Below are positions 1 through 55,441 of a stretch of DNA of 55,441 nucleotides, in pieces. Numbering within the stretch: position 1 is the first letter of the stretch; each line of letters opens with the position of its first letter. Origin of the DNA: Patescibacteria group bacterium. GTDB lineage: Bacteria > Patescibacteriota > Patescibacteriia > Patescibacteriales > BS150m-G62. Below the pieces are notes generated by a model, which saw only the letters and a list, made by a program, of their open reading frames with translations, did not search any database and was not told the origin of the DNA. A program made the translations under genes and the position numbers. The stretch is from the NCBI GenBank assembly GCA_016784175.1, contig JADHVC010000003.1, positions 1-55,441 on the forward strand, in the 5' to 3' direction.

Positions 1-157
1 GCGCATATGGAATATGTAGTAATTTTTAGCAGAATTTAACTTAAAAAATTTTATGTTTGAGTGAAGCGAGTTTAAAATTTTTGTTAAATTGTGCGTAAAA
101 AATTGCCCAATATTCCATCCTAAGCGAAAAAGTGATGCAAGTATAGTGAGCAGTTAC
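1..157 (+). repeat. ~189-nt palindromic intergenic repeat, copy 1 (left part cut by window edge)
   Basis: Begins GCGCATATGGAATATGTAG and ends GTGATGCAAGTATAGTGAGCAGTTAC. Near-identical to the copies at 10856, 13573, 23080, 25885, 43711 and 55288. Confidence 0.9.
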
Positions 158-233
158 GAATACAGGACACATTAATAAAATAGCTTGACACAAAATATTA
201 ATATATACTAAGATTGACATAATATTTGGATAA

Positions 234-269
234 CAAAAAAATCGTCACCTAAGCGACGATTTTTTTTTG
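234..269. terminator. Bidirectional rho-independent terminator downstream of hsp20
   Basis: Stem ATCGTC (241-246) / GACGAT (255-260), flanked by an A-run (234-240) and a T-run (261-269). Confidence 0.6.
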
Positions 270-283
270 CTAGTAGCTACTAT

Positions 284-748
284 TTATTTCTTTTTAGTTT
301 TAGCTTTGATGATTATAGTTTTCTTTTTTGTTTCTGCTGATTTTGGTATCGTAATTTTTAATACTCCATCATGAGCTTCTGCCTCAGCTTTATCGCCTTG
401 AACATGGGTTGGTAATTGGATGCATCTATAAAAACTGCCACGACGAATCTCTTTTCTGTAGTAATCTTTTTCTTCAACTTCCGATTTTTTTTCTGACTCT
501 CCCTTAATAGTTAATATGTCATTTTCGATTGATATCTCAACATTCTCTGGGTCAATGCCGGCCAGTTGAGTTTCGACTATCATGCTATCTTTTTCCTCGT
601 ACATATCTATCGCTGGACTAAAATCACTTATTTTGTTTATAGTTGGTTGCATCCCTTCGAATACTTTATCCATATCTTCAAACGCTTCAAAAATACTGGG
701 CGTCCATTTTATTAAAGACATAATTTGTAATTTTGAAATATAAGGCAA
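284..748 (-). CDS. Small heat shock protein, Hsp20/alpha-crystallin family
   Basis: Alpha-crystallin domain motifs (DMYEEKD..IVE..LAGIDPENVEISIENDILTIKGE ... AEAHDGVLKITIPK). An alternative start is the internal Met at 721. Confidence 0.9.
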   Translation of the reverse strand: MPYISKLQIMSLIKWTPSIFEAFEDMDKVFEGMQPTINKISDFSPAIDMYEEKDSMIVETQLAGIDPENVEISIENDILTIKGESEKKSEVEEKDYYRKEIRRGSFYRCIQLPTHVQGDKAEAEAHDGVLKITIPKSAETKKKTIIIKAKTKKK

Positions 749-783
749 GTATTACTTACTTGAACCGAATATTTTAAAATATA

Positions 784-1245
784 TTAATTATCTAATATTA
801 CTTTTGCTGGTCGAATTACTTTGCCAGCTAAAATATAACCTGATTGAACTTGTTTTTCTACTTTTTTTCCTTTTCCTTCTAAAGCTTCCATGGTGTTATG
901 GTCAAATTCTTTACCATGCGTTTCAATTTCTTCTAAACCTGCTTGTTTTAGCACATCTTTAAATTGCTTTATGACATATTTAATGCCTTGCAACCAACTT
1001 TCATCACCCCCCTTTTTGAAATGCGCTACTGAAGTTTTTAAATTGTCATAGACTGGTAAAATTTCATGAATTAATTGCTCATTGGCGTACTTGGCAAATT
1101 CTAGTTTTTCTTTTGTTGATTGGCGTTGTAAGTTTTGATAGTCCGCTAAGGCTCTACTATATAGCCCCTTTAGCTCATCCTTACGAGCTATAACTAGTTT
1201 ATATTTATCTTCTAAGCTTTTTTGTTTTTTTTTGCTTTTTATCAT
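784..1245 (-). CDS. grpE: Nucleotide exchange factor GrpE (short form)
   Basis: GrpE-like sequence (ALADYQNLQRQ..KE..FA...LIHEILPVYDNL ... GYILAGKVIRPAKV). Lies directly downstream of hrcA. Confidence 0.9.
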   Translation of the reverse strand: MIKSKKKQKSLEDKYKLVIARKDELKGLYSRALADYQNLQRQSTKEKLEFAKYANEQLIHEILPVYDNLKTSVAHFKKGGDESWLQGIKYVIKQFKDVLKQAGLEEIETHGKEFDHNTMEALEGKGKKVEKQVQSGYILAGKVIRPAKVILDN

Positions 1246-1249
1246 AAAT

Positions 1250-1918
1250 TTATTTTAAATTACTGCAAATTAACTTAATTAATCTAATATTTTTTTTATA
1301 ATCCATTCGCATGGGTCCAATTATGCCAAGCATTCCATCACCAATACTCGTTCTATATTTAATAAGAATCGATGAGCAAAAAGAGCCGAATGGATTTTCA
1401 GAACCAACTAGTATATGTTCGCCTATAGCGATTGTGTTAAACGAGTTGTCAATTATTTCGTCTATTTCATCGATAATTTGTGAAATATCGTATACTTTAT
1501 TCATCTGCGAGAATTCCGGTTGTTTTAGTAAGTTTGATATGCCTGTATAGTATAGATTTTTTCTTGTAAAGGCGCAAAATACTGCTAAATTAGACTCTTG
1601 AGCTAGGTTTTTGGCTATCGATTTTAGTTCAACCTCGTCAGCGCTAACCTTTAAGCTGTTTAAATCGGCCAGTTTGCATTTAGAGAATATACCTTGAGCG
1701 TACTCGCGATAAGACCTTTCGGTTGGGATCCGTCCAGCAGAAGTATGAGGTTGATGAATGTAGCCTAATGTTTCTAGCTCTGAGAGCCTTTGGCGGGCAG
1801 TAGCAGGTGAAATATTTAAGTTATATTTTTCTACTAAAACACTCGACCCAACTGGTTCAGCTGAGGCAATATGCTCTATAATTAGACAATGTAAAATTTT
1901 ATTTAAATTCTCATTCAT
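1250..1918 (-). CDS. hrcA: Heat-inducible transcription repressor HrcA (short form)
   Basis: N-terminal wHTH (EPVGSSVLVEKYNLNISPATARQRLSELETLGYIHQPHTSAGRIPTE) and C-terminal GIIGPMRMDYKKNI motif. Start set at the Met at 1918, because the longer ORF-track start (1954) lies inside the CIRCE/promoter. Confidence 0.88.
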   Translation of the reverse strand: MNENLNKILHCLIIEHIASAEPVGSSVLVEKYNLNISPATARQRLSELETLGYIHQPHTSAGRIPTERSYREYAQGIFSKCKLADLNSLKVSADEVELKSIAKNLAQESNLAVFCAFTRKNLYYTGISNLLKQPEFSQMNKVYDISQIIDEIDEIIDNSFNTIAIGEHILVGSENPFGSFCSSILIKYRTSIGDGMLGIIGPMRMDYKKNIRLIKLICSNLK

Positions 1919-1925
1919 TGCCTGT

Positions 1926-1963
1926 ATTTTATAAAAGTAGCACTCAAGTGTCAAGAGTGCTTA
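1926..1963 (-). promoter_or_regulatory. CIRCE operator overlapping a sigma70-like promoter of hrcA
   Basis: The + strand at 1937-1963 reads GTAGCACTC-N9-GAGTGCTTA, compared with the CIRCE consensus TTAGCACTC-N9-GAGTGCTAA. On the - strand, TTGACA (1954-1949), a 17-nt spacer and TAAAAT (1931-1926). The ATG lies 7 nt after the -10. Confidence 0.8.
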
Positions 1964-1983
1964 CAGAACAGGTGAGGTGCTAT

Positions 1984-2014
1984 GAAAAACCCCGAGAAAT
2001 TAAAATTCTCGGGG
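1984..2014 (-). terminator. Rho-independent terminator after the 431-aa repeat protein gene
   Basis: Stem CCCCGAGAA (1990-1998) / TTCTCGGGG (2006-2014), followed on the - strand by a T-run (1985-1989). Confidence 0.75.
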
Positions 2015-2023
2015 TGTTGTTGG

Positions 2024-3319
2024 TTATTGTTCTTGTTTTATTAGTTCAAATAGTTTTTTAATCGCAACTTTTTTAGTCTCATTGTCAGCATGTTGATCTG
2101 AATAATAAGCCGCTCGGATACTCCCTATGGAGGTGGAAGCATGCACTGCGCTCAATGATAATTCATTCCATCGCTTGGTTACAATTTCCATTTCTTCAGC
2201 TGTTAGGGGCACACACTTTGTTAAAATAAATTGTATTTCTCTAGTAGTAGTTATAAGGCTACACCATCTTTTAAGTACAATATCTCTGTGTTTTTTATCA
2301 GTCGTGCAAAATAACGACTCAAGCTTTTTAGTATCTTTAGTTAATTCGCATATTTTTGAAAGTGCCTCAATTTGAAGTTCAGGATATTCAGAAGTTTTAG
2401 GCAAGACTTCTTCAAAATCATCAACGGTTTCGCAAAAAGAAAGCCACTTCTCAAGTGCTAATTTTTCTGATGGTGTATTTTTAGGTGCATCACAAAAAGC
2501 ATTAAAGGCTTCTTCTTTAGAATTTGCAGCTTGCGCTTCATTGGTCGATAACAAAGACCATCTATCTAGTAGCATTTGGCGAATTTCCACCAGATCTTTT
2601 CTTACATACTCAAGTGTATCCCGAACCTCCAATGCGCTAAGCATAGTGGTACACAAAATAGACGTCGCTATTTTTTGAGGCTGACTATTGTCTGGCGCAG
2701 CTCGAAGAGCATCAAGAGCCTCATTCGGAGTTTTTGCATTTTCTGCTTCTTTTAGTGCTTGTGCTAACCATTTATTCATAACAGTCTCTTTAAGTTTTTT
2801 TAAAAAGCCTGGAATTTTTCTATATATATTCTGTAAACTTTCCGAAGTAGTAGCTTCTTCAAGCAATGCAATGGAAATTTTTTCGCATTTTTCGCGCGCA
2901 ATACGCTTAGCACTGCTCTTGGTTGGTGAATGGACATAAGCCGAATATGCTTTTTCTAAAGTTGTTGCGTTTTTTGCATCTCGAAGTGATAGTTCCTCCC
3001 ACTTAGTGAGAAAGTAAGTTGTGTCTGCCCCAACTGAGCTTAGCGCACGTACCACTTCTTTTGCCATAGAGGCGTCAACAACATCCTTGTGGCAATACAT
3101 GGCCATTTCGAGTATTTTTTCACGTATAGCTTGAATAGCCGTTTCGCTTGTTTTACCGCTGTTCTTATAGGCAAAATATATTTCAAGCAACACTTTAAGA
3201 TTACGCACTTCCTCTAGCGTTTCTAATAAATCTTTTTCTTCGAGATGGACTACGATCTCTGGAATAGTAATGTCGAGTGTACTTTTTATTTTTTCTACAA
3301 TGTCAAGTGCTGTTTGCAT
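2024..3319 (-). CDS. Hypothetical alpha-helical repeat protein (431 aa)
   Basis: Long ORF with recurring modules anchored on [KR]W (W107, 184, 254, 292, 352, 384). Examples are KWEELSLRDAKNATTLEKAYSAY, KWLAQALKEAENAKTPNEALDAL, RWSLLSTNEAQAANSKEEAFNAF and RWNELSLSAVHASTSIGSIRAAY. I do not recognise a family. Confidence 0.7.
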   Translation of the reverse strand: MQTALDIVEKIKSTLDITIPEIVVHLEEKDLLETLEEVRNLKVLLEIYFAYKNSGKTSETAIQAIREKILEMAMYCHKDVVDASMAKEVVRALSSVGADTTYFLTKWEELSLRDAKNATTLEKAYSAYVHSPTKSSAKRIAREKCEKISIALLEEATTSESLQNIYRKIPGFLKKLKETVMNKWLAQALKEAENAKTPNEALDALRAAPDNSQPQKIATSILCTTMLSALEVRDTLEYVRKDLVEIRQMLLDRWSLLSTNEAQAANSKEEAFNAFCDAPKNTPSEKLALEKWLSFCETVDDFEEVLPKTSEYPELQIEALSKICELTKDTKKLESLFCTTDKKHRDIVLKRWCSLITTTREIQFILTKCVPLTAEEMEIVTKRWNELSLSAVHASTSIGSIRAAYYSDQHADNETKKVAIKKLFELIKQEQ

Positions 3320-3453
3320 TGCTATTGCTCCCGTGTAGGTTGTTTGGTATTTAAAGAACCATTATCTTTTTACGCTACTTTTAGCAAATGTCAAGTATTA
3401 TTCATAACTACTAACTTGCTTTTAGTAAAATGCGACGCTAAAAAAGAAATCAT

Positions 3454-3482
3454 ATAAAAAAAACGATGCTTTTCATATCGTT
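3454..3482 (-). terminator. Rho-independent terminator after the receiver-domain gene
   Basis: Stem AACGAT (3462-3467) / ATCGTT (3477-3482), followed on the - strand by a T-run (A-run 3454-3462 on +). Confidence 0.6.
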
Positions 3483-3524
3483 TGTAATCCTAAAGTTTGA
3501 TTGATTATATTTGGTTAGCTAAAC

Positions 3525-3884
3525 TTATTTTTTTATAAAGGGCTTTAGGAGCTGTGTAAAATTATTGCTGATTGGTTTTGGAATAAAGCCATCACAACCA
3601 ATATCAATAATTTGCCTAACCTCAGCTATCGAAGCATTCGCAGTAACGGCAATTATCGGATATATGTATTTGCGCGATTCTCGTAAGGTTCTAATAGCAA
3701 CCATGCCACTCATTAATGGCATATGCATATCCATCAGTATAATATCAGGCTGAAGTTCCATTGCTAATTCTATTCCGTGTAAACCATTCTTAGCCTCATG
3801 GGCAATATATCCCTCCAACTCAAGTAATGTTTTCATATATTCTCGAATGCTATCGTCATCGTCAATGACCAGTATTTTTGTCAT
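3525..3884 (-). CDS. Stand-alone response regulator receiver domain (CheY-like)
   Basis: MTKILVIDDDDSIREY...DIILMDMHMPLMSGM...PIIAVTANA...GFIPKPI contains the canonical receiver acidic pocket, phospho-acceptor Asp and conserved Lys. There is no output domain and no kinase in the window. Confidence 0.9.
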   Translation of the reverse strand: MTKILVIDDDDSIREYMKTLLELEGYIAHEAKNGLHGIELAMELQPDIILMDMHMPLMSGMVAIRTLRESRKYIYPIIAVTANASIAEVRQIIDIGCDGFIPKPISNNFTQLLKPFIKK

Positions 3885-3926
3885 GTTCTCGGTCTCCGTC
3901 TGAAAATGTTGAGTGGTTGTGTGTCA

Positions 3927-4028
3927 TTACCAAGTCCTCTTTCGATTTTCCTTAAATATCTTATTAATTATGGTTGGAAACTGATCAGTACACAATTGTC
4001 GATCATCGTCTACAACAAGAATTCTCAT
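3927..4028 (-). pseudogene. 33-codon fragment resembling a receiver-domain N-terminus
   Basis: My translation of the - strand gives MRILVVDDDRQLCTDQFPTIINKIFKENRKRTW-stop. The MRILVVDDD start mimics a response regulator N-terminus, directly upstream of the intact receiver gene. Confidence 0.35.
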
Positions 4029-4210
4029 AACTTACTCCAAGTTTTAAAAATATAATATTTTGATTAAAAGAACATCCCCATAGTAAAATATATAGATATT
4101 GCTATGATAATAAAATAACATAATAATGATATAATTATTACAATGGCTTTAATTGCAGAAAAATTTAGAAAAATAAATGTTGACCGATAGTAACATTGTC
4201 AAGGTTGGTA

Positions 4211-4239
4211 TTGACGAACGTAATTGTTAATGCTATATA
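4211..4239 (+). promoter_or_regulatory. Sigma70-like promoter candidate
   Basis: TTGACG (4211-4216), 17-nt spacer, TATATA (4234-4239), about 40 nt upstream of the ORF at 4279. Confidence 0.4.
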
Positions 4240-4278
4240 TAAGTAATAATGTAGTTCATTTTAAAAAAAAGGAGACAT

Positions 4279-4578
4279 GTGATGTTTACTGAAACCGAGC
4301 ATGGTTATCAGCGTGCTGATGTTTTGAATCCTGAGCAACGCCTATGGTTTGCTGTTTTAGAACAAGTAAAGAAAGATATAGACTTGATCTTTAACAAAGA
4401 TAAAGATAATAAGTTATTATTAAATGATATAATTACATGGATGGAAACCCGTGGTTTTAGGGAAGTTTGCTCGATGGCTAATGTTGAGCCCACTTGGGTA
4501 AAAAAGCTTCTCAATACACATATTAATAATCAATACTTAAAGATACTTGAAAAAAATATAGCAAAGGAGTTGCAATGA
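4279..4578 (+). CDS. Hypothetical protein (99 aa)
   Basis: ORF preceded by the SD-like AAGGAGA at 4269-4275. Start is GTG 4279 or ATG 4282. No recognised motif. Confidence 0.6.
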   Translation: MMFTETEHGYQRADVLNPEQRLWFAVLEQVKKDIDLIFNKDKDNKLLLNDIITWMETRGFREVCSMANVEPTWVKKLLNTHINNQYLKILEKNIAKELQ

Positions 4579-4742
4579 TCGATCATCAAATAGATAGCTC
4601 CAACCAGAAGTTAAAGACAAGGGCAGTTGACATCTTTAAAAATTTCCTTTGTCTAATTGCTGCTTGCATGCTTTTAGGAATGGTACTCTTGTTGATACAA
4701 ACAGTAAAGAAAACAACTATTTCTTTATTACTTCTATCTTAA
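4575..4742 (+). CDS. Small hypothetical membrane protein (55 aa, absent from the ORF track)
   Basis: ATGA start/stop overlap with the upstream ORF. Translation is MIDHQIDSSNQKLKTRAVDIFKNFLCLIAACMLLGMVLLLIQTVKKTTISLLLLS, with one hydrophobic helix. A terminator follows. Confidence 0.45.
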   Translation: MIDHQIDSSNQKLKTRAVDIFKNFLCLIAACMLLGMVLLLIQTVKKTTISLLLLS

Positions 4743-4752
4743 AAAAAACAAC

Positions 4753-4780
4753 ACAGTGGGGTAACTCACTGTTTTTATTT
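4753..4780 (+). terminator. Rho-independent terminator
   Basis: Stem ACAGTG (4753-4758) / CACTGT (4767-4772), followed by TTTTTATTT. Confidence 0.55.
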
Positions 4781-4831
4781 ACAAGAAAATATTATTGTGA
4801 TACATTAAGATCGTAATTTAAACAAAAAACT

Positions 4832-5794
4832 ATGTCAGGAACAAAAGGAATACAAGCGAGAATAAAATCGGTAAAGAACACCAAAAAGGTTACTAAAGCT
4901 ATGGAAATGGTAGCGGCTGCAAAAATGCGTCGTGCTATTGACGCTGTTCTAAAAACTAGAACTTATGCTAGTTTAAGTTGGGAAATTGTTTTAAGGTTGT
5001 CTCAAGCGGTTAACAATGAACACCCTCTGTTAACTAAAATAATTACCACAGGTAAACAAAAGAAGGATGTGCCATCTAGTAAAATTGCCGTAATACTATT
5101 TACTTCCAATCGTGGTCTTTGTGGGGGATTTAATTCTAATATTATAAATGAATTATATAAAACTATAAAAAATACAGTAAAGTCAGAAAATGTAGACCTA
5201 ATATTGGTCGGCAAGAAGGGCGTAACTGCACACAATCACTATAAATATAATATTGAAGCAGAGTTTGTTAAGCCAGATATTGCAAGTGGTGTGGATGATG
5301 TAGTACCAATAGTTAAATTAGTAATAAAAGATTATTTGGCTGGTAAATATTCGAAGATAATTATAGCTTACACTGATTATATTAATGCAACAAAACAAAT
5401 GCCAAGGGTTAAACAGTTGTTGCCAGTCAATGTAAATAAGGAAGACGAATATTTGGGGACAGTAGATGTTGGTGAAAATAATGCAAGTTCACATTCTGTG
5501 ATTGAAGAAAAGCCTAAAAAGAAATTAAATGACAGCAATGAGTATATATTTGAACCTAGTCCTCATGAAGTATTAGACGAAATGGTACCAAGGTTAATCG
5601 AAGTGCAAATATTCCAAGCTCTTTTAGAGTCAAATGCCAGTGAACATTCAGCAAGAATGACAGCGATGCATCAAGCAACAGATGCTGCTAGCGATATGAT
5701 AGACGAGCTAACTTTAACTTATAATAAGGTAAGACAGGCGGGAATTACAGCCGAGATTGCCGAAATTGGTGCGGGTGTTAACGCAATGAATTAA
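4832..5794 (+). CDS. atpG: F0F1 ATP synthase subunit gamma
   Basis: N-terminal IKSVKNTKKVTKAMEMVAAAKMRRA, LCGGFNSN, and C-terminal SARMTAMHQATDAASDMIDELTLTYNKVRQAGITAEIAEI. Confidence 0.95.
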   Translation: MSGTKGIQARIKSVKNTKKVTKAMEMVAAAKMRRAIDAVLKTRTYASLSWEIVLRLSQAVNNEHPLLTKIITTGKQKKDVPSSKIAVILFTSNRGLCGGFNSNIINELYKTIKNTVKSENVDLILVGKKGVTAHNHYKYNIEAEFVKPDIASGVDDVVPIVKLVIKDYLAGKYSKIIIAYTDYINATKQMPRVKQLLPVNVNKEDEYLGTVDVGENNASSHSVIEEKPKKKLNDSNEYIFEPSPHEVLDEMVPRLIEVQIFQALLESNASEHSARMTAMHQATDAASDMIDELTLTYNKVRQAGITAEIAEIGAGVNAMN

Positions 5795-5803
5795 ATTTAA
5801 TAA

Positions 5804-7227
<1,424 letters not shown>

Positions 7228-7228
<1 letters not shown>

Positions 7229-7653
7229 TGTCTAATTTAACTATACAATTTGAAATAGTCACACCGGAAAGAGTAATCTTAAGTGAACAGATTACGCAGG
7301 TTGTTGTCCCAACAAAAGCGGGGGAAATAACAATTTTGCCAAATCACATTCCACTTGTTTCTAGTTTAACTCCAGGAGTGATTATTGCTAAAAAAGAAGA
7401 TGGAAGCGATGTTATTATGGCCATGTCTGGGGGTTTTGTGGAAGTATTGCATGGCAAGGTTGTCATTTTAGCTGATACTGCAGAAAGAGCAGACGAGCTT
7501 GACGAAGAACGAATTGTAGAAGCTCGAGAGGTAGCTAAAAAAGCCAAAGAAGAAGTTAAGCATGTTGATCGCGAACAGTTTGCAAACATTAGTGCAAAAT
7601 TGCAAAAAGAATTAGCTAGAGAGCGAGCGCTAAAGAAATGGAGAAAATTATAG
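7228..7653 (+). CDS. atpC: F0F1 ATP synthase subunit epsilon
   Basis: 1-nt overlap with the atpD stop. The fold pattern is typical of epsilon (FEIVTPERV..., GEITILPNHIPL, SGGFVEV). Confidence 0.9.
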
Positions 7654-7693
7654 TTTGGTGGTTATTGCAAGTTCCGGGTTTTTAAATAAATAT

Positions 7694-7725
7694 GCAGCCT
7701 CTTTCAAGAGGCTGCGTTTTGTTAT
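7694..7725 (+). terminator. Rho-independent terminator after atpC
   Basis: Stem GCAGCCTC (7694-7701) / GAGGCTGC (7708-7715), followed by GTTTTGTTATTTG. Confidence 0.8.
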
Positions 7726-7889
7726 TTGTTATGAAGTATTAATATCTTTCCATGAATCTTCTGCGATGTACCTCGCAAGGATTGGGAGTTTACAATTATC
7801 TTCTATGAGAAATCCCTTATTCACGAAGATTATTTTTATTATCAATTGATGAGGCCATAACTTTCTCCTTTTTTTGATTGGTTGTTGGT

Positions 7890-9092
7890 TTATTTCAATC
7901 TTGGGTTTAGTAACATCGACATTTCGCGAATTTTTTGATCTGCTTGGAAAAATGGTCCAGACATTTTGCCAATATCATCATACCCCATAGAGTTCATTAT
8001 AAACATGTGGTCATTATCTAGCACTAATTCAAGATTATTCAGTGCAATTTTCATAAGGTCTACAAGCGATCGTCTAGTGATCACTTCTTCGAACTCTACT
8101 GACGCAACTTTTAGTATTGCGTAGACTGCAAAGGCAGTTCCCTTGGCTCTATAAAAAACATTGTCTGCCGTAAAATTCCCAACATTTGTTCTTACCATTT
8201 TATTTCCAGCATCAACAGAATCGCCAGCGCCTTCAGCGTTTGGAGTATATTTCTTTCCTGTAGATTCTTGTGACATTTTTGTTTGAATATGGCCCATTTG
8301 TGAATGTAAAACATGCAACAACGAACCCAGATTATCCTCTCTTAGTTCAAAAACAGATTGATTCTTTTGTCTAGAGGCAATGTATTGTCTTAGGCTTTCA
8401 TTTGACTCACTAAGATAATACGGGTAAATAAAGAAAATATCTTCAGGAATACTTGTTAGGCCAAGCGCGCGCTCAACAAAGGGGTCTTTATCTCCCGTCG
8501 TTCTGTGTCTTGCAACATCTTCATGAAGGGAAAAAAGAACAACTTTCCATACCTGACGCTGGCCAAGTTGAAATTCTGGTAAGTTATCCATCCACCAGCG
8601 AAAAAGTAAATTACTTGGAATCCATGTTCGATTAAGTTCACCTTGTTGCAAGTTAATTATAGTTTGTATAAACGCTTCACCAGGGACACTGGTCTTTTGG
8701 GCGACAGGCGGTCGTCGTGGTATTTGGCTGATATAGGCACCATAAAAAACTATTAAAAAGACTATTCCAAGCGCAAGAATGCTCGTTACTTGGTATCTTA
8801 TTTTTTGTCTCCTAAGATGTAGAGGTAATTCACGGAAAAGCCACCTTGTATTTTTCGGCAAAGCAAGAGTAAAACGCCAAGATTGAAGCAAGAAATTGGG
8901 TGTTCCTGTTAAAATAGCGAGCCCTGATTTCTTGATAGTTTGCATAGCCGTTGATTCGGTTGGTTCACTTTTTTGTGGCACTAACGCAAAATTTTTTTCG
9001 TCATCGGTCCCATCTTTATTGTTAATACTACTTGGGGCTAAATCGGAAGCCCTTTTCTCTTTGCTATTGTCGCTGTAATCAAATTCGGCCAT
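7890..9092 (-). CDS. Hypothetical membrane-anchored protein (possibly DUF2333-like; weak recollection)
   Basis: Start placed at MAEFDYS (9092), which has a strong SD (GGAGGAAGG) 3 nt upstream. A good promoter (9141-9169) lies inside the longer ORF-track version. There is one TM helix (ILALGIVFLIVFYGAYI). Confidence 0.65.
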   Translation of the reverse strand: MAEFDYSDNSKEKRASDLAPSSINNKDGTDDEKNFALVPQKSEPTESTAMQTIKKSGLAILTGTPNFLLQSWRFTLALPKNTRWLFRELPLHLRRQKIRYQVTSILALGIVFLIVFYGAYISQIPRRPPVAQKTSVPGEAFIQTIINLQQGELNRTWIPSNLLFRWWMDNLPEFQLGQRQVWKVVLFSLHEDVARHRTTGDKDPFVERALGLTSIPEDIFFIYPYYLSESNESLRQYIASRQKNQSVFELREDNLGSLLHVLHSQMGHIQTKMSQESTGKKYTPNAEGAGDSVDAGNKMVRTNVGNFTADNVFYRAKGTAFAVYAILKVASVEFEEVITRRSLVDLMKIALNNLELVLDNDHMFIMNSMGYDDIGKMSGPFFQADQKIREMSMLLNPRLK

Positions 9093-9140
9093 GACCTTCC
9101 TCCATGAACTTATATTGTGATTGTTAAAGAGCAGATAAGT

Positions 9141-9169
9141 ATTATAATATATTATATAAAATTTTGCAA
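9141..9169 (-). promoter_or_regulatory. Sigma70-like promoter for the 7890-9092 gene
   Basis: On the - strand, TTGCAA (9169-9164), 17-nt spacer, TATAAT (9146-9141). Confidence 0.5.
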
Positions 9170-9258
9170 AAAAAATAGCCACCGGTTAGGTAGCTATAAT
9201 GTTGATTTGTTTATTTTGTCGAATATCACCCCCTTAAAGTAATAGGTAATGACTTAAT

Positions 9259-9654
9259 TTAATTGGAAGTATTTGCCATTCGCACTTTATATATTTTATA
9301 ATAACGCCAGAATACATAAAGCGCTAAGCTGATAATTAGCAGTTCAAAAAACCAACGTACTGGAGCCGGTAAAAAAACACCAAACAATCCAGTTACGATC
9401 AATACAGTACCAATCAGCAAAAGATACCCTTCTTTCATGTATTTATAAGAAGGATGGTCAACGATAAAGCTCACAACCTTAGTCCACTTGGGATTTTTAT
9501 TGGCCCACTCGATCATGCGGATCCAAGTAAAATATAGAGTACCGAGTCCCATCGCAATTTCATCAACATAGGGAATTGTGTCTCCTTTCCAAAGAACATT
9601 TACTACGAAAAGAATAAAAAGAACAGCATCGCGAATTATCATAATTTTTATCAT
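9259..9654 (-). CDS. Hypothetical integral membrane protein (131 aa)
   Basis: ORF with 3-4 hydrophobic helices. No recognised family. Confidence 0.6.
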   Translation of the reverse strand: MIKIMIIRDAVLFILFVVNVLWKGDTIPYVDEIAMGLGTLYFTWIRMIEWANKNPKWTKVVSFIVDHPSYKYMKEGYLLLIGTVLIVTGLFGVFLPAPVRWFFELLIISLALYVFWRYYKIYKVRMANTSN

Positions 9655-9712
9655 TTCTTTCTCCCACTCTAATTGTTGTGTTGGTTTTGAAATGCTAATG
9701 CAAGATTATTGC

Positions 9713-10774
9713 CTATATTTTTTCTGCTTCGATGACTCTAAATGCAGCTTCAATATCCTCGGTTTGAAATGTAGATATTTTATTGATCGAAGATAGAAAA
9801 ACTTTTGCATTTTTGCATTTTTGGGCTAATGTTTCTGGTATTAGAATTTGATTCATTTTGTGTCTTTCAAATAGAAAAATATAACCACAATGTATTCTTG
9901 TTCTTGGATCATATTCGCTTGTTATTTCATAAAGATTAATTATTTCCTCGGCAAGGCTAAAAAAGTCAAACGCTAGTTTATACTTAACAGTTTCAATGTA
10001 GCAATATGCTCTTGCTATATATATTTGATGATCCAATCTATCGCCTAAAAATTCTTCAATCTCGTCTAGGGTCGTAATTGATTCTTCGTATTGCTTATTT
10101 TTTCTTAATAACTCTGCTAATAAGGTTTTATTCATTAATAGCGAGTTATTATTTTTTGATATACTTACAAGTTTTCTTGCAATTAAAATTGCATCTTGAT
10201 ACCTACCAAGTCCTCTAAGTGTTCTTATGAGAGTTATGTAGTCAGAATGTCCTCCTCTCATATTAACCGCTTCTTGTGCTGCCGAAGCAGCCTCAACAAA
10301 TCGACCTGTAGCCAAATAGCTTTTCGCAAGATAGATGAAAGTAGAAGCGTTTGGTTCAAGTTTAATAGCACTCATCGCAGCTTTAATAACCAGTTTATGT
10401 TCGCCTTGCTTAAAATAAATCTCTACCAAAATAGTATAAAATATAGCATACTTCTTTCTTTTAATCGTTTCTATCAATAATTGTATTGCCTCATCAAATT
10501 TTTTGAATTTTATACAAGCTCGCGCGAAAATTATCGTTGACGCTGTACTACCATTTAATTCAAAGTTCCTCTTTGCTACACGATAAGCATTTATAAAATT
10601 ACCCAGATTCATTAAGCATTGTGCTTTCAATCCAAGTGCACGAATATTATTAGGATCAATGCGCTCTACTATTTGGATTAATTCGATCGCTCGTTTTGGG
10701 TTTGTTATTCGTAAGTCATATACTAATTTCAATGTGCTATGAATATCTTTACGCTCAATTATTGTCTGACTCAT
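9713..10774 (-). CDS. TPR-repeat protein
   Basis: Repeated 34-aa-like helical motifs (A..Y..A........A). Start set at MSQTIIERKD (10774), which has the SD AAGGAGA upstream. The ORF-track start is 10825. Confidence 0.7.
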   Translation of the reverse strand: MSQTIIERKDIHSTLKLVYDLRITNPKRAIELIQIVERIDPNNIRALGLKAQCLMNLGNFINAYRVAKRNFELNGSTASTIIFARACIKFKKFDEAIQLLIETIKRKKYAIFYTILVEIYFKQGEHKLVIKAAMSAIKLEPNASTFIYLAKSYLATGRFVEAASAAQEAVNMRGGHSDYITLIRTLRGLGRYQDAILIARKLVSISKNNNSLLMNKTLLAELLRKNKQYEESITTLDEIEEFLGDRLDHQIYIARAYCYIETVKYKLAFDFFSLAEEIINLYEITSEYDPRTRIHCGYIFLFERHKMNQILIPETLAQKCKNAKVFLSSINKISTFQTEDIEAAFRVIEAEKI

Positions 10775-10855
10775 TAATATTTCTCCTTTTTTTATTAAAG
10801 ACCAGTACAAAAAAAATAATATCACTCATTAGTACTTATGTCAAAGAATATGATA

Positions 10856-11039
10856 GTAACTACTTGCTATACCTGCATTATTTTTGAGCGCATATGGAAT
10901 ATGTAGTATTTTTTAGCAGAATTTAACTTAAAAAATTTTATGTTTGAGTGAAGCGAGTTTAAAATTTTTGTTATATTGTGCGAAAATTGCCCAATATTCC
11001 ATCCTAAGCGAAAAAGTGATGTAGGTATAGTGAAGTTAC
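10856..11039 (+). repeat. ~189-nt palindromic intergenic repeat, copy 2
   Basis: 184 nt. Starts GTAACTACTTGCTATACCTGCAT and ends ATGTAGGTATAGTGAAGTTAC. It carries small deletions relative to the other copies. It lies between the divergent TPR and permease genes. Confidence 0.9.
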
Positions 11040-11166
11040 TAAGTACTGTATTGTAAAGCTTTTTAAAATATGATATCATTATAAAATTAGAAAAATAAGC
11101 ATGTAACTAAATAATATCTATCTAAACAAATACTGAAGAAATGTTTTTGTTTATAATAGAAAAGGT

Positions 11167-12468
11167 GTGTATATGAGTTTAATTTTTATAGTTAGTATAT
11201 CAATATTTGTAATTACATTTGGCTTGATACTAACCGAACGATTTCATAGAACGATTATTGGGTTAGCAGGAGCAATCTTGATGGTATTAGCGGGTAATAT
11301 GTTTGAATTTTATGACTCTAAAGAAGTAGTTGAAGCGATAGATTTTAATACGCTTGGTTTATTGTTCGGCATGATGGTTATCGTTGCTATACTAGAGAAA
11401 ACAGGCTTTTTCGAATATTTAGCAATATTAGTCGCAAAAAAAACAAAAGGAAAACCATGGGCGCTTGTTGTTGCTTTAGGTACATTAACAACTTTACTTT
11501 CACTAATCCTTGATAATGTAACAACTATAATTCTAATTGTTCCTGTGACCATTATTATCACCCAGCTGTTAAAAATAAATCCTACACCAATTTTGATGGC
11601 GGAAGCTCTGCTCTCTGATACTGGTGGTGTAGCCACGCTCGTTGGTGATCCTCCAAACATCATGATTGGATCCGCTGCTAACTTTAGCTTTAATGATTTT
11701 TTAATTCATTCAATGCCTGTAGTAATTGTGGCATGGTTTGCTACATTAATTACGCTTAAGTTTATTTACAAAAAAGAATTAAAAGAGGTTCCACAAAATA
11801 TAGACCAGTTGATGGCAATGAATGAAAAAGAAGCAATTACTGATCCTGTAACAGTGAGAAAGATATTATACGTATTATCTTTTGTTGTATTATTGTTTCT
11901 TTTGCATAGTAAATTACATTTAATGCCTTCTATGGTTGCTTTAATAGGAGCTTTTTTGGCACTATGGGTTGTGTCTGCAAAAAAAGACCCACAAAAAATA
12001 CTTGAAAAAGTCGAATTGTCTGTATTGTTATTTTTTGGTTCACTATTTGTTATAGTCGGTGGATTAGAAAATGCTGGTGTGCTTGAGCACCTTGCAAATC
12101 TTATTACTAGTGGAGTTGAAGACAATTTATTGCTAACCGCAATTATCGTACTCTGGTCTTCTGCAATTCTTTCAGCGATAGTTGATAATATTCCCTTAAC
12201 TGTTGCGATGATCCCAATTATTAGCTATCTAGAAACTCAAGGAGTTGCAGTTGGAATACTGTGGTGGGCACTTGTATTTGGTGTGGGTTTTGGAGGCAAT
12301 GGTTCGCCAATCGGGTCTACGGCCAATGTTATTGTTGTTTCTAAGAGTGAGCAAACTGATACTCCAATAACCTTTAAAACTTGGTTTAAGGCTGGAGCAT
12401 CGGTAATGTTCGTAACACTTACCGTTGCAACACTTGCCATAGTATTATTCAAAGAAATGTTTACGTAA
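11167..12468 (+). CDS. ArsB/NhaD-superfamily anion/ion permease
   Basis: About 10-12 TM helices and motifs typical of this permease superfamily (LDNVTTIILIVPV, GGVATLVGDPPNIMIGS, VDNIPLT). Start is GTG 11167 or ATG 11173. Confidence 0.75.
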   Translation: MYMSLIFIVSISIFVITFGLILTERFHRTIIGLAGAILMVLAGNMFEFYDSKEVVEAIDFNTLGLLFGMMVIVAILEKTGFFEYLAILVAKKTKGKPWALVVALGTLTTLLSLILDNVTTIILIVPVTIIITQLLKINPTPILMAEALLSDTGGVATLVGDPPNIMIGSAANFSFNDFLIHSMPVVIVAWFATLITLKFIYKKELKEVPQNIDQLMAMNEKEAITDPVTVRKILYVLSFVVLLFLLHSKLHLMPSMVALIGAFLALWVVSAKKDPQKILEKVELSVLLFFGSLFVIVGGLENAGVLEHLANLITSGVEDNLLLTAIIVLWSSAILSAIVDNIPLTVAMIPIISYLETQGVAVGILWWALVFGVGFGGNGSPIGSTANVIVVSKSEQTDTPITFKTWFKAGASVMFVTLTVATLAIVLFKEMFT

Positions 12469-12590
12469 AAATGTAAGTTATGCGATTGCTCAAACTGCTA
12501 GTACTAAATATTATTAATAACTAAATTATAATTATTCGTTTATATTTGTTTTACAAGCTTGAGAACAACCTATATACAAATAATTTCTAT

Positions 12591-13052
12591 ATGAATATAC
12601 AAAATATAATGCGACAGCCAGTTATTGTAAAAGATAATATTAGCCTTTCAGAAACTGTTCAAATAATGATGCAGAAGAAAAGGAATTCTGTTGTTATTGT
12701 TAATGATAAAGGTGAATTTGTTAGTGAGGTGGATGTCGTAAGTGTAATAAAAGCGATTTTACCAGACTATATAGAAGAAGCAAGAATTGCTGCTCATTTT
12801 GCCAGTAGCGATTATTTTATTGAATTATGCAAAAAATCCAAAGACATTCCAATAGGGGATTTTATGATGAAAAATCCTAAGACAACTACTATAGAAAGTA
12901 GTCTTATGGAAGCTGCTGTTATGTTAATAAATAGCAAGCAATCCAGAATAGCAGTGTTAGATAAAAATAAGTTTCCAGTTGGCCTACTAACTAGAACTGA
13001 ACTAAAACAAGCTATTGGTAAAATTCTAGACATTAAAGAAAGTAATAGTTAG
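12591..13052 (+). CDS. CBS-domain pair protein
   Basis: Two CBS-like units (IMRQPVIVKDNISLSETVQIMMQKKRNSVVIVNDKGEFV... and FMMKNPKTTTIESSLMEAAVMLINSKQSRIAVLDKNKFPVGLLT). ATG at 12591 chosen over the TTG at 12546. Confidence 0.75.
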   Translation: MNIQNIMRQPVIVKDNISLSETVQIMMQKKRNSVVIVNDKGEFVSEVDVVSVIKAILPDYIEEARIAAHFASSDYFIELCKKSKDIPIGDFMMKNPKTTTIESSLMEAAVMLINSKQSRIAVLDKNKFPVGLLTRTELKQAIGKILDIKESNS

Positions 13053-13100
13053 CTTGTTATATATTTAAATAGAGATACATAAAAAATATTAATCGAACCT

Positions 13101-13131
13101 AAGCGTCCAAATGTCGGGCGCTTATTTTATT
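13101..13131 (+). terminator. Rho-independent terminator after the CBS gene
   Basis: Stem AAGCGTCC (13101-13108) / GGGCGCTT (13116-13123) with one G-T pair, followed by ATTTTATT. Confidence 0.6.
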
Positions 13132-13141
13132 ACTTATATAG

Positions 13142-13171
13142 AAAAAAGACCTAAGCAAGAAGCCGAGGTCT
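13142..13171 (-). terminator. Candidate terminator for the 13197-13487 gene
   Basis: Stem AGACCT (13147-13152) / AGGTCT (13166-13171) with a 13-nt loop. A T-run follows on the - strand. Confidence 0.4.
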
Positions 13172-13196
13172 AAATTGATGTTGTGAATCGCACCCG

Positions 13197-13487
13197 TTAG
13201 ACGGTTAGCAATCCACTTATTTGATTTTCGATGGCACAAAAAGCGTCATCGAAAATAGTGGGGGAAAACTCGCATCCTTGTCTTTTTGCGAGCTTTGAGC
13301 CGATCTCGTCAATTTTGACACAGCCGCACTTTATCAGGCGACCTAAAATTTCTACTTTGTACTCCAATTGTTGACTTATATGACACCTTGCCATCTTTTT
13401 TAGTGTTTGTTTGTATTCATTAAGAATCCTCTTCAATTGGATTGTTAATTCTTTTTTCATATTAGGCAGACAAATAATTCTCACCAT
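13197..13487 (-). CDS. Hypothetical Cys-containing protein (96 aa)
   Basis: ORF with the SD AAGGAGAG just upstream of the ATG at 13487. No recognised family. Confidence 0.55.
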   Translation of the reverse strand: MVRIICLPNMKKELTIQLKRILNEYKQTLKKMARCHISQQLEYKVEILGRLIKCGCVKIDEIGSKLAKRQGCEFSPTIFDDAFCAIENQISGLLTV

Positions 13488-13572
13488 ATCTCTCCTTTTT
13501 TTTATTGAAATGAGCAGAAATACCTATAAGTAATAATAGTAAATATAAAACTATATGTCAAGCGATTTTCTT

Positions 13573-13761
13573 GTAACTACTCACTATATCTGCATTATTT
13601 TTGAGCGCATATGTAATATGTAGTAATTATTAGCACAATTTAACTTAAAAAAATTTATGTTTGAGTGAAGCGAGTTTAAAATTTTTGTTAAATTGTGCGT
13701 AAAAAAGTGCCCAATATTCCATCCTAAGCGAAAAAGTGATGCAGATGTAGTGAGTGATTAT
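13573..13761 (+). repeat. ~189-nt palindromic intergenic repeat, copy 3
   Basis: Flanked by a perfect 8-bp direct repeat ATTTTCTT (13565-13572 and 13762-13769). Lies between the divergent 13197-13487 gene and ftsW. Confidence 0.92.
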
Positions 13762-13924
13762 ATTTTCTTTATTAAAAGGTCATTTTGCGACCTCTCGCAC
13801 ATCCATATATAAATCGGCAAGCTTATCATGGACTGCTTTATAATGATTTTTCTTTAAGCAAGTGAGGTTATATAAGCAGGTATATTTTCTTTCCACGCCA
13901 GGAACTTTATGATAAAATACAAAT

Positions 13925-15058
13925 ATGCGAAAATTCCTTAGCTTTATCTTTAACCTAGGCGACAACTTTAAGAATGCTGATAAGCCCTTGATTGCAACCA
14001 TGGGAATTATTATTGCTTTTGGTTTAGTTATGTTGTCTAGCGCGACCTCTGCCGTTGCTTTTACAAAATATGGCGATAGCTACTATTTTTTTAAACATCA
14101 ACTCTTCGGTATAATCGTTGGTTCAATCTTTTTTTATTTTTTAGCTAAAATTGATTACCATAGATGGGAAAAATACGGTTTTTGGTTTTTAGTTCTCTCT
14201 ATTGTATTGCTGTTATTAGTGTTTATCCCTGGTTTAAGTGCTAGTTATGGAAAAGCGAGAAGTTGGATAAATGTATTTGGTTTTTCACTTCAACCATCTG
14301 AATTAGTAAAATTATCTTTTTTGATATATTTGTCGGCGTGGTTAGGGCGTAGGGAAAAATTTGTTAAAGACTTTACGCAAGGAACGGCTCCGTTTGTAGC
14401 TATATGGCTTGTTGTGGCAATACTAATGATATTGCAGCCAGATATTGGGACACTTTCGATCATTACAGTAGTGTCGATGATAGTGTATTTTGTTGGTGGA
14501 GGTAATATAAAACATATATTAGGTATGATAGTGCTAGGAATGATGGGGCTAGCTATTATGATAAACTTAATGCCTTATCAGGCAGCTAGAATAAAGTGCT
14601 TTACTGACCCAACATATTCTACCGCTGATGTTTGTTATCAGGTTAATCAGTCGTTAATCGCCGTGGGCTCTGGTGGATTACATGGTCGTGGACTTGGTGC
14701 GAGTAGACAAAAGTTTGCTTATTTGCCAGAGGTGTCAGGTGACTCAATTTTTGCTATTATTGGAGAAGAAACTGGCTTGATATATAGCTCATTTTTGGTA
14801 TTGTTATTTATATTCTTGTTTTATAGAGGATATATAATCGCAAAACAAGCACTAGATAGATTCGGAAAATTCCTAGCTATTGGGATTGTAAGTTGGGTAG
14901 TTTTGCAGGCATTTATTAATATTGGTGGAATGATAAACTTTATGCCTATGACAGGCGTACCCTTACCCTTTATAAGTTATGGTGGATCGGCTATATTTTC
15001 TGCAATGTCTGCCATGGGAATCCTGGTTAATATCAGTAAGCACGGCCGGTTTAGGTAA
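13925..15058 (+). CDS. ftsW: SEDS-family peptidoglycan glycosyltransferase FtsW/RodA
   Basis: Polytopic membrane protein with SEDS motifs (QPSELVKL, LQPDIGT, GSGGLHGRGLG, LPEVSGDSIFAIIGEE, PLPFISYGGS). Lies upstream of murG. Confidence 0.92.
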   Translation: MRKFLSFIFNLGDNFKNADKPLIATMGIIIAFGLVMLSSATSAVAFTKYGDSYYFFKHQLFGIIVGSIFFYFLAKIDYHRWEKYGFWFLVLSIVLLLLVFIPGLSASYGKARSWINVFGFSLQPSELVKLSFLIYLSAWLGRREKFVKDFTQGTAPFVAIWLVVAILMILQPDIGTLSIITVVSMIVYFVGGGNIKHILGMIVLGMMGLAIMINLMPYQAARIKCFTDPTYSTADVCYQVNQSLIAVGSGGLHGRGLGASRQKFAYLPEVSGDSIFAIIGEETGLIYSSFLVLLFIFLFYRGYIIAKQALDRFGKFLAIGIVSWVVLQAFINIGGMINFMPMTGVPLPFISYGGSAIFSAMSAMGILVNISKHGRFR

Positions 15059-15180
15059 AAAAAAGCCCACTGGTATATAGGCTCGTAGACAGAACGATTT
15101 CTTTCTGTAGTTTGTCAGCCATCGAGTGGTTCTTCCCAAAAGGAATCTTAATGAACCATAAATTAAATATAGTATACAAC

Positions 15181-16254
15181 ATGAAAAATCTCAAGAGAAT
15201 TTTATATTCTGGCGGGGGAACAGGTGGGTCAGTTACTCCTCTCTTAGCCTTACACCAAGAATTAATAGCGAACAATAGCTATATTGTCGCTCTTTGGGTT
15301 GGAACTGGTTTTGGGCCGGAGCAGGCTATGGCTAAAGAGGCCAATATTGACTTTAGAGTCATAAAAAGTGGGAAGCTAAGACGCTATTTTTCACTTCAAA
15401 ATTTTTTCGATCCTCTTAGAGTTGCTTTTGGGTTCTTCGAGGCTATCGCTATAATGCGTAACTTTAAGCCAGATATTGCAATTACAGCCGGTGGGTTTGT
15501 AAGCGTACCAGTTATTTGGGCCGCTAAATTATTAGGTATTACTACTATTGTCCACCAACAAGACGCTCGACCAGGCTTGGCTAATAAGTTAATGGCTCCC
15601 TTCGCCACAATAATAACCGTCACTTTTAAAAAATCTCTCGAGCATTACGGCAAAAAGGCAATACTAACTGGCAATCCAGTAAAAAAAGTAAGCGTTAATA
15701 TAAATATACTAGCACAAAGAAGTAAGTACAACTTTAATAATATTTTGCCAATAGTTTTAGTGATGGGCGGTGGTACTGGTGCGCGAAAAATTAACGAGCT
15801 AATTAACGAGGGTCTTAAAGACTTGTGCAAATTTACTAATATAATCCACATAACAGGTAAGGGTAAAAATCAAGATACATATAACCATCAAACACCGAAA
15901 AACTATATGTGCCTTGAATTTGTTAATCATGCTGAAATGTACAATATTTATGCTTTGGCAGATATTGTAGTTAGCCGGGCTGGCATGGGAGCGTTGACTG
16001 AATTGTCATATCTTAAAAAACCTGCCATAATTATCCCAATGCTTAGTTCACACCAAGAAGATAATGCTAAAATTCTTGGCGACACGAAGGCTGCAATAGT
16101 TTTAGACCAAAAAAAACTTACAGCTGTAGCTTTGGTAAGTAATATTAAAACTATAATTGAAAATAAAACACTGCAAAATCAACTATCGATAAATATAGAA
16201 AAAGCCATAAAAACTGATGGGGCAAAAGAAATAGCCAAGATTATTAATAAATAG
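15181..16254 (+). CDS. murG: UDP-GlcNAc:undecaprenyl-PP-MurNAc-pentapeptide GlcNAc transferase MurG
   Basis: GGGTGGSVTPLLAL N-terminal G-loop, later GGGTGARKIN, and SRAGMGALTEL. Start set at MKNLKRIL (15181); the ORF-track start is 15112. Confidence 0.9.
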   Translation: MKNLKRILYSGGGTGGSVTPLLALHQELIANNSYIVALWVGTGFGPEQAMAKEANIDFRVIKSGKLRRYFSLQNFFDPLRVAFGFFEAIAIMRNFKPDIAITAGGFVSVPVIWAAKLLGITTIVHQQDARPGLANKLMAPFATIITVTFKKSLEHYGKKAILTGNPVKKVSVNINILAQRSKYNFNNILPIVLVMGGGTGARKINELINEGLKDLCKFTNIIHITGKGKNQDTYNHQTPKNYMCLEFVNHAEMYNIYALADIVVSRAGMGALTELSYLKKPAIIIPMLSSHQEDNAKILGDTKAAIVLDQKKLTAVALVSNIKTIIENKTLQNQLSINIEKAIKTDGAKEIAKIINK

Positions 16255-16286
16255 TCAACTTCAGATTAACCGTTTAAAATAATAAA

Positions 16287-17687
16287 ATGGACATATCAAA
16301 AGTTAAAAATATATACATGATAGGAATAAAAGGCGTAGGTATGACAATGCTTGCTCAGTATTTTGCGTCTAAAGGAATGAAGGTGACTGGATCAGATACC
16401 GCTGAAAAATTTATGACAGACCAGGTTTTAGAAAAATGTAAAATTCCAGTAATAGAAAAATTCAATAAATTAAATATTCCTAAAGATGCTGATGTAATAA
16501 TTTATTCTTCCGCATATAACGAAATTAATAACGAAGAAGTGCGATCTGTGATTAATACAAATCGCAAAGTGCTGTGTTATGCAAAAGCACTAGGCGATGT
16601 TTTTAATCAGTATTACGGAATAGGTGTTATTGGCTCGCATGGCAAAACTACGACTTCTGCTTGGCTTGGATTTGTTATGGACTCGGCTGGATTAAAACCA
16701 AATGTTATGGTTGGAGCAAGAGTGCCACAATTCAATGGAAGCTCTTTAATTAATGAATCAAATTATTTAGTTGCAGAGCTAGACGAATATCAAAATAAGT
16801 TTCAATATGCTAGTCCTCAAGCAGTAATATTAAACAACATTGACTTTGATCACCCAGATTTTTTCCCTACCCATGAAAGCTATACTCAAGTCTTTATCGA
16901 CTTAGTAAAAAGGATTCCAAAAAAAGGATTGCTTGTTGCCAATCTTGATGATGAAAAAGTTGAAAAAATAGTACAATTAAATTTTGAGTTTAAGGCTATA
17001 ACATACGCTATAAAAAATGGCAAAGCAAATTACATAGCGTCAGAAATAGAACAGGCTTTGGGCAGGCAATATTTTCGTGTTTCTTTTGATAATGAAGACC
17101 TTGGAATTTTCAATATTAAACTGACTGGCGACCATAATATCTTAAATGCTCTTGGTGTAATTGCTATGTGTGTCGAATTGGAAATAGACTTAATTGACAT
17201 CCGAACTTACTTGGCAGATTTTATTGGCACAGAAAGACGAATGCAGACTCTGGGGGAATACAATAAAGCTTTAATTATCGATGATTATGCACATCATCCG
17301 ACTGAAATAAGGGTTACTTTAGCTGGTATAAAAAAATTATATCCTTCGAAGAATATAATTTGCGTATTTCATCCACATACTTTTACAAGAACTAAAGCTC
17401 TCCTAGATGAATTTGCTAATAGCTTTAATGATGCTGATAAAATTGTAGTACTTGATATTTATGGATCTGCTAGGGAAGAGCAGGGTGGGATCAGCTCTAA
17501 AAGTATAGTTGATAAAATTATAGAATTAAATAATAATAATGATAGGGGTAATCAGGAAGTATTGTATATTCCTAGTTTTATGGAATGTGAAGAGTATTTA
17601 CGAAAAATTGCTAAAAACAACGACCTAATTTTATTAATGGGTGCTGGAGATATATTTAAAATAGGGAAGAATTTAATAAGAATATAA
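16287..17687 (+). CDS. murC: UDP-N-acetylmuramate--L-alanine ligase MurC
   Basis: GIKGVGMTMLA, the Mur ligase P-loop GSHGKTTTSAW, and DDYAHHPTEI. Confidence 0.93.
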   Translation: MDISKVKNIYMIGIKGVGMTMLAQYFASKGMKVTGSDTAEKFMTDQVLEKCKIPVIEKFNKLNIPKDADVIIYSSAYNEINNEEVRSVINTNRKVLCYAKALGDVFNQYYGIGVIGSHGKTTTSAWLGFVMDSAGLKPNVMVGARVPQFNGSSLINESNYLVAELDEYQNKFQYASPQAVILNNIDFDHPDFFPTHESYTQVFIDLVKRIPKKGLLVANLDDEKVEKIVQLNFEFKAITYAIKNGKANYIASEIEQALGRQYFRVSFDNEDLGIFNIKLTGDHNILNALGVIAMCVELEIDLIDIRTYLADFIGTERRMQTLGEYNKALIIDDYAHHPTEIRVTLAGIKKLYPSKNIICVFHPHTFTRTKALLDEFANSFNDADKIVVLDIYGSAREEQGGISSKSIVDKIIELNNNNDRGNQEVLYIPSFMECEEYLRKIAKNNDLILLMGAGDIFKIGKNLIRI

Positions 17688-17689
17688 CT

Positions 17690-18646
17690 ATGTCAGACTT
17701 AATTGATATTGAAACTAAAATCAAAAAAAATATCCCATTAGCTCCTCTTACCACTTTTAATATTGGAGGTTCTGCTGAGCTATTTGTTGAGGTTGGTAGT
17801 AAAGACGAGTTAGTAGACGCAATAAACTTAGCCCAAAATAAAGATTTAGGAATCACAATCTTAGGTGGAGGTAGTAATGTTTTAGTCGCTGATACTGGAA
17901 TTAAAGGCTTAGTGATAAAAATAAATAACAAAACCTTAGTTTTAAAAGGAGATCGAATAGAGGTTGGTGCTGGGTCAAAATTGATCGATACTGCAAGACT
18001 AGCTAATAATAACGGATACACTGGATTAGAGTGGGCTAGTGGAATCCCAGGATCAGCTGGAGGGGCTATTCGTGGTAATGCAGGTGCTCATGGATACTAT
18101 ATCGCAGATGTAATAGAAACTATAGAGTGTTTTGATAAAATAAAGAATATATTTAAAATATTAAGCAAGAAGGACTGTGAGTTTTCTTATAAAGATAGTT
18201 ATATTAAGCAAAATAAGAGTTTGGTTATTTGGAGTGCTTATCTAAAACTTACGCGTGGTAACTTAGTTGAGATAAGAAATAAAGTCGATAGCTATATAAA
18301 AATACGAGAGAGTTCTCAGCCAAGGTTAGCGAGTGCTGGTTGTGTATTTAAAAATTTAAGTTTCGACGATATTCAAGCAACTAGTGATAAGCTAGCAAAA
18401 TATATAATAAAAAATAATCCGCCTAAGAATGGTAAAATAGGTGCGGGTTGGCTAATTGACCTTATTGGGCTTAAAGGTAAACGAGTTGGTGATGTAAAAG
18501 TTAGTCTAGAGCATGGTAATTTTATTGTTAACACTGGGCATGGTAAGGCTAGCGATGTTATTGACCTAATTAAATTTATCAAGAAAAGAATGTACGACCA
18601 ATTTGGCATAGAACTAGAAGAGGAAATTCAATACTTAGGATTCTAA
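17690..18646 (+). CDS. murB: UDP-N-acetylenolpyruvoylglucosamine reductase MurB
   Basis: FAD-binding N-terminus (PLAPLTTFNIGGSAE, ILGGGSNVLV), GIPGSAGGAIRGNAGAHG, and the C-terminal MurB domain (AGCVFKN, GAGWLID). Confidence 0.93.
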   Translation: MSDLIDIETKIKKNIPLAPLTTFNIGGSAELFVEVGSKDELVDAINLAQNKDLGITILGGGSNVLVADTGIKGLVIKINNKTLVLKGDRIEVGAGSKLIDTARLANNNGYTGLEWASGIPGSAGGAIRGNAGAHGYYIADVIETIECFDKIKNIFKILSKKDCEFSYKDSYIKQNKSLVIWSAYLKLTRGNLVEIRNKVDSYIKIRESSQPRLASAGCVFKNLSFDDIQATSDKLAKYIIKNNPPKNGKIGAGWLIDLIGLKGKRVGDVKVSLEHGNFIVNTGHGKASDVIDLIKFIKKRMYDQFGIELEEEIQYLGF

Positions 18647-18650
18647 CTTT

Positions 18651-20597
18651 TTATTTATTAAAATACCACTCCCAGATATCATAAGCTATAGGCACAGCGG
18701 CTTCTGACCCCTCACCACCTTCTTCAATGAGAATAGTTAACACCATCTCTGGGTTGATATATGGCGCAAACCCCGTAAACCACGCATGGGTTTCTTTTTT
18801 ACTAGACCATTGAGCTGTCCCGGTTTTTCCCGCACTAGTCACACCTAAAAGTGAGAGCCGTCTAGCGCTGCCTTTAGTAACAGCCTGACGCATACCCTCT
18901 TTTACAATCTTAATATTATAGCTATCAATAAAATTTTCACGAATATGTGCTGTATCAAGTGGTTTTGAGGATCCATCAGCACTAGAAAGAACCTTACTAA
19001 CAATGTGAGGTCGATAAAGCTTTCCGTCATTTGCAAAAGCAGATGTAAACAAAGCCACTTGCAGTGGGGTTACAAGTACATCACCCTGACCGATAGCTAA
19101 ATGATAAGTGTCCCCAATATACCATGGCTCACCTTTAACTGCCAATTTCCACTCTATTGATGGCAAGAAACCACTAGCTTCACCAGCTAAATCTATTCCA
19201 GTTTGCTCACTTAGTCCAAATAGTTTTCCATATTGAACAATTCTCTTTACACCTAAACCTTCAAAATCTTTATAACCTCCACCAATATAATAAAAAAATG
19301 TATTCACTGATTCTGCTAATGCCCTTCTAGCGTCAACTATCCCATGACCTCCGGCCTTCCAGTCGGGGAAATACCAACTTGAAATTCTTATTCCGCCGAC
19401 ACTCAGAAAGCTTGTATATTCGCTGATTACTTTTTCTTGTAGTGCTGCAGCAATCATCACAGGCTTAATAGTTGACCCAGATGGATATTCACCGCTAATC
19501 GCTCTATTAAATAGTGGATTGTCTTCATGGTTTATTAGGTCGCGGTATTCGGCTAAAGAAATTCCACGAGCAAAAGCATTATTATTGTATGAAGGGATAT
19601 TTACTAATGCCATTACTTCTCCGTTATTAGGATTTAGAGCGATAACGACAGCTCTATTGGTCTTAATTTTCTCAAGATGTTTTTTTGTAATCTCCTCTAT
19701 TTTACTTTGCAATACCACATCAATAGACAATATTAAATGCGAACCATCCTCAGGTTTGATCTCTTTTATGATTCTTTTTTCTTTTCCTAAAGCATCAACC
19801 TCGATTTGCTTTTGACCATTTAAACCTCTGAGTTCAGGTTCCCAAAAAAACTCAATACCCACCTTGCCGATATAGTCAATCGGATTATATAAAGAACCAT
19901 AATCCTCTAATTCATTATTATTAATTTTACCCGTATATCCTAAAATATGAGACATAGATAAGTTATGCAAATAATATTCTCGTCTTGTTTTATTAGTAAG
20001 TATAACACCTGGCCATTTCTTACTTTCAAGTAGGATTTTCATAGCTGCTTCATACTTAATGCTATCCGTTAAGAACAGAGGTTGAAAAGATTTCAATGAA
20101 CCTACTTGAATTTGAGAGATCATAGCCTCCATATCATCAATGCTAAACTCATTTTCTAAAATAGTATTTAATTTTAGCAAAATCTCAAATCGAGATATTC
20201 TGTCTCGTGGCAAATCAGCAGGAACAAAATACAATAGAAAGTTCGCAACATTTTGCACCAAGGGTCTCATCTTGCTATCATAAATTATTCCTCTTTTTGC
20301 CTCAATTCTCTCCAATCGAACTCTATTACCTTGCGCAAGATCATAATAATGATTACCCATAATAATTTGTAGCCAAATTAACCGTGCTATCAATAATCCA
20401 ATTAGCAAAAAAAAGAACAATAGTACAATATTGGTTCTTAAGTAGCTAAAAAATGGTCTTACCTTACTTATTCCAAGCGCTGTTGGCAATATACTGCCAT
20501 GAGTCCAATGTTCTATATATTTATTTTTTACAATTTTCCCATACGTTTTTACAACAAAGAGGTCATCATTATTCTTCTTTATGTTTAGTAGCTTCAT
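18651..20597 (-). CDS. mrdA: Penicillin-binding protein 2 (class B transpeptidase)
   Basis: SxxK (SGSTIKP), SxN (ESVN) and KTG (KTGTAQ) motifs plus an N-terminal TM anchor. Lies downstream of mreBCD. Confidence 0.92.
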   Translation of the reverse strand: MKLLNIKKNNDDLFVVKTYGKIVKNKYIEHWTHGSILPTALGISKVRPFFSYLRTNIVLLFFFLLIGLLIARLIWLQIIMGNHYYDLAQGNRVRLERIEAKRGIIYDSKMRPLVQNVANFLLYFVPADLPRDRISRFEILLKLNTILENEFSIDDMEAMISQIQVGSLKSFQPLFLTDSIKYEAAMKILLESKKWPGVILTNKTRREYYLHNLSMSHILGYTGKINNNELEDYGSLYNPIDYIGKVGIEFFWEPELRGLNGQKQIEVDALGKEKRIIKEIKPEDGSHLILSIDVVLQSKIEEITKKHLEKIKTNRAVVIALNPNNGEVMALVNIPSYNNNAFARGISLAEYRDLINHEDNPLFNRAISGEYPSGSTIKPVMIAAALQEKVISEYTSFLSVGGIRISSWYFPDWKAGGHGIVDARRALAESVNTFFYYIGGGYKDFEGLGVKRIVQYGKLFGLSEQTGIDLAGEASGFLPSIEWKLAVKGEPWYIGDTYHLAIGQGDVLVTPLQVALFTSAFANDGKLYRPHIVSKVLSSADGSSKPLDTAHIRENFIDSYNIKIVKEGMRQAVTKGSARRLSLLGVTSAGKTGTAQWSSKKETHAWFTGFAPYINPEMVLTILIEEGGEGSEAAVPIAYDIWEWYFNK

Positions 20598-20601
20598 TTT
20601 G

Positions 20602-21132
20602 TTAGTGTGCTTTCTTTAAAAAGACAGATTTTAAATTATTTGTAAAAAAACTCAAAGTATAAAACAGTAAAGCCATGAATACAATATTTATAGTTATTTT
20701 AGCCATTTCATATTTAAAAAAAAGTAAAGGAACTTGAACTTGAGAAACAATATTAAAGGCATAAAATAAACTACTTAATAAATATAGGATTAAGTTTTGG
20801 GTAAAAAGTAGTACAACAAACAAAATAATCGTTGAATATAGAGATTTGTCTGTAAAGTAGTTTGTATTTAGTGAGTTCACAAATAAAAACGAAATAAAGA
20901 ATGCGATCATATGTGCGCCAAAGGGAAAAAAAAGTATTGTATCCATAACCAAACCACTAAATACTACCCACAAAAGAGCAAACTCAAAACCTCTAATTAA
21001 TAAAACAAAAATAATGGAAATTGATACTATATCAACATAAGCAATGGGTAGCGGTAAACCACTAACAAATGAAATTTGATATATACAGATTATTAGACAA
21101 ATGATTGCGTGCAAAAATAGTTTTTTTTTCAT
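20602..21132 (-). CDS. mreD: Rod shape-determining protein MreD
   Basis: Small polytopic membrane protein between mreC and PBP2, overlapping the mreC stop by 4 nt. Confidence 0.75.
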   Translation of the reverse strand: MKKKLFLHAIICLIICIYQISFVSGLPLPIAYVDIVSISIIFVLLIRGFEFALLWVVFSGLVMDTILFFPFGAHMIAFFISFLFVNSLNTNYFTDKSLYSTIILFVVLLFTQNLILYLLSSLFYAFNIVSQVQVPLLFFKYEMAKITINIVFMALLFYTLSFFTNNLKSVFLKKAH

Positions 21133-21932
21133 GGCAATATGATCGATACAATACTTGCTTTATTAATGTCACTTGATGGTTCAATGATAGCGCTTTTCCA
21201 AACATCATTGCTCTTTTGAAAGATTTGTATGACTCTTCCGACTATTATGCCTGGAGGAACAGTTGATTCAAGTCCAGATGTTATAATAGTGTCCATTAAA
21301 TTTATAGTTTCTGTCTGAGGAATGTAATTCATTTTGGTTATCAAATTCAATTCACCTATTGTAATTCCTGATGTTTGATGAGAATTTTCCCCCATTACAG
21401 CAAACTCACAATCCTTTTCAGTAATTAAACAAACTTCCGAAATATTATTGCTTACTTTTACTATTTTCCCGAGTAACATTCCGGAACTATTAACAACAGC
21501 TAGTCCCTCAATGATCCCATCTTTTATCCCTTTGTCGATAATAACACCAGCTCCGCTATACGAAAGAGTTCTTGGCTTTGAGATAATATTTGAAAAAATA
21601 GCCCGTCCTTCTTTTTGTTTAGAATAATTAAGTAAGCTTTTGAGCTCACTATTTTCTTCTTCCAATAATTTCAATCTTTGATTTTCTTTCTTTAGTAAGT
21701 TATATTCGATCACCAATCTATCAACCTCATTTATTAAATTCTTCTTTGTTGAAAAGTTAAGATATGTGCGCGCTATACTTGTACTTAAAGAGTGAAGTCC
21801 ACTAGAGACTGGACGCAACACAAAAGCGATACTATTCTCAATTGGAGCTAATAGGCCTATATAATGCAAGCCAATTAAAGCAATAATTAACAAAAAGGAC
21901 CAGCTATAAAAATTTTTTTTCCGCGAATTCAT
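21129..21932 (-). CDS. mreC: Rod shape-determining protein MreC
   Basis: N-terminal anchor, coiled coil (ENQRLKLLEEENSELKSLL), C-terminal beta domains (GIPPGIIVGRV-like: VPPGIIVGRV). Confidence 0.88.
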   Translation of the reverse strand: MNSRKKNFYSWSFLLIIALIGLHYIGLLAPIENSIAFVLRPVSSGLHSLSTSIARTYLNFSTKKNLINEVDRLVIEYNLLKKENQRLKLLEEENSELKSLLNYSKQKEGRAIFSNIISKPRTLSYSGAGVIIDKGIKDGIIEGLAVVNSSGMLLGKIVKVSNNISEVCLITEKDCEFAVMGENSHQTSGITIGELNLITKMNYIPQTETINLMDTIITSGLESTVPPGIIVGRVIQIFQKSNDVWKSAIIEPSSDINKASIVSIILP

Positions 21933-21969
21933 GAATAATTATTCAATAGCATTTATTAGTATAAAATAT

Positions 21970-23034
21970 TTAGTTATCGTCTGCACTTGATACTCTCACT
22001 TTCTGTAATAATTCATTATCACCCAACATAATGCCGGTGCCCCTGACTACACAAGTTAAAGGATCCTCTCCTATTCTAACAGGTATTTTTGTTGCTTGAG
22101 CTATGCACTTATCTATATTTCTTAGCAAGGCTACACCTCCAGTAAGCACAATGCCATTTTCATAAATATCAGAAACAAGTTCTGGCGGAGTTATTTCAAG
22201 TACAATTTTTATATTGTCAACAATTTTTGTAATAGAACGAGACATTGCTTCTCGAATCTGAGTATCAGATATTTCAATCTGTTTTGGTAAACCTGTAATT
22301 AAATCTCTACCCCTAGCCTTCATCGTTAGTGGTTCTTTTAGCGCAAGAGCTGAACCAATGCTAATCTTAATATTTTCTGCGATCTGATCACCAATTAAAA
22401 TATTAAATTCTTCTCGAATATACTGAACTATGCTATTATCTAATTCATCTCCCGCAAGCTGCATGCTTTTCCATGTAACAACGCCACCAAGAGAGATTAC
22501 GGCTATCTCGGTTATGCCACCGCCTATATCTATTATTAAGCTAGCTTTAGCATCAAGAACTGGAAATCGAGCACCAATTGCTGCGGCCATAGACTCCTCA
22601 ACTAAAACTACTTCACGAGCACCAGCGGACTTTGTAACATCCTCAACTGCTTTTTTTTCAACCTCTGTGATATCCAATGGTATTCCAATGATAACCCTAG
22701 GTCGAGGCGATATTGTAAAATCTTCAGCATGTACTTTATCGATGAAATACTTAATCATTCTTTCGGTTATTTCGTAATCTGAAATAACACCTTTAATTAA
22801 TGGTCTAATGGCAGCTATGTGCGAGGGTGTTTTTCCAATCATAACTCTTGCTTCTTCTCCCACAGCAATAATTTCATCAGTCTTTATGTTAATAGCCACG
22901 ACTGATGGTTCGTTAATTACAATACCTCTATCGGATGAGTAAACGAGTGTATTCTTTGTACCGAGATCTATTCCGATATCTTTTGAAAATTTTCCTAAGA
23001 ATCTATTTAACACAATAAAAAAATCAAGATGCAA
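21970..23034 (-). CDS. mreB: Rod shape-determining actin homologue MreB
   Basis: DIGIDLGTKNTLVY, IDIGGGITEIAVISLGG and GIVLTGGVALLRNID are actin-fold ATPase motifs. Confidence 0.96.
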   Translation of the reverse strand: MHLDFFIVLNRFLGKFSKDIGIDLGTKNTLVYSSDRGIVINEPSVVAINIKTDEIIAVGEEARVMIGKTPSHIAAIRPLIKGVISDYEITERMIKYFIDKVHAEDFTISPRPRVIIGIPLDITEVEKKAVEDVTKSAGAREVVLVEESMAAAIGARFPVLDAKASLIIDIGGGITEIAVISLGGVVTWKSMQLAGDELDNSIVQYIREEFNILIGDQIAENIKISIGSALALKEPLTMKARGRDLITGLPKQIEISDTQIREAMSRSITKIVDNIKIVLEITPPELVSDIYENGIVLTGGVALLRNIDKCIAQATKIPVRIGEDPLTCVVRGTGIMLGDNELLQKVRVSSADDN

Positions 23035-23079
23035 AATAAATTATGCAAAATGATGCAATAAAATTGAAGATAAATTATT

Positions 23080-23268
23080 GTAACTGCTCACTATATCTGC
23101 ATTATTTTTGAGCGCATATGGAATATGTAGCAATTTTTAGCAGAATTTAACTTAAAAAATTTTATGTTTGAGTGAAGCGAGTTTAAAATTTTTGTTAAAT
23201 TGTGCGTAAAAAATTGCCCAATATTCCATCTTAAGCGAAAAAGTGATGTAGATATAGTGAGCAGTTAC
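23080..23268 (+). repeat. ~189-nt palindromic intergenic repeat, copy 4 (complete reference copy)
   Basis: GTAACTGCTCACTATATCTGCAT ... ATGTAGATATAGTGAGCAGTTAC. Ends 3 nt from the proS stop codon. The flanks AAATTATT and TAATTATA match at 6 of 8 positions. Confidence 0.93.
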
Positions 23269-23271
23269 TAA

Positions 23272-24516
23272 TTATAACTGTAGTTTTTGAACTATCTCAT
23301 CAATATTTACAAATTCAACTTCCCCAGTAGCGCGATTTTTTATCTCAACTAGACCTTTTTCAATATTCTTTTTGCTGACGATAATACGTTTTGTGCAACC
23401 TATTTTATCTGCAAGTGAAAATTTTTCACCAGGTCGACTATCTAGCCTATCATCATACAACACGTCAATTTTCATGTCTAGTAAATTTTGGTAAATCTCC
23501 TCACCTCGAACCTTTACTGACTCATTATCTTGATTAATCAAAATAATATGAACGTTAAATGGTGCAATTTCCTTTGGCCAAATTATACCCTCTTTATCAT
23601 TACTAATTTCAACAACTGTTCCCATAAGCCGACCAAGACCTATACCATAACAACCCATAATAACATCACTTTGCTCACCATTTTGATTAGTAACTTGAAA
23701 GTCAAATGAAGCACTAAATTTATTTTTTAGTTTAAATATATTGCCAACTTCTATGGACTTATGCTTAATAAGCTTTTTTGTTTTGCAATTTGGACAATCA
23801 CTTTGAACATCGATAATCTCCTCATTAATTGCTAGGTTGCATTTATCACAAACATAGATATTGTCCTCGCCAGCTACACAAAGAGTTTGAAATTCATGTG
23901 AAAATTGTGAAAATGAACCACCAGACGCAAAAGTTAAATAAGTAGAGCCAAGGATGCCACATCGTTTGAAAATTCTAAAGTAAGCTTTTTGGACTAATTT
24001 ATAATATTCATTCAAATCTTCTTCATCTAAATGAAAAGAATATAAATCTTTCATCATAAATTCCCGACCACGAAGTATTCCTGATTTAGCTCTTAATTCA
24101 TTTCGAAATTTTGTTTGGAATTGATAAACTTTAGTTGGTAAGTCTTTATAGGAATGTATATGCTTTTGCATTAAAGGAACAACTACTTCTTCATGGGACT
24201 GACCAAGAACCAATTTAGAACCCCCTTTTAATTCAGTATTAAAGAGAACATCAATATCCTGTCTGCCAGTTTGAATGTAATTTTGCAATGGATGTAATGC
24301 TGGCATATAAACCTCCTGACCATCAATATTATTTATTTCTTCACGAATTACATTTTCAATCTTTTTTATAACTCGCAAGCCTAAGGGCAAAAGTGTATAT
24401 ACCCCAGAAAATAGCTTGTCTATAAAGCCAGCTTGAATTAATAGCTGTGCGTTTAAGCTAGTCTCATCGCTTGGCACTTGTTTTAAGGATTTTGTAAAAA
24501 GTTGCGATTGGCGCAT
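23272..24516 (-). CDS. proS: Prolyl-tRNA synthetase, short bacterial-type lacking the INS editing domain
   Basis: N-terminus MRQSQLFTKSLKQVPSDETSLNAQLLIQAGFI and class II motifs (FRNELRAKSGILRGREFMMKD, GCYGIGLGRL). Only 414 aa. CDKC...CPNC (residues 223-244) sits where the ~180-aa INS domain normally lies. Confidence 0.9.
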   Translation of the reverse strand: MRQSQLFTKSLKQVPSDETSLNAQLLIQAGFIDKLFSGVYTLLPLGLRVIKKIENVIREEINNIDGQEVYMPALHPLQNYIQTGRQDIDVLFNTELKGGSKLVLGQSHEEVVVPLMQKHIHSYKDLPTKVYQFQTKFRNELRAKSGILRGREFMMKDLYSFHLDEEDLNEYYKLVQKAYFRIFKRCGILGSTYLTFASGGSFSQFSHEFQTLCVAGEDNIYVCDKCNLAINEEIIDVQSDCPNCKTKKLIKHKSIEVGNIFKLKNKFSASFDFQVTNQNGEQSDVIMGCYGIGLGRLMGTVVEISNDKEGIIWPKEIAPFNVHIILINQDNESVKVRGEEIYQNLLDMKIDVLYDDRLDSRPGEKFSLADKIGCTKRIIVSKKNIEKGLVEIKNRATGEVEFVNIDEIVQKLQL

Positions 24517-24563
24517 ATATTTAAGAATTATTTAAGAGTTTAGATAATTACTACATACAATAC

Positions 24564-24592
24564 ACTATATGCCAAATAGATCAGCTTGTAAA
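24564..24592 (-). promoter_or_regulatory. Sigma70-like promoter candidate for proS
   Basis: On the - strand, TTTACA (24592-24587), 17-nt spacer, TATAGT (24569-24564). Confidence 0.4.
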
Positions 24593-24633
24593 GAAATATT
24601 TTAATCACAATTTAGTCAAAATATCGATTATAC

Positions 24634-24658
24634 AAAAAAAGAGGGGAGTTATCCCTCT
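24634..24658 (-). terminator. Rho-independent terminator after the beta-lactamase-fold gene
   Basis: Stem AGAGGG (24640-24645) / CCCTCT (24653-24658), followed on the - strand by a T-run (A-run 24634-24640 on +). Confidence 0.65.
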
Positions 24659-24718
24659 AGAAAATACAAGTTGAAATACAATGATACTTCTAGCTTGATC
24701 GATGAATTTTGTTATTTT

Positions 24719-25780
24719 TTACAATGAGCCATGAATACTATTAATGATATGCCGAGCATAAATGTTTCGCAAAACGTGAGTGCGATCAGTTCTTTTTGGA
24801 TAAGTTCTATTCATTAGAATTACAATTGCAAGATCATGTTCATAGTTAATGAGTAAGTATGGACCTGTAAACGCAGAATGACCAATAGCGTCAAGCATAA
24901 ATTTACCCATCCAAGGTCTATTTAACATCCAACCAAGACCTGAATGAATTTTGCAACTCCTTGTATAATTAATCTTTGCAATATTAGCTGTGTTTCTAAA
25001 TGTATAGCCACCCCTGCACTTAAATTGATCTAACCAGAACTGCGCAAATTTTTGAAGATCACGCGCAGTTGAAAACAAACCAGCATGGCCCGCAACACCT
25101 CCAAGTGCACGAGTACTTTCATCATGCACTACCCCACAAATATCTAACCCATCCACGACTTCTGTTGGAGCGCAATTACATCTACGATTATTAATATGCG
25201 GCAATTCACTGGAATAAAAACTCGTATCTTTCATATTGAGGGGTTCAAGTACCAATTGCGTTATTATTTGTGAAAGAGATTTAGATTTAACTATTTCTAG
25301 AATTCTGCCAAGTAAAAACATATTTACATTAGTATATTCTGCATTTGTGCCAGGTAACCATTTTAATTGATTTTGACCAATGTACCTTAAAGCATTATCT
25401 TTAAAGTCGATATTTGTGGCCAGTTTTGACATATGAGCTTGGATACCAGTGGTATGGGTTAGCAGATCTTTAATTGTAATTTTATCACCAAAGGGCACTA
25501 GTTCTTTACTTATATAATCGCTTACTTTGTCCTCTAGATTAATTATTTCCTTCTCAACTAGTAGCAATATAGCAGTAGAAGTAAAAACCTCTGTAATAGA
25601 AGCAATATCATATGTACTAGTCTTGACATAAGCTGGACAAATTGGCATACCACTATAATATAAGTTTCCATAGGCCTGTTTAAATATTTCTTTTCTGTGT
25701 TGCTGAACGGTGACAATAAGCGATGGTGATACTTTCTTAGTTATTAATTCATGAGCGATAATGCCAATTACATCTTCCAT
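24719..25780 (-). CDS. Serine hydrolase, beta-lactamase/PBP (class C-like) fold with a variant active-site motif
   Basis: Family-typical layout with the YxN motif (YTNVN) and GHSAFTG. The expected SxxK reads S61-I-T-E64 (codons at 25589-25600). Confidence 0.8.
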   Translation of the reverse strand: MEDVIGIIAHELITKKVSPSLIVTVQQHRKEIFKQAYGNLYYSGMPICPAYVKTSTYDIASITEVFTSTAILLLVEKEIINLEDKVSDYISKELVPFGDKITIKDLLTHTTGIQAHMSKLATNIDFKDNALRYIGQNQLKWLPGTNAEYTNVNMFLLGRILEIVKSKSLSQIITQLVLEPLNMKDTSFYSSELPHINNRRCNCAPTEVVDGLDICGVVHDESTRALGGVAGHAGLFSTARDLQKFAQFWLDQFKCRGGYTFRNTANIAKINYTRSCKIHSGLGWMLNRPWMGKFMLDAIGHSAFTGPYLLINYEHDLAIVILMNRTYPKRTDRTHVLRNIYARHIINSIHGSL

Positions 25781-25884
25781 CGTCTATAACCCCTTTTGTA
25801 AAGAACAATTGATTAATAATGTTATAATAGACAAAAATTAGCATATTTACAAGTCTTGGTAAGTCTCTACTATAAACAAAAAAA

Positions 25885-26074
25885 GCAACTACTCACTATA
25901 TCTGCATTATTTTTGAGCGCATATGGAATATGTAGTAATTTTTAGCAGAATTTAACTTAAAAAAATTTATGTTTGAGTGAAACGAGTTTAAAATTTTTGT
26001 TAAATTGTGCGTAAAAAAATTGCTCAATATTCCATCCTAAGCGAAAAAGTAATGTAGATATAGTAAGTAGTTAC
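25885..26074 (+). repeat. ~189-nt palindromic intergenic repeat, copy 5
   Basis: GCAACTACTCACTATATCTGCAT ... ATGTAGATATAGTAAGTAGTTAC. The flanks CAAAAAAA and TAAAAAAA match at 7 of 8 positions but are low-complexity. Ends 46 nt upstream of the murD ATG. Confidence 0.92.
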
Positions 26075-26120
26075 TAAAAAAATAATTGAAAAAAGTATAC
26101 ATAAGTGGTATTTTTATACT

Positions 26121-27452
26121 ATGGATAATATGAACACATTATTTGAGAATAAAAAAATTACTCTTCTTGGCCTAGGAGTACTGGGACGGGGAGTGGGAGA
26201 TGCTAAATTTTTAGCTAAAGCAGGGGCAAAATTAACTATAACTGACCTTAAAACTAGCACTGAACTAAAAACTTCTCTTGAAAAATTGAAAAAATTCTCA
26301 AATATAAGCTATACACTCGGTAAACACAAGCCAAGTGATTTTAATAACAAAGACTTAATAATTAAATGTGCTGGAGTTCCTCTTGACTCTATCTACATAA
26401 AAGAGGCTCGTATTAATAAAATTCCCATTAAAATGAGCACAGCCATTTTTGCTAAACAGACAGCAGCAAAATTAATAGGTATAACTGGCACAAGAGGAAA
26501 ATCAACGGTCACTCACTTAATTTATCACATACTTAAAACTGCTGGAATTAAAGCCCATTTAGGAGGGAATGTGAAGGGTGTTTCTACTCTATCTTTGTTA
26601 AATAAAGTTAAAAAGAATGAATATGTAATTCTTGAATTGGACTCTTGGCAACTTCAGGGTTTTGGTGAGGACAAAATAAGTCCACAGATTAGCGTATTTA
26701 CCAATTTTATGCCTGATCATTTAAACTATTATAAAGGCGATATGCAAAGGTACTTAATGGACAAGATTAATATCTTCAAATATCAACAACCAAATGATAC
26801 ATTAATAACGAATAAAGCGACTTTAAAAATTATTAAAAAAGAATACAAATTTAAAATAAATAGCAAAATACTAGAAGTAGAAAATGTACTAAGTCGTACT
26901 AATCTTTGGAAAAAAAATTTACTAGGGAGTCACAATTTAATGAATATTGCAATGGCAGTACAAGTAGGAGAAGAAATCGGTATTAGCGAGAATATGATCA
27001 AGAAGGCTATTTCTACTTTTGCTGGAGTGCCAGGTAGGCTAGAATTAGTAAAAAACATAAATGGGATTAGATATTATAACGACACTACTTCAACTATACC
27101 CGAAGCAACAATGGCAGCAATTAATGCCTTAGAAAACAAAAGAATAATTCTAATTGCAGGTGGAAATGATAAAAACTTAGAATACAAGAAATTAGCCAAT
27201 ATTATAAGCACAAAAGTAAATAAGCTAATTCTATTACCAGGAAGTGCAACCAAGAAAATAACAGACAGTCTACCCAAAAAATACAAATATATAGTTACAG
27301 AAAGTATGGAAGGTGCTGTTAAGGAAGCTAGTCTAAGTGCAAAAAAAGGGGACATTGTCTTGCTTTCTCCAGGAGCTGCTAGTTTTGGATTATTTATAAA
27401 TGAGTTTGACAGAGGATACCGCTTCTGTAAATATATTAATAAAATTTCATAA
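26121..27452 (+). CDS. murD: UDP-N-acetylmuramoylalanine--D-glutamate ligase MurD
   Basis: N-terminal Rossmann-like LGLGVLGRG, Mur ligase P-loop GITGTRGKSTVT, GSHNLMNIAMA, and C-terminal SPGAASFG. Confidence 0.88.
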   Translation: MDNMNTLFENKKITLLGLGVLGRGVGDAKFLAKAGAKLTITDLKTSTELKTSLEKLKKFSNISYTLGKHKPSDFNNKDLIIKCAGVPLDSIYIKEARINKIPIKMSTAIFAKQTAAKLIGITGTRGKSTVTHLIYHILKTAGIKAHLGGNVKGVSTLSLLNKVKKNEYVILELDSWQLQGFGEDKISPQISVFTNFMPDHLNYYKGDMQRYLMDKINIFKYQQPNDTLITNKATLKIIKKEYKFKINSKILEVENVLSRTNLWKKNLLGSHNLMNIAMAVQVGEEIGISENMIKKAISTFAGVPGRLELVKNINGIRYYNDTTSTIPEATMAAINALENKRIILIAGGNDKNLEYKKLANIISTKVNKLILLPGSATKKITDSLPKKYKYIVTESMEGAVKEASLSAKKGDIVLLSPGAASFGLFINEFDRGYRFCKYINKIS

Positions 27453-27491
27453 ATTATTATTTTATTCAATAAGAATAGTAAAATTAACTAT

Positions 27492-28844
27492 ATGCAATAT
27501 ACAGTGCAAATGAAAAGTAATAAAAGTAAACTCAAAAAAGCGTTATATAAATTAATGGCTATCTTTCTATTAATATTTGCAGGTTTTTTGGGTGGAATGT
27601 ATAGTTCAAGCAAGAATGATATCGTAAAAGATTTAAGCAAAAAAGAAGTTGTATATGTTGGCAAAGTATTGGGAAAATATAGCGAACCTGAAAAAGGAGA
27701 ATTAAACCAAGACATAGATTTTAAGCTTTTTTGGGAGCTTTGGGATATGGTTCGTGAGAGTTATGTTGACCAAGGAGAAATTAATGATAAAAAAATGTTC
27801 TATGGTGCAATGAATGGAATGATAGCATCTATTGGAGACCCTTATACTATTTTTATGGAACCGCAAGAAGCCAGAGAGTTTGAAGAAGACTTAAACGGTA
27901 AATTTGAAGGGATAGGAGCAGAAATTGGCATAAGAGACGAAATACTAACTATAATTGCCCCATTAGAAGGAATGCCTGCCGAGAAAGCTGGATTAATGTC
28001 GGGTGATAAAGTACTTGCTATTGATGGTGAAGTAACTATAGGCATAACAATAGATGAAGCAGTTAAAAAAATTCGCGGCGACAAAGGTACAAACGTAACA
28101 CTAACTATAACTCGCGATGGACTCGGAGAGACTCAAGACATTACAATCACAAGAAATACTATCGTTGTAAATAGCCTTAAAACAGAGTATATTAAAGACA
28201 AGAACATCTATAAAATTAAAATTACAAACTTCAATCATGATACTATCAACCTTATGGAAGAAGCTGTAAGTGAGATTGTTGCAAAGAAGCCAGATGGAAT
28301 AATAATCGATTTGAGAAATAACCCAGGTGGCTATTTAGAAATAGCAATTGAACTAGCAAGTGAGTGGGTTGAAGATGGAATAGTTGTGAGTGAACAATTT
28401 GGAGACGGAAAAAAGAATGACTTTTTAGCCCGCGGAAGAGCAAGATTAAGCGAATATAAAACTATAATTCTTGTAAACCAAGGTTCAGCTTCCGCTTCCG
28501 AAATTTTAGCTGGTGCATTAAGAGATTACGATATAGCTAAATTGATAGGTAAAAAAACCTTTGGCAAAGGATCTGTCCAATCACTCGAAAATTTAAGCGA
28601 TGGCTCTCAGTTAAAAGTAACAGTCGCTAAGTGGCTTACACCAGATGGCTATAACATAAACAAAGAAGGGCTTGAGCCAGACTTTGAAGTTGAATATACT
28701 AAAGAAGACTACGAAGCAAAAAAGGATCCTCAACTAGATGCAGCGATAGAGTTCTTAAAAACTGGTAAAGTTACCATAAAGGAAGTCCCAGAAGACAACA
28801 AAGAAGGGGAAAAAAGCATAGAAGACACAAAGAAAGCAGAATAA
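27492..28844 (+). CDS. Carboxy-terminal processing peptidase, S41 family, with PDZ domain
   Basis: N-terminal anchor, PDZ (GMPAEKAGLMSGDKVLAIDG), and the S41 catalytic region (NPGGYL, GSASASEILAGALRD, GKKTFGKGSVQ). Confidence 0.92.
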   Translation: MQYTVQMKSNKSKLKKALYKLMAIFLLIFAGFLGGMYSSSKNDIVKDLSKKEVVYVGKVLGKYSEPEKGELNQDIDFKLFWELWDMVRESYVDQGEINDKKMFYGAMNGMIASIGDPYTIFMEPQEAREFEEDLNGKFEGIGAEIGIRDEILTIIAPLEGMPAEKAGLMSGDKVLAIDGEVTIGITIDEAVKKIRGDKGTNVTLTITRDGLGETQDITITRNTIVVNSLKTEYIKDKNIYKIKITNFNHDTINLMEEAVSEIVAKKPDGIIIDLRNNPGGYLEIAIELASEWVEDGIVVSEQFGDGKKNDFLARGRARLSEYKTIILVNQGSASASEILAGALRDYDIAKLIGKKTFGKGSVQSLENLSDGSQLKVTVAKWLTPDGYNINKEGLEPDFEVEYTKEDYEAKKDPQLDAAIEFLKTGKVTIKEVPEDNKEGEKSIEDTKKAE

Positions 28845-28851
28845 AGAAAAC

Positions 28852-28887
28852 GCTCCATGTAATACCCAAAAGTGGAGCATTTTTTTA
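28852..28887 (+). terminator. Terminator after the S41 peptidase gene
   Basis: Stem GCTCCA (28852-28857) / TGGAGC (28873-28878) with a 15-nt loop, followed by a T7 run. Confidence 0.5.
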
Positions 28888-28888
28888 T

Positions 28889-28915
28889 AAAAAAACCGAC
28901 TTTTTTAAGGTCGGT
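28889..28915 (-). terminator. Terminator for the small - strand genes
   Basis: Stem ACCGAC (28895-28900) / GTCGGT (28910-28915). A T-run follows on the - strand (A-run 28889-28895 on +). Confidence 0.55.
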
Positions 28916-28972
28916 GGGTTAATTAGGAAGATTTAGATTAAAAGCGGGGGAACTAAATTTTTCCTAAGCCAA

Positions 28973-29185
28973 TTAGCAATACGTTCTAGCAGTCAGATAA
29001 ATAGCAAGATTAGTGGCCATTATAACGTTTAAAAGCATGAGCAAACTAATCCGTGATATTGTAAGATTTTTCTTTGCTTCTTTGTAAACTTTAACGGACG
29101 TGCTTGCCCGTGTTTCTCTCCAACCAATTTGGCGAAGCGATGGGAATGTGCCAATTAAACATGTGGAACCAGTATTTGTGGACAT
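28973..29185 (-). CDS. Small tail-anchored hypothetical protein (70 aa), paralogue A
   Basis: SD AAGGAAAG upstream of the ATG. Contains the motif LRQIGWRETR followed by a C-terminal hydrophobic helix. Shares this motif and architecture with the neighbouring gene. Confidence 0.6.
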   Translation of the reverse strand: MSTNTGSTCLIGTFPSLRQIGWRETRASTSVKVYKEAKKNLTISRISLLMLLNVIMATNLAIYLTARTYC

Positions 29186-29236
29186 ATTACTTTCCTTGTT
29201 TTGTGTTTTGTAAGGTAGATAGAAGTGAGTATATTG

Positions 29237-29449
29237 TTATACAATATACAACAAGTAAGCAGTATAAATGCACGACACGATCAGTAGAGTATAACCCGTA
29301 ATAGTAAAAGGGTTAAAATTAAATGTAGAATCATTTTTCTGATTGTTACGCAATCTATTTTCCTTCCAACCTATCTGGTGAATGGCCTTAGGGGTCTTCA
29401 AATGAAGCGGTTTAACATATTCGGGGGTTACAGCATGAGTCATTGCCAT
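29237..29449 (-). CDS. Small tail-anchored hypothetical protein (71 aa), paralogue B
   Basis: Start set at MAMTHAV (29449), which has GGAG 9 nt upstream. Contains the motif IHQIGWKENR plus a C-terminal helix. The ORF-track TTG start at 29533 is the TTG of a TTGACA -35 box. Confidence 0.6.
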   Translation of the reverse strand: MAMTHAVTPEYVKPLHLKTPKAIHQIGWKENRLRNNQKNDSTFNFNPFTITGYTLLIVSCIYTAYLLYIV

Positions 29450-29504
29450 TGTGGTAATCTCCTCGTAAATTTTTAAAAGGGCAGAAAATTGATACTCTGA
29501 TATT

Positions 29505-29533
29505 AGCATATCATGTAAGCAATTGTTTGTCAA
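29505..29533 (-). promoter_or_regulatory. Sigma70-like promoter (extended -10) for the small-protein pair
   Basis: On the - strand, TTGACA (29533-29528), 17-nt spacer ending in TGA, TATGCT (29510-29505). Confidence 0.5.
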
Positions 29534-29584
29534 TCATTTTATTAAATTTGTCAATTCATTCTAAGGTATCGTTCATTTGTCAAT
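29526..29584. promoter_or_regulatory. Three direct copies of TTTGTCAAT in the divergent pyrG / small-protein intergenic region
   Basis: TTTGTCAAT at 29526-29534, 29547-29555 and 29576-29584. Each contains TGTCAA, which is TTGACA on the - strand. Confidence 0.4.
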
Positions 29585-29645
29585 ATTGTTTGATTGGTGA
29601 AACAGTGATAAAATTTAAACGAAATAATTTTTGAAAAGCTTTTCT

Positions 29646-31295
29646 ATGAACAATGATACAATATTTAAGACTAAATATATTTTTGTCGTCGGGGGTGTAA
29701 TTTCTGGCGTTGGCAAAGGTGTAACAGCTGCTTCTATTGGGCGCATATTAATTAGTAAGGGTTATAATGTAAGCGCTATTAAAATAGACCCATATATCAA
29801 TATAGACGCAGGAACAATGAACCCAACAGAACATGGCGAAGTGTTTGTAACAGAGGATGGTGATGAAACCGACCAGGATATTGGTAATTATGAGCGATTT
29901 TTAAATAAGAATATTTATCGTGAAAACTACATGACGACAGGTCGCGTTTATGAAAGTGTTATTCGCAAAGAACGTAATTTAGAATATAAGGGTAAGTGCG
30001 TACAGGTAGTCCCGCATATTCCAATTGAAATTCGAGAGCGCATTCAAAAGGCTGTTAAAAAAACTGGTGCTGAGATTATGATCATAGAAATTGGAGGGAC
30101 GGTTGGTGAGTATGAGAACATGCTTTTTTTAGAGGCAGCTCGAGTTATGAAATTGCAAGAACCGCATGATGTACAATTCGTAATTGTAAGCTATCTACCG
30201 ATACCAAGCAAAGCAGGGGAGATGAAAACTAAGCCAACACAACACGCTGTTAGAGCTTTAAATACGGCTGGCATACAACCTGACTTTATTATTGCTCGAG
30301 CAAGAGTTAGTGTAGACGAAAAACGTCGCAAAAAAATTGCTATGCATTGTAATATTGACTACAAAGGAGTAATTTCTGCTCCAGATATAGATTCTATTTA
30401 CGATGTACCACTTAATTTTGAACAAGACAATTTGGGTGATCGAATATTAAGTAAATTTAGACTCAAGCCTCGTCAAAAAGATTTAGTAGATTGGCGAGCA
30501 ATGGTTCAAAAAATTAAAGAGGCAGACAAAGAAGTTAAAATAGGTATAGTTGGAAAATACTTTGCTACTGGAGATTTTTCACTCTCAGATTCATATATCT
30601 CTGTAATAGAGGCTATAAAACATGGATGCATTCCAAATAATGGCATACCAAAATTAAGCTGGATAGACACTGAAGAGATTAAAAATAAAGGAGTAGAGTT
30701 CTTAAAAGAGTTCGACGGAATAATAGTGCCACAAGGTTGGGGTAGTCGAGGATCCGAGGAAAAGATAAAAACTATCCAATACTTAAGGGAAAATAAAATC
30801 CCATTTTTAGGGTTGTGTTATGGAATGCAGATGTGCGTCATTGAGTTCGCTCGAAATGTTTGTGGAATAAAAGATGCTAATTCAGAGGAAGTTAATCCCA
30901 ACACTACCAATCCTGTCATACATCTTATGGTAGAACAAAAAGAACTTTTAGCGAATAAACAATATGGTGGAACAATTAGGTTGGGAGGTTGGCCATGTAA
31001 AATTAAGGAAGGAACTAAACTTGCAAGAGCTTATGAAGGTTATTTAGATAAAGATAATATTGCAGTAGAGCGACATAGACATCGATATGAATTCAATAAT
31101 GACTTTAAACAGAAGTTAGAGGAAAATGGATTAACGATCTGTGGTACTTCACCGGATGGTAAGTTAGTAGAAGCTGTTGAAATTAGTGAACATCCTTTTT
31201 TCATTGCTACTCAATTTCACCCCGAATACATTTCTCGACCATTATCCCCGCACCCTCTTTTTACGGAATTTATACGAGTATGCTTATTGAAGTAG
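29646..31295 (+). CDS. pyrG: CTP synthase
   Basis: KYIFVVGGVISGVGKG, DPYINIDAGTMNP..HGEVFVT.DG.ETD.D.G.YERF, and the glutaminase domain GLCYGMQ with HRHRYE. ATG 29646 preferred over TTG 29631. Confidence 0.96.
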   Translation: MNNDTIFKTKYIFVVGGVISGVGKGVTAASIGRILISKGYNVSAIKIDPYINIDAGTMNPTEHGEVFVTEDGDETDQDIGNYERFLNKNIYRENYMTTGRVYESVIRKERNLEYKGKCVQVVPHIPIEIRERIQKAVKKTGAEIMIIEIGGTVGEYENMLFLEAARVMKLQEPHDVQFVIVSYLPIPSKAGEMKTKPTQHAVRALNTAGIQPDFIIARARVSVDEKRRKKIAMHCNIDYKGVISAPDIDSIYDVPLNFEQDNLGDRILSKFRLKPRQKDLVDWRAMVQKIKEADKEVKIGIVGKYFATGDFSLSDSYISVIEAIKHGCIPNNGIPKLSWIDTEEIKNKGVEFLKEFDGIIVPQGWGSRGSEEKIKTIQYLRENKIPFLGLCYGMQMCVIEFARNVCGIKDANSEEVNPNTTNPVIHLMVEQKELLANKQYGGTIRLGGWPCKIKEGTKLARAYEGYLDKDNIAVERHRHRYEFNNDFKQKLEENGLTICGTSPDGKLVEAVEISEHPFFIATQFHPEYISRPLSPHPLFTEFIRVCLLK

Positions 31296-31313
31296 TTATT
31301 GTATTTAAACAAA

Positions 31314-31348
31314 CAAAAAAAGACTTATACTTTATAAGTCTTTTTTTT
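31314..31348. terminator. Bidirectional terminator between pyrG and rpmA
   Basis: Stem AGACTTATA (31321-31329) / TATAAGTCT (31333-31341), flanked by an A-run and a T8 run. Confidence 0.8.
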
Positions 31349-31395
31349 AGATCTCTAGGTCTGGCAAGGAATATATCCAATCGACTCCAGTAAGT

Positions 31396-31689
31396 TTATG
31401 ACTTTGCTTTAACAGCAGGATAAACATTTACGAATTTTACTTTTTTTAACTTACCTGTGAATAGTGCTACTTTTTTTGTACTAAACTTTACAATTCCATT
31501 AATTACTGAGAATATAGTATGATCATTGCCAAGTTTTACATTTTCACCTAAACGATACTTTGTGCCCCTCTGTCTAATAATGATTGAGCCAGGCTTAGCG
31601 ACTTCGCCAGCATAAAGCTTAACACCCAGTCGTTGTCCTTGCGAGTCTTTGAGATTATTGGCGGATCCACCCGCTTTTTTATGTGCCAT
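31396..31689 (-). CDS. rpmA: 50S ribosomal protein L27
   Basis: [29 protein letters not shown]...[10 protein letters not shown] is the canonical L27 N-terminus. Confidence 0.96.
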
Positions 31690-31818
31690 TGTTAGTTAAT
31701 TATGCATTATGAATCTAGAATATTGAATCATACTGCAAAAAGATTTATAATTTAATATTATGTATAATAATCGTATAATAGCAAAGATTATCTGCATAAG
31801 TCAAGACTTAGTCGTTAA

Positions 31819-33192
31819 ATGATTACTCAGATCAAAGGAAAACAATTCATTATCCTAATAGGTGATATAGTAATTATGTACATATCACTCTATATTGCTT
31901 TGTTTTTGAGAAATCTAGAGTTCCCTAGTACCTCAGTATGGATAGATCATTCTTTAATGTTTAGTTACAATTTTCCAATATGGTTACTATTTTTTTACAT
32001 TGCTGGACTCTACAATTTACACATAGCCATTAATAACTCAAAATTCATCGAACTCTCACTAAAAGCTATACTTGCATCGACCACATTCACAATTATATTC
32101 TTTTATTCTTATCCTTTATCTAATTTTGCTCCAAAAACAATACTCGTTCTGTACTTAGTGTTATTCACACTGCTTCACTTTGCGCACAGACTTTTAATTA
32201 ATCAAAGATTCGCAACTCGAACTCCAAAAACCAACTTGGCAATTATTGGATATTCGCCTCTAGTTAGTGAAATTATCGATGAAACAATAAGAAAGCCACA
32301 CTTAGGCTATAATATTAAATTTATTTTAAATACGCAAAGCATCATTCTTGACAATCCCGCTGAGTCAATCCAAATAATAAATAATGTTTATGAATTTAAA
32401 GATAAACTATTAAAGAAGAATATATCAGAAGTTATCATTACTCAAAATTTTAGAGAGTCAGAGATAATCAAAGAGATACTATTTGATTGCTTGAGAGCAA
32501 ATATTAACTTTATTAATATCGCACAATTTTATGAGGACTTAGTGGGTCGATTACAATTAGATTTTGTTGATAGAACGTGGTTTTTGGAAAATTTTAATAG
32601 AATTAATAACAATTGGTACAACACATTTAAACGTATATTTGATATAATTGTATCAGTACTGATTCTTTGTTTTACGCTTCCGATTTGGGCGATTGTCGCA
32701 ATAGCTATTAAAATTGAGAATACTGGACCAATATTTTTTATTGATACTCGACTTGGAAAAAATGAAAAAGCCTTTACTTTGATAAAATTTAGAACCATGA
32801 GTGTAGCAAATAATGACCAATCACCAACAACGAGTGGTGACCCAAGAGTAACAAAACTAGGAAAGCTTTTGAGAAAAACTAGAATCGATGAAATTCCGCA
32901 AATACTAAATGTACTTAAGGGGGACATGAGTATGGTAGGCCCGAGACCAGAAAGACCAAAACTAGTCACTAAATTAAAAGACGTTATTCCTTTTTACAGT
33001 ATAAGGATGTTGATAAAGCCTGGTATCTCTGGTTGGGACCAAGTATCTGGAGAATACCATTCACCAAGCAAAGAGGATACTTTAAAGAAACTTCAATACG
33101 ATTTCTATTACATAAAAAACCGATCAATTTACTTAGATATAACAATATTATTAAAAACTATAAAAACAGTATTGAGTAGCCAAGGCGTCTAA
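31819..33192 (+). CDS. Polyprenyl-phosphate glycosyl-1-phosphate transferase (bacterial sugar transferase, WbaP/EpsL-like)
   Basis: N-terminal TM block and C-terminal catalytic domain (KRIFDIIVS, GPIFF...R.G......LIKFRTM, DEIPQILNVLKGDMSMVGPRPERP). Confidence 0.9.
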   Translation: MITQIKGKQFIILIGDIVIMYISLYIALFLRNLEFPSTSVWIDHSLMFSYNFPIWLLFFYIAGLYNLHIAINNSKFIELSLKAILASTTFTIIFFYSYPLSNFAPKTILVLYLVLFTLLHFAHRLLINQRFATRTPKTNLAIIGYSPLVSEIIDETIRKPHLGYNIKFILNTQSIILDNPAESIQIINNVYEFKDKLLKKNISEVIITQNFRESEIIKEILFDCLRANINFINIAQFYEDLVGRLQLDFVDRTWFLENFNRINNNWYNTFKRIFDIIVSVLILCFTLPIWAIVAIAIKIENTGPIFFIDTRLGKNEKAFTLIKFRTMSVANNDQSPTTSGDPRVTKLGKLLRKTRIDEIPQILNVLKGDMSMVGPRPERPKLVTKLKDVIPFYSIRMLIKPGISGWDQVSGEYHSPSKEDTLKKLQYDFYYIKNRSIYLDITILLKTIKTVLSSQGV

Positions 33193-33267
33193 AGTTAAAG
33201 AGTAAAGAATTAATAAAATGTCAATATTGCAATTGATTTAAATATAGTTTAATATCATTGAAACACT

Positions 33268-35316
33268 ATGAATATATTTAGACAAATTTTTTCATCATCA
33301 AAAAAAGTCAAAAACTGGAGACAGATTGTTTTTGTTATTATTTTATTGTGTGGCTCACTGCTAGTTAACTTTGGAGATAAATACAACGATCTAAGTGATA
33401 AATTGAGTGAAAAATCAAATATAAGTATACCAAAAGTTGAGGAGCGAAGTTTTAGACTTGGATTAGACCTGCTCGGGGGAACACACTTGGTCTATAAAGC
33501 CAACATTGATAATATACCAGATACTGATCGAGATAATGCGCTAGAAGGTGTTCGTGATGTAATTGAGCGAAGAGTAAATTTATTTGGTGTAAGTGAACCA
33601 AATGTACAAACAGCAAAGTCTAACGGTGAATACAGGGTTATTGTTGAATTAGCAGGAATTAATGATGTTAACGAAGCAATTAGCTTAATAGGAGAAACGC
33701 CTTTATTAGAATTTAAAGAAGCGAGCGACGAAGCTCGACAATTAGGAGACGAAGAAAAGGCAATATTAGAAAACTACAACATAGAGGCAGAAAAAGGAAT
33801 AAATGAAGCTTTGGAAGAATTAGTTGATAGTGATTTTGAAGATCTCGTATTAAAATATTCTCAAGATGAAGCTACAAAAGAAAATAAGGGTAATATTGGG
33901 TGGATAACAGCCTCAAGTCACCCAGAGATTATAAACGCGATTAGCGAGCTAGAGCTAGGTGCAGTAACAAAAAATTACATAACTAGTCAATCTGGCTTTG
34001 AAATATATAAACTACTTGAAAAGCGCATTAAGACAAATCCATTCGATGAAAATAAGGAAGAAAAACAAGTACTAGCATCACATATATTAATCTGTCACAA
34101 AGACAGTGAAAGCTGTGAAAGTGAATTAAGCAAGGAAGAGGCTTATGCTAAAATTAAAGAAGTAAAGACTAAAGTAACAGCAGAAAATTTTAATGAATTA
34201 GCTAAAGTTTACTCAGACGAACCTGGTGCTGACCAAACAGGGGGTAATTTAGGCTGGTTTGAAAGAGGAAGGATGATAAAACCTTTTGAGGATACAGTCT
34301 TTAATAACCAAAAAGTTGGTGAAATTTCCTATGTCGTTGAAACAAAATTTGGGTATCATCTAATTCTAAAACATGACGAAAAAAACATTGAAGAATATAA
34401 TATTTCACGCATTTTAATAAGAACAATGAGTGAGCAAAGTATTGTTGGTGTTGGAAATACTTGGAAAAATACAAAATTAGGTGGTAAATATCTAAAAAGG
34501 GCAGCTGTACAATTTGATTACAATGACAACTCTCCAGAAGTAACATTGGAGTTTGATCAAGAAGGTTCAGATTTATTTGCTGAAATTACAGAAAGAAATA
34601 TTGGTAAGCAAGTAGCCATATTCCTCGACGGCTACCCAATTAGCGCACCAGTTGTAAATTCAAAAATAACAGGAGGTCAGGCTGTAATTAGTGGAAATTT
34701 TGATATAAAAGAAGCAAATCTATTGACTCAAAGATTAAATGCAGGTGCATTGCCAGTTCCAATCTCATTAATTAGTCAAAAAACAATTGGAGCTAGTTTG
34801 GGTCAAGATTCTATGCAGAAAAGTCTAAAAGCAGGTATATTTGGATTAATTGCAGTTGCAATATTCATGGTATTTATTTATCGGTTACCTGGCATACTCG
34901 CAGTTGTATCATTATTAATATACGGCTTACTAATGTTAGCGATATTTAAACTTTGGCCAATAACATTAACATTGTCTGGACTAGCTGGGTTTATACTATC
35001 TATTGGTATGGCGGTGGATGCCAATATTTTAATCTTTGAGAGGCTAAAAGAAGAATTAAATTCTGGTCACGCACTAAGCACTGCCATAGACAATGGGTTT
35101 AAAAGAGCTTGGCCATCAATAAGGGACGGTAATATTTCAACGCTATTAACTTGTTTTATACTAATCCAGTTTACAACAAGTGTAGTGATGGGCTTCGCCT
35201 TAACTTTAGCATTAGGTGTTATAGTATCAATATTCTCTGCTGTAATTATTACTAAAAACTTATTAGTGATGGTAAGTGGCGCAGAGCTTTTTAAAAAAAA
35301 TAAATTCTGGTTATAA
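33268..35316 (+). CDS. secD: Protein translocase subunit SecD with inserted parvulin-type PPIase domain(s)
   Basis: SecD P1 motifs (LGLDLLGGTHLVY, RRVNLFGVSEPNVQ, GETPLLEF, VAIFLDGYPISAPVV, the LPVP loop) and the C-terminal 6-TM SecD/F domain. Residues ~268-370 show parvulin signatures (ASHILI, GGNLGWF, FGYHLI). Confidence 0.9.
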   Translation: MNIFRQIFSSSKKVKNWRQIVFVIILLCGSLLVNFGDKYNDLSDKLSEKSNISIPKVEERSFRLGLDLLGGTHLVYKANIDNIPDTDRDNALEGVRDVIERRVNLFGVSEPNVQTAKSNGEYRVIVELAGINDVNEAISLIGETPLLEFKEASDEARQLGDEEKAILENYNIEAEKGINEALEELVDSDFEDLVLKYSQDEATKENKGNIGWITASSHPEIINAISELELGAVTKNYITSQSGFEIYKLLEKRIKTNPFDENKEEKQVLASHILICHKDSESCESELSKEEAYAKIKEVKTKVTAENFNELAKVYSDEPGADQTGGNLGWFERGRMIKPFEDTVFNNQKVGEISYVVETKFGYHLILKHDEKNIEEYNISRILIRTMSEQSIVGVGNTWKNTKLGGKYLKRAAVQFDYNDNSPEVTLEFDQEGSDLFAEITERNIGKQVAIFLDGYPISAPVVNSKITGGQAVISGNFDIKEANLLTQRLNAGALPVPISLISQKTIGASLGQDSMQKSLKAGIFGLIAVAIFMVFIYRLPGILAVVSLLIYGLLMLAIFKLWPITLTLSGLAGFILSIGMAVDANILIFERLKEELNSGHALSTAIDNGFKRAWPSIRDGNISTLLTCFILIQFTTSVVMGFALTLALGVIVSIFSAVIITKNLLVMVSGAELFKKNKFWL

Positions 35317-35322
35317 GAAATT

Positions 35323-36246
35323 ATGTTAAAAATCATTGATAATAAAAAAATATTCCTAATCATATCTAGTGTTTTAGTTATTACTTCTATTATTGTGCTA
35401 AGCGTTTTTGGTCTAAAGCTTGGAGTTGATTTCGTAGGTGGAAGTTTATTGGAAGTTAAATACATAAATACTAGACCAGAAATTAATGTAGTAAAAGAAA
35501 GTTTAGCTAAATTAAATATTAACGATTTGACCATTAAGGCAGCGGGCGAAAAAAGCATAATTTTAAAATTTAGAAATATCGATGAGGATACACACCAAGC
35601 TATTCTTCATGTGCTAAATAATAACACATTAGGCATAAATACAGATAGTGAGAATGGAAGTGAAAAAATAGTTGAAGAATTAAGCTATGACTCTGTTGGA
35701 CCATCTATCGGCGAAGAATTAAAAGAGAAGTCAATAAGAGCAATTTTTTGGGTATTAATAACTATAGTCCTTTTTGTAGCCTGGGCATTTAAAAAGGTAA
35801 CACGTCCTATTTCAAGTTGGAAATATGGAATAGTAGCTATTATTACACTTTTTCATGACATCATAATACTTTGTGGAACATTCTCTATTCTTGGAATTAT
35901 TGCTGGCATGGAGGTAGGTGTATCTTTTGTAGCAGCACTATTAACCATTCTCGGATATTCTGTAAATGATACAATTGTTGTATTTGACAGACTTAGAGAG
36001 AACCTACCAAAATACAATTTAGCGTTCAAAGACACGGTTAACGAAAGTGTCAATCAAACAATCAGAAGGTCTATAAACACTTCCATTACGACAATTTTAG
36101 CATTGCTTTGTGTATTTATTTGGGGGGGTACGACCACACAAAGTTTTATATTAGCGCTAATTGTTGGTATTTCAATTGGTACATATTCCTCAATATTTTT
36201 AGCTAGTCCATTACTTGTTGTCTGGAACGAACATCAAAAAAAATAA
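35323..36246 (+). CDS. secF: Protein translocase subunit SecF
   Basis: GVDFVGGSLLEV, the SecF TM domain (GYSVNDTIVVFDRLREN), adjacent to secD. Confidence 0.93.
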   Translation: MLKIIDNKKIFLIISSVLVITSIIVLSVFGLKLGVDFVGGSLLEVKYINTRPEINVVKESLAKLNINDLTIKAAGEKSIILKFRNIDEDTHQAILHVLNNNTLGINTDSENGSEKIVEELSYDSVGPSIGEELKEKSIRAIFWVLITIVLFVAWAFKKVTRPISSWKYGIVAIITLFHDIIILCGTFSILGIIAGMEVGVSFVAALLTILGYSVNDTIVVFDRLRENLPKYNLAFKDTVNESVNQTIRRSINTSITTILALLCVFIWGGTTTQSFILALIVGISIGTYSSIFLASPLLVVWNEHQKK

Positions 36247-36252
36247 TTAATC

Positions 36253-36882
36253 ATGCAAGGAATTGTTATAAAAAGAATCCAATTTTTAGAGAACGATCTG
36301 TTAGTGAATATTCTTTGCAATGAAGGTGGAAATATACAGGCGGTCGCTAGGGGAGGACAAAAGTTTGAATCAAAAATGGCAGCTCATCTTGAACCATTAA
36401 ACCTAATAAATGTAGATTTAATTGTCGGAAAAAAGCTAAATTATATAAGAAATATTTATTCGGTAAAGTGTTTCTGTGAATTAAAAGCTAATATCGAGCT
36501 AATTGATATAGCCATGAGGGCTATTTTTTTTATTAATAAAATTATTAAACCCAATATTGAAAATCCAAAAGTTTTATACTTGCTCTTTGAACTACTTTCA
36601 ATATTAGACAACACGGAATTAAGTTCAAAAATAGACAAAAAATTATTACTCCATTTATTTCTATATAAGTTACACTTTATTGAAAGTCTCTTGCCTGAAG
36701 AACAAGATTATAATACATATTGCCTAAACGAAAAACTTAATTCTTCCAGTATCACATACGCTGATCTAAATAGAATCATTAAAGATAAAAACCTAGCAAC
36801 ATTAATTCATATTCCACATGTCAAAGGGACCATTACTGCACTAAACAACTATTCTAGCTATTTTGAGAATTGTTTTGTATAA
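36253..36882 (+). CDS. recO: DNA repair protein RecO (short form)
   Basis: N-terminal OB-fold pattern (GIVIKRIQFLENDLLVNILCNEGGNIQAVARGGQKFESKMAAHLEPL). Size and position are plausible, but the C-terminal region is divergent. Confidence 0.6.
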   Translation: MQGIVIKRIQFLENDLLVNILCNEGGNIQAVARGGQKFESKMAAHLEPLNLINVDLIVGKKLNYIRNIYSVKCFCELKANIELIDIAMRAIFFINKIIKPNIENPKVLYLLFELLSILDNTELSSKIDKKLLLHLFLYKLHFIESLLPEEQDYNTYCLNEKLNSSSITYADLNRIIKDKNLATLIHIPHVKGTITALNNYSSYFENCFV

Positions 36883-36923
36883 AAAAAAGAGCAATGCTAT
36901 AAAACACTACTCTTTCTGTAAAA

Positions 36924-37223
36924 TTACTTTTTCTTTGCTTTTTCCTTAGTTTTTATAATATTTCTTTTCTTTAAGGTATCGACTAATAGCTTTACTCCAT
37001 CAGCTACATAGATAAACCCAGACATACCAGCATCCATTTTACTATAACAATCCTTTATTATAGTGTCTACTTTATTAAACCTATCCCTCATCTCTTGCAT
37101 CATTCTATAAGCTTGCCTCACCATCATTGCTAAGTAGAAAAAGAGTAGGCCAAAAAATATACTCACCCAAAGTATTCCGAACGATTTTGCAAGTAATAAT
37201 ATATCTTGTGTTGTTTCTACCAT
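36924..37223 (-). CDS. Small hypothetical membrane protein (99 aa)
   Basis: ORF beginning 1 nt after the pheT stop. One TM helix and a Lys-rich tail. Confidence 0.55.
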   Translation of the reverse strand: MVETTQDILLLAKSFGILWVSIFFGLLFFYLAMMVRQAYRMMQEMRDRFNKVDTIIKDCYSKMDAGMSGFIYVADGVKLLVDTLKKRNIIKTKEKAKKK

Positions 37224-37224
37224 G

Positions 37225-39657
37225 TTAAAAATCTCTTACTTTTGCGTCAAATCTTGACTCTAATTTAGCTATAATTTTTTTCTGTATCGCATCAATTTCA
37301 TCACCTTCTAAATTTCTGTCGGCCTGGTAACGAATGTGAAACGCCATACTTTTATTGTTCTTACCCAAACTTTCACCAGAATAAACATCGAACAGTTCGA
37401 GCGACTTTATTAACAGGTCAGTATCTTTTATTTCATTACTTACTTCATTATAAGATATTTTTTCATTTAATACAAATGATAAATCCCTCCATGCCGATGG
37501 GTACTTTTCTTGCTTTTTATAGGCCCTTTTCTCCAAACCTGCGACTAATTGCATAACAGCTGGAATACGCAACTCACAAACTACAATATGTTTTTTTAAA
37601 TTTAATTTCTTTTCCACATCAAGATTTATTACCGCAACAAATCCAAGGTCAATACCACTACAAAACACATTAGCGCACACCTCTTTATCACACCAAATAG
37701 GAACTTGTGTAGACTTCTGCCAAGAGACCTCTTTACAACCCAGCTCTACCAGCAAGTATTCAACAACACCTTTTAAAACTTCAAAATCTTTACCAGTATC
37801 ATTGTTACTTGCAAAACAAACCGAAAGTCTTTTTTCTTGATACGGTAATTTTTCTTCAGACTCACCACCCTTAGATAAATCACTTTCATGAGTTGAAAAA
37901 ACATTCCCAATCTCAAAAATTCTTATTTCATCAAAGCTCGCTTGGTTATTTTTTATATTACCTAAATTATTTGGGATTAAATTTTGCCTCAAATAAACAT
38001 GATCTTCGGATATAGGATTAGCAAGCTTTATGTGCTCGTTTGGATCTTTCCCACATTTGCTTAAATGACCAAAAGATGTAAACGAATAATTTTGTACTTC
38101 ACTGTAACCAGGAGCACCTGCTAATATCTTTTTAATAGTATAAACTAATGAAATTTCTGGCTCAATTATTGGACTAGAAAGTTCAGCATTCGGCATTTTT
38201 CTAATAATTTTATTATACCCATAGATTCTAGCCACCTCCTCTAAGATATCCTCTTTTATCGAAACATCTCTAAAACGCCATGTAGGCACAACAATGCTAA
38301 ATTCATTTTCAATATTTACCTCCACCTTAAAACCAAGCGCTTCCAATATTTGACCAACTTGTATCTTATCAATTTCAAAACCAATCGTACTTTTTAACCA
38401 ATTGTGACTAAATTTAATTACACTTAAATCTTGAGCAAAATTTTTCACATCAGTTATCTTTGTTTTAATATTTGAATTCGGACAAAGCTCTTTAACAAGC
38501 AACATCGCTCTATTAAGAGCTAATTCAGCTAAATTGGGGTCAATACCTTTTTCAAAACGCATTGATGACTCTGTACGTAAACCAAGCTTAGAAGATGTTT
38601 TTCTAACAGTAATATTATTAAAATTAGCAGATTCGAAAATAATATCGCTTGTTTGTCCAGTAATCTGTGAGCTAACACTACCCATCACACCAGCTAAGGC
38701 AACTGGGACATTTAAATTTGCTATGACTAAGTCATTATCATCTAATTTTCTTGACTCACCGTCCAAGGTTTCAATAACTTCGTCTGCATGAGCATTACGA
38801 ATAACAATATTTACTTGCTCATCGGCACCTCCTTTTACCAAATTATAATCAAAAGCGTGCATTGGTTGACCAATTTCAAGCATTATATAATTAGTTATAT
38901 CAACAATATTGTTAATTGGCCTAACACCCGAAGAAATAAGTCTTTTTTTAAGCCACCAAGGAGACTCTACAATATCAACATCTGCAATTTGAACTGCCAT
39001 ATATCTAGCACAATCGTGAGTATTCTCTAATTTTACATTAATTACCGAATCACTTTCTACTAGCATTGCCGGTTTATTATAATCCTTTAGTAATCCGCTA
39101 GTAATTATCGAAACTTCTCGAGCAATACCAATATAGCCCCAAAGATCAGGTCTATTTGTTAATGATTTATTATCTATCTCTAAAATATAGTCATCTAACT
39201 CCAATAATTCATAAATCTGTTGACCAACTTTGGCATTATTTTCTAGAATAAATATGCCCGAGTGATCCTCCCCAAGTTTAAGTTCTTTTTGCGAACAAAG
39301 CATTCCATAAGAATTTTCTCCTCTTATCTTGGTCTGTTTAATTACCATACCATCTGGCAATATCGCTCCTAATAAAGCCACTGGAACCAATTGTCCAACT
39401 TCAATATTTTGAGCGCCACAAATGATTTCCAAGTTGTCGCCTCCAGCATCTATTGTAACTTTCTGTAATTTGTCTGCATCAGGATGAGGACCGATCGAAA
39501 TAATTTTTCCTACTATTATATTTTTGTATTGCTCTCTTTGACTAATAACATCATCAATTTCAACAACGTGTAAACTTAACAAATCAGCCAAATCTTGTGG
39601 TGTAATATTCTTGGGAATTTCTACGTATTCACGTAGCCAATTCAATGATAGATACAT
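37225..39657 (-). CDS. pheT: Phenylalanyl-tRNA synthetase beta subunit
   Basis: N-terminus MYLSLNWLREYV, tRNA-binding OB domain (GKIISIGPHPDADKL), then B3/4, B5 and FDX-ACB regions. 810 aa. Confidence 0.95.
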   Translation of the reverse strand: MYLSLNWLREYVEIPKNITPQDLADLLSLHVVEIDDVISQREQYKNIIVGKIISIGPHPDADKLQKVTIDAGGDNLEIICGAQNIEVGQLVPVALLGAILPDGMVIKQTKIRGENSYGMLCSQKELKLGEDHSGIFILENNAKVGQQIYELLELDDYILEIDNKSLTNRPDLWGYIGIAREVSIITSGLLKDYNKPAMLVESDSVINVKLENTHDCARYMAVQIADVDIVESPWWLKKRLISSGVRPINNIVDITNYIMLEIGQPMHAFDYNLVKGGADEQVNIVIRNAHADEVIETLDGESRKLDDNDLVIANLNVPVALAGVMGSVSSQITGQTSDIIFESANFNNITVRKTSSKLGLRTESSMRFEKGIDPNLAELALNRAMLLVKELCPNSNIKTKITDVKNFAQDLSVIKFSHNWLKSTIGFEIDKIQVGQILEALGFKVEVNIENEFSIVVPTWRFRDVSIKEDILEEVARIYGYNKIIRKMPNAELSSPIIEPEISLVYTIKKILAGAPGYSEVQNYSFTSFGHLSKCGKDPNEHIKLANPISEDHVYLRQNLIPNNLGNIKNNQASFDEIRIFEIGNVFSTHESDLSKGGESEEKLPYQEKRLSVCFASNNDTGKDFEVLKGVVEYLLVELGCKEVSWQKSTQVPIWCDKEVCANVFCSGIDLGFVAVINLDVEKKLNLKKHIVVCELRIPAVMQLVAGLEKRAYKKQEKYPSAWRDLSFVLNEKISYNEVSNEIKDTDLLIKSLELFDVYSGESLGKNNKSMAFHIRYQADRNLEGDEIDAIQKKIIAKLESRFDAKVRDF

Positions 39658-39833
39658 AATTATATTTTTTAATCTTATGCATATATTTTAATTTAATTTT
39701 TGCTAAATTGCAATAAATTCGTGACATTTAATGCCTAAGTACATATTATAATCACAACCTTGATATTATGTAATTGATTGGATAAAATTATACAAGAGAT
39801 AAGTGAATAAATAATGGATCAAAGTTAATAAAC

Positions 39834-40949
39834 ATGGTGGAAATATACGAAAAAGTTAAAAAAACCATAGACGAATCGCAAAACATTGCAATAATTTTTA
39901 ATAGTAATTTTGAAGACGAATATTTGTGTGCCGCTTTGGCTTATTTTGTTTACCTAAAAAAAAATAAAAAAAATGTAGCTATTTTTACCAGCAATAATCA
40001 AGCTACAATTAATAATAAGTTTAGTTTTTTACCTCACTTTAGTGACATAAATAAACCTGAACGAGAGCAAGATTATGTTGTTAAAATAAATATTCCGAAA
40101 GAAAGTATAAAGAAAATCAAATATAAAACTGACGATAATGGCGTAAAATTTATTATATCGCATCTAACGCAGCATTTAAAATCCATAGAACTTAAAGCAG
40201 TATGTGGATTTGAGTATGACTGCGTAATATACATTGGAATTCAAGACGAAAAATATATTCAAAACCAACTCTTTAATAAAGATATATTGTTATCGACTAA
40301 ATCAGTACTAAATTTTGATTATAATAAGAATAATGTGATAAAAGGAACAGCAAATTATATCGACACAGCCACAAACTCAATAGCCGAAATAATTTATAAA
40401 ATTTTAGATCATGAAAATTCAATCAATACTGACACGGCCACCTGTCTACTAACATCCATAATTGCAAGAACAAATTACTTTAGAAATCAATATGTAAGCG
40501 CAAATATTTTAAAATTAAGCGCTACATTGATGCAGCACGGTGCGAACAAAGAACATATTATCAATAAACTACATGAACCACGCGAAATAAAACTAATTCA
40601 AGAGTGGGGACAACATCTCTTAAATTTACAAAGCTCTCACAATAACCAGGTTGCATGGTTTCAAGTTAATAGTGTAAGCCAAAACCATGAACCATATATT
40701 ATCGAGCTCGTTGATGAGTTAATTGTAACTGCAAAGGGGGTTAAAATTATCGTAGTGTTTTACGAAATAATATATAACAACATAAATAAGTCGTGTGCTC
40801 TGCTATTTGCAAATAATGGCTTTAGCTTTAATAAGACAGCAATAGCAGGGGAATGCTTCGCAAATAATAAAGTAGCTAAAGTAACTTCAGAAACAAAAAT
40901 TGAAGAATTAACAACTAAAGTGCTAGATATGATTGGGAAGCTTATCTAA
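39834..40949 (+). CDS. DHH/DHHA1-like (NrnA-like) protein with degenerate catalytic motifs
   Basis: Layout resembles NrnA-type phosphoesterases, but the motif positions read NSNFEDE (expected H..D.D), FDYN (expected DHH) and AGECF (expected GGGH). Assignment is by resemblance only. Confidence 0.4.
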   Translation: MVEIYEKVKKTIDESQNIAIIFNSNFEDEYLCAALAYFVYLKKNKKNVAIFTSNNQATINNKFSFLPHFSDINKPEREQDYVVKINIPKESIKKIKYKTDDNGVKFIISHLTQHLKSIELKAVCGFEYDCVIYIGIQDEKYIQNQLFNKDILLSTKSVLNFDYNKNNVIKGTANYIDTATNSIAEIIYKILDHENSINTDTATCLLTSIIARTNYFRNQYVSANILKLSATLMQHGANKEHIINKLHEPREIKLIQEWGQHLLNLQSSHNNQVAWFQVNSVSQNHEPYIIELVDELIVTAKGVKIIVVFYEIIYNNINKSCALLFANNGFSFNKTAIAGECFANNKVAKVTSETKIEELTTKVLDMIGKLI

Positions 40950-40981
40950 AAAAAGCGCCTATTGCATTGTACAATGGGCGC
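40948..40981 (-). terminator. Terminator hairpin between convergent genes
   Basis: 10-bp stem GCGCCTATTG (40955-40964) / CAATGGGCGC (40972-40981) with one G-T pair. A T-run follows on the - strand (A-run 40948-40954 on +). Confidence 0.65.
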
Positions 40982-40992
40982 GTGTTAACAGA

Positions 40993-41328
40993 CTAATTAA
41001 TTTGATTATCAATAACTATATTTTGTACTTCCTTAAGAAGAACTCGCTCTAATTCCAAGGAAACCTCTTTTAAGTTTTCTCCGATATAGATACGAACATC
41101 TTGAGCGGTCGCATTAGAAGCTATTTTTACCAAGATTCCACCCTGCATCGCCATAAATTTAATTCTAGGCTTCTTAGTGCTTAATCCAGTTTTAATAATT
41201 CCTGGTACAATATTTTTCACTTCTGACATCACACAAGCAAGCATACAAACCAGCTCAGCCTCTTTTGATGAAACAGTAGTGTGGCGACGAGAAAATTTCT
41301 TTCCAGCGACTTTACCTTTAATATTCAT
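40993..41328 (-). CDS. Hypothetical protein (111 aa)
   Basis: ORF with the SD AAGGAGAAG upstream of the ATG at 41328. No recognised family. Confidence 0.6.
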   Translation of the reverse strand: MNIKGKVAGKKFSRRHTTVSSKEAELVCMLACVMSEVKNIVPGIIKTGLSTKKPRIKFMAMQGGILVKIASNATAQDVRIYIGENLKEVSLELERVLLKEVQNIVIDNQIN

Positions 41329-41402
41329 CGACTTCTCCTTTATAAAATACTATTAAGTAGTATACAATATATAACATAAAAAATATAATTATGCAATTTT
41401 GT

Positions 41403-41448
41403 AAAAAAATAGGGAAGAATTTTTAAGCTATTGTTTAGCCTCTTCCCC
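41403..41448 (-). terminator. Candidate terminator after the GGDEF-EAL gene
   Basis: Stem GGGAAGA (41412-41418) / TCTTCCC (41441-41447) with a long loop. A T-run follows on the - strand. Confidence 0.45.
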
Positions 41449-41493
41449 TTATTATATTTTTTATTTTACTTGCGCCTTGCGGTACAAATTTTT

Positions 41494-43449
41494 TTATTTT
41501 TCTGGCTTAAGCCAACATTCTAAAGAACCCTTTGTTGTTTGATGCTCTAAAAGCTTTTCAAGCTCCATGCTCGTAACCGCAGGGGCACAAAAAAAGCCTT
41601 GAAATAAGTCTCCATTTCCAACGAGCGGCTTTAAGAGTGATATTTGCTCACAAGTCTCGATTCCCTCAATAATCACTGAAAGTCCAAGATTATGAACTAA
41701 ATTAATAACACTTGAAACAAAACTTATACCTTCTTCTACCACATCCTTAACAAAATATCGATCAATTTTAATCGCAGTAAAAATTCCACTCTTAACTGCG
41801 ATGAGATTCGAATTTTGCGTTCCAAAATCATCAAGGTGAAGCTCTGTGCCAAGATCCGCTAATCGCATCATTCTTTGAGCAATTACTGGAGTAATAAGGT
41901 ATGACTCTGTAAACTCCAAAACAAGAATATTAGGATTAATTTCGCTTCTAGCAATTTCCATGAAAAGATTGTTTACAAAGGTTGGGTTTTCAAACTCCTT
42001 ACCTGAAACATTAAGACTCACCTTAATTTCTATTTTCATATTTTCCCAGACTTTAATCTGTGCGCATACTATCTGGACTACCAAATTACCAAGCGAAATA
42101 ATTAAGCTACTACTTTCTGCCACAGCGATAAACTCAACTGGAGAAATATAACCACCCGTATTTGGGTCAATTAAACGCATTAATGCTTCGCAACTCACAA
42201 TCTCCCCACTCACATCCACTTGAGGTTGATAGTGCACCAATATACTTCTATTCTCTATTGCCTTACTCAAAATGCTTCTTACATAAGCACTTCTAATCTC
42301 AGCTGCTGTCATAGAAACATTAAAGCATCGATAAACCCCCTGCGGTGAGCTATGTTGCTCAGATTTACCATTTCCTTTAGCTTGATACATCGCAATATCA
42401 GCATTCTTAAGAAGTTCTGTAGCATCATTTCCGTTAATGGGATAAAACGAAATACCAATACTAAGCTTTATTTGCATTTGATTTTCATTAAATACAAATT
42501 CTGGTGCCATTACTTCCATTATTTTTTGAGCAATCGCTTTCGCTTGTTCATGGTTATCGACGTAAACAATTATTGTAAATTCATCACCCCCAATACGAGC
42601 CAATAAATCCTCTTGGCGCAAAACACTATTAACTCTTTTAACGAACTCCTTTAATAATGCATCTCCTGCATCATGTCCAAGATTATCATTAACCCACTTA
42701 AAGCGATCCAAATCAATCACAAAAACGGCAAACTTAAAATTATGTCTTTTTGCCGCCGATATTACTTGTTTTAGTTGATCAAAAAAAGCTTCCCTGTTCG
42801 AAATACCGGTTAAAGCATCACGATAAGCGATCTCTTTAAACTTAAATAGTGGAAGCAAATTTACCCTACTAAACAGATAACTCACCAGGAGCATAAAAAT
42901 TAATGACGCAATTGCAGCCCACAAAAAAGGAGACCTTATCTCTGACATATTCATTTTTGCGACTATACCTACCACATCGCTATTAATATCAACAAATCCA
43001 AACGCCACCAACTCTTCAATTCTATTATCAGAGCTAATAACTACGCCACTTTGCTTTTTAAGCGCATTCCTCATTGGCATAATTATAGGTTCGCCATGAT
43101 AAAAACTTTCTGCGATACCAGCCTCAAAGTGCTCATCATGATTATGGTGAAAAAAAAATCGCGTTTTATTTCCGCGCTTTAATGCCATCTGTAATTCAAT
43201 ATTCTCGTATTCTCCCAACTCACTATGAGATTCAACTACGGATAACAATTTTTCTATACCGGTATTTTTTATAATACGAATATGAGAGTTTACCACTATT
43301 TCAAGTAAATGCTCCTGTTGACGAAATGCTATATTGTAAAATATAGCAATAATTATGGTAGTTACTAAAAACAAAACTAAATTCATTGTTGCTATTGTTT
43401 TTAGCTCAGATGAAACTTTACTCACACGAACTTCAGACATTAAATTCAC
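41494..43449 (-). CDS. Membrane-anchored GGDEF-EAL protein (diguanylate cyclase/phosphodiesterase)
   Basis: Two TM helices flank a ~150-aa N-terminal sensor region. GGDEF domain (RDALTGISNR, GHDAGDALL, RIGGDEFTI). EAL domain (CEALMRL, DDFGTQNS, KIDRYFV, EGIETCEQ). Confidence 0.92.
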   Translation of the reverse strand: MNLMSEVRVSKVSSELKTIATMNLVLFLVTTIIIAIFYNIAFRQQEHLLEIVVNSHIRIIKNTGIEKLLSVVESHSELGEYENIELQMALKRGNKTRFFFHHNHDEHFEAGIAESFYHGEPIIMPMRNALKKQSGVVISSDNRIEELVAFGFVDINSDVVGIVAKMNMSEIRSPFLWAAIASLIFMLLVSYLFSRVNLLPLFKFKEIAYRDALTGISNREAFFDQLKQVISAAKRHNFKFAVFVIDLDRFKWVNDNLGHDAGDALLKEFVKRVNSVLRQEDLLARIGGDEFTIIVYVDNHEQAKAIAQKIMEVMAPEFVFNENQMQIKLSIGISFYPINGNDATELLKNADIAMYQAKGNGKSEQHSSPQGVYRCFNVSMTAAEIRSAYVRSILSKAIENRSILVHYQPQVDVSGEIVSCEALMRLIDPNTGGYISPVEFIAVAESSSLIISLGNLVVQIVCAQIKVWENMKIEIKVSLNVSGKEFENPTFVNNLFMEIARSEINPNILVLEFTESYLITPVIAQRMMRLADLGTELHLDDFGTQNSNLIAVKSGIFTAIKIDRYFVKDVVEEGISFVSSVINLVHNLGLSVIIEGIETCEQISLLKPLVGNGDLFQGFFCAPAVTSMELEKLLEHQTTKGSLECWLKPEK

Positions 43450-43710
43450 TTCCCTTATAAATTGTTAATGAACGATAACACTTTATATAAAGACTACATC
43501 ATGTAGTATTTTTTTTCAATCCCTACGGTAAAGTACTGATAACCAATCAAAATAACCCAAAGAATAAAACTATTTTTCATACCAGTCTCGTATCCATCTA
43601 ACTATATCCACAAAAAGTGTTTACTCAAAAGAATACGCACTCTATTTGTAATGCAATAAAAAAAAGTAGTTAGGGATACCGAACACACAAAAATACGCAC
43701 TACTTAAATG

Positions 43711-43899
43711 CTAACTGCTCACTATGTCTGCATTATTTTTGAGCGCATATGGAATATGTAGTAATTTTTCGCAGAATTTAACTTAAAAAATTTTATGTTT
43801 GAGTGAAGCGAGTTTAAAATTTTTGTTAAATTGTGCATAAAAAATTGCCCAATATTCCATCCCAAGCGAAAAAGTGATGCAGACATAGTGAGCAGTTAC
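43711..43899 (+). repeat. ~189-nt palindromic intergenic repeat, copy 6
   Basis: Flanked by a perfect 8-bp direct repeat CTTAAATG (43703-43710 and 43900-43907). The terminal arms CTAACTGCTCACTATGTCTGCAT and ATGCAGACATAGTGAGCAGTTAC pair at 22 of 23 positions. Confidence 0.93.
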
Positions 43900-43984
43900 C
43901 TTAAATGCTATTGTTTTTTTTAGTAAATATGATTTACTATAATGAATCGCAATGTTCTTTAAATATACTTAAAAGGAGAAACGG

Positions 43985-44449
43985 GTGAAAATTATTTTTT
44001 TGCAAACCGGTGGGACAATTGATAAAGATTACAAGGCAAATAAAAAAAATCATGGATACAATTTTGAAATTCATAAACCTGCCGTTAAGTTCATTTTACA
44101 TGCACTTAAACCAAAATTTAAATATAAAATATTAACTGTCTGTAAAAAAGATAGTTTATATCTAACAGATAATGACAGGCAAAGAATTCTTCACCAATGC
44201 CAAAAAATAAAAGCCAAAAAGATCATCATTACTCATGGAACAGATACATTTAAAAAAACTGCCGAGCAACTCAGCCAAATTACAGACAAGGCTATTATTT
44301 TAACTGGCGCTATGGTGCCTGCAAGATTCGTTGATACGGACGCTATCTTCAATATAGGCGTTGCAATAGGTGCTATAAACAATATAAAAAATGGAGTCTA
44401 TATATCTATTGGTGGTATCACATACCCTTGGGACGATTATAACCCATAA
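43985..44449 (+). CDS. Asparaginase-family N-terminal-domain protein (154 aa)
   Basis: GTG start after the SD AAGGAGAA. Carries the signature motifs FLQTGGTIDK (TGGTI) and ITHGTDT. Only about half the length of type I/II asparaginases. Confidence 0.7.
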   Translation: MKIIFLQTGGTIDKDYKANKKNHGYNFEIHKPAVKFILHALKPKFKYKILTVCKKDSLYLTDNDRQRILHQCQKIKAKKIIITHGTDTFKKTAEQLSQITDKAIILTGAMVPARFVDTDAIFNIGVAIGAINNIKNGVYISIGGITYPWDDYNP

Positions 44450-44469
44450 TATAACACCAATAATCCCAA

Positions 44470-44499
44470 GGCTCAACATTCATTTGTTGGGCTTTTTTC
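44470..44499 (+). terminator. Rho-independent terminator after the asparaginase-like gene
   Basis: Stem GGCTCAAC (44470-44477) / GTTGGGCT (44486-44493) with two G-T pairs, followed by TTTTTTC. Confidence 0.6.
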
Positions 44500-44669
44500 T
44501 TGAACCAAATCGCCACTCTTATGCGGGAAATTAGCTAGGTTCAACCTGATTGGTCCTTGATAAACTGAACTGGTAGGTTAACGAAAAGTTAAGCCACTAA
44601 AATTTGCAAAATTTCAATAAAAATAGTATCATATATTATTCATTTAAAATTTGTAATTTTTAGTAAAAT

Positions 44670-44780
44670 ATGGATAATCCAACAATAAGCTCAAAAAAGA
44701 AAAAAAGCTACACACCAGAGTTTAAATTAAAGTTAGCAATTGAAGCAAATGAACTACCCCGCAGCAAGCTGACGGGGTAG
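44670..44780 (+). pseudogene. IS3-family transposase OrfA N-terminal fragment
   Basis: My translation gives MDNPTISSKKKKSYTPEFKLKLAIEANELPRSKLTG-stop. YTPEFKLKLAIEA matches the HTH start of IS3/IS911-type OrfA. It is cut off after 36 codons. Confidence 0.5.
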
Positions 44781-44783
44781 TTC
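44751..44783. other. GC-rich perfect hairpin at the junction of two mobile-gene fragments
   Basis: GAACTACCCCG (44751-44761) / CGGGGTAGTTC (44773-44783) form an 11 perfect bp stem. The loop CAGCAAGCTGA can extend the stem by CAG/CTG. Confidence 0.6.
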
Positions 44784-44791
44784 ATTTTGAT

Positions 44792-45235
44792 ATGAGGGCG
44801 GATAATGAAATATCAAAAGAACAATACGCAAAAAAGAAAAAAATTATTGAAAACAACATTAACCATTATTAATCGCTAATAGAAAAACTGGAAAATGAAA
44901 AAAAAGAACAAAAAGAAAAAAACATTAAATATTTTGAATTTGCTACTAATTTAAAGAAAAAGTTTGAAAATGGTACGCCGGAACTTAAAAAAAGAATTGC
45001 TTTAAATTTAGGTTCAAACCTGTCAATAAAGGATAGAAAAGCCCATTTTTGCTTAGACTTTCCTTTACGACCCTTTGAAAAGTATGCTCCAAGAGTAAAG
45101 CAAGAAATATCTATGGTTCAAACCAATGAAAAACCTTTGTTTAAAACACAAAACACCTCTTTGCAAGGTGCTTGTATCAGTATGCAGAGGCTAGTAGACG
45201 TTATTAGAACTGAGATTATGAATAATTTAAACTAA
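44792..45235 (+). pseudogene. C-terminal remnant of a large serine recombinase, with an in-frame stop
   Basis: Frame reads ...EISKEQYAKKKKIIENNINHY-TAA-SLIEKLENEKKEQ...FEFATNLKKKFENGTPELKKRIALNLGSNLSIKDRKAHFCLDFPLRPFEK.... The F.FA...F..G..E.KK.I...LGSNL.L.D.K pattern resembles the tails of recombinase-family proteins. The catalytic N-terminal domain is absent. Confidence 0.5.
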
Positions 45236-45304
45236 ATTTCCTACGACTATATAATAACATAGTCCTTAATCTTAAAAATTTCTTTTTCTGAATTTACCAA
45301 ATTA

Positions 45305-45722
45305 TTATTTTGATAAACTCGGAAAAGGAGGGATTGTAGCGGTATACAATCCCATAATGATAATCACCGAAAAATCCGCTTCGGTCCAGTTGTTGTCAGC
45401 TGAGGTTTTTTCGAACCTCATCAAGGGCAGACTGCATAGCAATCCGATCTTCCACGGAAGGGCCACAACCGCTGACATCATCTTCATCTTCAAAAAAAGG
45501 ATACTTCCCGAAAACAGCCTTTCCATCTTTGCTGATTCCACCATGGAGATACTCTTCACCGCCGTCTATTCCGACAACGAGGTTGTCTTTAGGAGCGGAG
45601 GCCCACAGAGTTTGGGTTGCCCCTCCCTCTAAATGAACGATACTGGTTTCGTAGACCAACACTTGATGGTCATGTTTTTTTCCGCCCTTATTAATCGTGT
45701 CCCACACCAACTGACTCTTCAT
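45305..45722 (-). pseudogene. High-GC hypothetical gene disrupted by a frameshift at a homopolymer
   Basis: ATG at 45722 with the SD GGGGGAGA upstream. The 108-aa frame stops at 45396, and a -1 shift (dropping one base) at the A6/T6 run (45406-45411) continues into the 84-aa-ORF frame down to 45305. Local GC is visibly far above the window background. Confidence 0.5.
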
Positions 45723-46038
45723 GCCATTTTTCTCCCCCGTTTATTCGACTGGCGAGGAGCTCTAATAATAAAGTTAAACTTCTGAGTACTAGCTTTAGTT
45801 GTAACAATTAAATTACATCCAAGGCTAGTACCCAGAAAACAACAACTGAATTTTAAAGAACAATTCTCTTTGTCTTTTACAAAGAGATAATTAAATACAA
45901 AAGTGAATTGAATTCTTATATTTAATTATCTTTTTGGAATTAATCGTGATGTTATCTTAACATATTATATTAATAATGTCAATAGCATTAGACAATAATC
46001 ACTACTGTCCGGTAGAAATTTTGGCGAAGCCAAAATTG

Positions 46039-46764
46039 TTACCAAAAACTTTGCTGTGGATTTTCTTCTGGTTTGAATTTAATAATTGTTTTTGTGTCTA
46101 GCGAGAGCATATCAATTAGACTCCTCCTAAACATTATCGTTTCTTTAATCATCCTTGTTAGCGTTAACAGTGATTTTTTAAATTTTGTTTGAAATTTAAT
46201 ATAGGCTAATAATAAATAATAAATCATCGCTATCCAAATTTGCGTCATTACTGCATTTTTACTTGTTCCTAGGAATGTTTTGATTTTCAAATTCTGCTTA
46301 ATCCATTTAAAGAAAATTTCTATCTGCCATCTGTCTTTATAAATACCAGCAATTTGCAGAGCTGTAAGTGTGAAATTGTTTGTTAAATATATATACTCTT
46401 TTTTTGTTTCTTCGTCATAATATTTAATTCTTCTTAGCTTTTTCGGATACTTTTCATATTTCATTGTCATATAATCGCCAAAAATCACTATTTCATCGGC
46501 TATTACGCCTTTTTCTAATGTTTTTTTATGCTGTCCGACAACAAAGATATTTTGGTTACTTTTAGCTCTTGAAACAAAAGTAATTTCTTTTTTATCTAAT
46601 TCTTTCCACCATTCATAATCAATGTAGGCTCTATCAAAAACCAATATGCTACCTTTCTCAATATTTAAAATCATTTGCTTTATGGCTGTGATATCAGCAA
46701 CATTACCTTCGGTAATGTTCAATAACTCTGGTATTGTTGTGCGGTTATTCAGTAATGTGTTCAA
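46039..46764 (-). mobile_element. IS4-family DDE transposase, 5'-truncated remnant
   Basis: The Y-(2)-R-(3)-E-(6)-K signature is present in YKDRWQIEIFFKWIK, along with the DRAY second-Asp motif. The frame is open for only 8 codons upstream of the TTG at 46764, so the N-terminal domain and first catalytic Asp are missing. Confidence 0.75.
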
Positions 46765-47013
46765 TCCAATAGCAAGGCCAAGATTTGTTTAATTGAGAAT
46801 ACGCAAAAAAAATCGCATTCAGCTCATGAAGTGATCTCTCAGTGTTTTTCCCATGATCATGTGAGCAAAATTGCTAATGGAGAAATGTTATTTTTCGAAA
46901 CAATCTACGGGAAAGATGCAGAAAAAGAATGTTCGAAAAAAAATATAACTCACAGCAGCGTAAAAAAATAATCAAAACGAAGTATCAAGGAGCAAATATT
47001 ATCCATAGTTACG

Positions 47014-47049
47014 CCAGTGATCCACACTAAACGTGGACACTGGTTTTTT
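47014..47049 (+). terminator. Orphan terminator-like hairpin following a gene 3' fragment
   Basis: CCAGTGATCCAC (47014-47025) / GTGGACACTGG (47033-47043), an imperfect stem followed by TTTTTTC. Confidence 0.45.
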
Positions 47050-47165
47050 CTTTGTTGAAAATTTTATGCATTGCCTTGTATTCGGTATTCTTAAATAATT
47101 AATTTACAAGTGGGTTATTATCTTGAAGTAAAAAAACAGGCTAAAATTAACCCATTTTTTATCCG

Positions 47166-47236
47166 CAGGGGTGGCAGGAATCGAACCCACGCTAGAGGTT
47201 TTGGAGACCCCTGTACTACCACTATACGACACCCCC
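47166..47236 (-). tRNA. trnW: tRNA-Trp (anticodon CCA)
   Basis: Hand-folded cloverleaf on the - strand: acceptor GGGGGTG/CACCCCT (G1-U72), U8, D-arm GTAT-AGTGGTA-GTAC, anticodon arm GGGGT-CTCCAAA-ACCTC, 4-nt variable loop, T-arm GTGGG-TTCGATT-CCTGC, discriminator G. CCA is not encoded. Resembles E. coli tRNA-Trp. Confidence 0.88.
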
Positions 47237-47365
47237 CCCTTAAATATTTACTAAATATAACTAATTTATTCACCCTCAATTGAATTACCAGGACAATAAC
47301 AAGAAATTACAGATCCTCAAGGTGAAACAAATATCTACAGTTATCATTAAATTAAAAATAGCAAA

Positions 47366-47400
47366 TATAAAACCACTAGTCCAGTGCTATAAACTAGCGG
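47366..47400 (-). terminator. Terminator after rpmG
   Basis: On the - strand, stem CCGCTAGT / ACTAGTGG (47393-47400 / 47373-47380 on +), followed by TTTTATATTT. Confidence 0.55.
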
Positions 47401-47423
47401 CTTACAATAAAATTCAAAAATAA

Positions 47424-47579
47424 CTATTTTGTTTCCTTGTGATCTGCGTGAGTAGAACAAAACTTACAAAATTTCTTCAAAATTAGTCTCTGCTTTAATG
47501 TTTTTTTATTTTTCTTAGAATTATAATTTACCCGTTTGCAAAGTGTGCATTCGAGCTTAATCATATTATCTTGACTCAT
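47424..47579 (-). CDS. rpmG: 50S ribosomal protein L33 (absent from the ORF track, 51 aa)
   Basis: My translation gives MSQDNMIKLECTLCKRVNYNSKKNKKTLKQRLILKKFCKFCSTHADHKETK. This shows the canonical L33 pattern C..C...NY...KNKK...RL.LKKFC..C..H..HKETK. Confidence 0.88.
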   Translation of the reverse strand: MSQDNMIKLECTLCKRVNYNSKKNKKTLKQRLILKKFCKFCSTHADHKETK

Positions 47580-47753
47580 ATTTTCAAATATTACAATTAA
47601 TTAAACAATAACTCCATTAAACCATGCTTAACACAAAATATCAAGAGCTTTAACAAAAATAGTGACGCGATGGATATTCATCTAACATATCCACTTCTAT
47701 ATAATTAAAAAAAACTGTATAATAGAATACATAATATGTAATTTTATAAAAAA

Positions 47754-49133
47754 ATGCCGATACCTAAAAAATCAAGCTCAAAGGAATCTTCTATGGGTAA
47801 CGCAAAGGAAGACAATCGAAAAAAAACAGAAAAAGAAGTGATAGAAAATAAAGAAATAATAAAGAGCAAAGAAAAAGAAATAAAAAAAGATAAAACTGAA
47901 CTAAATCTTGAACAAAGTAAAAAGGAGATTTACGATTTCAAAGAAGAAAACTGGCAAGATGAAGACATTCTCGATACAGAAGATTTAAACAAAAACAGTA
48001 ATCGCAAAAGAGTATCACTAAGTATATATAGAAAAATAGCTATTAGTTTTATTGTTGCTACAATTTTACTACTTGCATTTATTGTTTATCTTTATTTAGT
48101 AAAAGTTACAATCCATATCACTCCCGACAAAGAAAAAATCAACACAAATATAATAATTGATATATTAGATACTGAAAAACACACAGAACTAACAGGCAAT
48201 AAGAGTATTTTTGGAGCGGTTAAAGAGTTTGAAATCACACATTCTCGTATTTTTGAATCAACCGGTAAAAAAGTAATTAGTGATGAGATTATAGGTGAGG
48301 TTGATGTTATAAATAACTACACTAAAGCACAACCATTAGTTGCTTCGACTAGATTATTAACCGCAGACAATCAACTTTTTAGATTAAAAACTACTGTTAA
48401 TGTACCAGCAGGAAAAAGCGTAAAAGTCGAAATCTACACAGACAATCCAAGCCAAAAAATGGCTATCCAACCAACCACTTTTACAATTCCAGGGCTTTGG
48501 TCAGGAATACAAGATAAAATTTATGCACAAAATGCTCAACCTTTTATTTATCAAGAAAATGCAAAAAGATTTATACTAGAAGCTGACATTCTTGATGCAA
48601 AAGAGAAATTAAAAGCTGAGATAATAGCTAAAGCGGAAAAAGAAGTTGGGGCTATGTATTCAAACTTTGACAAATTTATCTATAAATTAAACGAGCAAGA
48701 AATCAAAGAAACTATAAGCGGAAAAGTACTTGATGAAGCAGAAGATTTCGAAGTTACAATAACAGCCAAGGTTTCTGTAATCGCCTTTAATAACAGTCCA
48801 ATCGAAGATTTAGCTCGGGTACACATGGAAAGCGAATTGAATGAGGGACAAAAACTCATTCAAATATTCAATAAAAATCTTGAGCATCACTTGGACAATT
48901 ATGATATAAATACTGGAATAGCTTCCTTGAATTCTTTTTTCTCAGCTGATGTAGCACTAAGCAAAGGTGGTAAAATATTTGAAAAAGAAAAGATATTAGG
49001 ACTAACAAAAAAACAACTAGAAGAATACCTAAGCGGTTTACCGGGTATAAAAAATTACACAATAGAGTTTAAGCCCGGCTTTGTAGAACGCGTACCAAAT
49101 GTAATCGACAGAATTGAAATTATTATAGAGTAG
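47754..49133 (+). CDS. Hypothetical membrane-anchored protein with a Lys/Glu-rich N-terminal region (459 aa)
   Basis: About 90 aa of charged low-complexity sequence, one TM helix (IAISFIVATILLLAFIVYLYLV), then a ~350-aa extracytoplasmic domain. No recognised family. Confidence 0.7.
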   Translation: MPIPKKSSSKESSMGNAKEDNRKKTEKEVIENKEIIKSKEKEIKKDKTELNLEQSKKEIYDFKEENWQDEDILDTEDLNKNSNRKRVSLSIYRKIAISFIVATILLLAFIVYLYLVKVTIHITPDKEKINTNIIIDILDTEKHTELTGNKSIFGAVKEFEITHSRIFESTGKKVISDEIIGEVDVINNYTKAQPLVASTRLLTADNQLFRLKTTVNVPAGKSVKVEIYTDNPSQKMAIQPTTFTIPGLWSGIQDKIYAQNAQPFIYQENAKRFILEADILDAKEKLKAEIIAKAEKEVGAMYSNFDKFIYKLNEQEIKETISGKVLDEAEDFEVTITAKVSVIAFNNSPIEDLARVHMESELNEGQKLIQIFNKNLEHHLDNYDINTGIASLNSFFSADVALSKGGKIFEKEKILGLTKKQLEEYLSGLPGIKNYTIEFKPGFVERVPNVIDRIEIIIE

Positions 49134-49146
49134 CAATACACTTTTA

Positions 49147-49177
49147 GCGGAGAATACACCAATTTTCCGCTTTTTTT
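49147..49177 (+). terminator. Rho-independent terminator
   Basis: Stem GCGGAGAAT (49147-49155) / ATTTTCCGC (49162-49170) with one G-T pair, followed by a T7 run. Confidence 0.75.
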
Positions 49178-49240
49178 ATTGTATAAATCTGAATATTAAT
49201 GTAATATTAATTAGTTATTAGTAATCAAATCAATAATTAA

Positions 49241-50578
49241 ATGAAAATGAAAATATTTAAATACAACGTAGTTTTAATAGGTTGCCAAATGAATGTCAGT
49301 GACGCTGAAAGAATCAAAGGAATACTAGAAGACATGGGTCTAGTAAACTCGAATGAACGAAACGAAGCTGATGTTGTTATTGTCACCACTTGCGGTGTAC
49401 GCCAACATGCGGAGGATAGAATCTACGGGATCATACCAAGAATCAAAAAACACAATCCAAAATCAATCATTGTCCTAACTGGTTGCTTATCAAAAAGACA
49501 AGACGTAATAAACAGACTAAATAAACATGTTGACATATGGCTCAATGCAAAAGATATGGCCAATTTAAGTCAATTATTATTCGAAAAACTACCAACGCTT
49601 AAGCCTCAACCTAAAAACATAGAATCGCTGAAAAACTATTTGTCATTACAACCAAAATACACATCAAAATATTCAGCCTATGTTCCTATTGGAAACGGCT
49701 GTAACAATTGGTGTACATATTGCGTTGTACCAAAAGCACGAGGATCAGAGGCTTATCGAGCACCTGAAGAAATTTTAAATGAAGTTAGAGGTTTAATTAA
49801 AAATAATTACAAAGAGATTACTCTAATTGCTCAGAATGTTGATAGTTACAATTTTATTGATGAATCTAACAATAGCACTAGTTTTGCGACGCTCTTACAA
49901 CAAGTAGACGACTTAGAAGGGGAGTATTGGTTAAGATTTTCCACAAACCACCCAAAAGATATATCAAATGATTTGGTTCAAGTAATAAAAAATGGTAAAA
50001 GAATTTGTCCACATATTCATCTGCCTGTACAGTCTGGTGACGATGAAATACTAAAAGCGATGAACCGTAATTACACAAAAGAAGAATATCTAAGATTAGT
50101 TGATACAATTAGGATAAACTTAGACGCCGAACTTCCTGCGACAATTACCACTGATATTATTGTTGGTTACCCTCAAGAATCCTTAGATCAATTTAATAAT
50201 ACAGCACAATTAATGCGCGAAGTAAGCTTTGATATGGTATATATTTCACAATACTCACCAAGACCAAATACAGCTAGCTATAATCTTAATGATAATGTTA
50301 CAACGGAAGAGAAAAAAAGACGTGAAGATGAGCTAACTGAAATACTAAAAACTACAAATAGTGCTAACAATAGGAAATATATTGGTAAAAATATACGTGT
50401 TCTTATTATTGGAAATAAAAAAGGGTATATTATCGCTCGGACAAATACTGGAAAAAATGTTAAAATAAAAATAGATAATGAATTAAATTCAAAACAAATT
50501 ATTGGCGAATTTGCAAATGTAACAATTATTGATGCCGAAAGTTACAAGCTATATGGAAAAATAATTAAAAGCCAATAA
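49241..50578 (+). CDS. miaB: tRNA methylthiotransferase MiaB (radical SAM)
   Basis: UPF0004 N-domain cysteines (GCQMN, TCGVRQHAE, TGCLS), radical SAM CNNWCTYC, and a C-terminal TRAM-like domain. Confidence 0.9.
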   Translation: MKMKIFKYNVVLIGCQMNVSDAERIKGILEDMGLVNSNERNEADVVIVTTCGVRQHAEDRIYGIIPRIKKHNPKSIIVLTGCLSKRQDVINRLNKHVDIWLNAKDMANLSQLLFEKLPTLKPQPKNIESLKNYLSLQPKYTSKYSAYVPIGNGCNNWCTYCVVPKARGSEAYRAPEEILNEVRGLIKNNYKEITLIAQNVDSYNFIDESNNSTSFATLLQQVDDLEGEYWLRFSTNHPKDISNDLVQVIKNGKRICPHIHLPVQSGDDEILKAMNRNYTKEEYLRLVDTIRINLDAELPATITTDIIVGYPQESLDQFNNTAQLMREVSFDMVYISQYSPRPNTASYNLNDNVTTEEKKRREDELTEILKTTNSANNRKYIGKNIRVLIIGNKKGYIIARTNTGKNVKIKIDNELNSKQIIGEFANVTIIDAESYKLYGKIIKSQ

Positions 50579-50594
50579 TTTTGATAACCTAAAG

Positions 50595-52148
50595 ATGACA
50601 ACCAAGAATTATCTAAAAATTGGAAAAGCAACCGACTTAAACGGAATGGAATACATTGGATATCGAGCCTTGGAAATTCTTCCAGGTTTTTTATCATTAG
50701 GAACTTTTGCCTTTTTGATATATTTGTCATACACAAAGCCAATTACAGCCGCTTTTATAATTATAGTATTTGATGTGTATTGGCTTTTACTAGTAGCCTA
50801 TTTGGGAATACTATTGATTTCTGCCTATAGAGAACTTAAAAGAAATACAAAAATTAATTGGGAACAAAAATGCAAAACCCTAAAGATAGGAAGCAATGAA
50901 CTCCGGTTTAATTGGCAAAAAGTGGTCCAACTTATAATTCTACCTACCTACAATGAAAGTGAAAAAATTATTAGTGATAGTATTGAAGCAATAAAGAATG
51001 ACTCATTTCCTAATAAAAAAATTATCATAGTTCTTGCAATCGAAGAAAGAGCAGGTAGAATATTCCTCAAAAATGCCCATAGGATTAGAGAAAAGTACAA
51101 AAATGTCTTTAGGAGCTTTTTAATTACCGTTCATCCCGATGGAATTGAAGGTGAGATTAAGGGTAAGGGCGCAAATCAAGCCTGGGCAGCCAGAATTGCT
51201 AAAGAACAGATAATCGATAAATATAATATTGATTACGGAAAAATATTAGTCAGCGTTTTTGACATTGATACAGTCATAAAAAATGGATACTTTTTCTGCT
51301 TAACCCACAGATTCTTAACGACAAAAAATCCATATAACGCCAGCTATCAACCGATCCCTGTTTACCGCAATAATATTTGGCAAGCGCCTTTTTTTGCACG
51401 AATAGCTGCTAATTCAAATACTTTTTGGCAAATGATGCAACAAATTAGGCAAGAAAAACTAGCTACCTATTCATCACATTCTATGACTTTCAAAACTTTA
51501 GTCGTGCTCGATTTCTGGAGTACAAACATGGTATCAGAGGACTCTAGAATATTTTGGCACGCACTTCTACATTACAATGGAAATTATAGGGTAGAACCAT
51601 TGTATTTTCCAGTATCTATGGACGTGTGCATGGGAGAAGATAAATTCACAACTTTAAAAAATCTATACAAACAACAAAGAAGATGGGGTTGGGGGGCCGA
51701 AAATGTTCCATATTTAATATTTAATACGATTAAAAGGCGAGCAAACATAAAAAAAAGTGTACTAATAAGACACATATTAGTACAAGTTTATGGTTTTCAT
51801 TCTTGGGCAACCAACGCTATAATAATCGCTTTAATCGGATGGATGCCAATTATGATCGGTGGTGATAGTTTTAATAAACTTGTATTATCCAAAAATTTGC
51901 CTTTCATAACAGAAGGATTAATGCGTTTTGCTATGATTGGATTAGTACTTTCAGCTGTAATTTCGACACTTCTCTTACCTAAACACCCTAAAAAATTAAC
52001 TCTAATCTCTAGAGCTTGGATGCTTGTACAGTGGTTACTATTGCCGATTTCCATCATCGCACTTGGTTCTATTCCAGCGCTTGAAGCTCAGGTTAGATTA
52101 ATGCTTGGAAAATATATGGGTTTCTGGGCAACACCAAAAGAAAGATAG
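50595..52148 (+). CDS. Membrane glycosyltransferase family 2 (processive, cellulose-synthase-like fold)
   Basis: ILPTYNESEKI, VFDIDT, and QQRRWGWGA (the Q..RW motif), flanked by multiple TM helices. Confidence 0.85.
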   Translation: MTTKNYLKIGKATDLNGMEYIGYRALEILPGFLSLGTFAFLIYLSYTKPITAAFIIIVFDVYWLLLVAYLGILLISAYRELKRNTKINWEQKCKTLKIGSNELRFNWQKVVQLIILPTYNESEKIISDSIEAIKNDSFPNKKIIIVLAIEERAGRIFLKNAHRIREKYKNVFRSFLITVHPDGIEGEIKGKGANQAWAARIAKEQIIDKYNIDYGKILVSVFDIDTVIKNGYFFCLTHRFLTTKNPYNASYQPIPVYRNNIWQAPFFARIAANSNTFWQMMQQIRQEKLATYSSHSMTFKTLVVLDFWSTNMVSEDSRIFWHALLHYNGNYRVEPLYFPVSMDVCMGEDKFTTLKNLYKQQRRWGWGAENVPYLIFNTIKRRANIKKSVLIRHILVQVYGFHSWATNAIIIALIGWMPIMIGGDSFNKLVLSKNLPFITEGLMRFAMIGLVLSAVISTLLLPKHPKKLTLISRAWMLVQWLLLPISIIALGSIPALEAQVRLMLGKYMGFWATPKER

Positions 52149-52170
52149 CAATGATGCTATCTTTCTTTCA
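52140..52170. terminator. Bidirectional terminator between the GT2 gene and a DEAD-box helicase gene
   Basis: Perfect 11-bp stem GAAAGATAGCA (52140-52150) / TGCTATCTTTC (52155-52165). It overlaps the GT2 stop codon and has T-rich tracts on both strands. Confidence 0.75.
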
Positions 52171-52184
52171 AAATTGTAAATCAT

Positions 52185-53870
52185 TTAGAATCTTGCCTTT
52201 GCTTTACGAAAGGGCATTTTTTTTCTATCTGTTCTTTTACTAAAACCCACTCTACCACTTCTTTTAAAACTTACCTTGCTATCTGCTTTTGTGATAAAAA
52301 TTTTCTGTCCTTTAAACATAACCCCATTTAAAAATCTAAGTACTGTGGCCTCTGACTTTCTTTCAGTTGAAAAAAGAGAGTTCTCTTGCATCAGATTTAT
52401 TCTTCCAATCTCAATACCTTTTAAATTCCTGTTTGTATTGATTAATCTGAAGAATGCTTGAATGTCAAAGCCATGCTTCTTACCAATATTTATCTTAAAA
52501 TTTATTTCATCTACAATAACTTTTCTTTCAACAACTGCTTTCCCTACTGCATTTAAATTTCGATTATTTTTATTTTCAGCAAGAAGACTACTAAATCTAT
52601 GCGCCACAAAGCGCTTAATTAAATCTTCCTTTTTAATACTTTTTAATCTTTCCGTAAACTCTACAAAATATGGCTCGGTACCAAAATCCTTAATATCAGC
52701 TACTTCAACTTCTGCAATATAACTTTCAATTTGCTTTTTGCACACCTCGCCACCATTCGGAACTTGCTTTAACTCAATCTTCTTACCGATCATAGTCTCT
52801 AGTCTTTTAATTTTTCCAACTTCTCTTGGGTTTATAATCGAAATAGAAACGCCAATATTTTGTGCCCTTCCTGTTCTTCCGCTTCTGTGAGTATAAGCTT
52901 CACTTTGGTCTGGAAGACTATAATTTATAACATGCGTTAAATTGTTTACATCGATTCCTCTAGCCGCCACATCTGTAGCAATTAACAAATGAACAAGTTT
53001 TCGCTTAAAACGATCCATGATTTTTGTTCTTATTTGTTGAGAAATTTCACCATGTAGAGCTTCCGCATTATAGTTAGCCAACTTCAACTTATCCGCTACT
53101 TCTTGAGTTTCTATTCTGGTGCGACAAAAAAGAATTCCATAGACACCTGGTAAATGGTCAAGTAGTCTTCTTAAAACTTCAAAGCGATCAGCCGGCTGAA
53201 CAACATAGTACTCATGACTAACATTGTCGGCACCTTTATTTTTTTCACCTAGACTCATCTCCTCAGCATCACCCATGTATTTTTTTGCAATTGAATGAAC
53301 ACTCTTTGACATTGTAGCTGAAAAAAGCAAAGTTTGCTTTGTGTCTGGTGTTTGCTCTAAAATAGCATCTAGATCATCTTTAAATCCCATGTCCAACATT
53401 TCATCAGCCTCATCTATCACTAACCATTTAATCGATTGTAGTTTTAAAACCTTTCTTCGAATTAAATCGTGCACACGACCAGGCGTGCCAACTACAATAT
53501 TCGTGCCATTCCTTAATGACCGAATTTGAGAATCAATCCGCTCTCCACCATAAACAGGGGTGACCGAAATTCCCTTTGAATACTTACTATATTTTTTAAT
53601 ATCTTGAAAAATCTGAATACAGAGCTCTCTTGTCGGACAAAGAACTATTGTCTGTAATTCTCTTTCATTCGATTTTATTTGATTTAAAATCGGTAAACCA
53701 TAAGCAGCTGTTTTCCCAGTGCCAGTTTGAGCCAAAGCGATTAAATGTTTTGTTGATTGTAATATGAAGGGGATAGCTTTTGCTTGCACCGGTGAAGGTT
53801 CCACAAAACCCAAGTTATCAAGACTTTTTAATATTTCAGTATTCAAACCAAGTTCTTTAAATGTTGTCAT
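52185..53870 (-). CDS. DEAD-box ATP-dependent RNA helicase with a DbpA/CsdA-type C-terminal RNA-binding extension
   Basis: Q motif, AQTGTGKT, PTRELC, VIDEADEML (DEAD), SAT, HRSGRTGRA. The C-terminal ~180 aa include INIGKKHGFD...IGRINL and a basic tail. Confidence 0.93.
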   Translation of the reverse strand: MTTFKELGLNTEILKSLDNLGFVEPSPVQAKAIPFILQSTKHLIALAQTGTGKTAAYGLPILNQIKSNERELQTIVLCPTRELCIQIFQDIKKYSKYSKGISVTPVYGGERIDSQIRSLRNGTNIVVGTPGRVHDLIRRKVLKLQSIKWLVIDEADEMLDMGFKDDLDAILEQTPDTKQTLLFSATMSKSVHSIAKKYMGDAEEMSLGEKNKGADNVSHEYYVVQPADRFEVLRRLLDHLPGVYGILFCRTRIETQEVADKLKLANYNAEALHGEISQQIRTKIMDRFKRKLVHLLIATDVAARGIDVNNLTHVINYSLPDQSEAYTHRSGRTGRAQNIGVSISIINPREVGKIKRLETMIGKKIELKQVPNGGEVCKKQIESYIAEVEVADIKDFGTEPYFVEFTERLKSIKKEDLIKRFVAHRFSSLLAENKNNRNLNAVGKAVVERKVIVDEINFKINIGKKHGFDIQAFFRLINTNRNLKGIEIGRINLMQENSLFSTERKSEATVLRFLNGVMFKGQKIFITKADSKVSFKRSGRVGFSKRTDRKKMPFRKAKARF

Positions 53871-53933
53871 ATCTATAATATTTTTTACAATTTTCTCATT
53901 ATTTATTAGTACAGAGTAATAATCGCATATAAT

Positions 53934-55136
53934 TTATTTTTTGTCAAAATGTCTGCCATGATTGCTTCTATTTGGCGCAACATAGCGTGGCTTTTCTCTT
54001 GCTATTGGAAGTATTGGAAGGTCTACTAGAGTTAAGGTCTTACGAATAAGTTGTTCAATTTTTTTAACATCATATTTTTCGGTAGGAGCAACAAATGAAA
54101 TAGCCTTGCCACAACGACCTGCTCGTCCAGTTCTACCAATTCGATGAACATAATCATCCAGATTATCTGGTAAGTCAAAATTTATTACCAACGATATACT
54201 TTTTACATCAATTCCACGAGCTGCAATATCAGTCGCTACCATTATACGAAATTTTCCATTTGTAAATCCTTCGAGAGCTGCTTGCCTTTGAGACTGAGAA
54301 CGATTCGAATGAATTTCGGTAGCAGTGTGCCCCATATTTCGAATATCACGAGCAATATGCTTCGCACCATGTTTAGTTCTGGAAAAGATAAGAACTACAT
54401 CATCATTGTATTGTTGTAATAGAGAATCAAGTAATCGCGTTTTTTCATTTTTAACGACAACAAATATCTCTTGCTCTACATTTTCAGCTGATGTTCCCTG
54501 AGGGGCAATTTCTATTCGGAGTGGTAGTTTCATAAAAGCACTTGCGAGAGCTGCAATTGTTTTCGGCATAGTCGCCGAAAATAACATTGTTTGTCGCTCT
54601 TTCGGTGCAGTTTGTAAGATACGTTTAATTTGAGGTAAAAAACCTACATCAAGCATACGATCCGCCTCATCAAGAGCAATATAATTTACACGTTTTAGTG
54701 AATATTCTCCTTGGTTCATTAAATCAACCAAACGCCCAGGAGTTGCTATTACAATGTGCGGGTTACGTCTTAGTTCTCTTACTTGCGGTATTTTTGAAGT
54801 ACCTCCAATAACAACAACGCAGCGTAACCCCAATGGAGTACCTATTTGTTTTAAAGATTCCTCAACTTGGATAGCAAGCTCACGAGTCGGAACCAAAATT
54901 AAACCTTGCCCCTTATAAAGAGCAATGCGTTGTATCATAGGAATTCCGAAAGCAAGAGTCTTGCCCGTACCTGTTTGAGCAATACCAACAATATCTTTGC
55001 CTTGTAAGGCACCAGGAATTACCTGATGCTGTATTGGCGTTGGAGTTTCGAACCCCATTTTAGTTAAAACAGAGAGAAAATTATCTCCGATCCCAAGGTC
55101 TCTAAAACTACCAGTATTTATTACTTTTTGTGTCAT
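53934..55136 (-). CDS. DEAD-box ATP-dependent RNA helicase (RhlE-like)
   Basis: AQTGTGKT, PTRELA, LDEADRML, SAT, HRIGRTGRAG. Start set at MTQKVINTGSF (55136); the ORF-track start is 55187. Confidence 0.93.
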   Translation of the reverse strand: MTQKVINTGSFRDLGIGDNFLSVLTKMGFETPTPIQHQVIPGALQGKDIVGIAQTGTGKTLAFGIPMIQRIALYKGQGLILVPTRELAIQVEESLKQIGTPLGLRCVVVIGGTSKIPQVRELRRNPHIVIATPGRLVDLMNQGEYSLKRVNYIALDEADRMLDVGFLPQIKRILQTAPKERQTMLFSATMPKTIAALASAFMKLPLRIEIAPQGTSAENVEQEIFVVVKNEKTRLLDSLLQQYNDDVVLIFSRTKHGAKHIARDIRNMGHTATEIHSNRSQSQRQAALEGFTNGKFRIMVATDIAARGIDVKSISLVINFDLPDNLDDYVHRIGRTGRAGRCGKAISFVAPTEKYDVKKIEQLIRKTLTLVDLPILPIAREKPRYVAPNRSNHGRHFDKK

Positions 55137-55287
55137 AAAATTTTTTGCCCACCTAATCTTCAAGGTCAAGCTACTAAAATGACACAAAATAAAGAGTTGA
55201 GCTACCCTAAGAATTATCTCAAGGCTTATTATTTAATTTATAGGATAAGTATATCAGAAAAATTATATTTTGTCAAGCATAAGGCAA

Positions 55288-55441
55288 GTAACTTCATTAT
55301 ATCTGCATTATTTTTGAGCGCATATGGAATATGTAGTAATTTTTAGCACAATTTAACTTAAAAAATTTTATGTTTGAGTGAAGCGAGTTTAAAATTTTTG
55401 TTAAATTGTGCGTAAAAAATTGCCCAATATTCCATCCTAAG
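55288..55441 (+). repeat. ~189-nt palindromic intergenic repeat, copy 7 (right part cut by window edge)
   Basis: Starts GTAACTTCATTATATCTGCATTATTTTTGAGCGCATATGG and runs to the last base of the window. Lies upstream of the helicase gene. Confidence 0.9.

Follow-up and report, generated by a model that had tools for sequence, protein, structure and literature searches.

A new high-copy MITE family in marine Patescibacteria with uniform regional orientation and ends phased to resident promoters

MITEs are usually regarded as orientation-neutral passengers of intergenic DNA, and Patescibacteria are a group with very small genomes. Among the systems close to the one described here, the Correia elements of Neisseria (CREE/NEMIS) are high-copy palindromic MITEs of 100-200 bp with inverted repeats of ~26-30 bp, located mostly just upstream of genes; they duplicate TA, occur in both orientations, bear functional promoters and contain an IHF site (PMC10969869). 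Members of the IS66 family have inverted repeats of 20-30 bp that start with GTAA (GTAAGCG, or GTAAC as in GTAACCG) and 8-bp direct repeats (PMC11946415, PMC12888890), and are hosted mainly by Proteobacteria, with some Bacteroidetes/Chlorobi and Firmicutes, Patescibacteria not being mentioned (PMC11946415). The IS200/IS605 elements and the REP/REPIN-RAYT systems have hairpin repeats, a strand-specific biology, orientation relative to the lagging-strand template and compensatory changes in the arms (PMC3116915, PMC5027513), but they move as single strands by Y1/HUH enzymes, with neither terminal inverted repeats of the DDE type nor a target duplication. For DDE insertion sequences, binding to the beta clamp and an orientation bias relative to replication that differs from family to family are documented; in Tn7 with TnsE and in beta-clamp-binding IS families fork direction fixes the orientation and leads to replichore-wide co-orientation, and IS66a has a weak tendency of this kind and beta-clamp motifs in its proteins (PMC3971601).

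The window analysed here (55,441 nucleotides) is a metagenome contig from a MAG of marine Patescibacteria (CPR) whose host is uncultivated, and it begins and finishes inside copies of a repeat because the assembly broke there. A sequence-only reading had counted seven copies, all on the + strand, and our analysis confirms it: the asymmetric core of the repeat allows orientation to be scored, and the figure of 1 in 64 given for a chance agreement of seven copies is correct. The copies and the promoters next to them are collected in Table 1.

Table 1. Copies of the MITE in the window and beyond its right end, with the adjoining promoters and promoter-like sites
Feature	Position	Strand	Remarks
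MITE c1	1..157	+	left part missing (contig starts inside element); right terminal repeat intact
TPR gene native promoter	10816..10844	-	TTGACA-17-TATTAT; -35 starts 11 nt from c2 left end
MITE c2	10856..11039	+	between TPR gene (-) and permease (+)
Permease promoter-like site	11051..11079	+	TTGTAA-17-TATCAT; -35 starts 11 nt from c2 right end
Native promoter left of c3	13533..13561	-	TTGACA-17-TATTAT; -35 starts 11 nt from c3 left end
MITE c3	13573..13761	+	between 96-aa ORF (-) and ftsW (+)
MITE c4	23080..23268	+	tandem: between hisS stop codon and mreB start, both genes -
MITE c5	25885..26074	+	between beta-lactamase-fold gene (-) and murD (+)
murD promoter-like site	26086..26114	+	TTGAAA-17-TATTTT, TG extension; -35 starts 11 nt from c5 right end
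MITE c6	43711..43899	+	between GGDEF-EAL gene (-) and asparaginase-like gene (+)
Promoter-like site right of c6	43911..43940	+	TTGTTT-18-TACTAT; -35 starts 11 nt from c6 right end
Helicase gene native promoter	55248..55276	-	TTGACA-17-TATACT; -35 starts 11 nt from c7 left end
MITE c7	55288..55441	+	cut by contig end; complete on overlapping contig L015 (8173-8359)
Eighth copy (c8)	L015 11907-11960	co-oriented	~3.5 kb beyond c7

According to our analysis the repeat is a high-copy, non-autonomous MITE of the DDE type, being small (~189 bp), multi-copy and non-coding (no ORF, stops in all frames), with terminal inverted repeats and a fixed 8-bp duplication. It represents a new MITE family, unusual in its uniform regional orientation and its promoter-edge phasing. 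The terminal inverted repeats of 30 bp, GTAACTRCTCACTATATCTGCATTATTTTT and its complement, start with GTAAC; the 30-nt arms are 87-100% complementary within copies, and the whole element is an almost full-length imperfect palindrome (z = -12.5 for the whole-length hairpin). Conservation is 4-5 times higher in the interior than at the tips, and substitutions within copies show no strand asymmetry. Pairwise identity of the copies is ~93% with a star phylogeny and no local clustering, a pattern that points to a single burst from one master copy; identity within contigs (92.7%) does not exceed that between contigs (93.3%), so co-orientation does not come from local copying. Summed word depth is 1400-5000 over the MITE and 7.6 in the flank, a ratio which implies that the copies number hundreds.

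The AT-rich target-site duplication flanking the copies indicates insertion by a staggered-cut (DDE-type) transposase supplied in trans. Matches were found at 71/104 flank positions against 40.8 +/- 5.6 in shuffled pairings, none of 20000 shuffles reaching as high. The duplication is perfect in c3 (ATTTTCTT, 13565-13572 and 13762-13769), where the right tip of the element is mutated (GATTAT), in c6 (CTTAAATG, 43703-43710 and 43900-43907) and in copy L11c; it matches at 7/8 positions in c5 (CAAAAAAA/TAAAAAAA), L9a, L9b and L9e, and at 6/8 in c4 (AAATTATT/TAATTATA), where it overlaps the hisS stop codon. The flanking 8-mers of c2 match at 1/8 only, and judging by these flanks c2 may be a recombinant copy.

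Compared with Correia elements, the Patescibacteria MITE differs in its 8-bp duplication, in the fixed distance of 11 bp to a resident -35, in its co-orientation and in having no promoter of its own that we could see; no complete outward promoter (-35 and -10) of the Correia type was found within it. Derivation from IS200/IS605 or identity with REP/REPIN was rejected, the 8-bp duplication being present and no conserved flank motif abutting the ends. An integron attC was likewise rejected, as housekeeping neighbours lie on both strands and the ends misfit RYYYAAC/GTTRRRY. As regards IS66, the 8-bp direct repeats agree with that family (PMC11946415), and the repeat starts with GTAAC like the right-end repeat of ISPsy43/ISPa75 (PMC12888890), the rest of the sequence being unrelated. 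No IS66 partner genes (TnpC DDE_Tnp_IS66, TnpA/TnpB) were found in any locus examined, nor any autonomous partner with matching ends in the ~105 kb examined. A link of the MITE to the sole transposase relic of the window, a truncated IS4/IS5-type gene with a PF01609 domain at 46039-46764, was rejected since the ends are not shared, and so was one to the Y1 transposase of L063, a contig with 28% GC that comes from a different organism and bears no copy.

The link of the copies with promoter regions, proposed earlier, is real, and it takes the form of a phasing to resident promoters. Of 30 scored ends, 10 have an outward-facing TTG whose first base is at exactly 11 bp from the terminus (background 1.9% per position, P = 1e-10); in nine of these ten phased ends a TAnnnT follows after a spacing of 16-18, the promoter being directed at the adjacent gene. 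Of the four intergenic promoters of the window with the best consensus, three have a MITE end at this offset. The 11 bp are the 8-bp duplication plus 3 bp, and the MITE occupies the DNA from ~-47 upstream. Complete promoters of the sigma-70 type lie between MITE end and gene, which means that the neighbours keep their own promoters. The analysis also shows that this CPR lineage uses canonical TTGACA-17-TATAAT promoters. Part of the phasing could come from selection in a very compact genome.

A preference for divergent intergenic regions had been claimed as well, and it holds within the window, where the MITE occupies 5/10 divergent, 0/9 convergent and 1/33 tandem regions, a significant difference there; it fails on other contigs, where seven copies are tandem, three convergent (one of them on L008) and none divergent. 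The divergent copies had been counted as four, with c7 placed 5' of a helicase gene; a DEAD helicase (-) does adjoin c7, and L015 adds an M23 peptidase (+) on the opposite side, so that c7 is divergent too and the number becomes five.

Orientation is uniform wherever copies can be compared within a contig: all eight copies agree in the extended window (8/8), and the same is true of 7/7 on another contig and 3/3 on a third. The total of 18/18 has a chance probability of 2^-15, about 3e-5. Joints of neighbouring copies in Logan contigs are direct to inverted at ~8-9 to 1. We also confirm that orientation does not follow the direction of neighbouring genes, since copies in divergent, convergent and both tandem kinds of context keep the orientation of their contig. 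Replication direction is the best-precedented reading of this uniformity, the support from GC skew being equivocal. In two regions of strong third-codon GC skew (-0.27, and -0.44 after flipping), one of them L011, possibly another genome, the top strand of the MITE coincides with the C-rich strand, and a weakly skewed 34-kb region of NODE_1131 has the opposite sense; over the first 15 kb of the window skew is near zero or slightly opposite, and the copies there keep the same orientation. No orientation switch occurs on any contig examined, and since contig strands are arbitrary this gives no tie to ori or ter. The bias is absolute within contigs, in contrast to the weak tendency of IS66a.

From these observations we lean, by a small degree only, to the suggestion that the MITE was inserted by a DDE transposase supplied in trans by an IS66-type partner, at promoter-edge sites and in an orientation set by the fork, with no role as promoter or RNA. 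The GTAA start together with the 8-bp duplication would point to the IS66 family as the probable partner. The upstream promoter edge itself may be targeted, as an edge bound by RNA polymerase or as AT-rich UP-element DNA, rather than being the place where harmless insertions merely survive. Orientation would be set relative to replication-fork movement, and may be fixed at insertion, when an asymmetric transpososome encounters the beta clamp or the fork itself, an idea put forward for many IS families; alternatively, it may become uniform through selection after insertion. The MITE would then act neither by promoter donation nor by making RNA. The demonstrated cases of replication-oriented insertion are autonomous elements with asymmetric ends, unlike the present MITE with its nearly identical termini, and they are not known to combine it with promoter-edge targeting as in our reading.

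The near-identity of the two terminal repeats makes orientation at the stage of insertion hard to explain, and gives some room to the alternative that insertion is random in orientation and selection follows, one orientation being harmful to the fork as a polar barrier through a bound protein or by hairpin extrusion on the lagging-strand template. It predicts the same regional co-orientation, and the better conserved interior looks as if it were bound or constrained. We still hold it to be unlikely: the two single strands fold almost equally (-37.8 and -35.2 kcal/mol), a gap so small that hairpin asymmetry would not matter; a survey of insertion sequences argues that their biases arise at insertion and not by selection (PMC3971601); and selection would exact a high price if it had to eliminate half of the insertions, which number several hundred.

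It had also been suggested that the ends donate outward -10 boxes (TATAGT), so that one insertion would drive both neighbours and accumulate in divergent regions. TATAGT matches TATAAT at 5/6 positions, copies do lie upstream of genes, and Correia elements and other MITEs are known to bear promoters (PMC10969869). The outward box is there in most copies, at 10 nt from each end and not at 12 as had been stated, and it is not invariant: the first T is lost in c6 (CATAGT in both arms), L9a, L9b and L9c (ACTATG in the left arm of L9b and L9c), and the right arm of c3 has TGTAGT. ACTATA and TATAGT stand at both ends because they are part of the 30-bp terminal inverted repeat. At neither end is there a -35-like hexamer 16-18 nt upstream of TATAGT, nor a TG extension, and a consensus promoter scan makes no call that uses it; complete consensus promoters of the neighbours stand outside the MITE (c5 does end 46 nt from the murD ATG, as noted before), and copies are found in convergent regions and at 3' ends too. 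Promoter donation is thus not supported and we regard it as improbable.

A transcriptional origin of the orientation, in which the direction of the adjacent promoter or of transcription sets it and the regional appearance results from strand-clustered genes, is a very doubtful proposition in our view. In the frame of the MITE the left neighbour points away in 11/15 cases, 7/8 tandem copies run antisense to the genes beside them, and the left end has all five of the exact TTGACA boxes found at offset 10-11; against this, the phased promoter is on the left for c3, c7 and c8, on the right for c5 and c6 and on both sides for c2, with identical orientation, L9e has the sense orientation and its neighbours on the contig the antisense one, and copies in divergent regions have no single direction of transcription to follow.

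The proposal that the MITE encodes or forms a strand-specific structured RNA, for whose function orientation is kept, is most unlikely. Folded as RNA, the + strand is much more stable than the - strand (-85.7 vs -66.5 kcal/mol) owing to six G-U pairs, and six stem pairs show compensatory double changes. The G-U pairs, however, are inherited from the master copy and so are not independent evidence, and compensatory changes in quasi-palindromes also arise by DNA-level template switching. For the majority of copies, which are placed upstream of promoters that face outward, transcription is improbable, and in tandem contexts 7/8 would be transcribed as the weaker-folding strand; in a metatranscriptome the family with its hundreds of copies is represented by one 151-nt contig, against seven or eight contigs from 20 kb of unique genes, and the MITE matched no family in Rfam. 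Chance or an assembly artefact is hardly conceivable: contigs do end in the repeat, where assemblers struggled, but three independent assemblies agree, matching 8-bp duplications confirm both junctions of copies, the gene order around them is that of ordinary operons, and the 18/18 agreement is far from random (2^-15).

Returning to insertion in trans at promoter edges, we may go further and suggest, as a speculation with the odds against it, that the machinery reads two host landmarks, the promoter edge (polymerase or -35/UP) determining the site with base-pair precision and fork polarity the orientation, and that the resulting array may have been co-opted. If so, several hundred copies would form a strictly polar, genome-wide array at ~-47 of the strongest promoters of a CPR genome of roughly 1 Mb, possible roles of the array being a shared platform for upstream binding or a polar signal in chromosome organisation; co-option would also explain the better conserved interior. 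In contrast to usual MITEs, orientation here is uniform over at least 59 kb and the ends are phased to one base pair relative to the resident -35. Should both rules apply to the entire genome, the family would serve as a record of where promoters lie, and perhaps of the direction of the fork, in an unculturable organism, and would offer a tractable system for studying how promoters and replication are sensed by a transposase.

The sampled loci, ~105 kb in total, hold 18 copies or fragments. Their density, ~170 per Mb, is above the maximum of 123 per Mb in a census of 183,232 genomes (PMC11602168), with the caveat that two loci were found via the MITE itself, where ORFs called on the element (the longest frame) led to two proteins and these to two new contigs. 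A composite query of all six reading frames found no further copies; a chimeric protein query along the contigs recovered 2/4 wanted proteins and one 13-kb extension, and leftward extension of the window through HSP20 found no longer contig. The L011 region and the window may not belong to the same genome. Scans gave no match to the MITE in GTDB representative genomes (31-nt core pattern) or IMG/VR, and the nearest GTDB genome (PheT identity only 47%) has no related element and offers no empty site for comparison; in the metagenome of another study no contigs skipped c2-c5. A 19-mer scan of JGI metagenomes gave five matches, only one of which is a true copy, on the contig L008, which is unrelated to the window and bears this copy in a convergent context.

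Every element copy in the window, named c1 to c7, had been read as lying in one orientation, and according to our analysis this regularity extends well beyond it. Further contigs came from short ORFs called on element copies, from other assemblies in which window proteins were looked up, and from a single step of contig walking. The window with its right-hand extension L015, which bears an eighth copy, c8, has 8/8 copies in one orientation over 59 kb; NODE_1131 (contigs L009 and L062, copies L9a, L9b, L9c, L9e and L62a among them) has 7/7 over 33.6 kb and NODE_9343 (contig L011, copies L11b and L11c among them) has 3/3 over 12.4 kb, and the chance of such co-orientation across the three regions is 2^-15, about 3e-5. 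The two halves of the core motif occur 7 and 6 times in the window, on the + strand only, against 0.01 and 0.00 expected. Copy-to-copy joints in short Logan contigs are direct rather than inverted at about 8-9 to 1. The single inverted neighbour pair seen, on a contig of single-copy depth that runs from the left end of an element to an inverted partial copy (the 'opposite strands' joint of the table), could mark a switch in orientation or a nested insertion.

Aligning the copies together with their flanks sets the unit at about 189 bp. Its terminal repeat is GTAACTRCTCAC, the termini forming 30-nt inverted repeats, GTAACTRCTCACTATATCTGCATTATTTTT ... AAAAAGTGATGYAGATATAGTGAGYAGTTAC, and the remainder between them is an imperfect palindrome too; no open reading frame was found within the element and no Rfam family matched it. 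The flanking 8-mers are identical at c3 (ATTTTCTT), c6 (CTTAAATG) and L11c (AAAATAAT) and match at 7/8 positions at c5, L9a, L9b and L9e. Over 13 copies 71/104 flank positions match, against 40.8 +/- 5.6 in shuffled left/right pairings, and none of 20000 shuffles attained 71. A fixed 8-bp duplication beside terminal inverted repeats is the hallmark of staggered-cut, DDE-type transposition; single-strand Y1/HUH elements (IS200/IS605, REP/REPIN) leave no duplication and are thereby excluded. IS66 family members have a 20-30 bp repeat starting GTAA and 8-bp direct repeats (PMC11946415), and a repeat start GTAACCG... is on record for the family (PMC12888890). The 30-nt repeats of the element start GTAAC and its duplication is 8 bp long, a likeness that offers a lead and not membership; beyond GTAA its repeat sequence is unrelated. 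We describe the MITE family as new and its ends as IS66-like. No partner transposase gene was found in the DNA examined; the sole transposase relic of the window belongs to PF01609, and no ends matching the element were found around it. Three copies have non-matching flanks (c2 1/8, L9c 3/8, L62a 1/8), the outcome to be expected from recombination between co-oriented copies with loss of the intervening DNA, and they may be products of such events.

Among the explanations of co-orientation, replication direction is the best-precedented. Many IS families, DDE ones included, favour one orientation with respect to fork movement, in a way specific to each family, and an encounter of asymmetric transpososomes with the beta clamp has been proposed as the cause (PMC3971601). 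We measured third-codon GC skew averaged over + and - genes, which removes the coding-strand effect. It is +0.44 on L011, where the element lies on the - strand, and -0.27 to -0.43 in the right half of the window and L015, where it lies on the + strand, so that in both strongly skewed regions the C-rich strand carries the element's top strand. Two regions misfit: NODE_1131, with a weak skew of the opposite sense, and the left 15 kb of the window, where the three copies keep to the + strand despite a skew of about +0.08. The UvrB of L011 was not found in the NCBI MAG, and L011 may therefore belong to a sister genome. No switch point was seen across the contigs, whose strand is arbitrary. The evidence from skew is therefore equivocal. 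The strand or replication idea of the sequence-only reading is plausible, and we put at about one half the probability that orientation is linked to replication, including the variant in which selection rather than insertion sets it. Within the window and L015 the skew drifts gradually, with no step, from about +0.08 (0-15 kb) through -0.09 (15-37 kb) to -0.27 to -0.43 (37-59 kb), a pattern that a diffuse zone of replication termination might produce, as might an old rearrangement.

The same reading had mentioned ssDNA handling and a strand-specific RNA. As single-stranded DNA both strands fold about equally well, and strand asymmetry of substitutions within copies was looked for and not found. 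Folded as RNA, the unit reaches -85.7 kcal/mol (shuffle z-score -12.5). We compared three metatranscriptomes, from one study, with the sequence; in one of them seven or eight 151-nt contigs fall on 20 kb of genes and just one on the element family with all its copies, and DNA contamination would give the reverse ratio. Scarce element RNA fits copies placed in untranscribed promoter-upstream DNA; abundant element RNA is disfavoured, contig data being a weak measure that counts for little.

Local copying would make neighbours alike, and it is rejected as the cause since identity is no higher within a contig (92.7%) than between contigs (93.3%); the nearest relative of nearly every copy is the consensus-like copy on a further contig, L008, and the copies form a star phylogeny, which points to one burst. 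Nor does neighbouring gene direction set orientation, as had been claimed correctly, because co-oriented copies occupy divergent, convergent, (-,-) and (+,+) contexts. An assembly artefact is ruled out, since the duplications match across copies and three assemblies agree; the window starts and stops inside copies because the assembly contig broke at the repeat, and other assemblies of the region have breakpoints at the same places.

The observation of the sequence-only reading was largely right; its suggestion that the element ends donate promoters is not supported. ACTATA/TATAGT occupies terminal repeat positions 11-16, 10 nt from the tip, with no -35-like hexamer 16-18 nt away and no TG extension on either arm; no promoter using TATAGT was called in a consensus scan, and several copies have lost its first T. 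The promoters lie outside. Over 30 scoreable ends, outward similarity to TTGACA averages about 1.7/6 at every offset but 11, where it peaks at 3.0, and at 10 ends TTG begins precisely there, the background being 1.9% per position (P = 1e-10, or 6e-9 when corrected for 50 offsets); the left end of L11b has TTGACA at offset 10. TAnnnT follows at a spacing of 16-18 in 9/10 offset-11 ends, and these nine aim at the adjacent gene with a start codon at a sensible distance. The left ends of c2 and c3, for example, face TTGACA-17-TATTAT, that of c7 faces TTGACA-17-TATACT, and between the right end of c5 and murD stands TTGAAA-17-TATTTT. Of the four intergenic promoters in the window that come closest to consensus, three have an element ending 11 bp away on their upstream side. 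Since the phased boxes lie beyond the target duplication, they are part of the target DNA and not of the element. They are found on the left of c3, c7, c8, L9a, L9b and L11b, on the right of c5, c6 and L9e and on both sides of c2, so that site choice is symmetric and independent of orientation.

Survivorship of harmless insertions would tolerate a range of offsets (at L9a, neither the -35 box nor the stop codon upstream is lost at any offset from 0 to 15), and the one-bp peak argues for targeted insertion. The target could be RNA polymerase bound at the promoter, at its upstream edge near -47, or A-rich proximal UP-element DNA. The preference for divergent regions holds in the window, where copies occupy 5/10 divergent, 0/9 convergent and 1/33 tandem intergenic regions, because the space between back-to-back promoters is upstream of both; it does not carry over to the other contigs, where by the same promoter rule copies lie after a stop codon and ahead of the promoter of the following gene, a tandem context. 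In the literature searched, neither uniform orientation over tens of kilobases nor base-pair phasing against resident -35 boxes was found described for bacterial MITEs. The promoter-like site of murD ends 7 nt before the annotated ATG, and either the mRNA lacks a leader or the start codon has been mis-called; the protein has 443 aa in ENA and 440 aa in NCBI.

The outer 22 nt on each side are 4-5x more variable than the interior (1.3-1.6 vs 0.31 non-consensus bases per column), the opposite of what is expected of a MITE, and six terminal-repeat pairs carry compensatory double changes, for example at L9a positions 4-5, c6 position 16, and positions 17-18 of L9e and c1. Ordinary DNA-level explanations are arm-to-arm templated correction of quasi-palindromes and edge-sparing gene conversion among copies; constraint on the interior may be an alternative, and more interesting, reading.

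Summed contig word depth reaches 1400-5000 over the element against 7.6 in unique flank of the same run, which indicates a few hundred copies. The ~105 kb read hold 18 copies or fragments, 3% of sequence and about 170 per Mb, a density biased upwards by two loci located via the element itself; the window only gives about 135 per Mb. Among 183,232 genomes in a census, MITE density peaked at 123 per Mb (PMC11602168). Otherwise the family is rare: 185,579 GTDB representative genomes and IMG/VR gave no match, and a JGI metagenome search gave one true match. Window DNA is also present in marine metagenomes. Proteins of a sister contig carry the NCBI name '[Patescibacteria group bacterium]' and the locus tag ISS03_, and the nearest GTDB representative is a Parcubacteria-group MAG with a PheT identity of only 47%.

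Positions of the features discussed, by contig
Feature	Contig	Position	Strand	Remark
Region of murD promoter-like site	window	26086-26121		
'Opposite strands' joint		23079 to 23210		Logan contigs of X1-X3 vs window 23040-23310
c2 flanks	window	10848-10855 / 11040-11047		non-matching
L9c flanks	L009	around 10031-10218		non-matching
L62a flanks	L062	around 5409-5597		non-matching
Element copy	L009	5951-6151		13-nt internal tandem duplication (GTTTAAAATTTTT)
Truncated copy	L009	13839-13889		
Truncated copy	L011	1214-1352		
Truncated copy	L062	4406-4470		
SecD gene	window	33268-35316		
Gene-poor island	window	44450-47150		
Orphan ORF	window	45396-45722	-	48% GC
IS4/IS5-type transposase remnant	window	46039-46764	-	N-terminally truncated; PF01609 profile positions 41-200
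tRNA-Trp	window	47165-47236	-	after island, then L33 gene
Contig of another organism	L063	1-5320		28% GC

The gene-poor island resembles the decayed remnant of an insertion adjoining a tRNA gene. The SecD gene has, per precomputed Pfam matches, fused PPIase (rotamase) domains, an unusual architecture. Contig L063, from a different low-coverage organism of the same sample, has no copy of the element; it carries a Y1_Tnp (IS200/RAYT-like) gene adjoining a homologue of the CARDB protein, and REP-like hairpins with GTAGAGACGCGATTTATCGCGTCT in inverted pairs.

Follow-up and report, generated by a model that had tools for sequence, protein, structure and literature searches.

The ~189-nt intergenic repeat that occurs seven times in the window, the 55,441-nt stretch of DNA analyzed here, is most strongly constrained at the tip of its long hairpin, which carries a ~22-nt module common to hairpin repeats from about a dozen bacterial phyla. 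We interpret the repeat as a non-autonomous foldback MITE within a cross-phylum superfamily, with the apex as a proposed cis-acting mobilization site, a reading to which sequence comparison gives, in our judgment, an even chance. According to this model, the ~189-bp non-coding element would be inserted through an 8-bp staggered cut by a transposase supplied in trans, and the superfamily would be defined by the apex module, not by the termini.

All seven copies lie on the + strand and together amount to 1252 nt (2.3% of the window); five are complete, at 184-190 nt, and the window ends truncate the other two. Copy 1 (1..157), its 5' part cut by the window start and delimited by repeat finder and alignment, is situated past the stop of an hsp20 gene (284-748, - strand), at a distance of 127 nt. 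Copy 2 (10856..11039, 184 nt), the most diverged, is located between divergent genes for a TPR protein and a CitMHS transporter, and copy 3 (13573..13761, 189 nt) upstream of ftsW/rodA. The focal copy 4 (23080..23268, 189 nt) separates the hisS stop codon, 3 nt away, from the mreB start, both genes being on the - strand. Copy 5 (25885..26074, 190 nt) is positioned between a divergent beta-lactamase-fold gene and murD, copy 6 (43711..43899, 189 nt) between divergent GGDEF-EAL and asparaginase-like genes, and copy 7 (55288..55441), which loses its 3' part at the window end, upstream of a gene for a DEAD-box helicase (53934-55187, - strand). The copies are thus scattered among unrelated housekeeping genes. 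As the original prediction had stated, all seven positions hold a copy, every copy sits between ORFs, and no ORF is common to them all.

The repeat finder returned families of 5-6 copies with ungapped identities of 67-100%, and multiple alignment gave a mean column identity of 83% with a long invariant centre; conservation peaks there and is weakest toward the termini. The element is bounded by terminal inverted repeats of 23 nt with 0-3 mismatches (0 expected by chance), represented in copy 4 by GTAACTGCTCACTATATCTGCAT on the left (23080..23102, + strand) and ATGTAGATATAGTGAGCAGTTAC on the right (23246..23268, + strand), so that its termini read GTAAC...GTTAC. The 23-nt end sequence has 8 matches at ≤3 mismatches, compared with 0 in 100 shuffles. 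A covariance model of the apex module, built from non-window sequences only, recovered exactly the seven window copies at 42-50 bits (E 1e-7 to 1e-9), with the runner-up at 19 bits. The modules, all on the + strand, scored 49.6 bits in copies 1 (43..83), 2 (10930..10970), 4 (23154..23194), 6 (43785..43825) and 7 (55360..55400), 41.9 bits in copy 3 (13647..13687), and 42.1 bits in copy 5 (25959..25999), which carries an A variant, TGAAAC.

Direct target duplications of 8 bp abut the exact boundaries of four of the five complete copies (8/8, 8/8, 7/8 and 6/8), copy 2 being without a recognizable one. The duplication reads ATTTTCTT on both sides of copy 3 (13565..13572 and 13762..13769, 8/8) and CTTAAATG on both sides of copy 6 (43703..43710 and 43900..43907, 8/8); copy 5 lies between CAAAAAAA (25877..25884) and TAAAAAAA (26075..26082, 7/8), and copy 4 between AAATTATT (23072..23079) and TAATTATA (23269..23276, 6/8), the latter overlapping the hisS stop codon. 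When 20,000 random positions were sampled in 49 registers each, the best match reached 8/8 in 0.3% (P = 0.003). The duplications point to an 8-bp staggered cut by a transposase and, together with the GTAAC...GTTAC ends, lead us to regard the repeat as a MITE-like, non-autonomous transposable element. It has the generic features of such elements, namely a non-coding length of <500 bp, terminal inverted repeats, a fixed-length duplication and dispersed copies, in line with the original suggestion of an unrecognized miniature palindromic (MITE-type) element. Target duplications were demonstrated in two families only. In the family of a 'Neisseria' MAG, one copy carries an 8-bp duplication, TTTATAAT, recognized by eye, and two inspected Fusobacterium copies showed none. 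Comparison of F. animalis with F. vincentii for empty sites found one locus filled in both and the other rearranged, and therefore provided no clean empty site.

Each copy, as anticipated, is one long imperfect palindrome folding into an imperfect hairpin of ~85 bp. Copy 4 folds as a single long hairpin, with an RNA folding energy of -84.5 kcal/mol on the + strand (z = -13.3, 0/200 shuffles) and -65 kcal/mol on the - strand, and of -48.1 and -44.9 kcal/mol with DNA parameters. The paired blocks that had been proposed (the 23-nt ends, ATGGAATAT with ATATTCCAT, GAATTTAAC with GTTAAATT, and an A/T block) are all present in the minimum-energy fold. In the 5' arm of copy 4, a 3-nt bulge, TTA (23152..23154, + strand), lies 10 bp below the apex module, at the same position as the CGTWAAG internal loop of other families, whose asymmetric internal loops recur at fixed distances. 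The long arms display only a weak excess of G-T mismatches (143) over A-C mismatches (102).

Beyond the window, the apex 20-mer TGTTTGAGTGAARCGAGTTT was found at ≥99 loci in one-genome-per-species bacterial genomes, compared with an estimated chance expectation, under uniform base composition, of ~2 in 596 Gb. Approximately 90 of the at least 99 loci listed form the apex of long hairpin repeats with complementary arms; the loci without arms are few, as many as chance predicts. The hosts comprise Firmicutes, Fusobacteriota, Bacteroidota, Campylobacterota, Proteobacteria, Desulfobacterota, Nitrospirota, Elusimicrobiota, Gastranaerophilales, Cloacimonadota and candidate-phyla bacteria; Fusobacterium nucleatum, F. 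animalis, F. vincentii, Finegoldia magna, Clostridium frigoriphilum and C. massiliamazoniense are among the carriers. The arms around the shared apex have no sequence in common with those of the window or with one another, and identity between families has dropped to the level expected from composition (0.27) no more than 2 nt outside the module. A search of public genomes for relatives of the whole repeat had been proposed originally; only the apex proved to be shared with other bacteria, and it is shared across phyla. Close relatives of the window organism, among which the best HisRS match was 60% identical, yielded no module in 700 kb.

Within each genome, the repeated unit is the whole 180-290 nt, outer ends included, and dozens of copies per genome, as in Fusobacterium, lie between unrelated genes. 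In single Lachnospiraceae genomes, arm blocks differ between copies and are complementary within each copy, and in one Clostridiaceae genome, subfamilies have only the inner 18 bp in common. The arms may thus evolve freely while staying complementary, and the element would therefore exist or function as a single-stranded hairpin at some stage. We infer that propagation requires the apex in this single-stranded form. As a cis-acting site, its fold could enable the palindrome to fold or extrude and to be recognized during mobilization, whether by a conserved host factor or by the mobilizing enzyme itself. Once inserted, the element would place a very stable hairpin in transcripts crossing it, with incidental effects on neighboring genes.

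The same observations bear on a smaller mobile unit. An apex hairpin of about 40-60 nt might enter the tips of existing hairpins, such as terminators or older palindromes, or grow by fold-back copying, leaving the long arms secondary and lineage-specific. Conservation indeed decays outward from the apex, the Clostridiaceae subfamilies share just their inner 18 bp, the outer stems of Lachnospiraceae and Fusobacterium are variable yet complementary and end in terminator-like A-run/T-run bases, and one Fusobacterium copy is nested inside another, close to that copy's centre. We nevertheless consider this reading improbable, as the unit repeated per genome includes the outer ends, the window target duplications flank the full 189-nt unit and not the apex, and we saw neither arms lacking an apex nor an isolated apex outside a palindrome.

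The ~22-nt module has the consensus A-(Y)-UGUUUGA-[G-Y-(3-4 nt loop)-R-C]-GAGUUU. In copy 4, the invariant core TGTTTGAGTGAAGCGAGTTT (23165..23184, + strand) includes a capping stem of G8-C14 and U9-G13 closed by the loop GAA. We infer that the apex is a short capped stem on tandem G.A pairs with a U/T-rich asymmetric loop, the 5' side of which would be ~3 nt longer, the motif strand reading TGTTTGAG...CGAGTTT. Thermodynamic folds pair GUUU with AARC instead of forming the tandem G.A pairs, a pairing that fails in several variants. Among 97 distinct matches, the flanking helix is 91% paired, compared with 58% when shuffled and 32-53% when the partner is slid, and 11/11 of its pairs are changed on both sides; another covariation statistic is partly circular, the covariance-model seeds having been chosen for pairing. 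In the capping stem, the first pair is always G-C (95/95) and the second is U-A in 56, U-G in 31, C-G in 8 and unpaired in 0. Fusobacterium variants include A8-U14, G8.U14 and longer capping stems. The strand specificity of the module is evident from the frequent U-G and the complete lack of C-A in the capping stem. The capping loop varies between families, many loops being of the GNA/GNNA type (GAA, GCA, GTA, GATA and GCTA), which we take to be typical of stable DNA mini-hairpins, not of RNA GNRA loops.

Such a structure might arise by physical convergence on a stable hairpin-nucleating sequence in an ordinary, lineage-specific MITE, with neither descent nor a shared factor behind the likeness. 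The capping stem GCGAAGC / GYGAARC is of the d(GCGNAGC) type, a class of DNA mini-hairpins with very high stability, the GCGAAGC heptamer also occurs in the phiX174 F-G intergenic region, and 5'-YGAR-3' contexts favor sheared G.A pairs. Convergence remains quite unlikely in our view. GC-rich Nitrospirales and AT-rich Fusobacterium agree at all fifteen positions around the cap (UGUUUGA, GAGUUU plus the closing A-U), which convergence would not fix, the capping loop varies even though it should be the most constrained part if stability rules, and a CGTWAAG/TTTAGS subgroup, found in 11/66 families, points to nested relatedness. We hold a broader proposal only tentatively: the module may mark an unrecognized, horizontally spreading class of hairpins across most bacterial phyla, including candidate-phyla lineages. 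Its functional and heritable core would be a strand-specific folded loop that either a universal factor or a mobilizing enzyme recognizes, and its arms and termini would be exchangeable adaptors, the inverse of transposon-end logic. If the module is a recognition site, a protein or mechanism common to the hosts, or carried between them, would lie behind the apex; if it acts physically, it would represent a natural, portable nucleator of hairpins or cruciforms.

Alternatively, the apex might act as RNA, as a dispersed cis-acting signal for processing, stability or termination, or as a site for an RNA-binding protein or RNase, kept by the host and merely delivered by MITE-like spread. The far more stable fold of the + strand (-84.5 compared with -65 kcal/mol), the U-G pairs of the capping stem with no C-A counterpart, the asymmetric internal loops at fixed distances, and the position of copy 4 inside a likely hisS-mreB transcript are consistent with this role, and RNases are known to act on Correia and ERIC elements. 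However, the transcript of copy 4 would be the antisense of the motif, many capping loops are of the kind typical of DNA mini-hairpins, no promoter or terminator signal above chance was detected at the elements, and the elements match no Rfam family. The module shows almost no preferred orientation with respect to its neighboring genes (-M- 25, +M- 21, +M+ 16, -M+ 11), and Fusobacterium copies occur in both orientations where nearly all genes share one strand. These mixed orientations argue against a fixed RNA role, and a DNA role is not revealed by them; they also imply that the 7/7 copies on one strand of the window reflect chance (p about 0.016) or a local effect. Overall, we regard an RNA function as rather unlikely. 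A multicopy family of structured non-coding RNA genes, not mobile at all, would account for the strong covariation and for the multi-hairpin composite forms in Gastranaerophilales; it is very improbable given the target-site duplications, the lack of a consistent promoter or orientation, and the dozens of copies per genome between unrelated genes.

Several known motifs were considered for the apex and rejected. In a kink-turn, the C stem is closed by a Watson-Crick pair and a three-nt bulge directly precedes the tandem G.A pairs on the 5' side; on inspection, the consensus has three U's between its additional 5' nucleotides and the G.A pairs, and position -1 would be G.G. A hammerhead ribozyme was considered for UGAG...CGA. 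Its core consists of CUGANGA ... GAAA ... UH around a three-way junction; the module presents UGUUUGA...GAGUUU in an unbranched hairpin and has no Rfam hammerhead match. Readings as a tetraloop-receptor (CCUAAG/UAUGG), as a mini-ORF (NTG TTT GAG TGA) or as a promoter were likewise dropped on inspection.

We could not find the shared apex module in Rfam 15 or in the literature searched. Rfam was applied to the window and 26 loci at gathering and permissive thresholds: at the gathering threshold, the window gave tRNA only; below it, the elements matched only generic hairpin (miRNA-precursor) models; and in 18 loci of other taxa, no match covered the apex. Literature searches with the core and variant strings in DNA and RNA spellings returned primers and siRNAs only, and papers on stem-loop families, on ncRNAs of 50 genomes and the 2024 MITE review do not mention the module. 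A phage origin was discounted after 0 matches in IMG/VR, an apex-centred 60-mer had no match in 5,426 complete E. coli genomes, and the full element matched plasmids through its apex alone. The original impression of an unrecognized element is borne out across these collections. The 20-mer or the covariance model offers a simple probe for annotating this repeat class, which through its long hairpins will influence assembly as well as transcription and the processing of mRNA.

The repeat resembles several established systems in part. Correia elements (CREE/NEMIS) are likewise short, non-coding, abundant intergenic MITEs with terminal inverted repeats that form hairpins in transcripts. They have 26-bp ends, a TA duplication and an IHF site near the centre, and are confined to Neisseria, whereas the present repeat has an 8-bp duplication, a whole-length palindrome and a centre common to several phyla. 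Identity with Correia elements was rejected on the 8-bp duplication and on ends reading GTAACTGCTCAC..., which appear unlike the Correia end. ERIC/IRU, RUP, RPE and bcr1 are dispersed non-coding imperfect palindromes of ~100-190 nt with no known parent element, but each is found in one clade, and the apex here spans at least about 12 phyla; for ERIC/IRU, the apex-centred 60-mer is unmatched in the complete E. coli genomes, where ERIC resides. REPIN/REP sequences with RAYT (IS200/IS605-type HUH) are also hairpins with compensating changes, implying a single-stranded intermediate, and are mobilized in trans. REPINs possess two inverted, conserved REP ends with GTAG/CGTC tags and a free loop; they generate no target duplication, and a RAYT gene accompanies them. 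The repeat, in contrast, conserves its apex and not its ends and has target duplications, and no HUH transposase occurs among the window genes or module neighbors, which argues against REP/REPIN identity. IS200/IS605-derived palindromic elements (PATE) insert 3' of a fixed tetra- or pentanucleotide with no target duplication, and 8-bp duplications of unrelated sequence rule against them.

Integron attC sites share with the repeat a folded single-strand structure, strand-specific features and largely free stem sequence. They conserve the hairpin base (R/L boxes) and extrahelical bases and are used by the integrase at a fixed platform with no target duplications, unlike this dispersed, duplication-flanked and apex-conserved element. 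The phiX174 n' site and plasmid ssoA are long, imperfect one-strand hairpins in which a short stretch in or close to the loop is conserved, a loop hexamer in the case of ssoA; these ssDNA initiation hairpins are, however, single-copy replicon parts, and only the 7-nt mini-hairpin of phiX174 is common to them and the repeat. Ordinary MITEs are stripped-down insertion sequences that are read through their ends, conserve those ends and not the centre, and are confined to one clade; the conservation seen here, high at the centre and low at the ends, is the reverse. To our knowledge, there is no precedent for a transposase reading a hairpin apex.

MITEs of DDE insertion sequences (IS66, IS6, ISL3, IS256 and IS1595) share the 8-bp duplication and short inverted ends, but no such transposase is linked to the elements, and a conserved centre is not a feature of theirs. 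No autonomous insertion sequence with matching ends and a transposase was detected in the window or in 1.5 Mb of other loci. The sole transposase gene of the window, an N-terminally truncated IS4-family remnant, has no similarity to the repeat and was rejected as its parent. All-against-all clustering of 1,376 neighboring ORFs identified no protein family recurring beside the module across 58 families, and a Pfam scan of the 96 ORFs ≤500 nt from the module found no recurrent family; in the Pfam scan of neighbors, an IS110 transposase adjoined a single copy (L001). Some outer ends in Fusobacterium and Lachnospiraceae resemble the IS6-type CTGTTGCAAA, which, as a common terminus, was present in 1/65 families, no better than shuffled patterns. 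A tblastn search with Tnp26 returned only one Zn-ribbon DDE insertion sequence, which adjoins one Clostridiaceae copy and has its own 8-bp duplication and ends unrelated to the element. The ends of the window's repeat begin with GTAA, as IS66-family ends do, and the GTAAC...GTTAC ends with the 8-bp duplication fit the definition of an IS66-family-derived MITE, a point of resemblance only.

All seven positions at which the original prediction placed a palindromic repeat of about 189 nt carry it, as established by repeat finding and alignment. Copies 1 (1-157) and 7 (55288-55441) are cut by the window start and end, respectively; the others are copy 2 (10856-11039), the most diverged, copy 3 (13573-13761), copy 4 (23080-23268; the focal copy), copy 5 (25885-26074) and copy 6 (43711-43899). 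The seven copies total 1252 nt, or 2.3% of the window, and all lie on the + strand (7/7; two-sided p about 0.016 under random orientation). Their alignment has a mean column identity of 83% and an invariant central stretch, and the 23-nt end GTAACTGCTCACTATATCTGCAT gave 8 matches at up to three mismatches, compared with 0 in 100 shuffles. Folding of the focal copy reproduced the predicted single imperfect hairpin of about 85 bp, with every paired block listed in that prediction present in the minimum-energy fold. The RNA fold reaches -84.5 kcal/mol on the + strand (z = -13.3) versus -65 on the - strand, and DNA parameters give -48.1 and -44.9 kcal/mol, respectively.

The copies fall between genes throughout the window, as had been proposed, and three of them are flanked by divergently transcribed gene pairs. 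Copy 4 is located 3 nt past the hisS stop codon and 45 nt ahead of mreB, and no promoter or terminator consensus above chance was found around it. Target duplication was assessed by taking the consensus ends GTAAC...GTTAC as boundaries and comparing the 8 nt outside each end. Copy 3 is flanked by ATTTTCTT on the left and ATTTTCTT on the right, and copy 6 by CTTAAATG on both sides; the left and right 8-mers are CAAAAAAA and TAAAAAAA for copy 5, and AAATTATT and TAATTATA for copy 4, and those of copy 2 do not match. Among 20,000 random positions, each scored as the best of 49 registers, 8/8 matches occurred in 0.3% and matches of at least 7/8 in 3.6%. Judged against this null, the flanking matches show that the window repeat was inserted through an 8-bp staggered cut. 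Duplications of this kind point to a DDE transposase, and the inserting enzyme was presumably such a transposase acting in trans.

Apart from an identified parent, the window repeat shows every testable hallmark of a MITE; the predicted MITE reading is right and the finding real. Its 8-bp duplication distinguishes it from Correia elements, which are defined by a TA duplication. It also departs from the defining features of REP/REPIN and IS200/IS605-derived palindromes, namely conserved ends, mobilization by an HUH enzyme and no duplication. ERIC was rejected, as an apex-centred 60-mer had no match in E. coli genomes, and inspection excluded kink-turn and hammerhead motifs for the apex, the loop arrangement being wrong. 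No Rfam 15 family matches the element, phage contigs gave no match, and a search of a paper library by sequence string and concept returned no description of the element or its apex module.

What sets the window element apart among MITEs is a cross-phylum apex module with conservation that decays from the centre outwards. In a collection holding a single genome for each species (596 Gb), the apex 20-mer TGTTTGAGTGAARCGAGTTT was located at 99 or more loci, against an estimated chance expectation of about two. About six of these loci, in Acinetobacter, Lactobacillus jensenii, a Caulobacterales MAG, a Pseudolysobacter MAG, an archaeon and a Zambryskibacteria MAG, lack flanking complementarity and are probably chance matches. 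At the remaining listed loci, a long imperfect hairpin carries the 20-mer precisely at its tip. Host taxa include Firmicutes (Lachnospiraceae, several Clostridium species, Finegoldia magna, Tissierella and Alkaliphilus), Fusobacteriota (Fusobacterium and Psychrilyobacter), many Bacteroidota, Campylobacterota, gamma- and betaproteobacterial MAGs, Desulfobacterota, Nitrospirales, Elusimicrobiaceae, Gastranaerophilales, Cloacimonadota, Neomarinimicrobiota, and the candidate-phyla bacteria Nomurabacteria, Gracilibacteria and Saccharibacteria. Within one genome, the repeated unit is the entire element of 160-290 nt, with 12 loci in a Lachnospiraceae MAG, 6 in a 'Neisseria' MAG and 6 on one Clostridiaceae contig. 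Different families have unrelated arms: when the window element was compared by BLAST with all collected loci, only element positions 73-117 aligned, and within 2 nt outside the module the mean pairwise identity between families is already down to 0.27, the composition baseline. The module may mark an unrecognised class of hairpin element.

The plasmid collection gave only apex matches, in three records. Two PLSDB records labelled plasmids carry hairpin copies: NZ_CP084075.1 (F. vincentii, 2.1 Mb; at least 40 places) and NZ_CP077186.1 (F. animalis, 219 kb; 14 places). The former is chromosome-sized with a single annotated feature, the latter holds the core housekeeping genes topA, uvrC, ftsY, trmFO and dprA, and both look like chromosomal replicons or assembly pieces. 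In NZ_CP077186.1 (about 131.1-131.4 kb; L183 46117-46428), one hairpin element interrupts another; the insertion lies about 60 nt from the left end of the host copy, near its centre. A further copy, between trmFO and topA, occupies the orthologous site in both species (L183 24722-24905; NZ_CP084075.1, about 1,345,632-1,346,680; 95% identity over 1 kb), indicating that some insertions are older than the species split.

A covariance model seeded with 26 families, none from the window, recovered exactly the seven window copies (42-50 bits; next match 19 bits) and 117 matches in the collected loci. Across 97 distinct matches, the flanking helix was paired in 91% of cases, where shuffled sequences gave 58% and slid partners 32-53%, percentages that are biased towards structure because seeds were picked for pairing and the alignment was fitted to the model; the slid-partner control and the independent window matches are free of this bias. 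Changes on both sides occurred in 11/11 pairs of this helix. The module was numbered T1 G2 T3 T4 T5 G6 A7 G8 Y9, loop, R13 C14 G15 A16 G17 T18 T19 T20. Pair 8-14 is G-C in 95/95, and pair 9-13 is U-A (56), U-G (31) or C-G (8), never unpaired or C-A.

Relaxed searches of the collected loci yielded the centre variants TGAAR, CGAAG, CGCAG, CGTAG, CAATAG, CGATAG, CGTAAG, CTAAAG, TGCTAA, TATCG, TCTTG and TCTCG, all of which allow G8-C14 and Y9-R13 pairing around a 3-4-nt loop; the energy-model pairing of GUUU with AARC is broken in several of them. Fusobacterium subfamilies also show A8-T14 (both sides changed) and G8.T14, as well as longer capping stems (CTAAC/GTTAG and GCCAAC/GTTGGC). Both strands read 5'-YGAR-3', a context that favours sheared G.A pairs; from the sequence, G6.A16 and A7.G15 would form tandem sheared pairs, with U5.G17 and then U.U pairs predicted beyond them. 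The module closes with a nearly invariant A-U pair, and its internal loop is asymmetric, with about 3 nt more on the 5' side than on the 3' side. A second asymmetric loop recurs in 11 of 66 families: CGTWAAG is found about 19 nt left of the module and TTTAGS 7 nt right of it. At the corresponding position, the window family carries a 3-nt TTA bulge. Capping loops of the GNA/GNNA type are frequent, and the CGAAG variant, once its closing G and C are included, is the very stable DNA mini-hairpin GCGAAGC. The phiX174 F-G intergenic region (2259-2419; L182), which contains CCGAAGCGG and GCGAAGCGCGG, confirms that this mini-hairpin occurs in a single-strand initiation region, but shares only the heptamer with the module. 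The GNA/GNNA loops and GCGAAGC fit a DNA form and the frequent U-G pairs fit RNA equally.

Conservation peaks at the tip and is lost towards the ends, where none is left, and the arms remain complementary. In the Lachnospiraceae MAG STD2_216 (L014, L026, L027, L030, L037, L038, L066, L076, L096 and L097), copies have a common inner part of roughly 150 nt, in which 5-nt blocks vary among copies but are complementary within each (gatgc/gcatc, tattc/gaata, aagtc/gactt); outer stem segments of 30-35 nt behave likewise, as do Fusobacterium outer stems. The STD2_216 outer base, an A-run, GGCTGTCGCAC...GTGCGACAGCC and a T-run, looks like a bidirectional terminator. Arms that vary yet stay complementary require either selection for single-stranded pairing or arm-to-arm templated correction. 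The occurrence of U-G but never C-A, and of G.A pairs on one strand only, argues that one particular strand matters. Relative to flanking genes, copies were arranged as -M- (25), +M- (21), +M+ (16) and -M+ (11), and were in mixed orientation in a Fusobacterium region with genes nearly all on one strand, making any role tied to the direction in which transcription reads through unlikely. A host regulatory site is also disfavoured. With moderate confidence, we regard the module as acting in cis in the propagation of the element itself; in the mechanism we infer, its fold would nucleate or mark the hairpin while the element is single-stranded or extruded. Composite repeats in Gastranaerophilales (L002 1000-1186, L008 1259-1448 and L018 7492-7679) contain two oppositely oriented apex modules separated by about 150 nt, the second with different capping stems (GC-AATA-GC, GC-GATA-GC and GC-GTAA-GC).

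Clustering and a Pfam scan of neighbouring ORFs revealed no recurrent protein family beside the module. The sole transposase gene in the window, 46039-46764 (-), is an N-terminally truncated IS4-family DDE remnant (NCBIfam transpos_IS4_1, profile positions 141-331 of 332) whose upstream part, probably degraded, would reach to about 47100; the surrounding stretch (44450-47750) is poor in genes. Having no similarity to the repeat, this remnant was rejected as parent. In a single case, a Proteobacteria MAG (L001), about 370 nt separate the module from an IS110-family transposase gene (706-1845, +; DEDD_Tnp_IS110 plus Transposase_20); IS110 family members are known to target palindromic repeats. 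In the Clostridiaceae MAG MFD01299, a 1.8-kb insertion sequence (L022 5872-7684) lies within about 100 nt of a hairpin copy; its 507-aa transposase combines Zn ribbons with an IS240-type DDE domain. This insertion sequence is bounded by 13-bp inverted ends, GATAGTGTAAAGT, and flanked by a duplication of 8 bp, GTGAATTT, and its ends bear no relation to the repeat. The window repeat has GTAA ends and 8-bp duplications in common with the IS66 family, and the IS6-type CTGTTGCAAA is resembled by some outer ends in Fusobacterium and Lachnospiraceae. This IS6-type motif is not a general terminus, occurring in 1/65 families, no better than shuffled patterns. Both resemblances are leads, not assignments.

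The window organism is uncultured; its HisRS also occurs on one ENA and one Logan metagenome contig, and among JGI metagenomes the closest HisRS relatives, from groundwater and sediment, share only 50-60% identity. Window gene content is ordinary housekeeping: hsp20, grpE and hrcA; atpG, atpD and atpC; ftsW, murG, murC, murB, PBP2, mreB, mreC and murD; hisS, a tail-specific protease and pyrG; secDF, recO and pheT; and genes for a GGDEF-EAL protein, a radical-SAM methylthiotransferase and two DEAD-box helicases. Downstream of the asparaginase-like gene, a perfect 15-bp inverted repeat at 44747-44787 (AAATGAACTACCCCG / CGGGGTAGTTCATTT, 11-nt spacer) probably forms a terminator hairpin. The SecD homologue (33268-35316, +) has an unusual fusion, a PpiC-type peptidyl-prolyl isomerase (rotamase) domain inserted at residues about 260-369 between the SecD P1 subdomains. 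A tRNA-Trp(CCA) at 47165-47236 (-) adjoins a 51-aa ORF (47424-47579, -) that has two CxxC pairs and by eye resembles ribosomal protein L33. The DEAD-box helicase genes are neighbours, at 52185-53870 (-), with a DbpA RNA-binding domain, and 53934-55187 (-).

Follow-up and report, generated by a model that had tools for sequence, protein, structure and literature searches.

Is a palindromic repeat that recurs along a contig of a Patescibacteria group bacterium a mobile element, or a regulatory palindrome that evolved in place? The question was raised by a sequence-only reading of the DNA studied here (the whole stretch of 55,441 nucleotides, hereafter the window), which noticed 8-bp direct repeats at the ends of several copies and argued from them for a non-autonomous transposon (MITE) rather than a locally evolved regulatory palindrome. 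We conclude that the 189-bp palindromic repeat is very probably a non-autonomous DNA transposon of the MITE kind that has recently multiplied within a single marine lineage of Patescibacteria (Falkowbacteria-like), reaching a copy number of about one hundred to a few hundred. The MITE reading is supported by copy-specific 8-bp target-site duplications (TSDs) that abut terminal inverted repeats (TIRs) of about 30 bp, and by the non-coding, high-copy and lineage-confined nature of the element.

A 189-bp palindromic repeat and its host

The window holds seven copies of the repeat in 55 kb, all on the plus strand, which together account for 2.3% of its length (Table 1). The repeat unit measures 189 bp (184-201 bp across complete copies) and is palindromic, or hairpin-shaped. 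Its TIRs of about 30 bp have the sequence GTAACTRCTCACTATATCTGCAT..., and the TIR arms of the copies are 29-30 nt long and 90-93% complementary. The terminal inverted repeats consist of GTAACTRCTCACTATATCTGCATTATTTTT and its complement, also written as GTAACTRCTCACTAT or, for the ends, as GTAACTRCTCAC; the element starts GTAACTR and its right end reads GTTAC. Alignment shows the TIRs to be kept in all copies, and the interior is mostly self-complementary and near-invariant between copies. Copy 2 is flanked on its left by 27 nt that recur imperfectly across the 36 nt to its right.

The element boundaries were set by the seven-copy alignment, independently of the TSDs. They also coincide with the points at which dozens of metagenome contigs, alike over the element, diverge from one another (43712 and 43899; 23080 and 23268). 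All copies seen are intergenic, and the right duplication of copy 4 overlaps the stop codon of a histidyl-tRNA synthetase gene (23272-24516, minus strand). The element has no coding capacity, each frame being closed or open only without a start codon. Peptide searches with the element frames returned nothing except one spurious ORF call, and an Rfam search of the whole window at the gathering score matched only a tRNA-Trp, leaving the element without an RNA-family match. Taken as a candidate MITE, the repeat thus combines small size, the lack of a transposase gene, TIRs, abutting copy-specific TSDs and multiple dispersed copies. Other direct-repeat families in the window (D4-D20) were set aside as short two- or three-copy chance matches.

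Table 1. Element copies, flanking duplications and promoter elements in the window
Feature	Positions	Strand	Details
Copy 1	1-157	+	5' part cut by window start; right TIR ends at 157
Copy 2	10856-11039	+	Most diverged copy; indels in right TIR; no abutting 8-bp repeat
Copy 3	13573-13761	+	Right terminus mutated from GTTAC to ATTAT
Copy 3, left TSD ATTTTCTT	13565-13572		Partner at 13762-13769, 8/8
Copy 3, right TSD ATTTTCTT	13762-13769		
Copy 4	23080-23268	+	Nearest the family consensus; 30-nt TIRs, 90% complementary
Copy 4, left duplication AAATTATT	23072-23079		Partner TAATTATA at 23269-23276, 6/8
Copy 5	25885-26074	+	Flanks CAAAAAAA (25877-25884) and TAAAAAAA (26075-26082), 7/8
Copy 6	43711-43899	+	First base C instead of G
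Copy 6, left duplication CTTAAATG	43703-43710		
Copy 6, right duplication CTTAAATG	43900-43907		Identity runs on through CTA to 43910
Copy 7	55288-55441	+	3' part cut by window end
Sigma-70-type promoter TTGACA-17-TATTAT, 11/12, with TG	10816-10844	-	Fires away from copy 2; 11-nt spacing
Sigma-70-type promoter TTGACA-17-TATTAT, 11/12	13533-13561	-	Fires away from copy 3; -35 starts 11 nt beyond left end
-35-like TTGAAA	26086-26091	+	11 nt beyond copy 5 right end; TATTTT 17 nt on, upstream of MurD-like gene
-35 TTGACA (TGTCAA on plus strand)	55271-55276	-	11 nt beyond copy 7 left end; TATACT 17 nt on

Further copies were found on other contigs. A TIR pattern scan of a metagenome collection yielded one real extra copy, on contig L046, together with 32 chance hits. 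The protein from the mis-called ORF led to contigs L049 and L050 (4.5 new copies), and L049 (113 kb) carries five, comprising four full copies and a solo end within 20 kb; the element makes up about 4% of that contig. Two other contigs (L027 and L032) begin with GTAACTGCTCAC and were dropped as ORF-poor, unrelated DNA.

Identity of the copies to copy 4 is 92-98%, and searching with a profile for older, degenerate copies turned up no further diverged ones. In three marine metagenome runs, the summed depth of the element reaches 1000-5000, against 8-10 for the unique flanks (about 100-600x), which implies roughly 100 to several hundred copies, provided that all of them belong to this population. 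Copies occur at a density of one per 5-8 kb, and the element is now a few percent of the DNA in that genome. The window itself starts and ends inside element copies. Logan contigs break at every copy, and both of these observations are explained by the presence of a high-copy repeat in short-read assembly. Look-ups of the end genes beyond the window likewise led to contigs that stop at the repeat, or to no record. A single family at this density would affect assembly, binning and recombination.

The host appears in marine metagenome runs and in two ENA assemblies. The closest homologues of the RodA/FtsW protein encoded beside copy 3 come from uncultured Patescibacteria (the best is 81% identical), and the named organisms among them are Candidatus Falkowbacteria. 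A scan for the TIR pattern in 185,579 reference genomes (596 Gb, one per GTDB species) gave only single chance hits in unrelated taxa, which indicates that the species is not represented in that collection.

Three relatives keep the RodA-MurG-MurC-MurB-PBP2-MreC-MreB-HisS gene order, with RodA at 77-81% amino acid identity, and their syntenic loci (11-21 kb each) contain no copy of the element. The MreB-HisS spacer is 30-140 bp long in these relatives versus 237 bp in the window, where 197 bp are element plus duplication. The relatives share about 64-75% nucleotide identity in aligned, mostly coding stretches and their intergenic DNA is unalignable; this divergence is too great for a base-exact comparison of intergenic sites. 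Within the population, no joint that skips the element at copies 2-6 was found in Logan contigs of nine DNA runs, nor did three RNA runs contain one; the power of this test is low, as contigs stop at the repeat and minority variants drop out of them.

Hairpin arms and neighbouring promoters

Folded as single-stranded DNA, the element forms one hairpin with a dG of -48 kcal/mol, compared with -14.8 +/- 2.6 for shuffled sequences (z = -12.6). A consensus fold predicts 68 pairs, 66 of which are kept in at least 80% of ten copies. At six pairs both partners have changed while the pairing is preserved, and all six fall within the outermost 20 bp of the terminal stem, though this count derives from ten related sequences and shared ancestry can inflate it. 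Column shuffles produced six such pairs in 1 of 500 trials and the ten changed cells and covariation score in 0 of 500, and sliding the partner by 1-3 columns left 0-2 compensatory pairs. The plus strand has six conserved G.U/G.T pairs, and no position is a conserved A.C.

This pattern of change suggests pairing of the two arms in a single-stranded hairpin at some point, be it as DNA during replication or transposition or as RNA. Repair of mismatches in an extruded hairpin may alternatively account for the compensatory changes. Fragments of the element are present in metatranscriptome contigs, at low depth and with DNA carry-over possible. Hundreds of near-identical hairpins next to promoters would make a natural experiment on the transcriptional effect of such insertions, in an organism for which manipulation is not yet possible. 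Counting against the transposon reading, compensatory changes in the TIR arms are not required by a model in which a transposase binds the TIRs.

The second recurrent feature of the copies lies outside them. We read flanks outward from the element ends, 22 in all (both flanks of the ten complete copies and one from each of the two window-cut copies). TTG occupies flank positions 12-14 in 10 of these 22 flanks, and five have an exact TTGACA, meaning that these flanks carry an outward-firing -35-type hexamer at a distance of exactly 11 nt from the element end. Measured against intergenic word frequencies of the window, the binomial p is about 2e-11 for TTG and for TTGACA alike, or about 7e-10 when corrected for 30 positions. 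Most of these hexamers are followed 17 nt beyond by a -10-like hexamer (TATTAT, TATTAT, TATATT, TATACT, TATCAT, TATTTT).

The arrangement recurs in independent evidence. A promoter scan of the region from 10.7 to 13.95 kb returned the sites beside copies 2 and 3 as its two best matches. Independent metagenome contigs show the same TGTCAA-11 nt-GTAAC arrangement, and one right flank has TTGATA at positions 12-17. Outside the two hexamers the flanks are unrelated to each other and share no fixed abutting motif, which indicates host promoters rather than promoters supplied by the element. The 8-bp duplication consequently sits at about -46 to -39 of an outward-firing promoter, 3 bases from its -35 hexamer.

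These features bear on an explanation in which the repeat is, or has become, a structured module used by the host, an RNA hairpin or a protein-binding palindrome that is kept upstream of promoters by selection, with transposition being only the way in which it arrived. The fixed 11-nt spacing to outward-firing -35 hexamers speaks for a host module, as do the two-sided stem pairs, the nearly invariant interior and the metatranscriptome fragments. Selection alone, however, fails to explain the exact 3-bp gap between duplication and hexamer, and the relatives manage the same promoters without the element. The near-invariance of the interior weighs little because the family is young, while the covariation count and the RNA signal are subject to shared ancestry and to carry-over, respectively. 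We consider selection for a host function unlikely to be the main explanation of the repeat, and a host role is compatible with a MITE origin. The opposition of MITE to regulatory palindrome in the sequence-only reading is therefore upheld only on its first side: the element is supported as a MITE, but the strict either/or falls, since the compensatory changes and the fixed promoter spacing allow secondary roles.

Orientation, target-site duplications and mode of insertion

Copies on the same contig all have the same orientation, seven of seven in the window and five of five on L049, which would occur by chance about once in 1000. Genes around the copies lie on both strands, and the direction of transcription is therefore not the cause of the uniform orientation. 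Replication-linked orientation bias is known from several IS families that use DDE transposases (PMC3971601), and a link of the uniform orientation to replication is plausible for this element as well. As an observation in its own right, one orientation per contig is not what would be expected of a symmetric DDE transpososome.

Orientation and hairpin together raise the alternative of single-stranded mobilisation by an HUH/Y1 enzyme (IS200/IS605-type or REP/RAYT-like) into the lagging-strand template. Such a route would suit an element that is, as a whole, one long hairpin, that takes the same orientation throughout a contig, and that shows compensatory arm changes along with conserved G.U/G.T but no conserved A.C positions on its plus strand. 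The right end, GTTAC, moreover contains TTAC, the IS608 target. Against this stands the variable 8-bp duplication that abuts both ends, with flanks that differ between copies. IS200/IS605 and REP-type elements make no TSD, insert beside a fixed short target and have subterminal hairpins rather than long TIRs, as is well established (PMC5027513). The repeat studied here has a TSD and lacks a fixed tetra- or pentanucleotide target, and orientation bias is, as noted, also known from DDE-type families. We judge mobilisation by an HUH/Y1 enzyme to be quite improbable.

The preferred reading, a MITE moved by a DDE-type enzyme, depends on the reality of the duplications. The flanks quoted in the sequence-only reading are accurate: copies 6 (CTTAAATG) and 3 (ATTTTCTT) have perfect 8-bp repeats, copy 5 (CAAAAAAA/TAAAAAAA) matches at seven of eight positions and copy 4 (AAATTATT/TAATTATA) at six, and copy 2, described as lacking a duplication, has a match of 2/8. 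The one amendment concerns copy 6, where the 8-bp identity stands but the length does not: the left TIR opens with C in place of G, which extends the direct repeat to 11 bp (CTTAAATGCTA).

We evaluated the duplications across ten complete copies, five in the window and five on other contigs (one on L046 and four on L049). The left and right 8-mers of the same copy are identical at 61 of 80 positions. Per-copy scores (of 8) are 8, 8, 7, 7, 7, 7, 6, 6, 3 and 2, with at least 6/8 in eight of the ten copies and no duplication in the other two (copy 2 and L49a). The sequence-only reading had proposed a comparison with shuffled flanks, and we ran one by combining left and right flanks from different copies, a procedure that preserves AT-richness and any target preference. 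Such mismatched pairs agree at a mean of 3.1 of 8 positions (31/80), reach 7/8 in 1% of cases and never reach 8/8. Of 100,000 permutations, none but the identity pairing attained a total of 61 (p ~2e-5).

The signal is also specific in length and register. A scan of lengths from 2 to 15 gave one sharp peak at 8, with an identity of 0.76, compared with 0.54 at 7, 0.51 at 9 and a background of 0.39. Moving either boundary by 1-3 nt lowers the total from 61 to 29-44. An internally deleted copy on a metatranscriptome contig, flanked by GTAAAATA/GTAAAATC, provides an eleventh case. These results confirm the flank duplication as genuine, specific for a length of 8 bp and well outside what chance would give.

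The idea that the flank identities are coincidences of AT-rich, low-complexity intergenic DNA around a locally maintained palindrome that never transposed could appeal to the several 8-mers that are A- or T-runs (CAAAAAAA, AAAAAAAC, TTTTTTAG) and to the 3.1/8 average of mismatched pairs, but it retains a negligible probability and is refuted at the level of the ten available copies by two perfect, non-repetitive 8-mers (CTTAAATG and ATTTTCTT), by a peak found only at length 8 and offset 0, by a permutation test that keeps composition and target preference, and by the presence of copies on several contigs and their absence from relatives.

A duplication of fixed length and variable sequence that abuts TIRs is the footprint of staggered-cut (DDE-type) integration. 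In the mechanism that we propose for the MITE, a DDE-type transposase supplied in trans would bind both TIRs, cut the target with an 8-bp stagger and join the element ends there, and gap repair would then yield the 8-bp duplication. The preferred target of the enzyme would be an A/T-rich 8-mer with a -35-type hexamer 3 bp downstream, the pre-insertion site corresponding to TGTCAA-N3-[N8]-N3-TTGACA, with one half-site being enough and one usually present. Such targeting would bring copies to positions ahead of promoters, in many cases in the gap between divergent genes, where their presence would be tolerated in a compact genome.

Target choice is favoured over selection as the source of the spacing because selection alone would also tolerate insertions further upstream, and a symmetric preference centred on the staggered cut fits a DDE transpososome. 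We tentatively propose, as a possibility somewhat short of an even chance, that the transposition machinery reads a TTGACA-type -35 hexamer 3 bp outside its 8-bp cut and inserts at about -46 to -39 of sigma-70 promoters, the UP-element position, in one chromosomal orientation. This would amount to a promoter-homing, safe-haven strategy in a streamlined CPR genome. With its exact 11-nt spacing, the element lends itself to testing whether a bacterial transposon chooses promoter-proximal targets.

Comparison with known elements and candidate transposase source

Genomes of Patescibacteria/CPR are small and usually described as repeat-poor, and our literature search returned no publication on MITEs from such bacteria. 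The repeat represents a new MITE family, and bacterial MITEs being already well known, it introduces no new principle. What is notable about it is the unusual host, the unusual density and the promoter-adjacent insertion pattern.

Several well-studied families resemble the element in part. The Correia elements of Neisseria (CREE/NEMIS) are high-copy intergenic MITEs of about 100-160 bp with TIRs of about 26 bp; they can form a long hairpin, lie near promoters and affect the expression of neighbouring genes. Their target duplication is TA (2 bp), and parts of promoters are contained in their own ends. The repeat described here is likewise a short, high-copy intergenic MITE with TIRs, a hairpin and promoter proximity, but it differs in having an 8-bp duplication and in that the promoters lie outside the element, in unique flanking DNA. 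REP/BIME, ERIC and IS200/IS605-derived palindromes share with it an intergenic location, a palindromic structure, high copy number, orientation bias and compensatory stem changes; unlike the present element, they make no TSD.

Among MITEs whose mobility has been shown experimentally, MITEPsy1 of Pseudomonas syringae is 100 nt long, makes a 4-nt duplication at CTAG/YTAA, has about 6 copies and has ISPsy2 as its probable parent (PMC3189936). MITEPsy1 and other experimentally mobile MITEs are, like the repeat in our window, non-coding and equipped with TIRs and a TSD, and they use a transposase supplied in trans, as would presumably be the case here. The present element differs from MITEPsy1 in its length of 189 nt, its 8-nt duplication and its copy number of about a hundred or more.

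A transposase in trans would have to come from an autonomous element elsewhere. The only transposase-like ORF in the window (46039-46764) is a remnant of the PF01609 DDE_Tnp_1 (IS4/IS5) type, which is single-copy in assemblies and for which searches lead back only to its own locus. The sequence-only reading had reported no transposase with matching ends in the window and no similar end near this remnant, and our end search bears this out. No autonomous element with these TIRs was detected in the window, in the reference genomes, a collection without this species' genome, in metagenomes or in viral contigs. None of the TIR-scan hits in the collections has an inverted partner within 6 kb, and the plasmids and phages that were scanned gave no match.

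Duplications of 8 bp are made by several transposase families, including ISL3, IS6, IS256 and IS1595 besides IS66. We know of no target preference of IS66 beside -35 hexamers. About 130 kb of host DNA was read, and it contains no IS66-type transposase or tnpA/B/C. PMC11946415, citing TnCentral, gives IS66 elements inverted repeats of 20-30 bp starting GTAAGCG and 8-bp direct repeats, and places the members mostly in Proteobacteria, with some in Bacteroidetes/Chlorobi and Firmicutes. The repeat resembles IS66 (including the single-ORF ISBst12 group) in its GTAA start, its TIRs of about 30 bp and its 8-bp TSD; it departs from the canonical GTAAGCG terminus in reading GTAACTR. On these three shared features, the IS66 family or its ISBst12 group would be the best candidate source of the transposase, which we offer only as a lead.

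Implied target sites beside the element ends

The flank set numbers 22: both sides of 10 complete copies and one flank each of copies 1 and 7, the copies cut by the window ends. Ten of these flanks carry a -35-type hexamer (TTGACA or TTGnnn, reading outward) whose first base lies exactly 12 nt beyond the element end. Flanks on L049, a 113-kb metagenome contig from the same population, are among the ten, and a -10-like hexamer usually lies 17 nt beyond the -35-type hexamer. The target implied by these flanks is TGTCAA-N3-[8-bp duplication]-N3-TTGACA.

Coordinates of outward -35-type hexamers and of derivative copies
Feature	Sequence	Position
-35-type hexamer, left flank	window	10839-10844
-35-type hexamer, left flank	window	13556-13561
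-35-type hexamer, left flank	window	55271-55276
-35-type hexamer, right flank	window	11051-11056
-35-type hexamer, right flank	window	26086-26091
-35-type hexamer, right flank	window	43911-43916
Solo right end, 51 bp	L049	13839-13889
Copy with internal 13-bp tandem duplication (GTTTAAAATTTTT)	L049	5951-6151
Internally deleted copy, ~80 bp, 8-bp duplication retained	metatranscriptome contig, run X11	

Comparison of the flanks of copy 2 (10829-10855 and 11040-11075) revealed no abutting 8-bp repeat. The 27 nt at its left (TTAGTACTTATGTCAAAGAATATGATA) are instead repeated imperfectly across the 36 nt at its right (TAAGTACTGTATTGTAAAGCTTTTTAAAATATGATA), reflecting either a flanking duplication of unusual length or a subsequent rearrangement. 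A different irregularity affects the three copies that start with C, T or A rather than G (window 43711, position 1046 of the metagenome contig L046 and L049 6151): in each, this base is the same as the one just after the right-hand duplication. Judging from these bases, such copies would seem to have lost one base at the left end and to carry a duplication of 9 bp (10 bp in the L049 copy L49d).

Paired changes and orientation

Within the terminal 30 bp, both TIR arms vary jointly (for example, window 43711-43740 with 43870-43899, and L049 2393-2581). In the L049 copy L49c, GTAGATAC replaces GTAACTAC at both ends, while the arm pair is TATGTC/GACATA in copy 6 and TACTTG/CAAGTA in copy 1 and the L049 copy L49b. 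Six conserved G.T pairs are found on the + strand only. Copy orientation is uniform within each contig (7 of 7 copies in the window and 5 of 5 in L049, 2393-16332), despite the presence of flanking genes on both strands.

Contig breaks and strain variation

Both window ends (1 and 55441) fall inside element copies, which suggests that the window is a whole short-read contig broken at the repeat. Logan contigs likewise break at every element copy. A 1653-nt contig from sequencing run X6, matching window 22708-23268, represents a strain ~98.4% identical that has copy 4. Past the end of this copy, the contig departs from the window into dissimilar DNA, which hints at a rearrangement at an element copy.

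Other features of the window

The gene at 43985-44449, downstream of copy 6, encodes 154 aa with only the N-terminal domain of asparaginase and may be truncated. The region 45300-47240 contains a PF01609 transposase remnant, the ends of which are not recognisable. Adjoining this remnant are a segment of 45% G+C (45300-45750, compared with 33% elsewhere) that holds a 108-aa ORF and, at 47165-47236, a tRNA-Trp gene. The region may represent a relic of foreign DNA that entered by integration at a tRNA gene.
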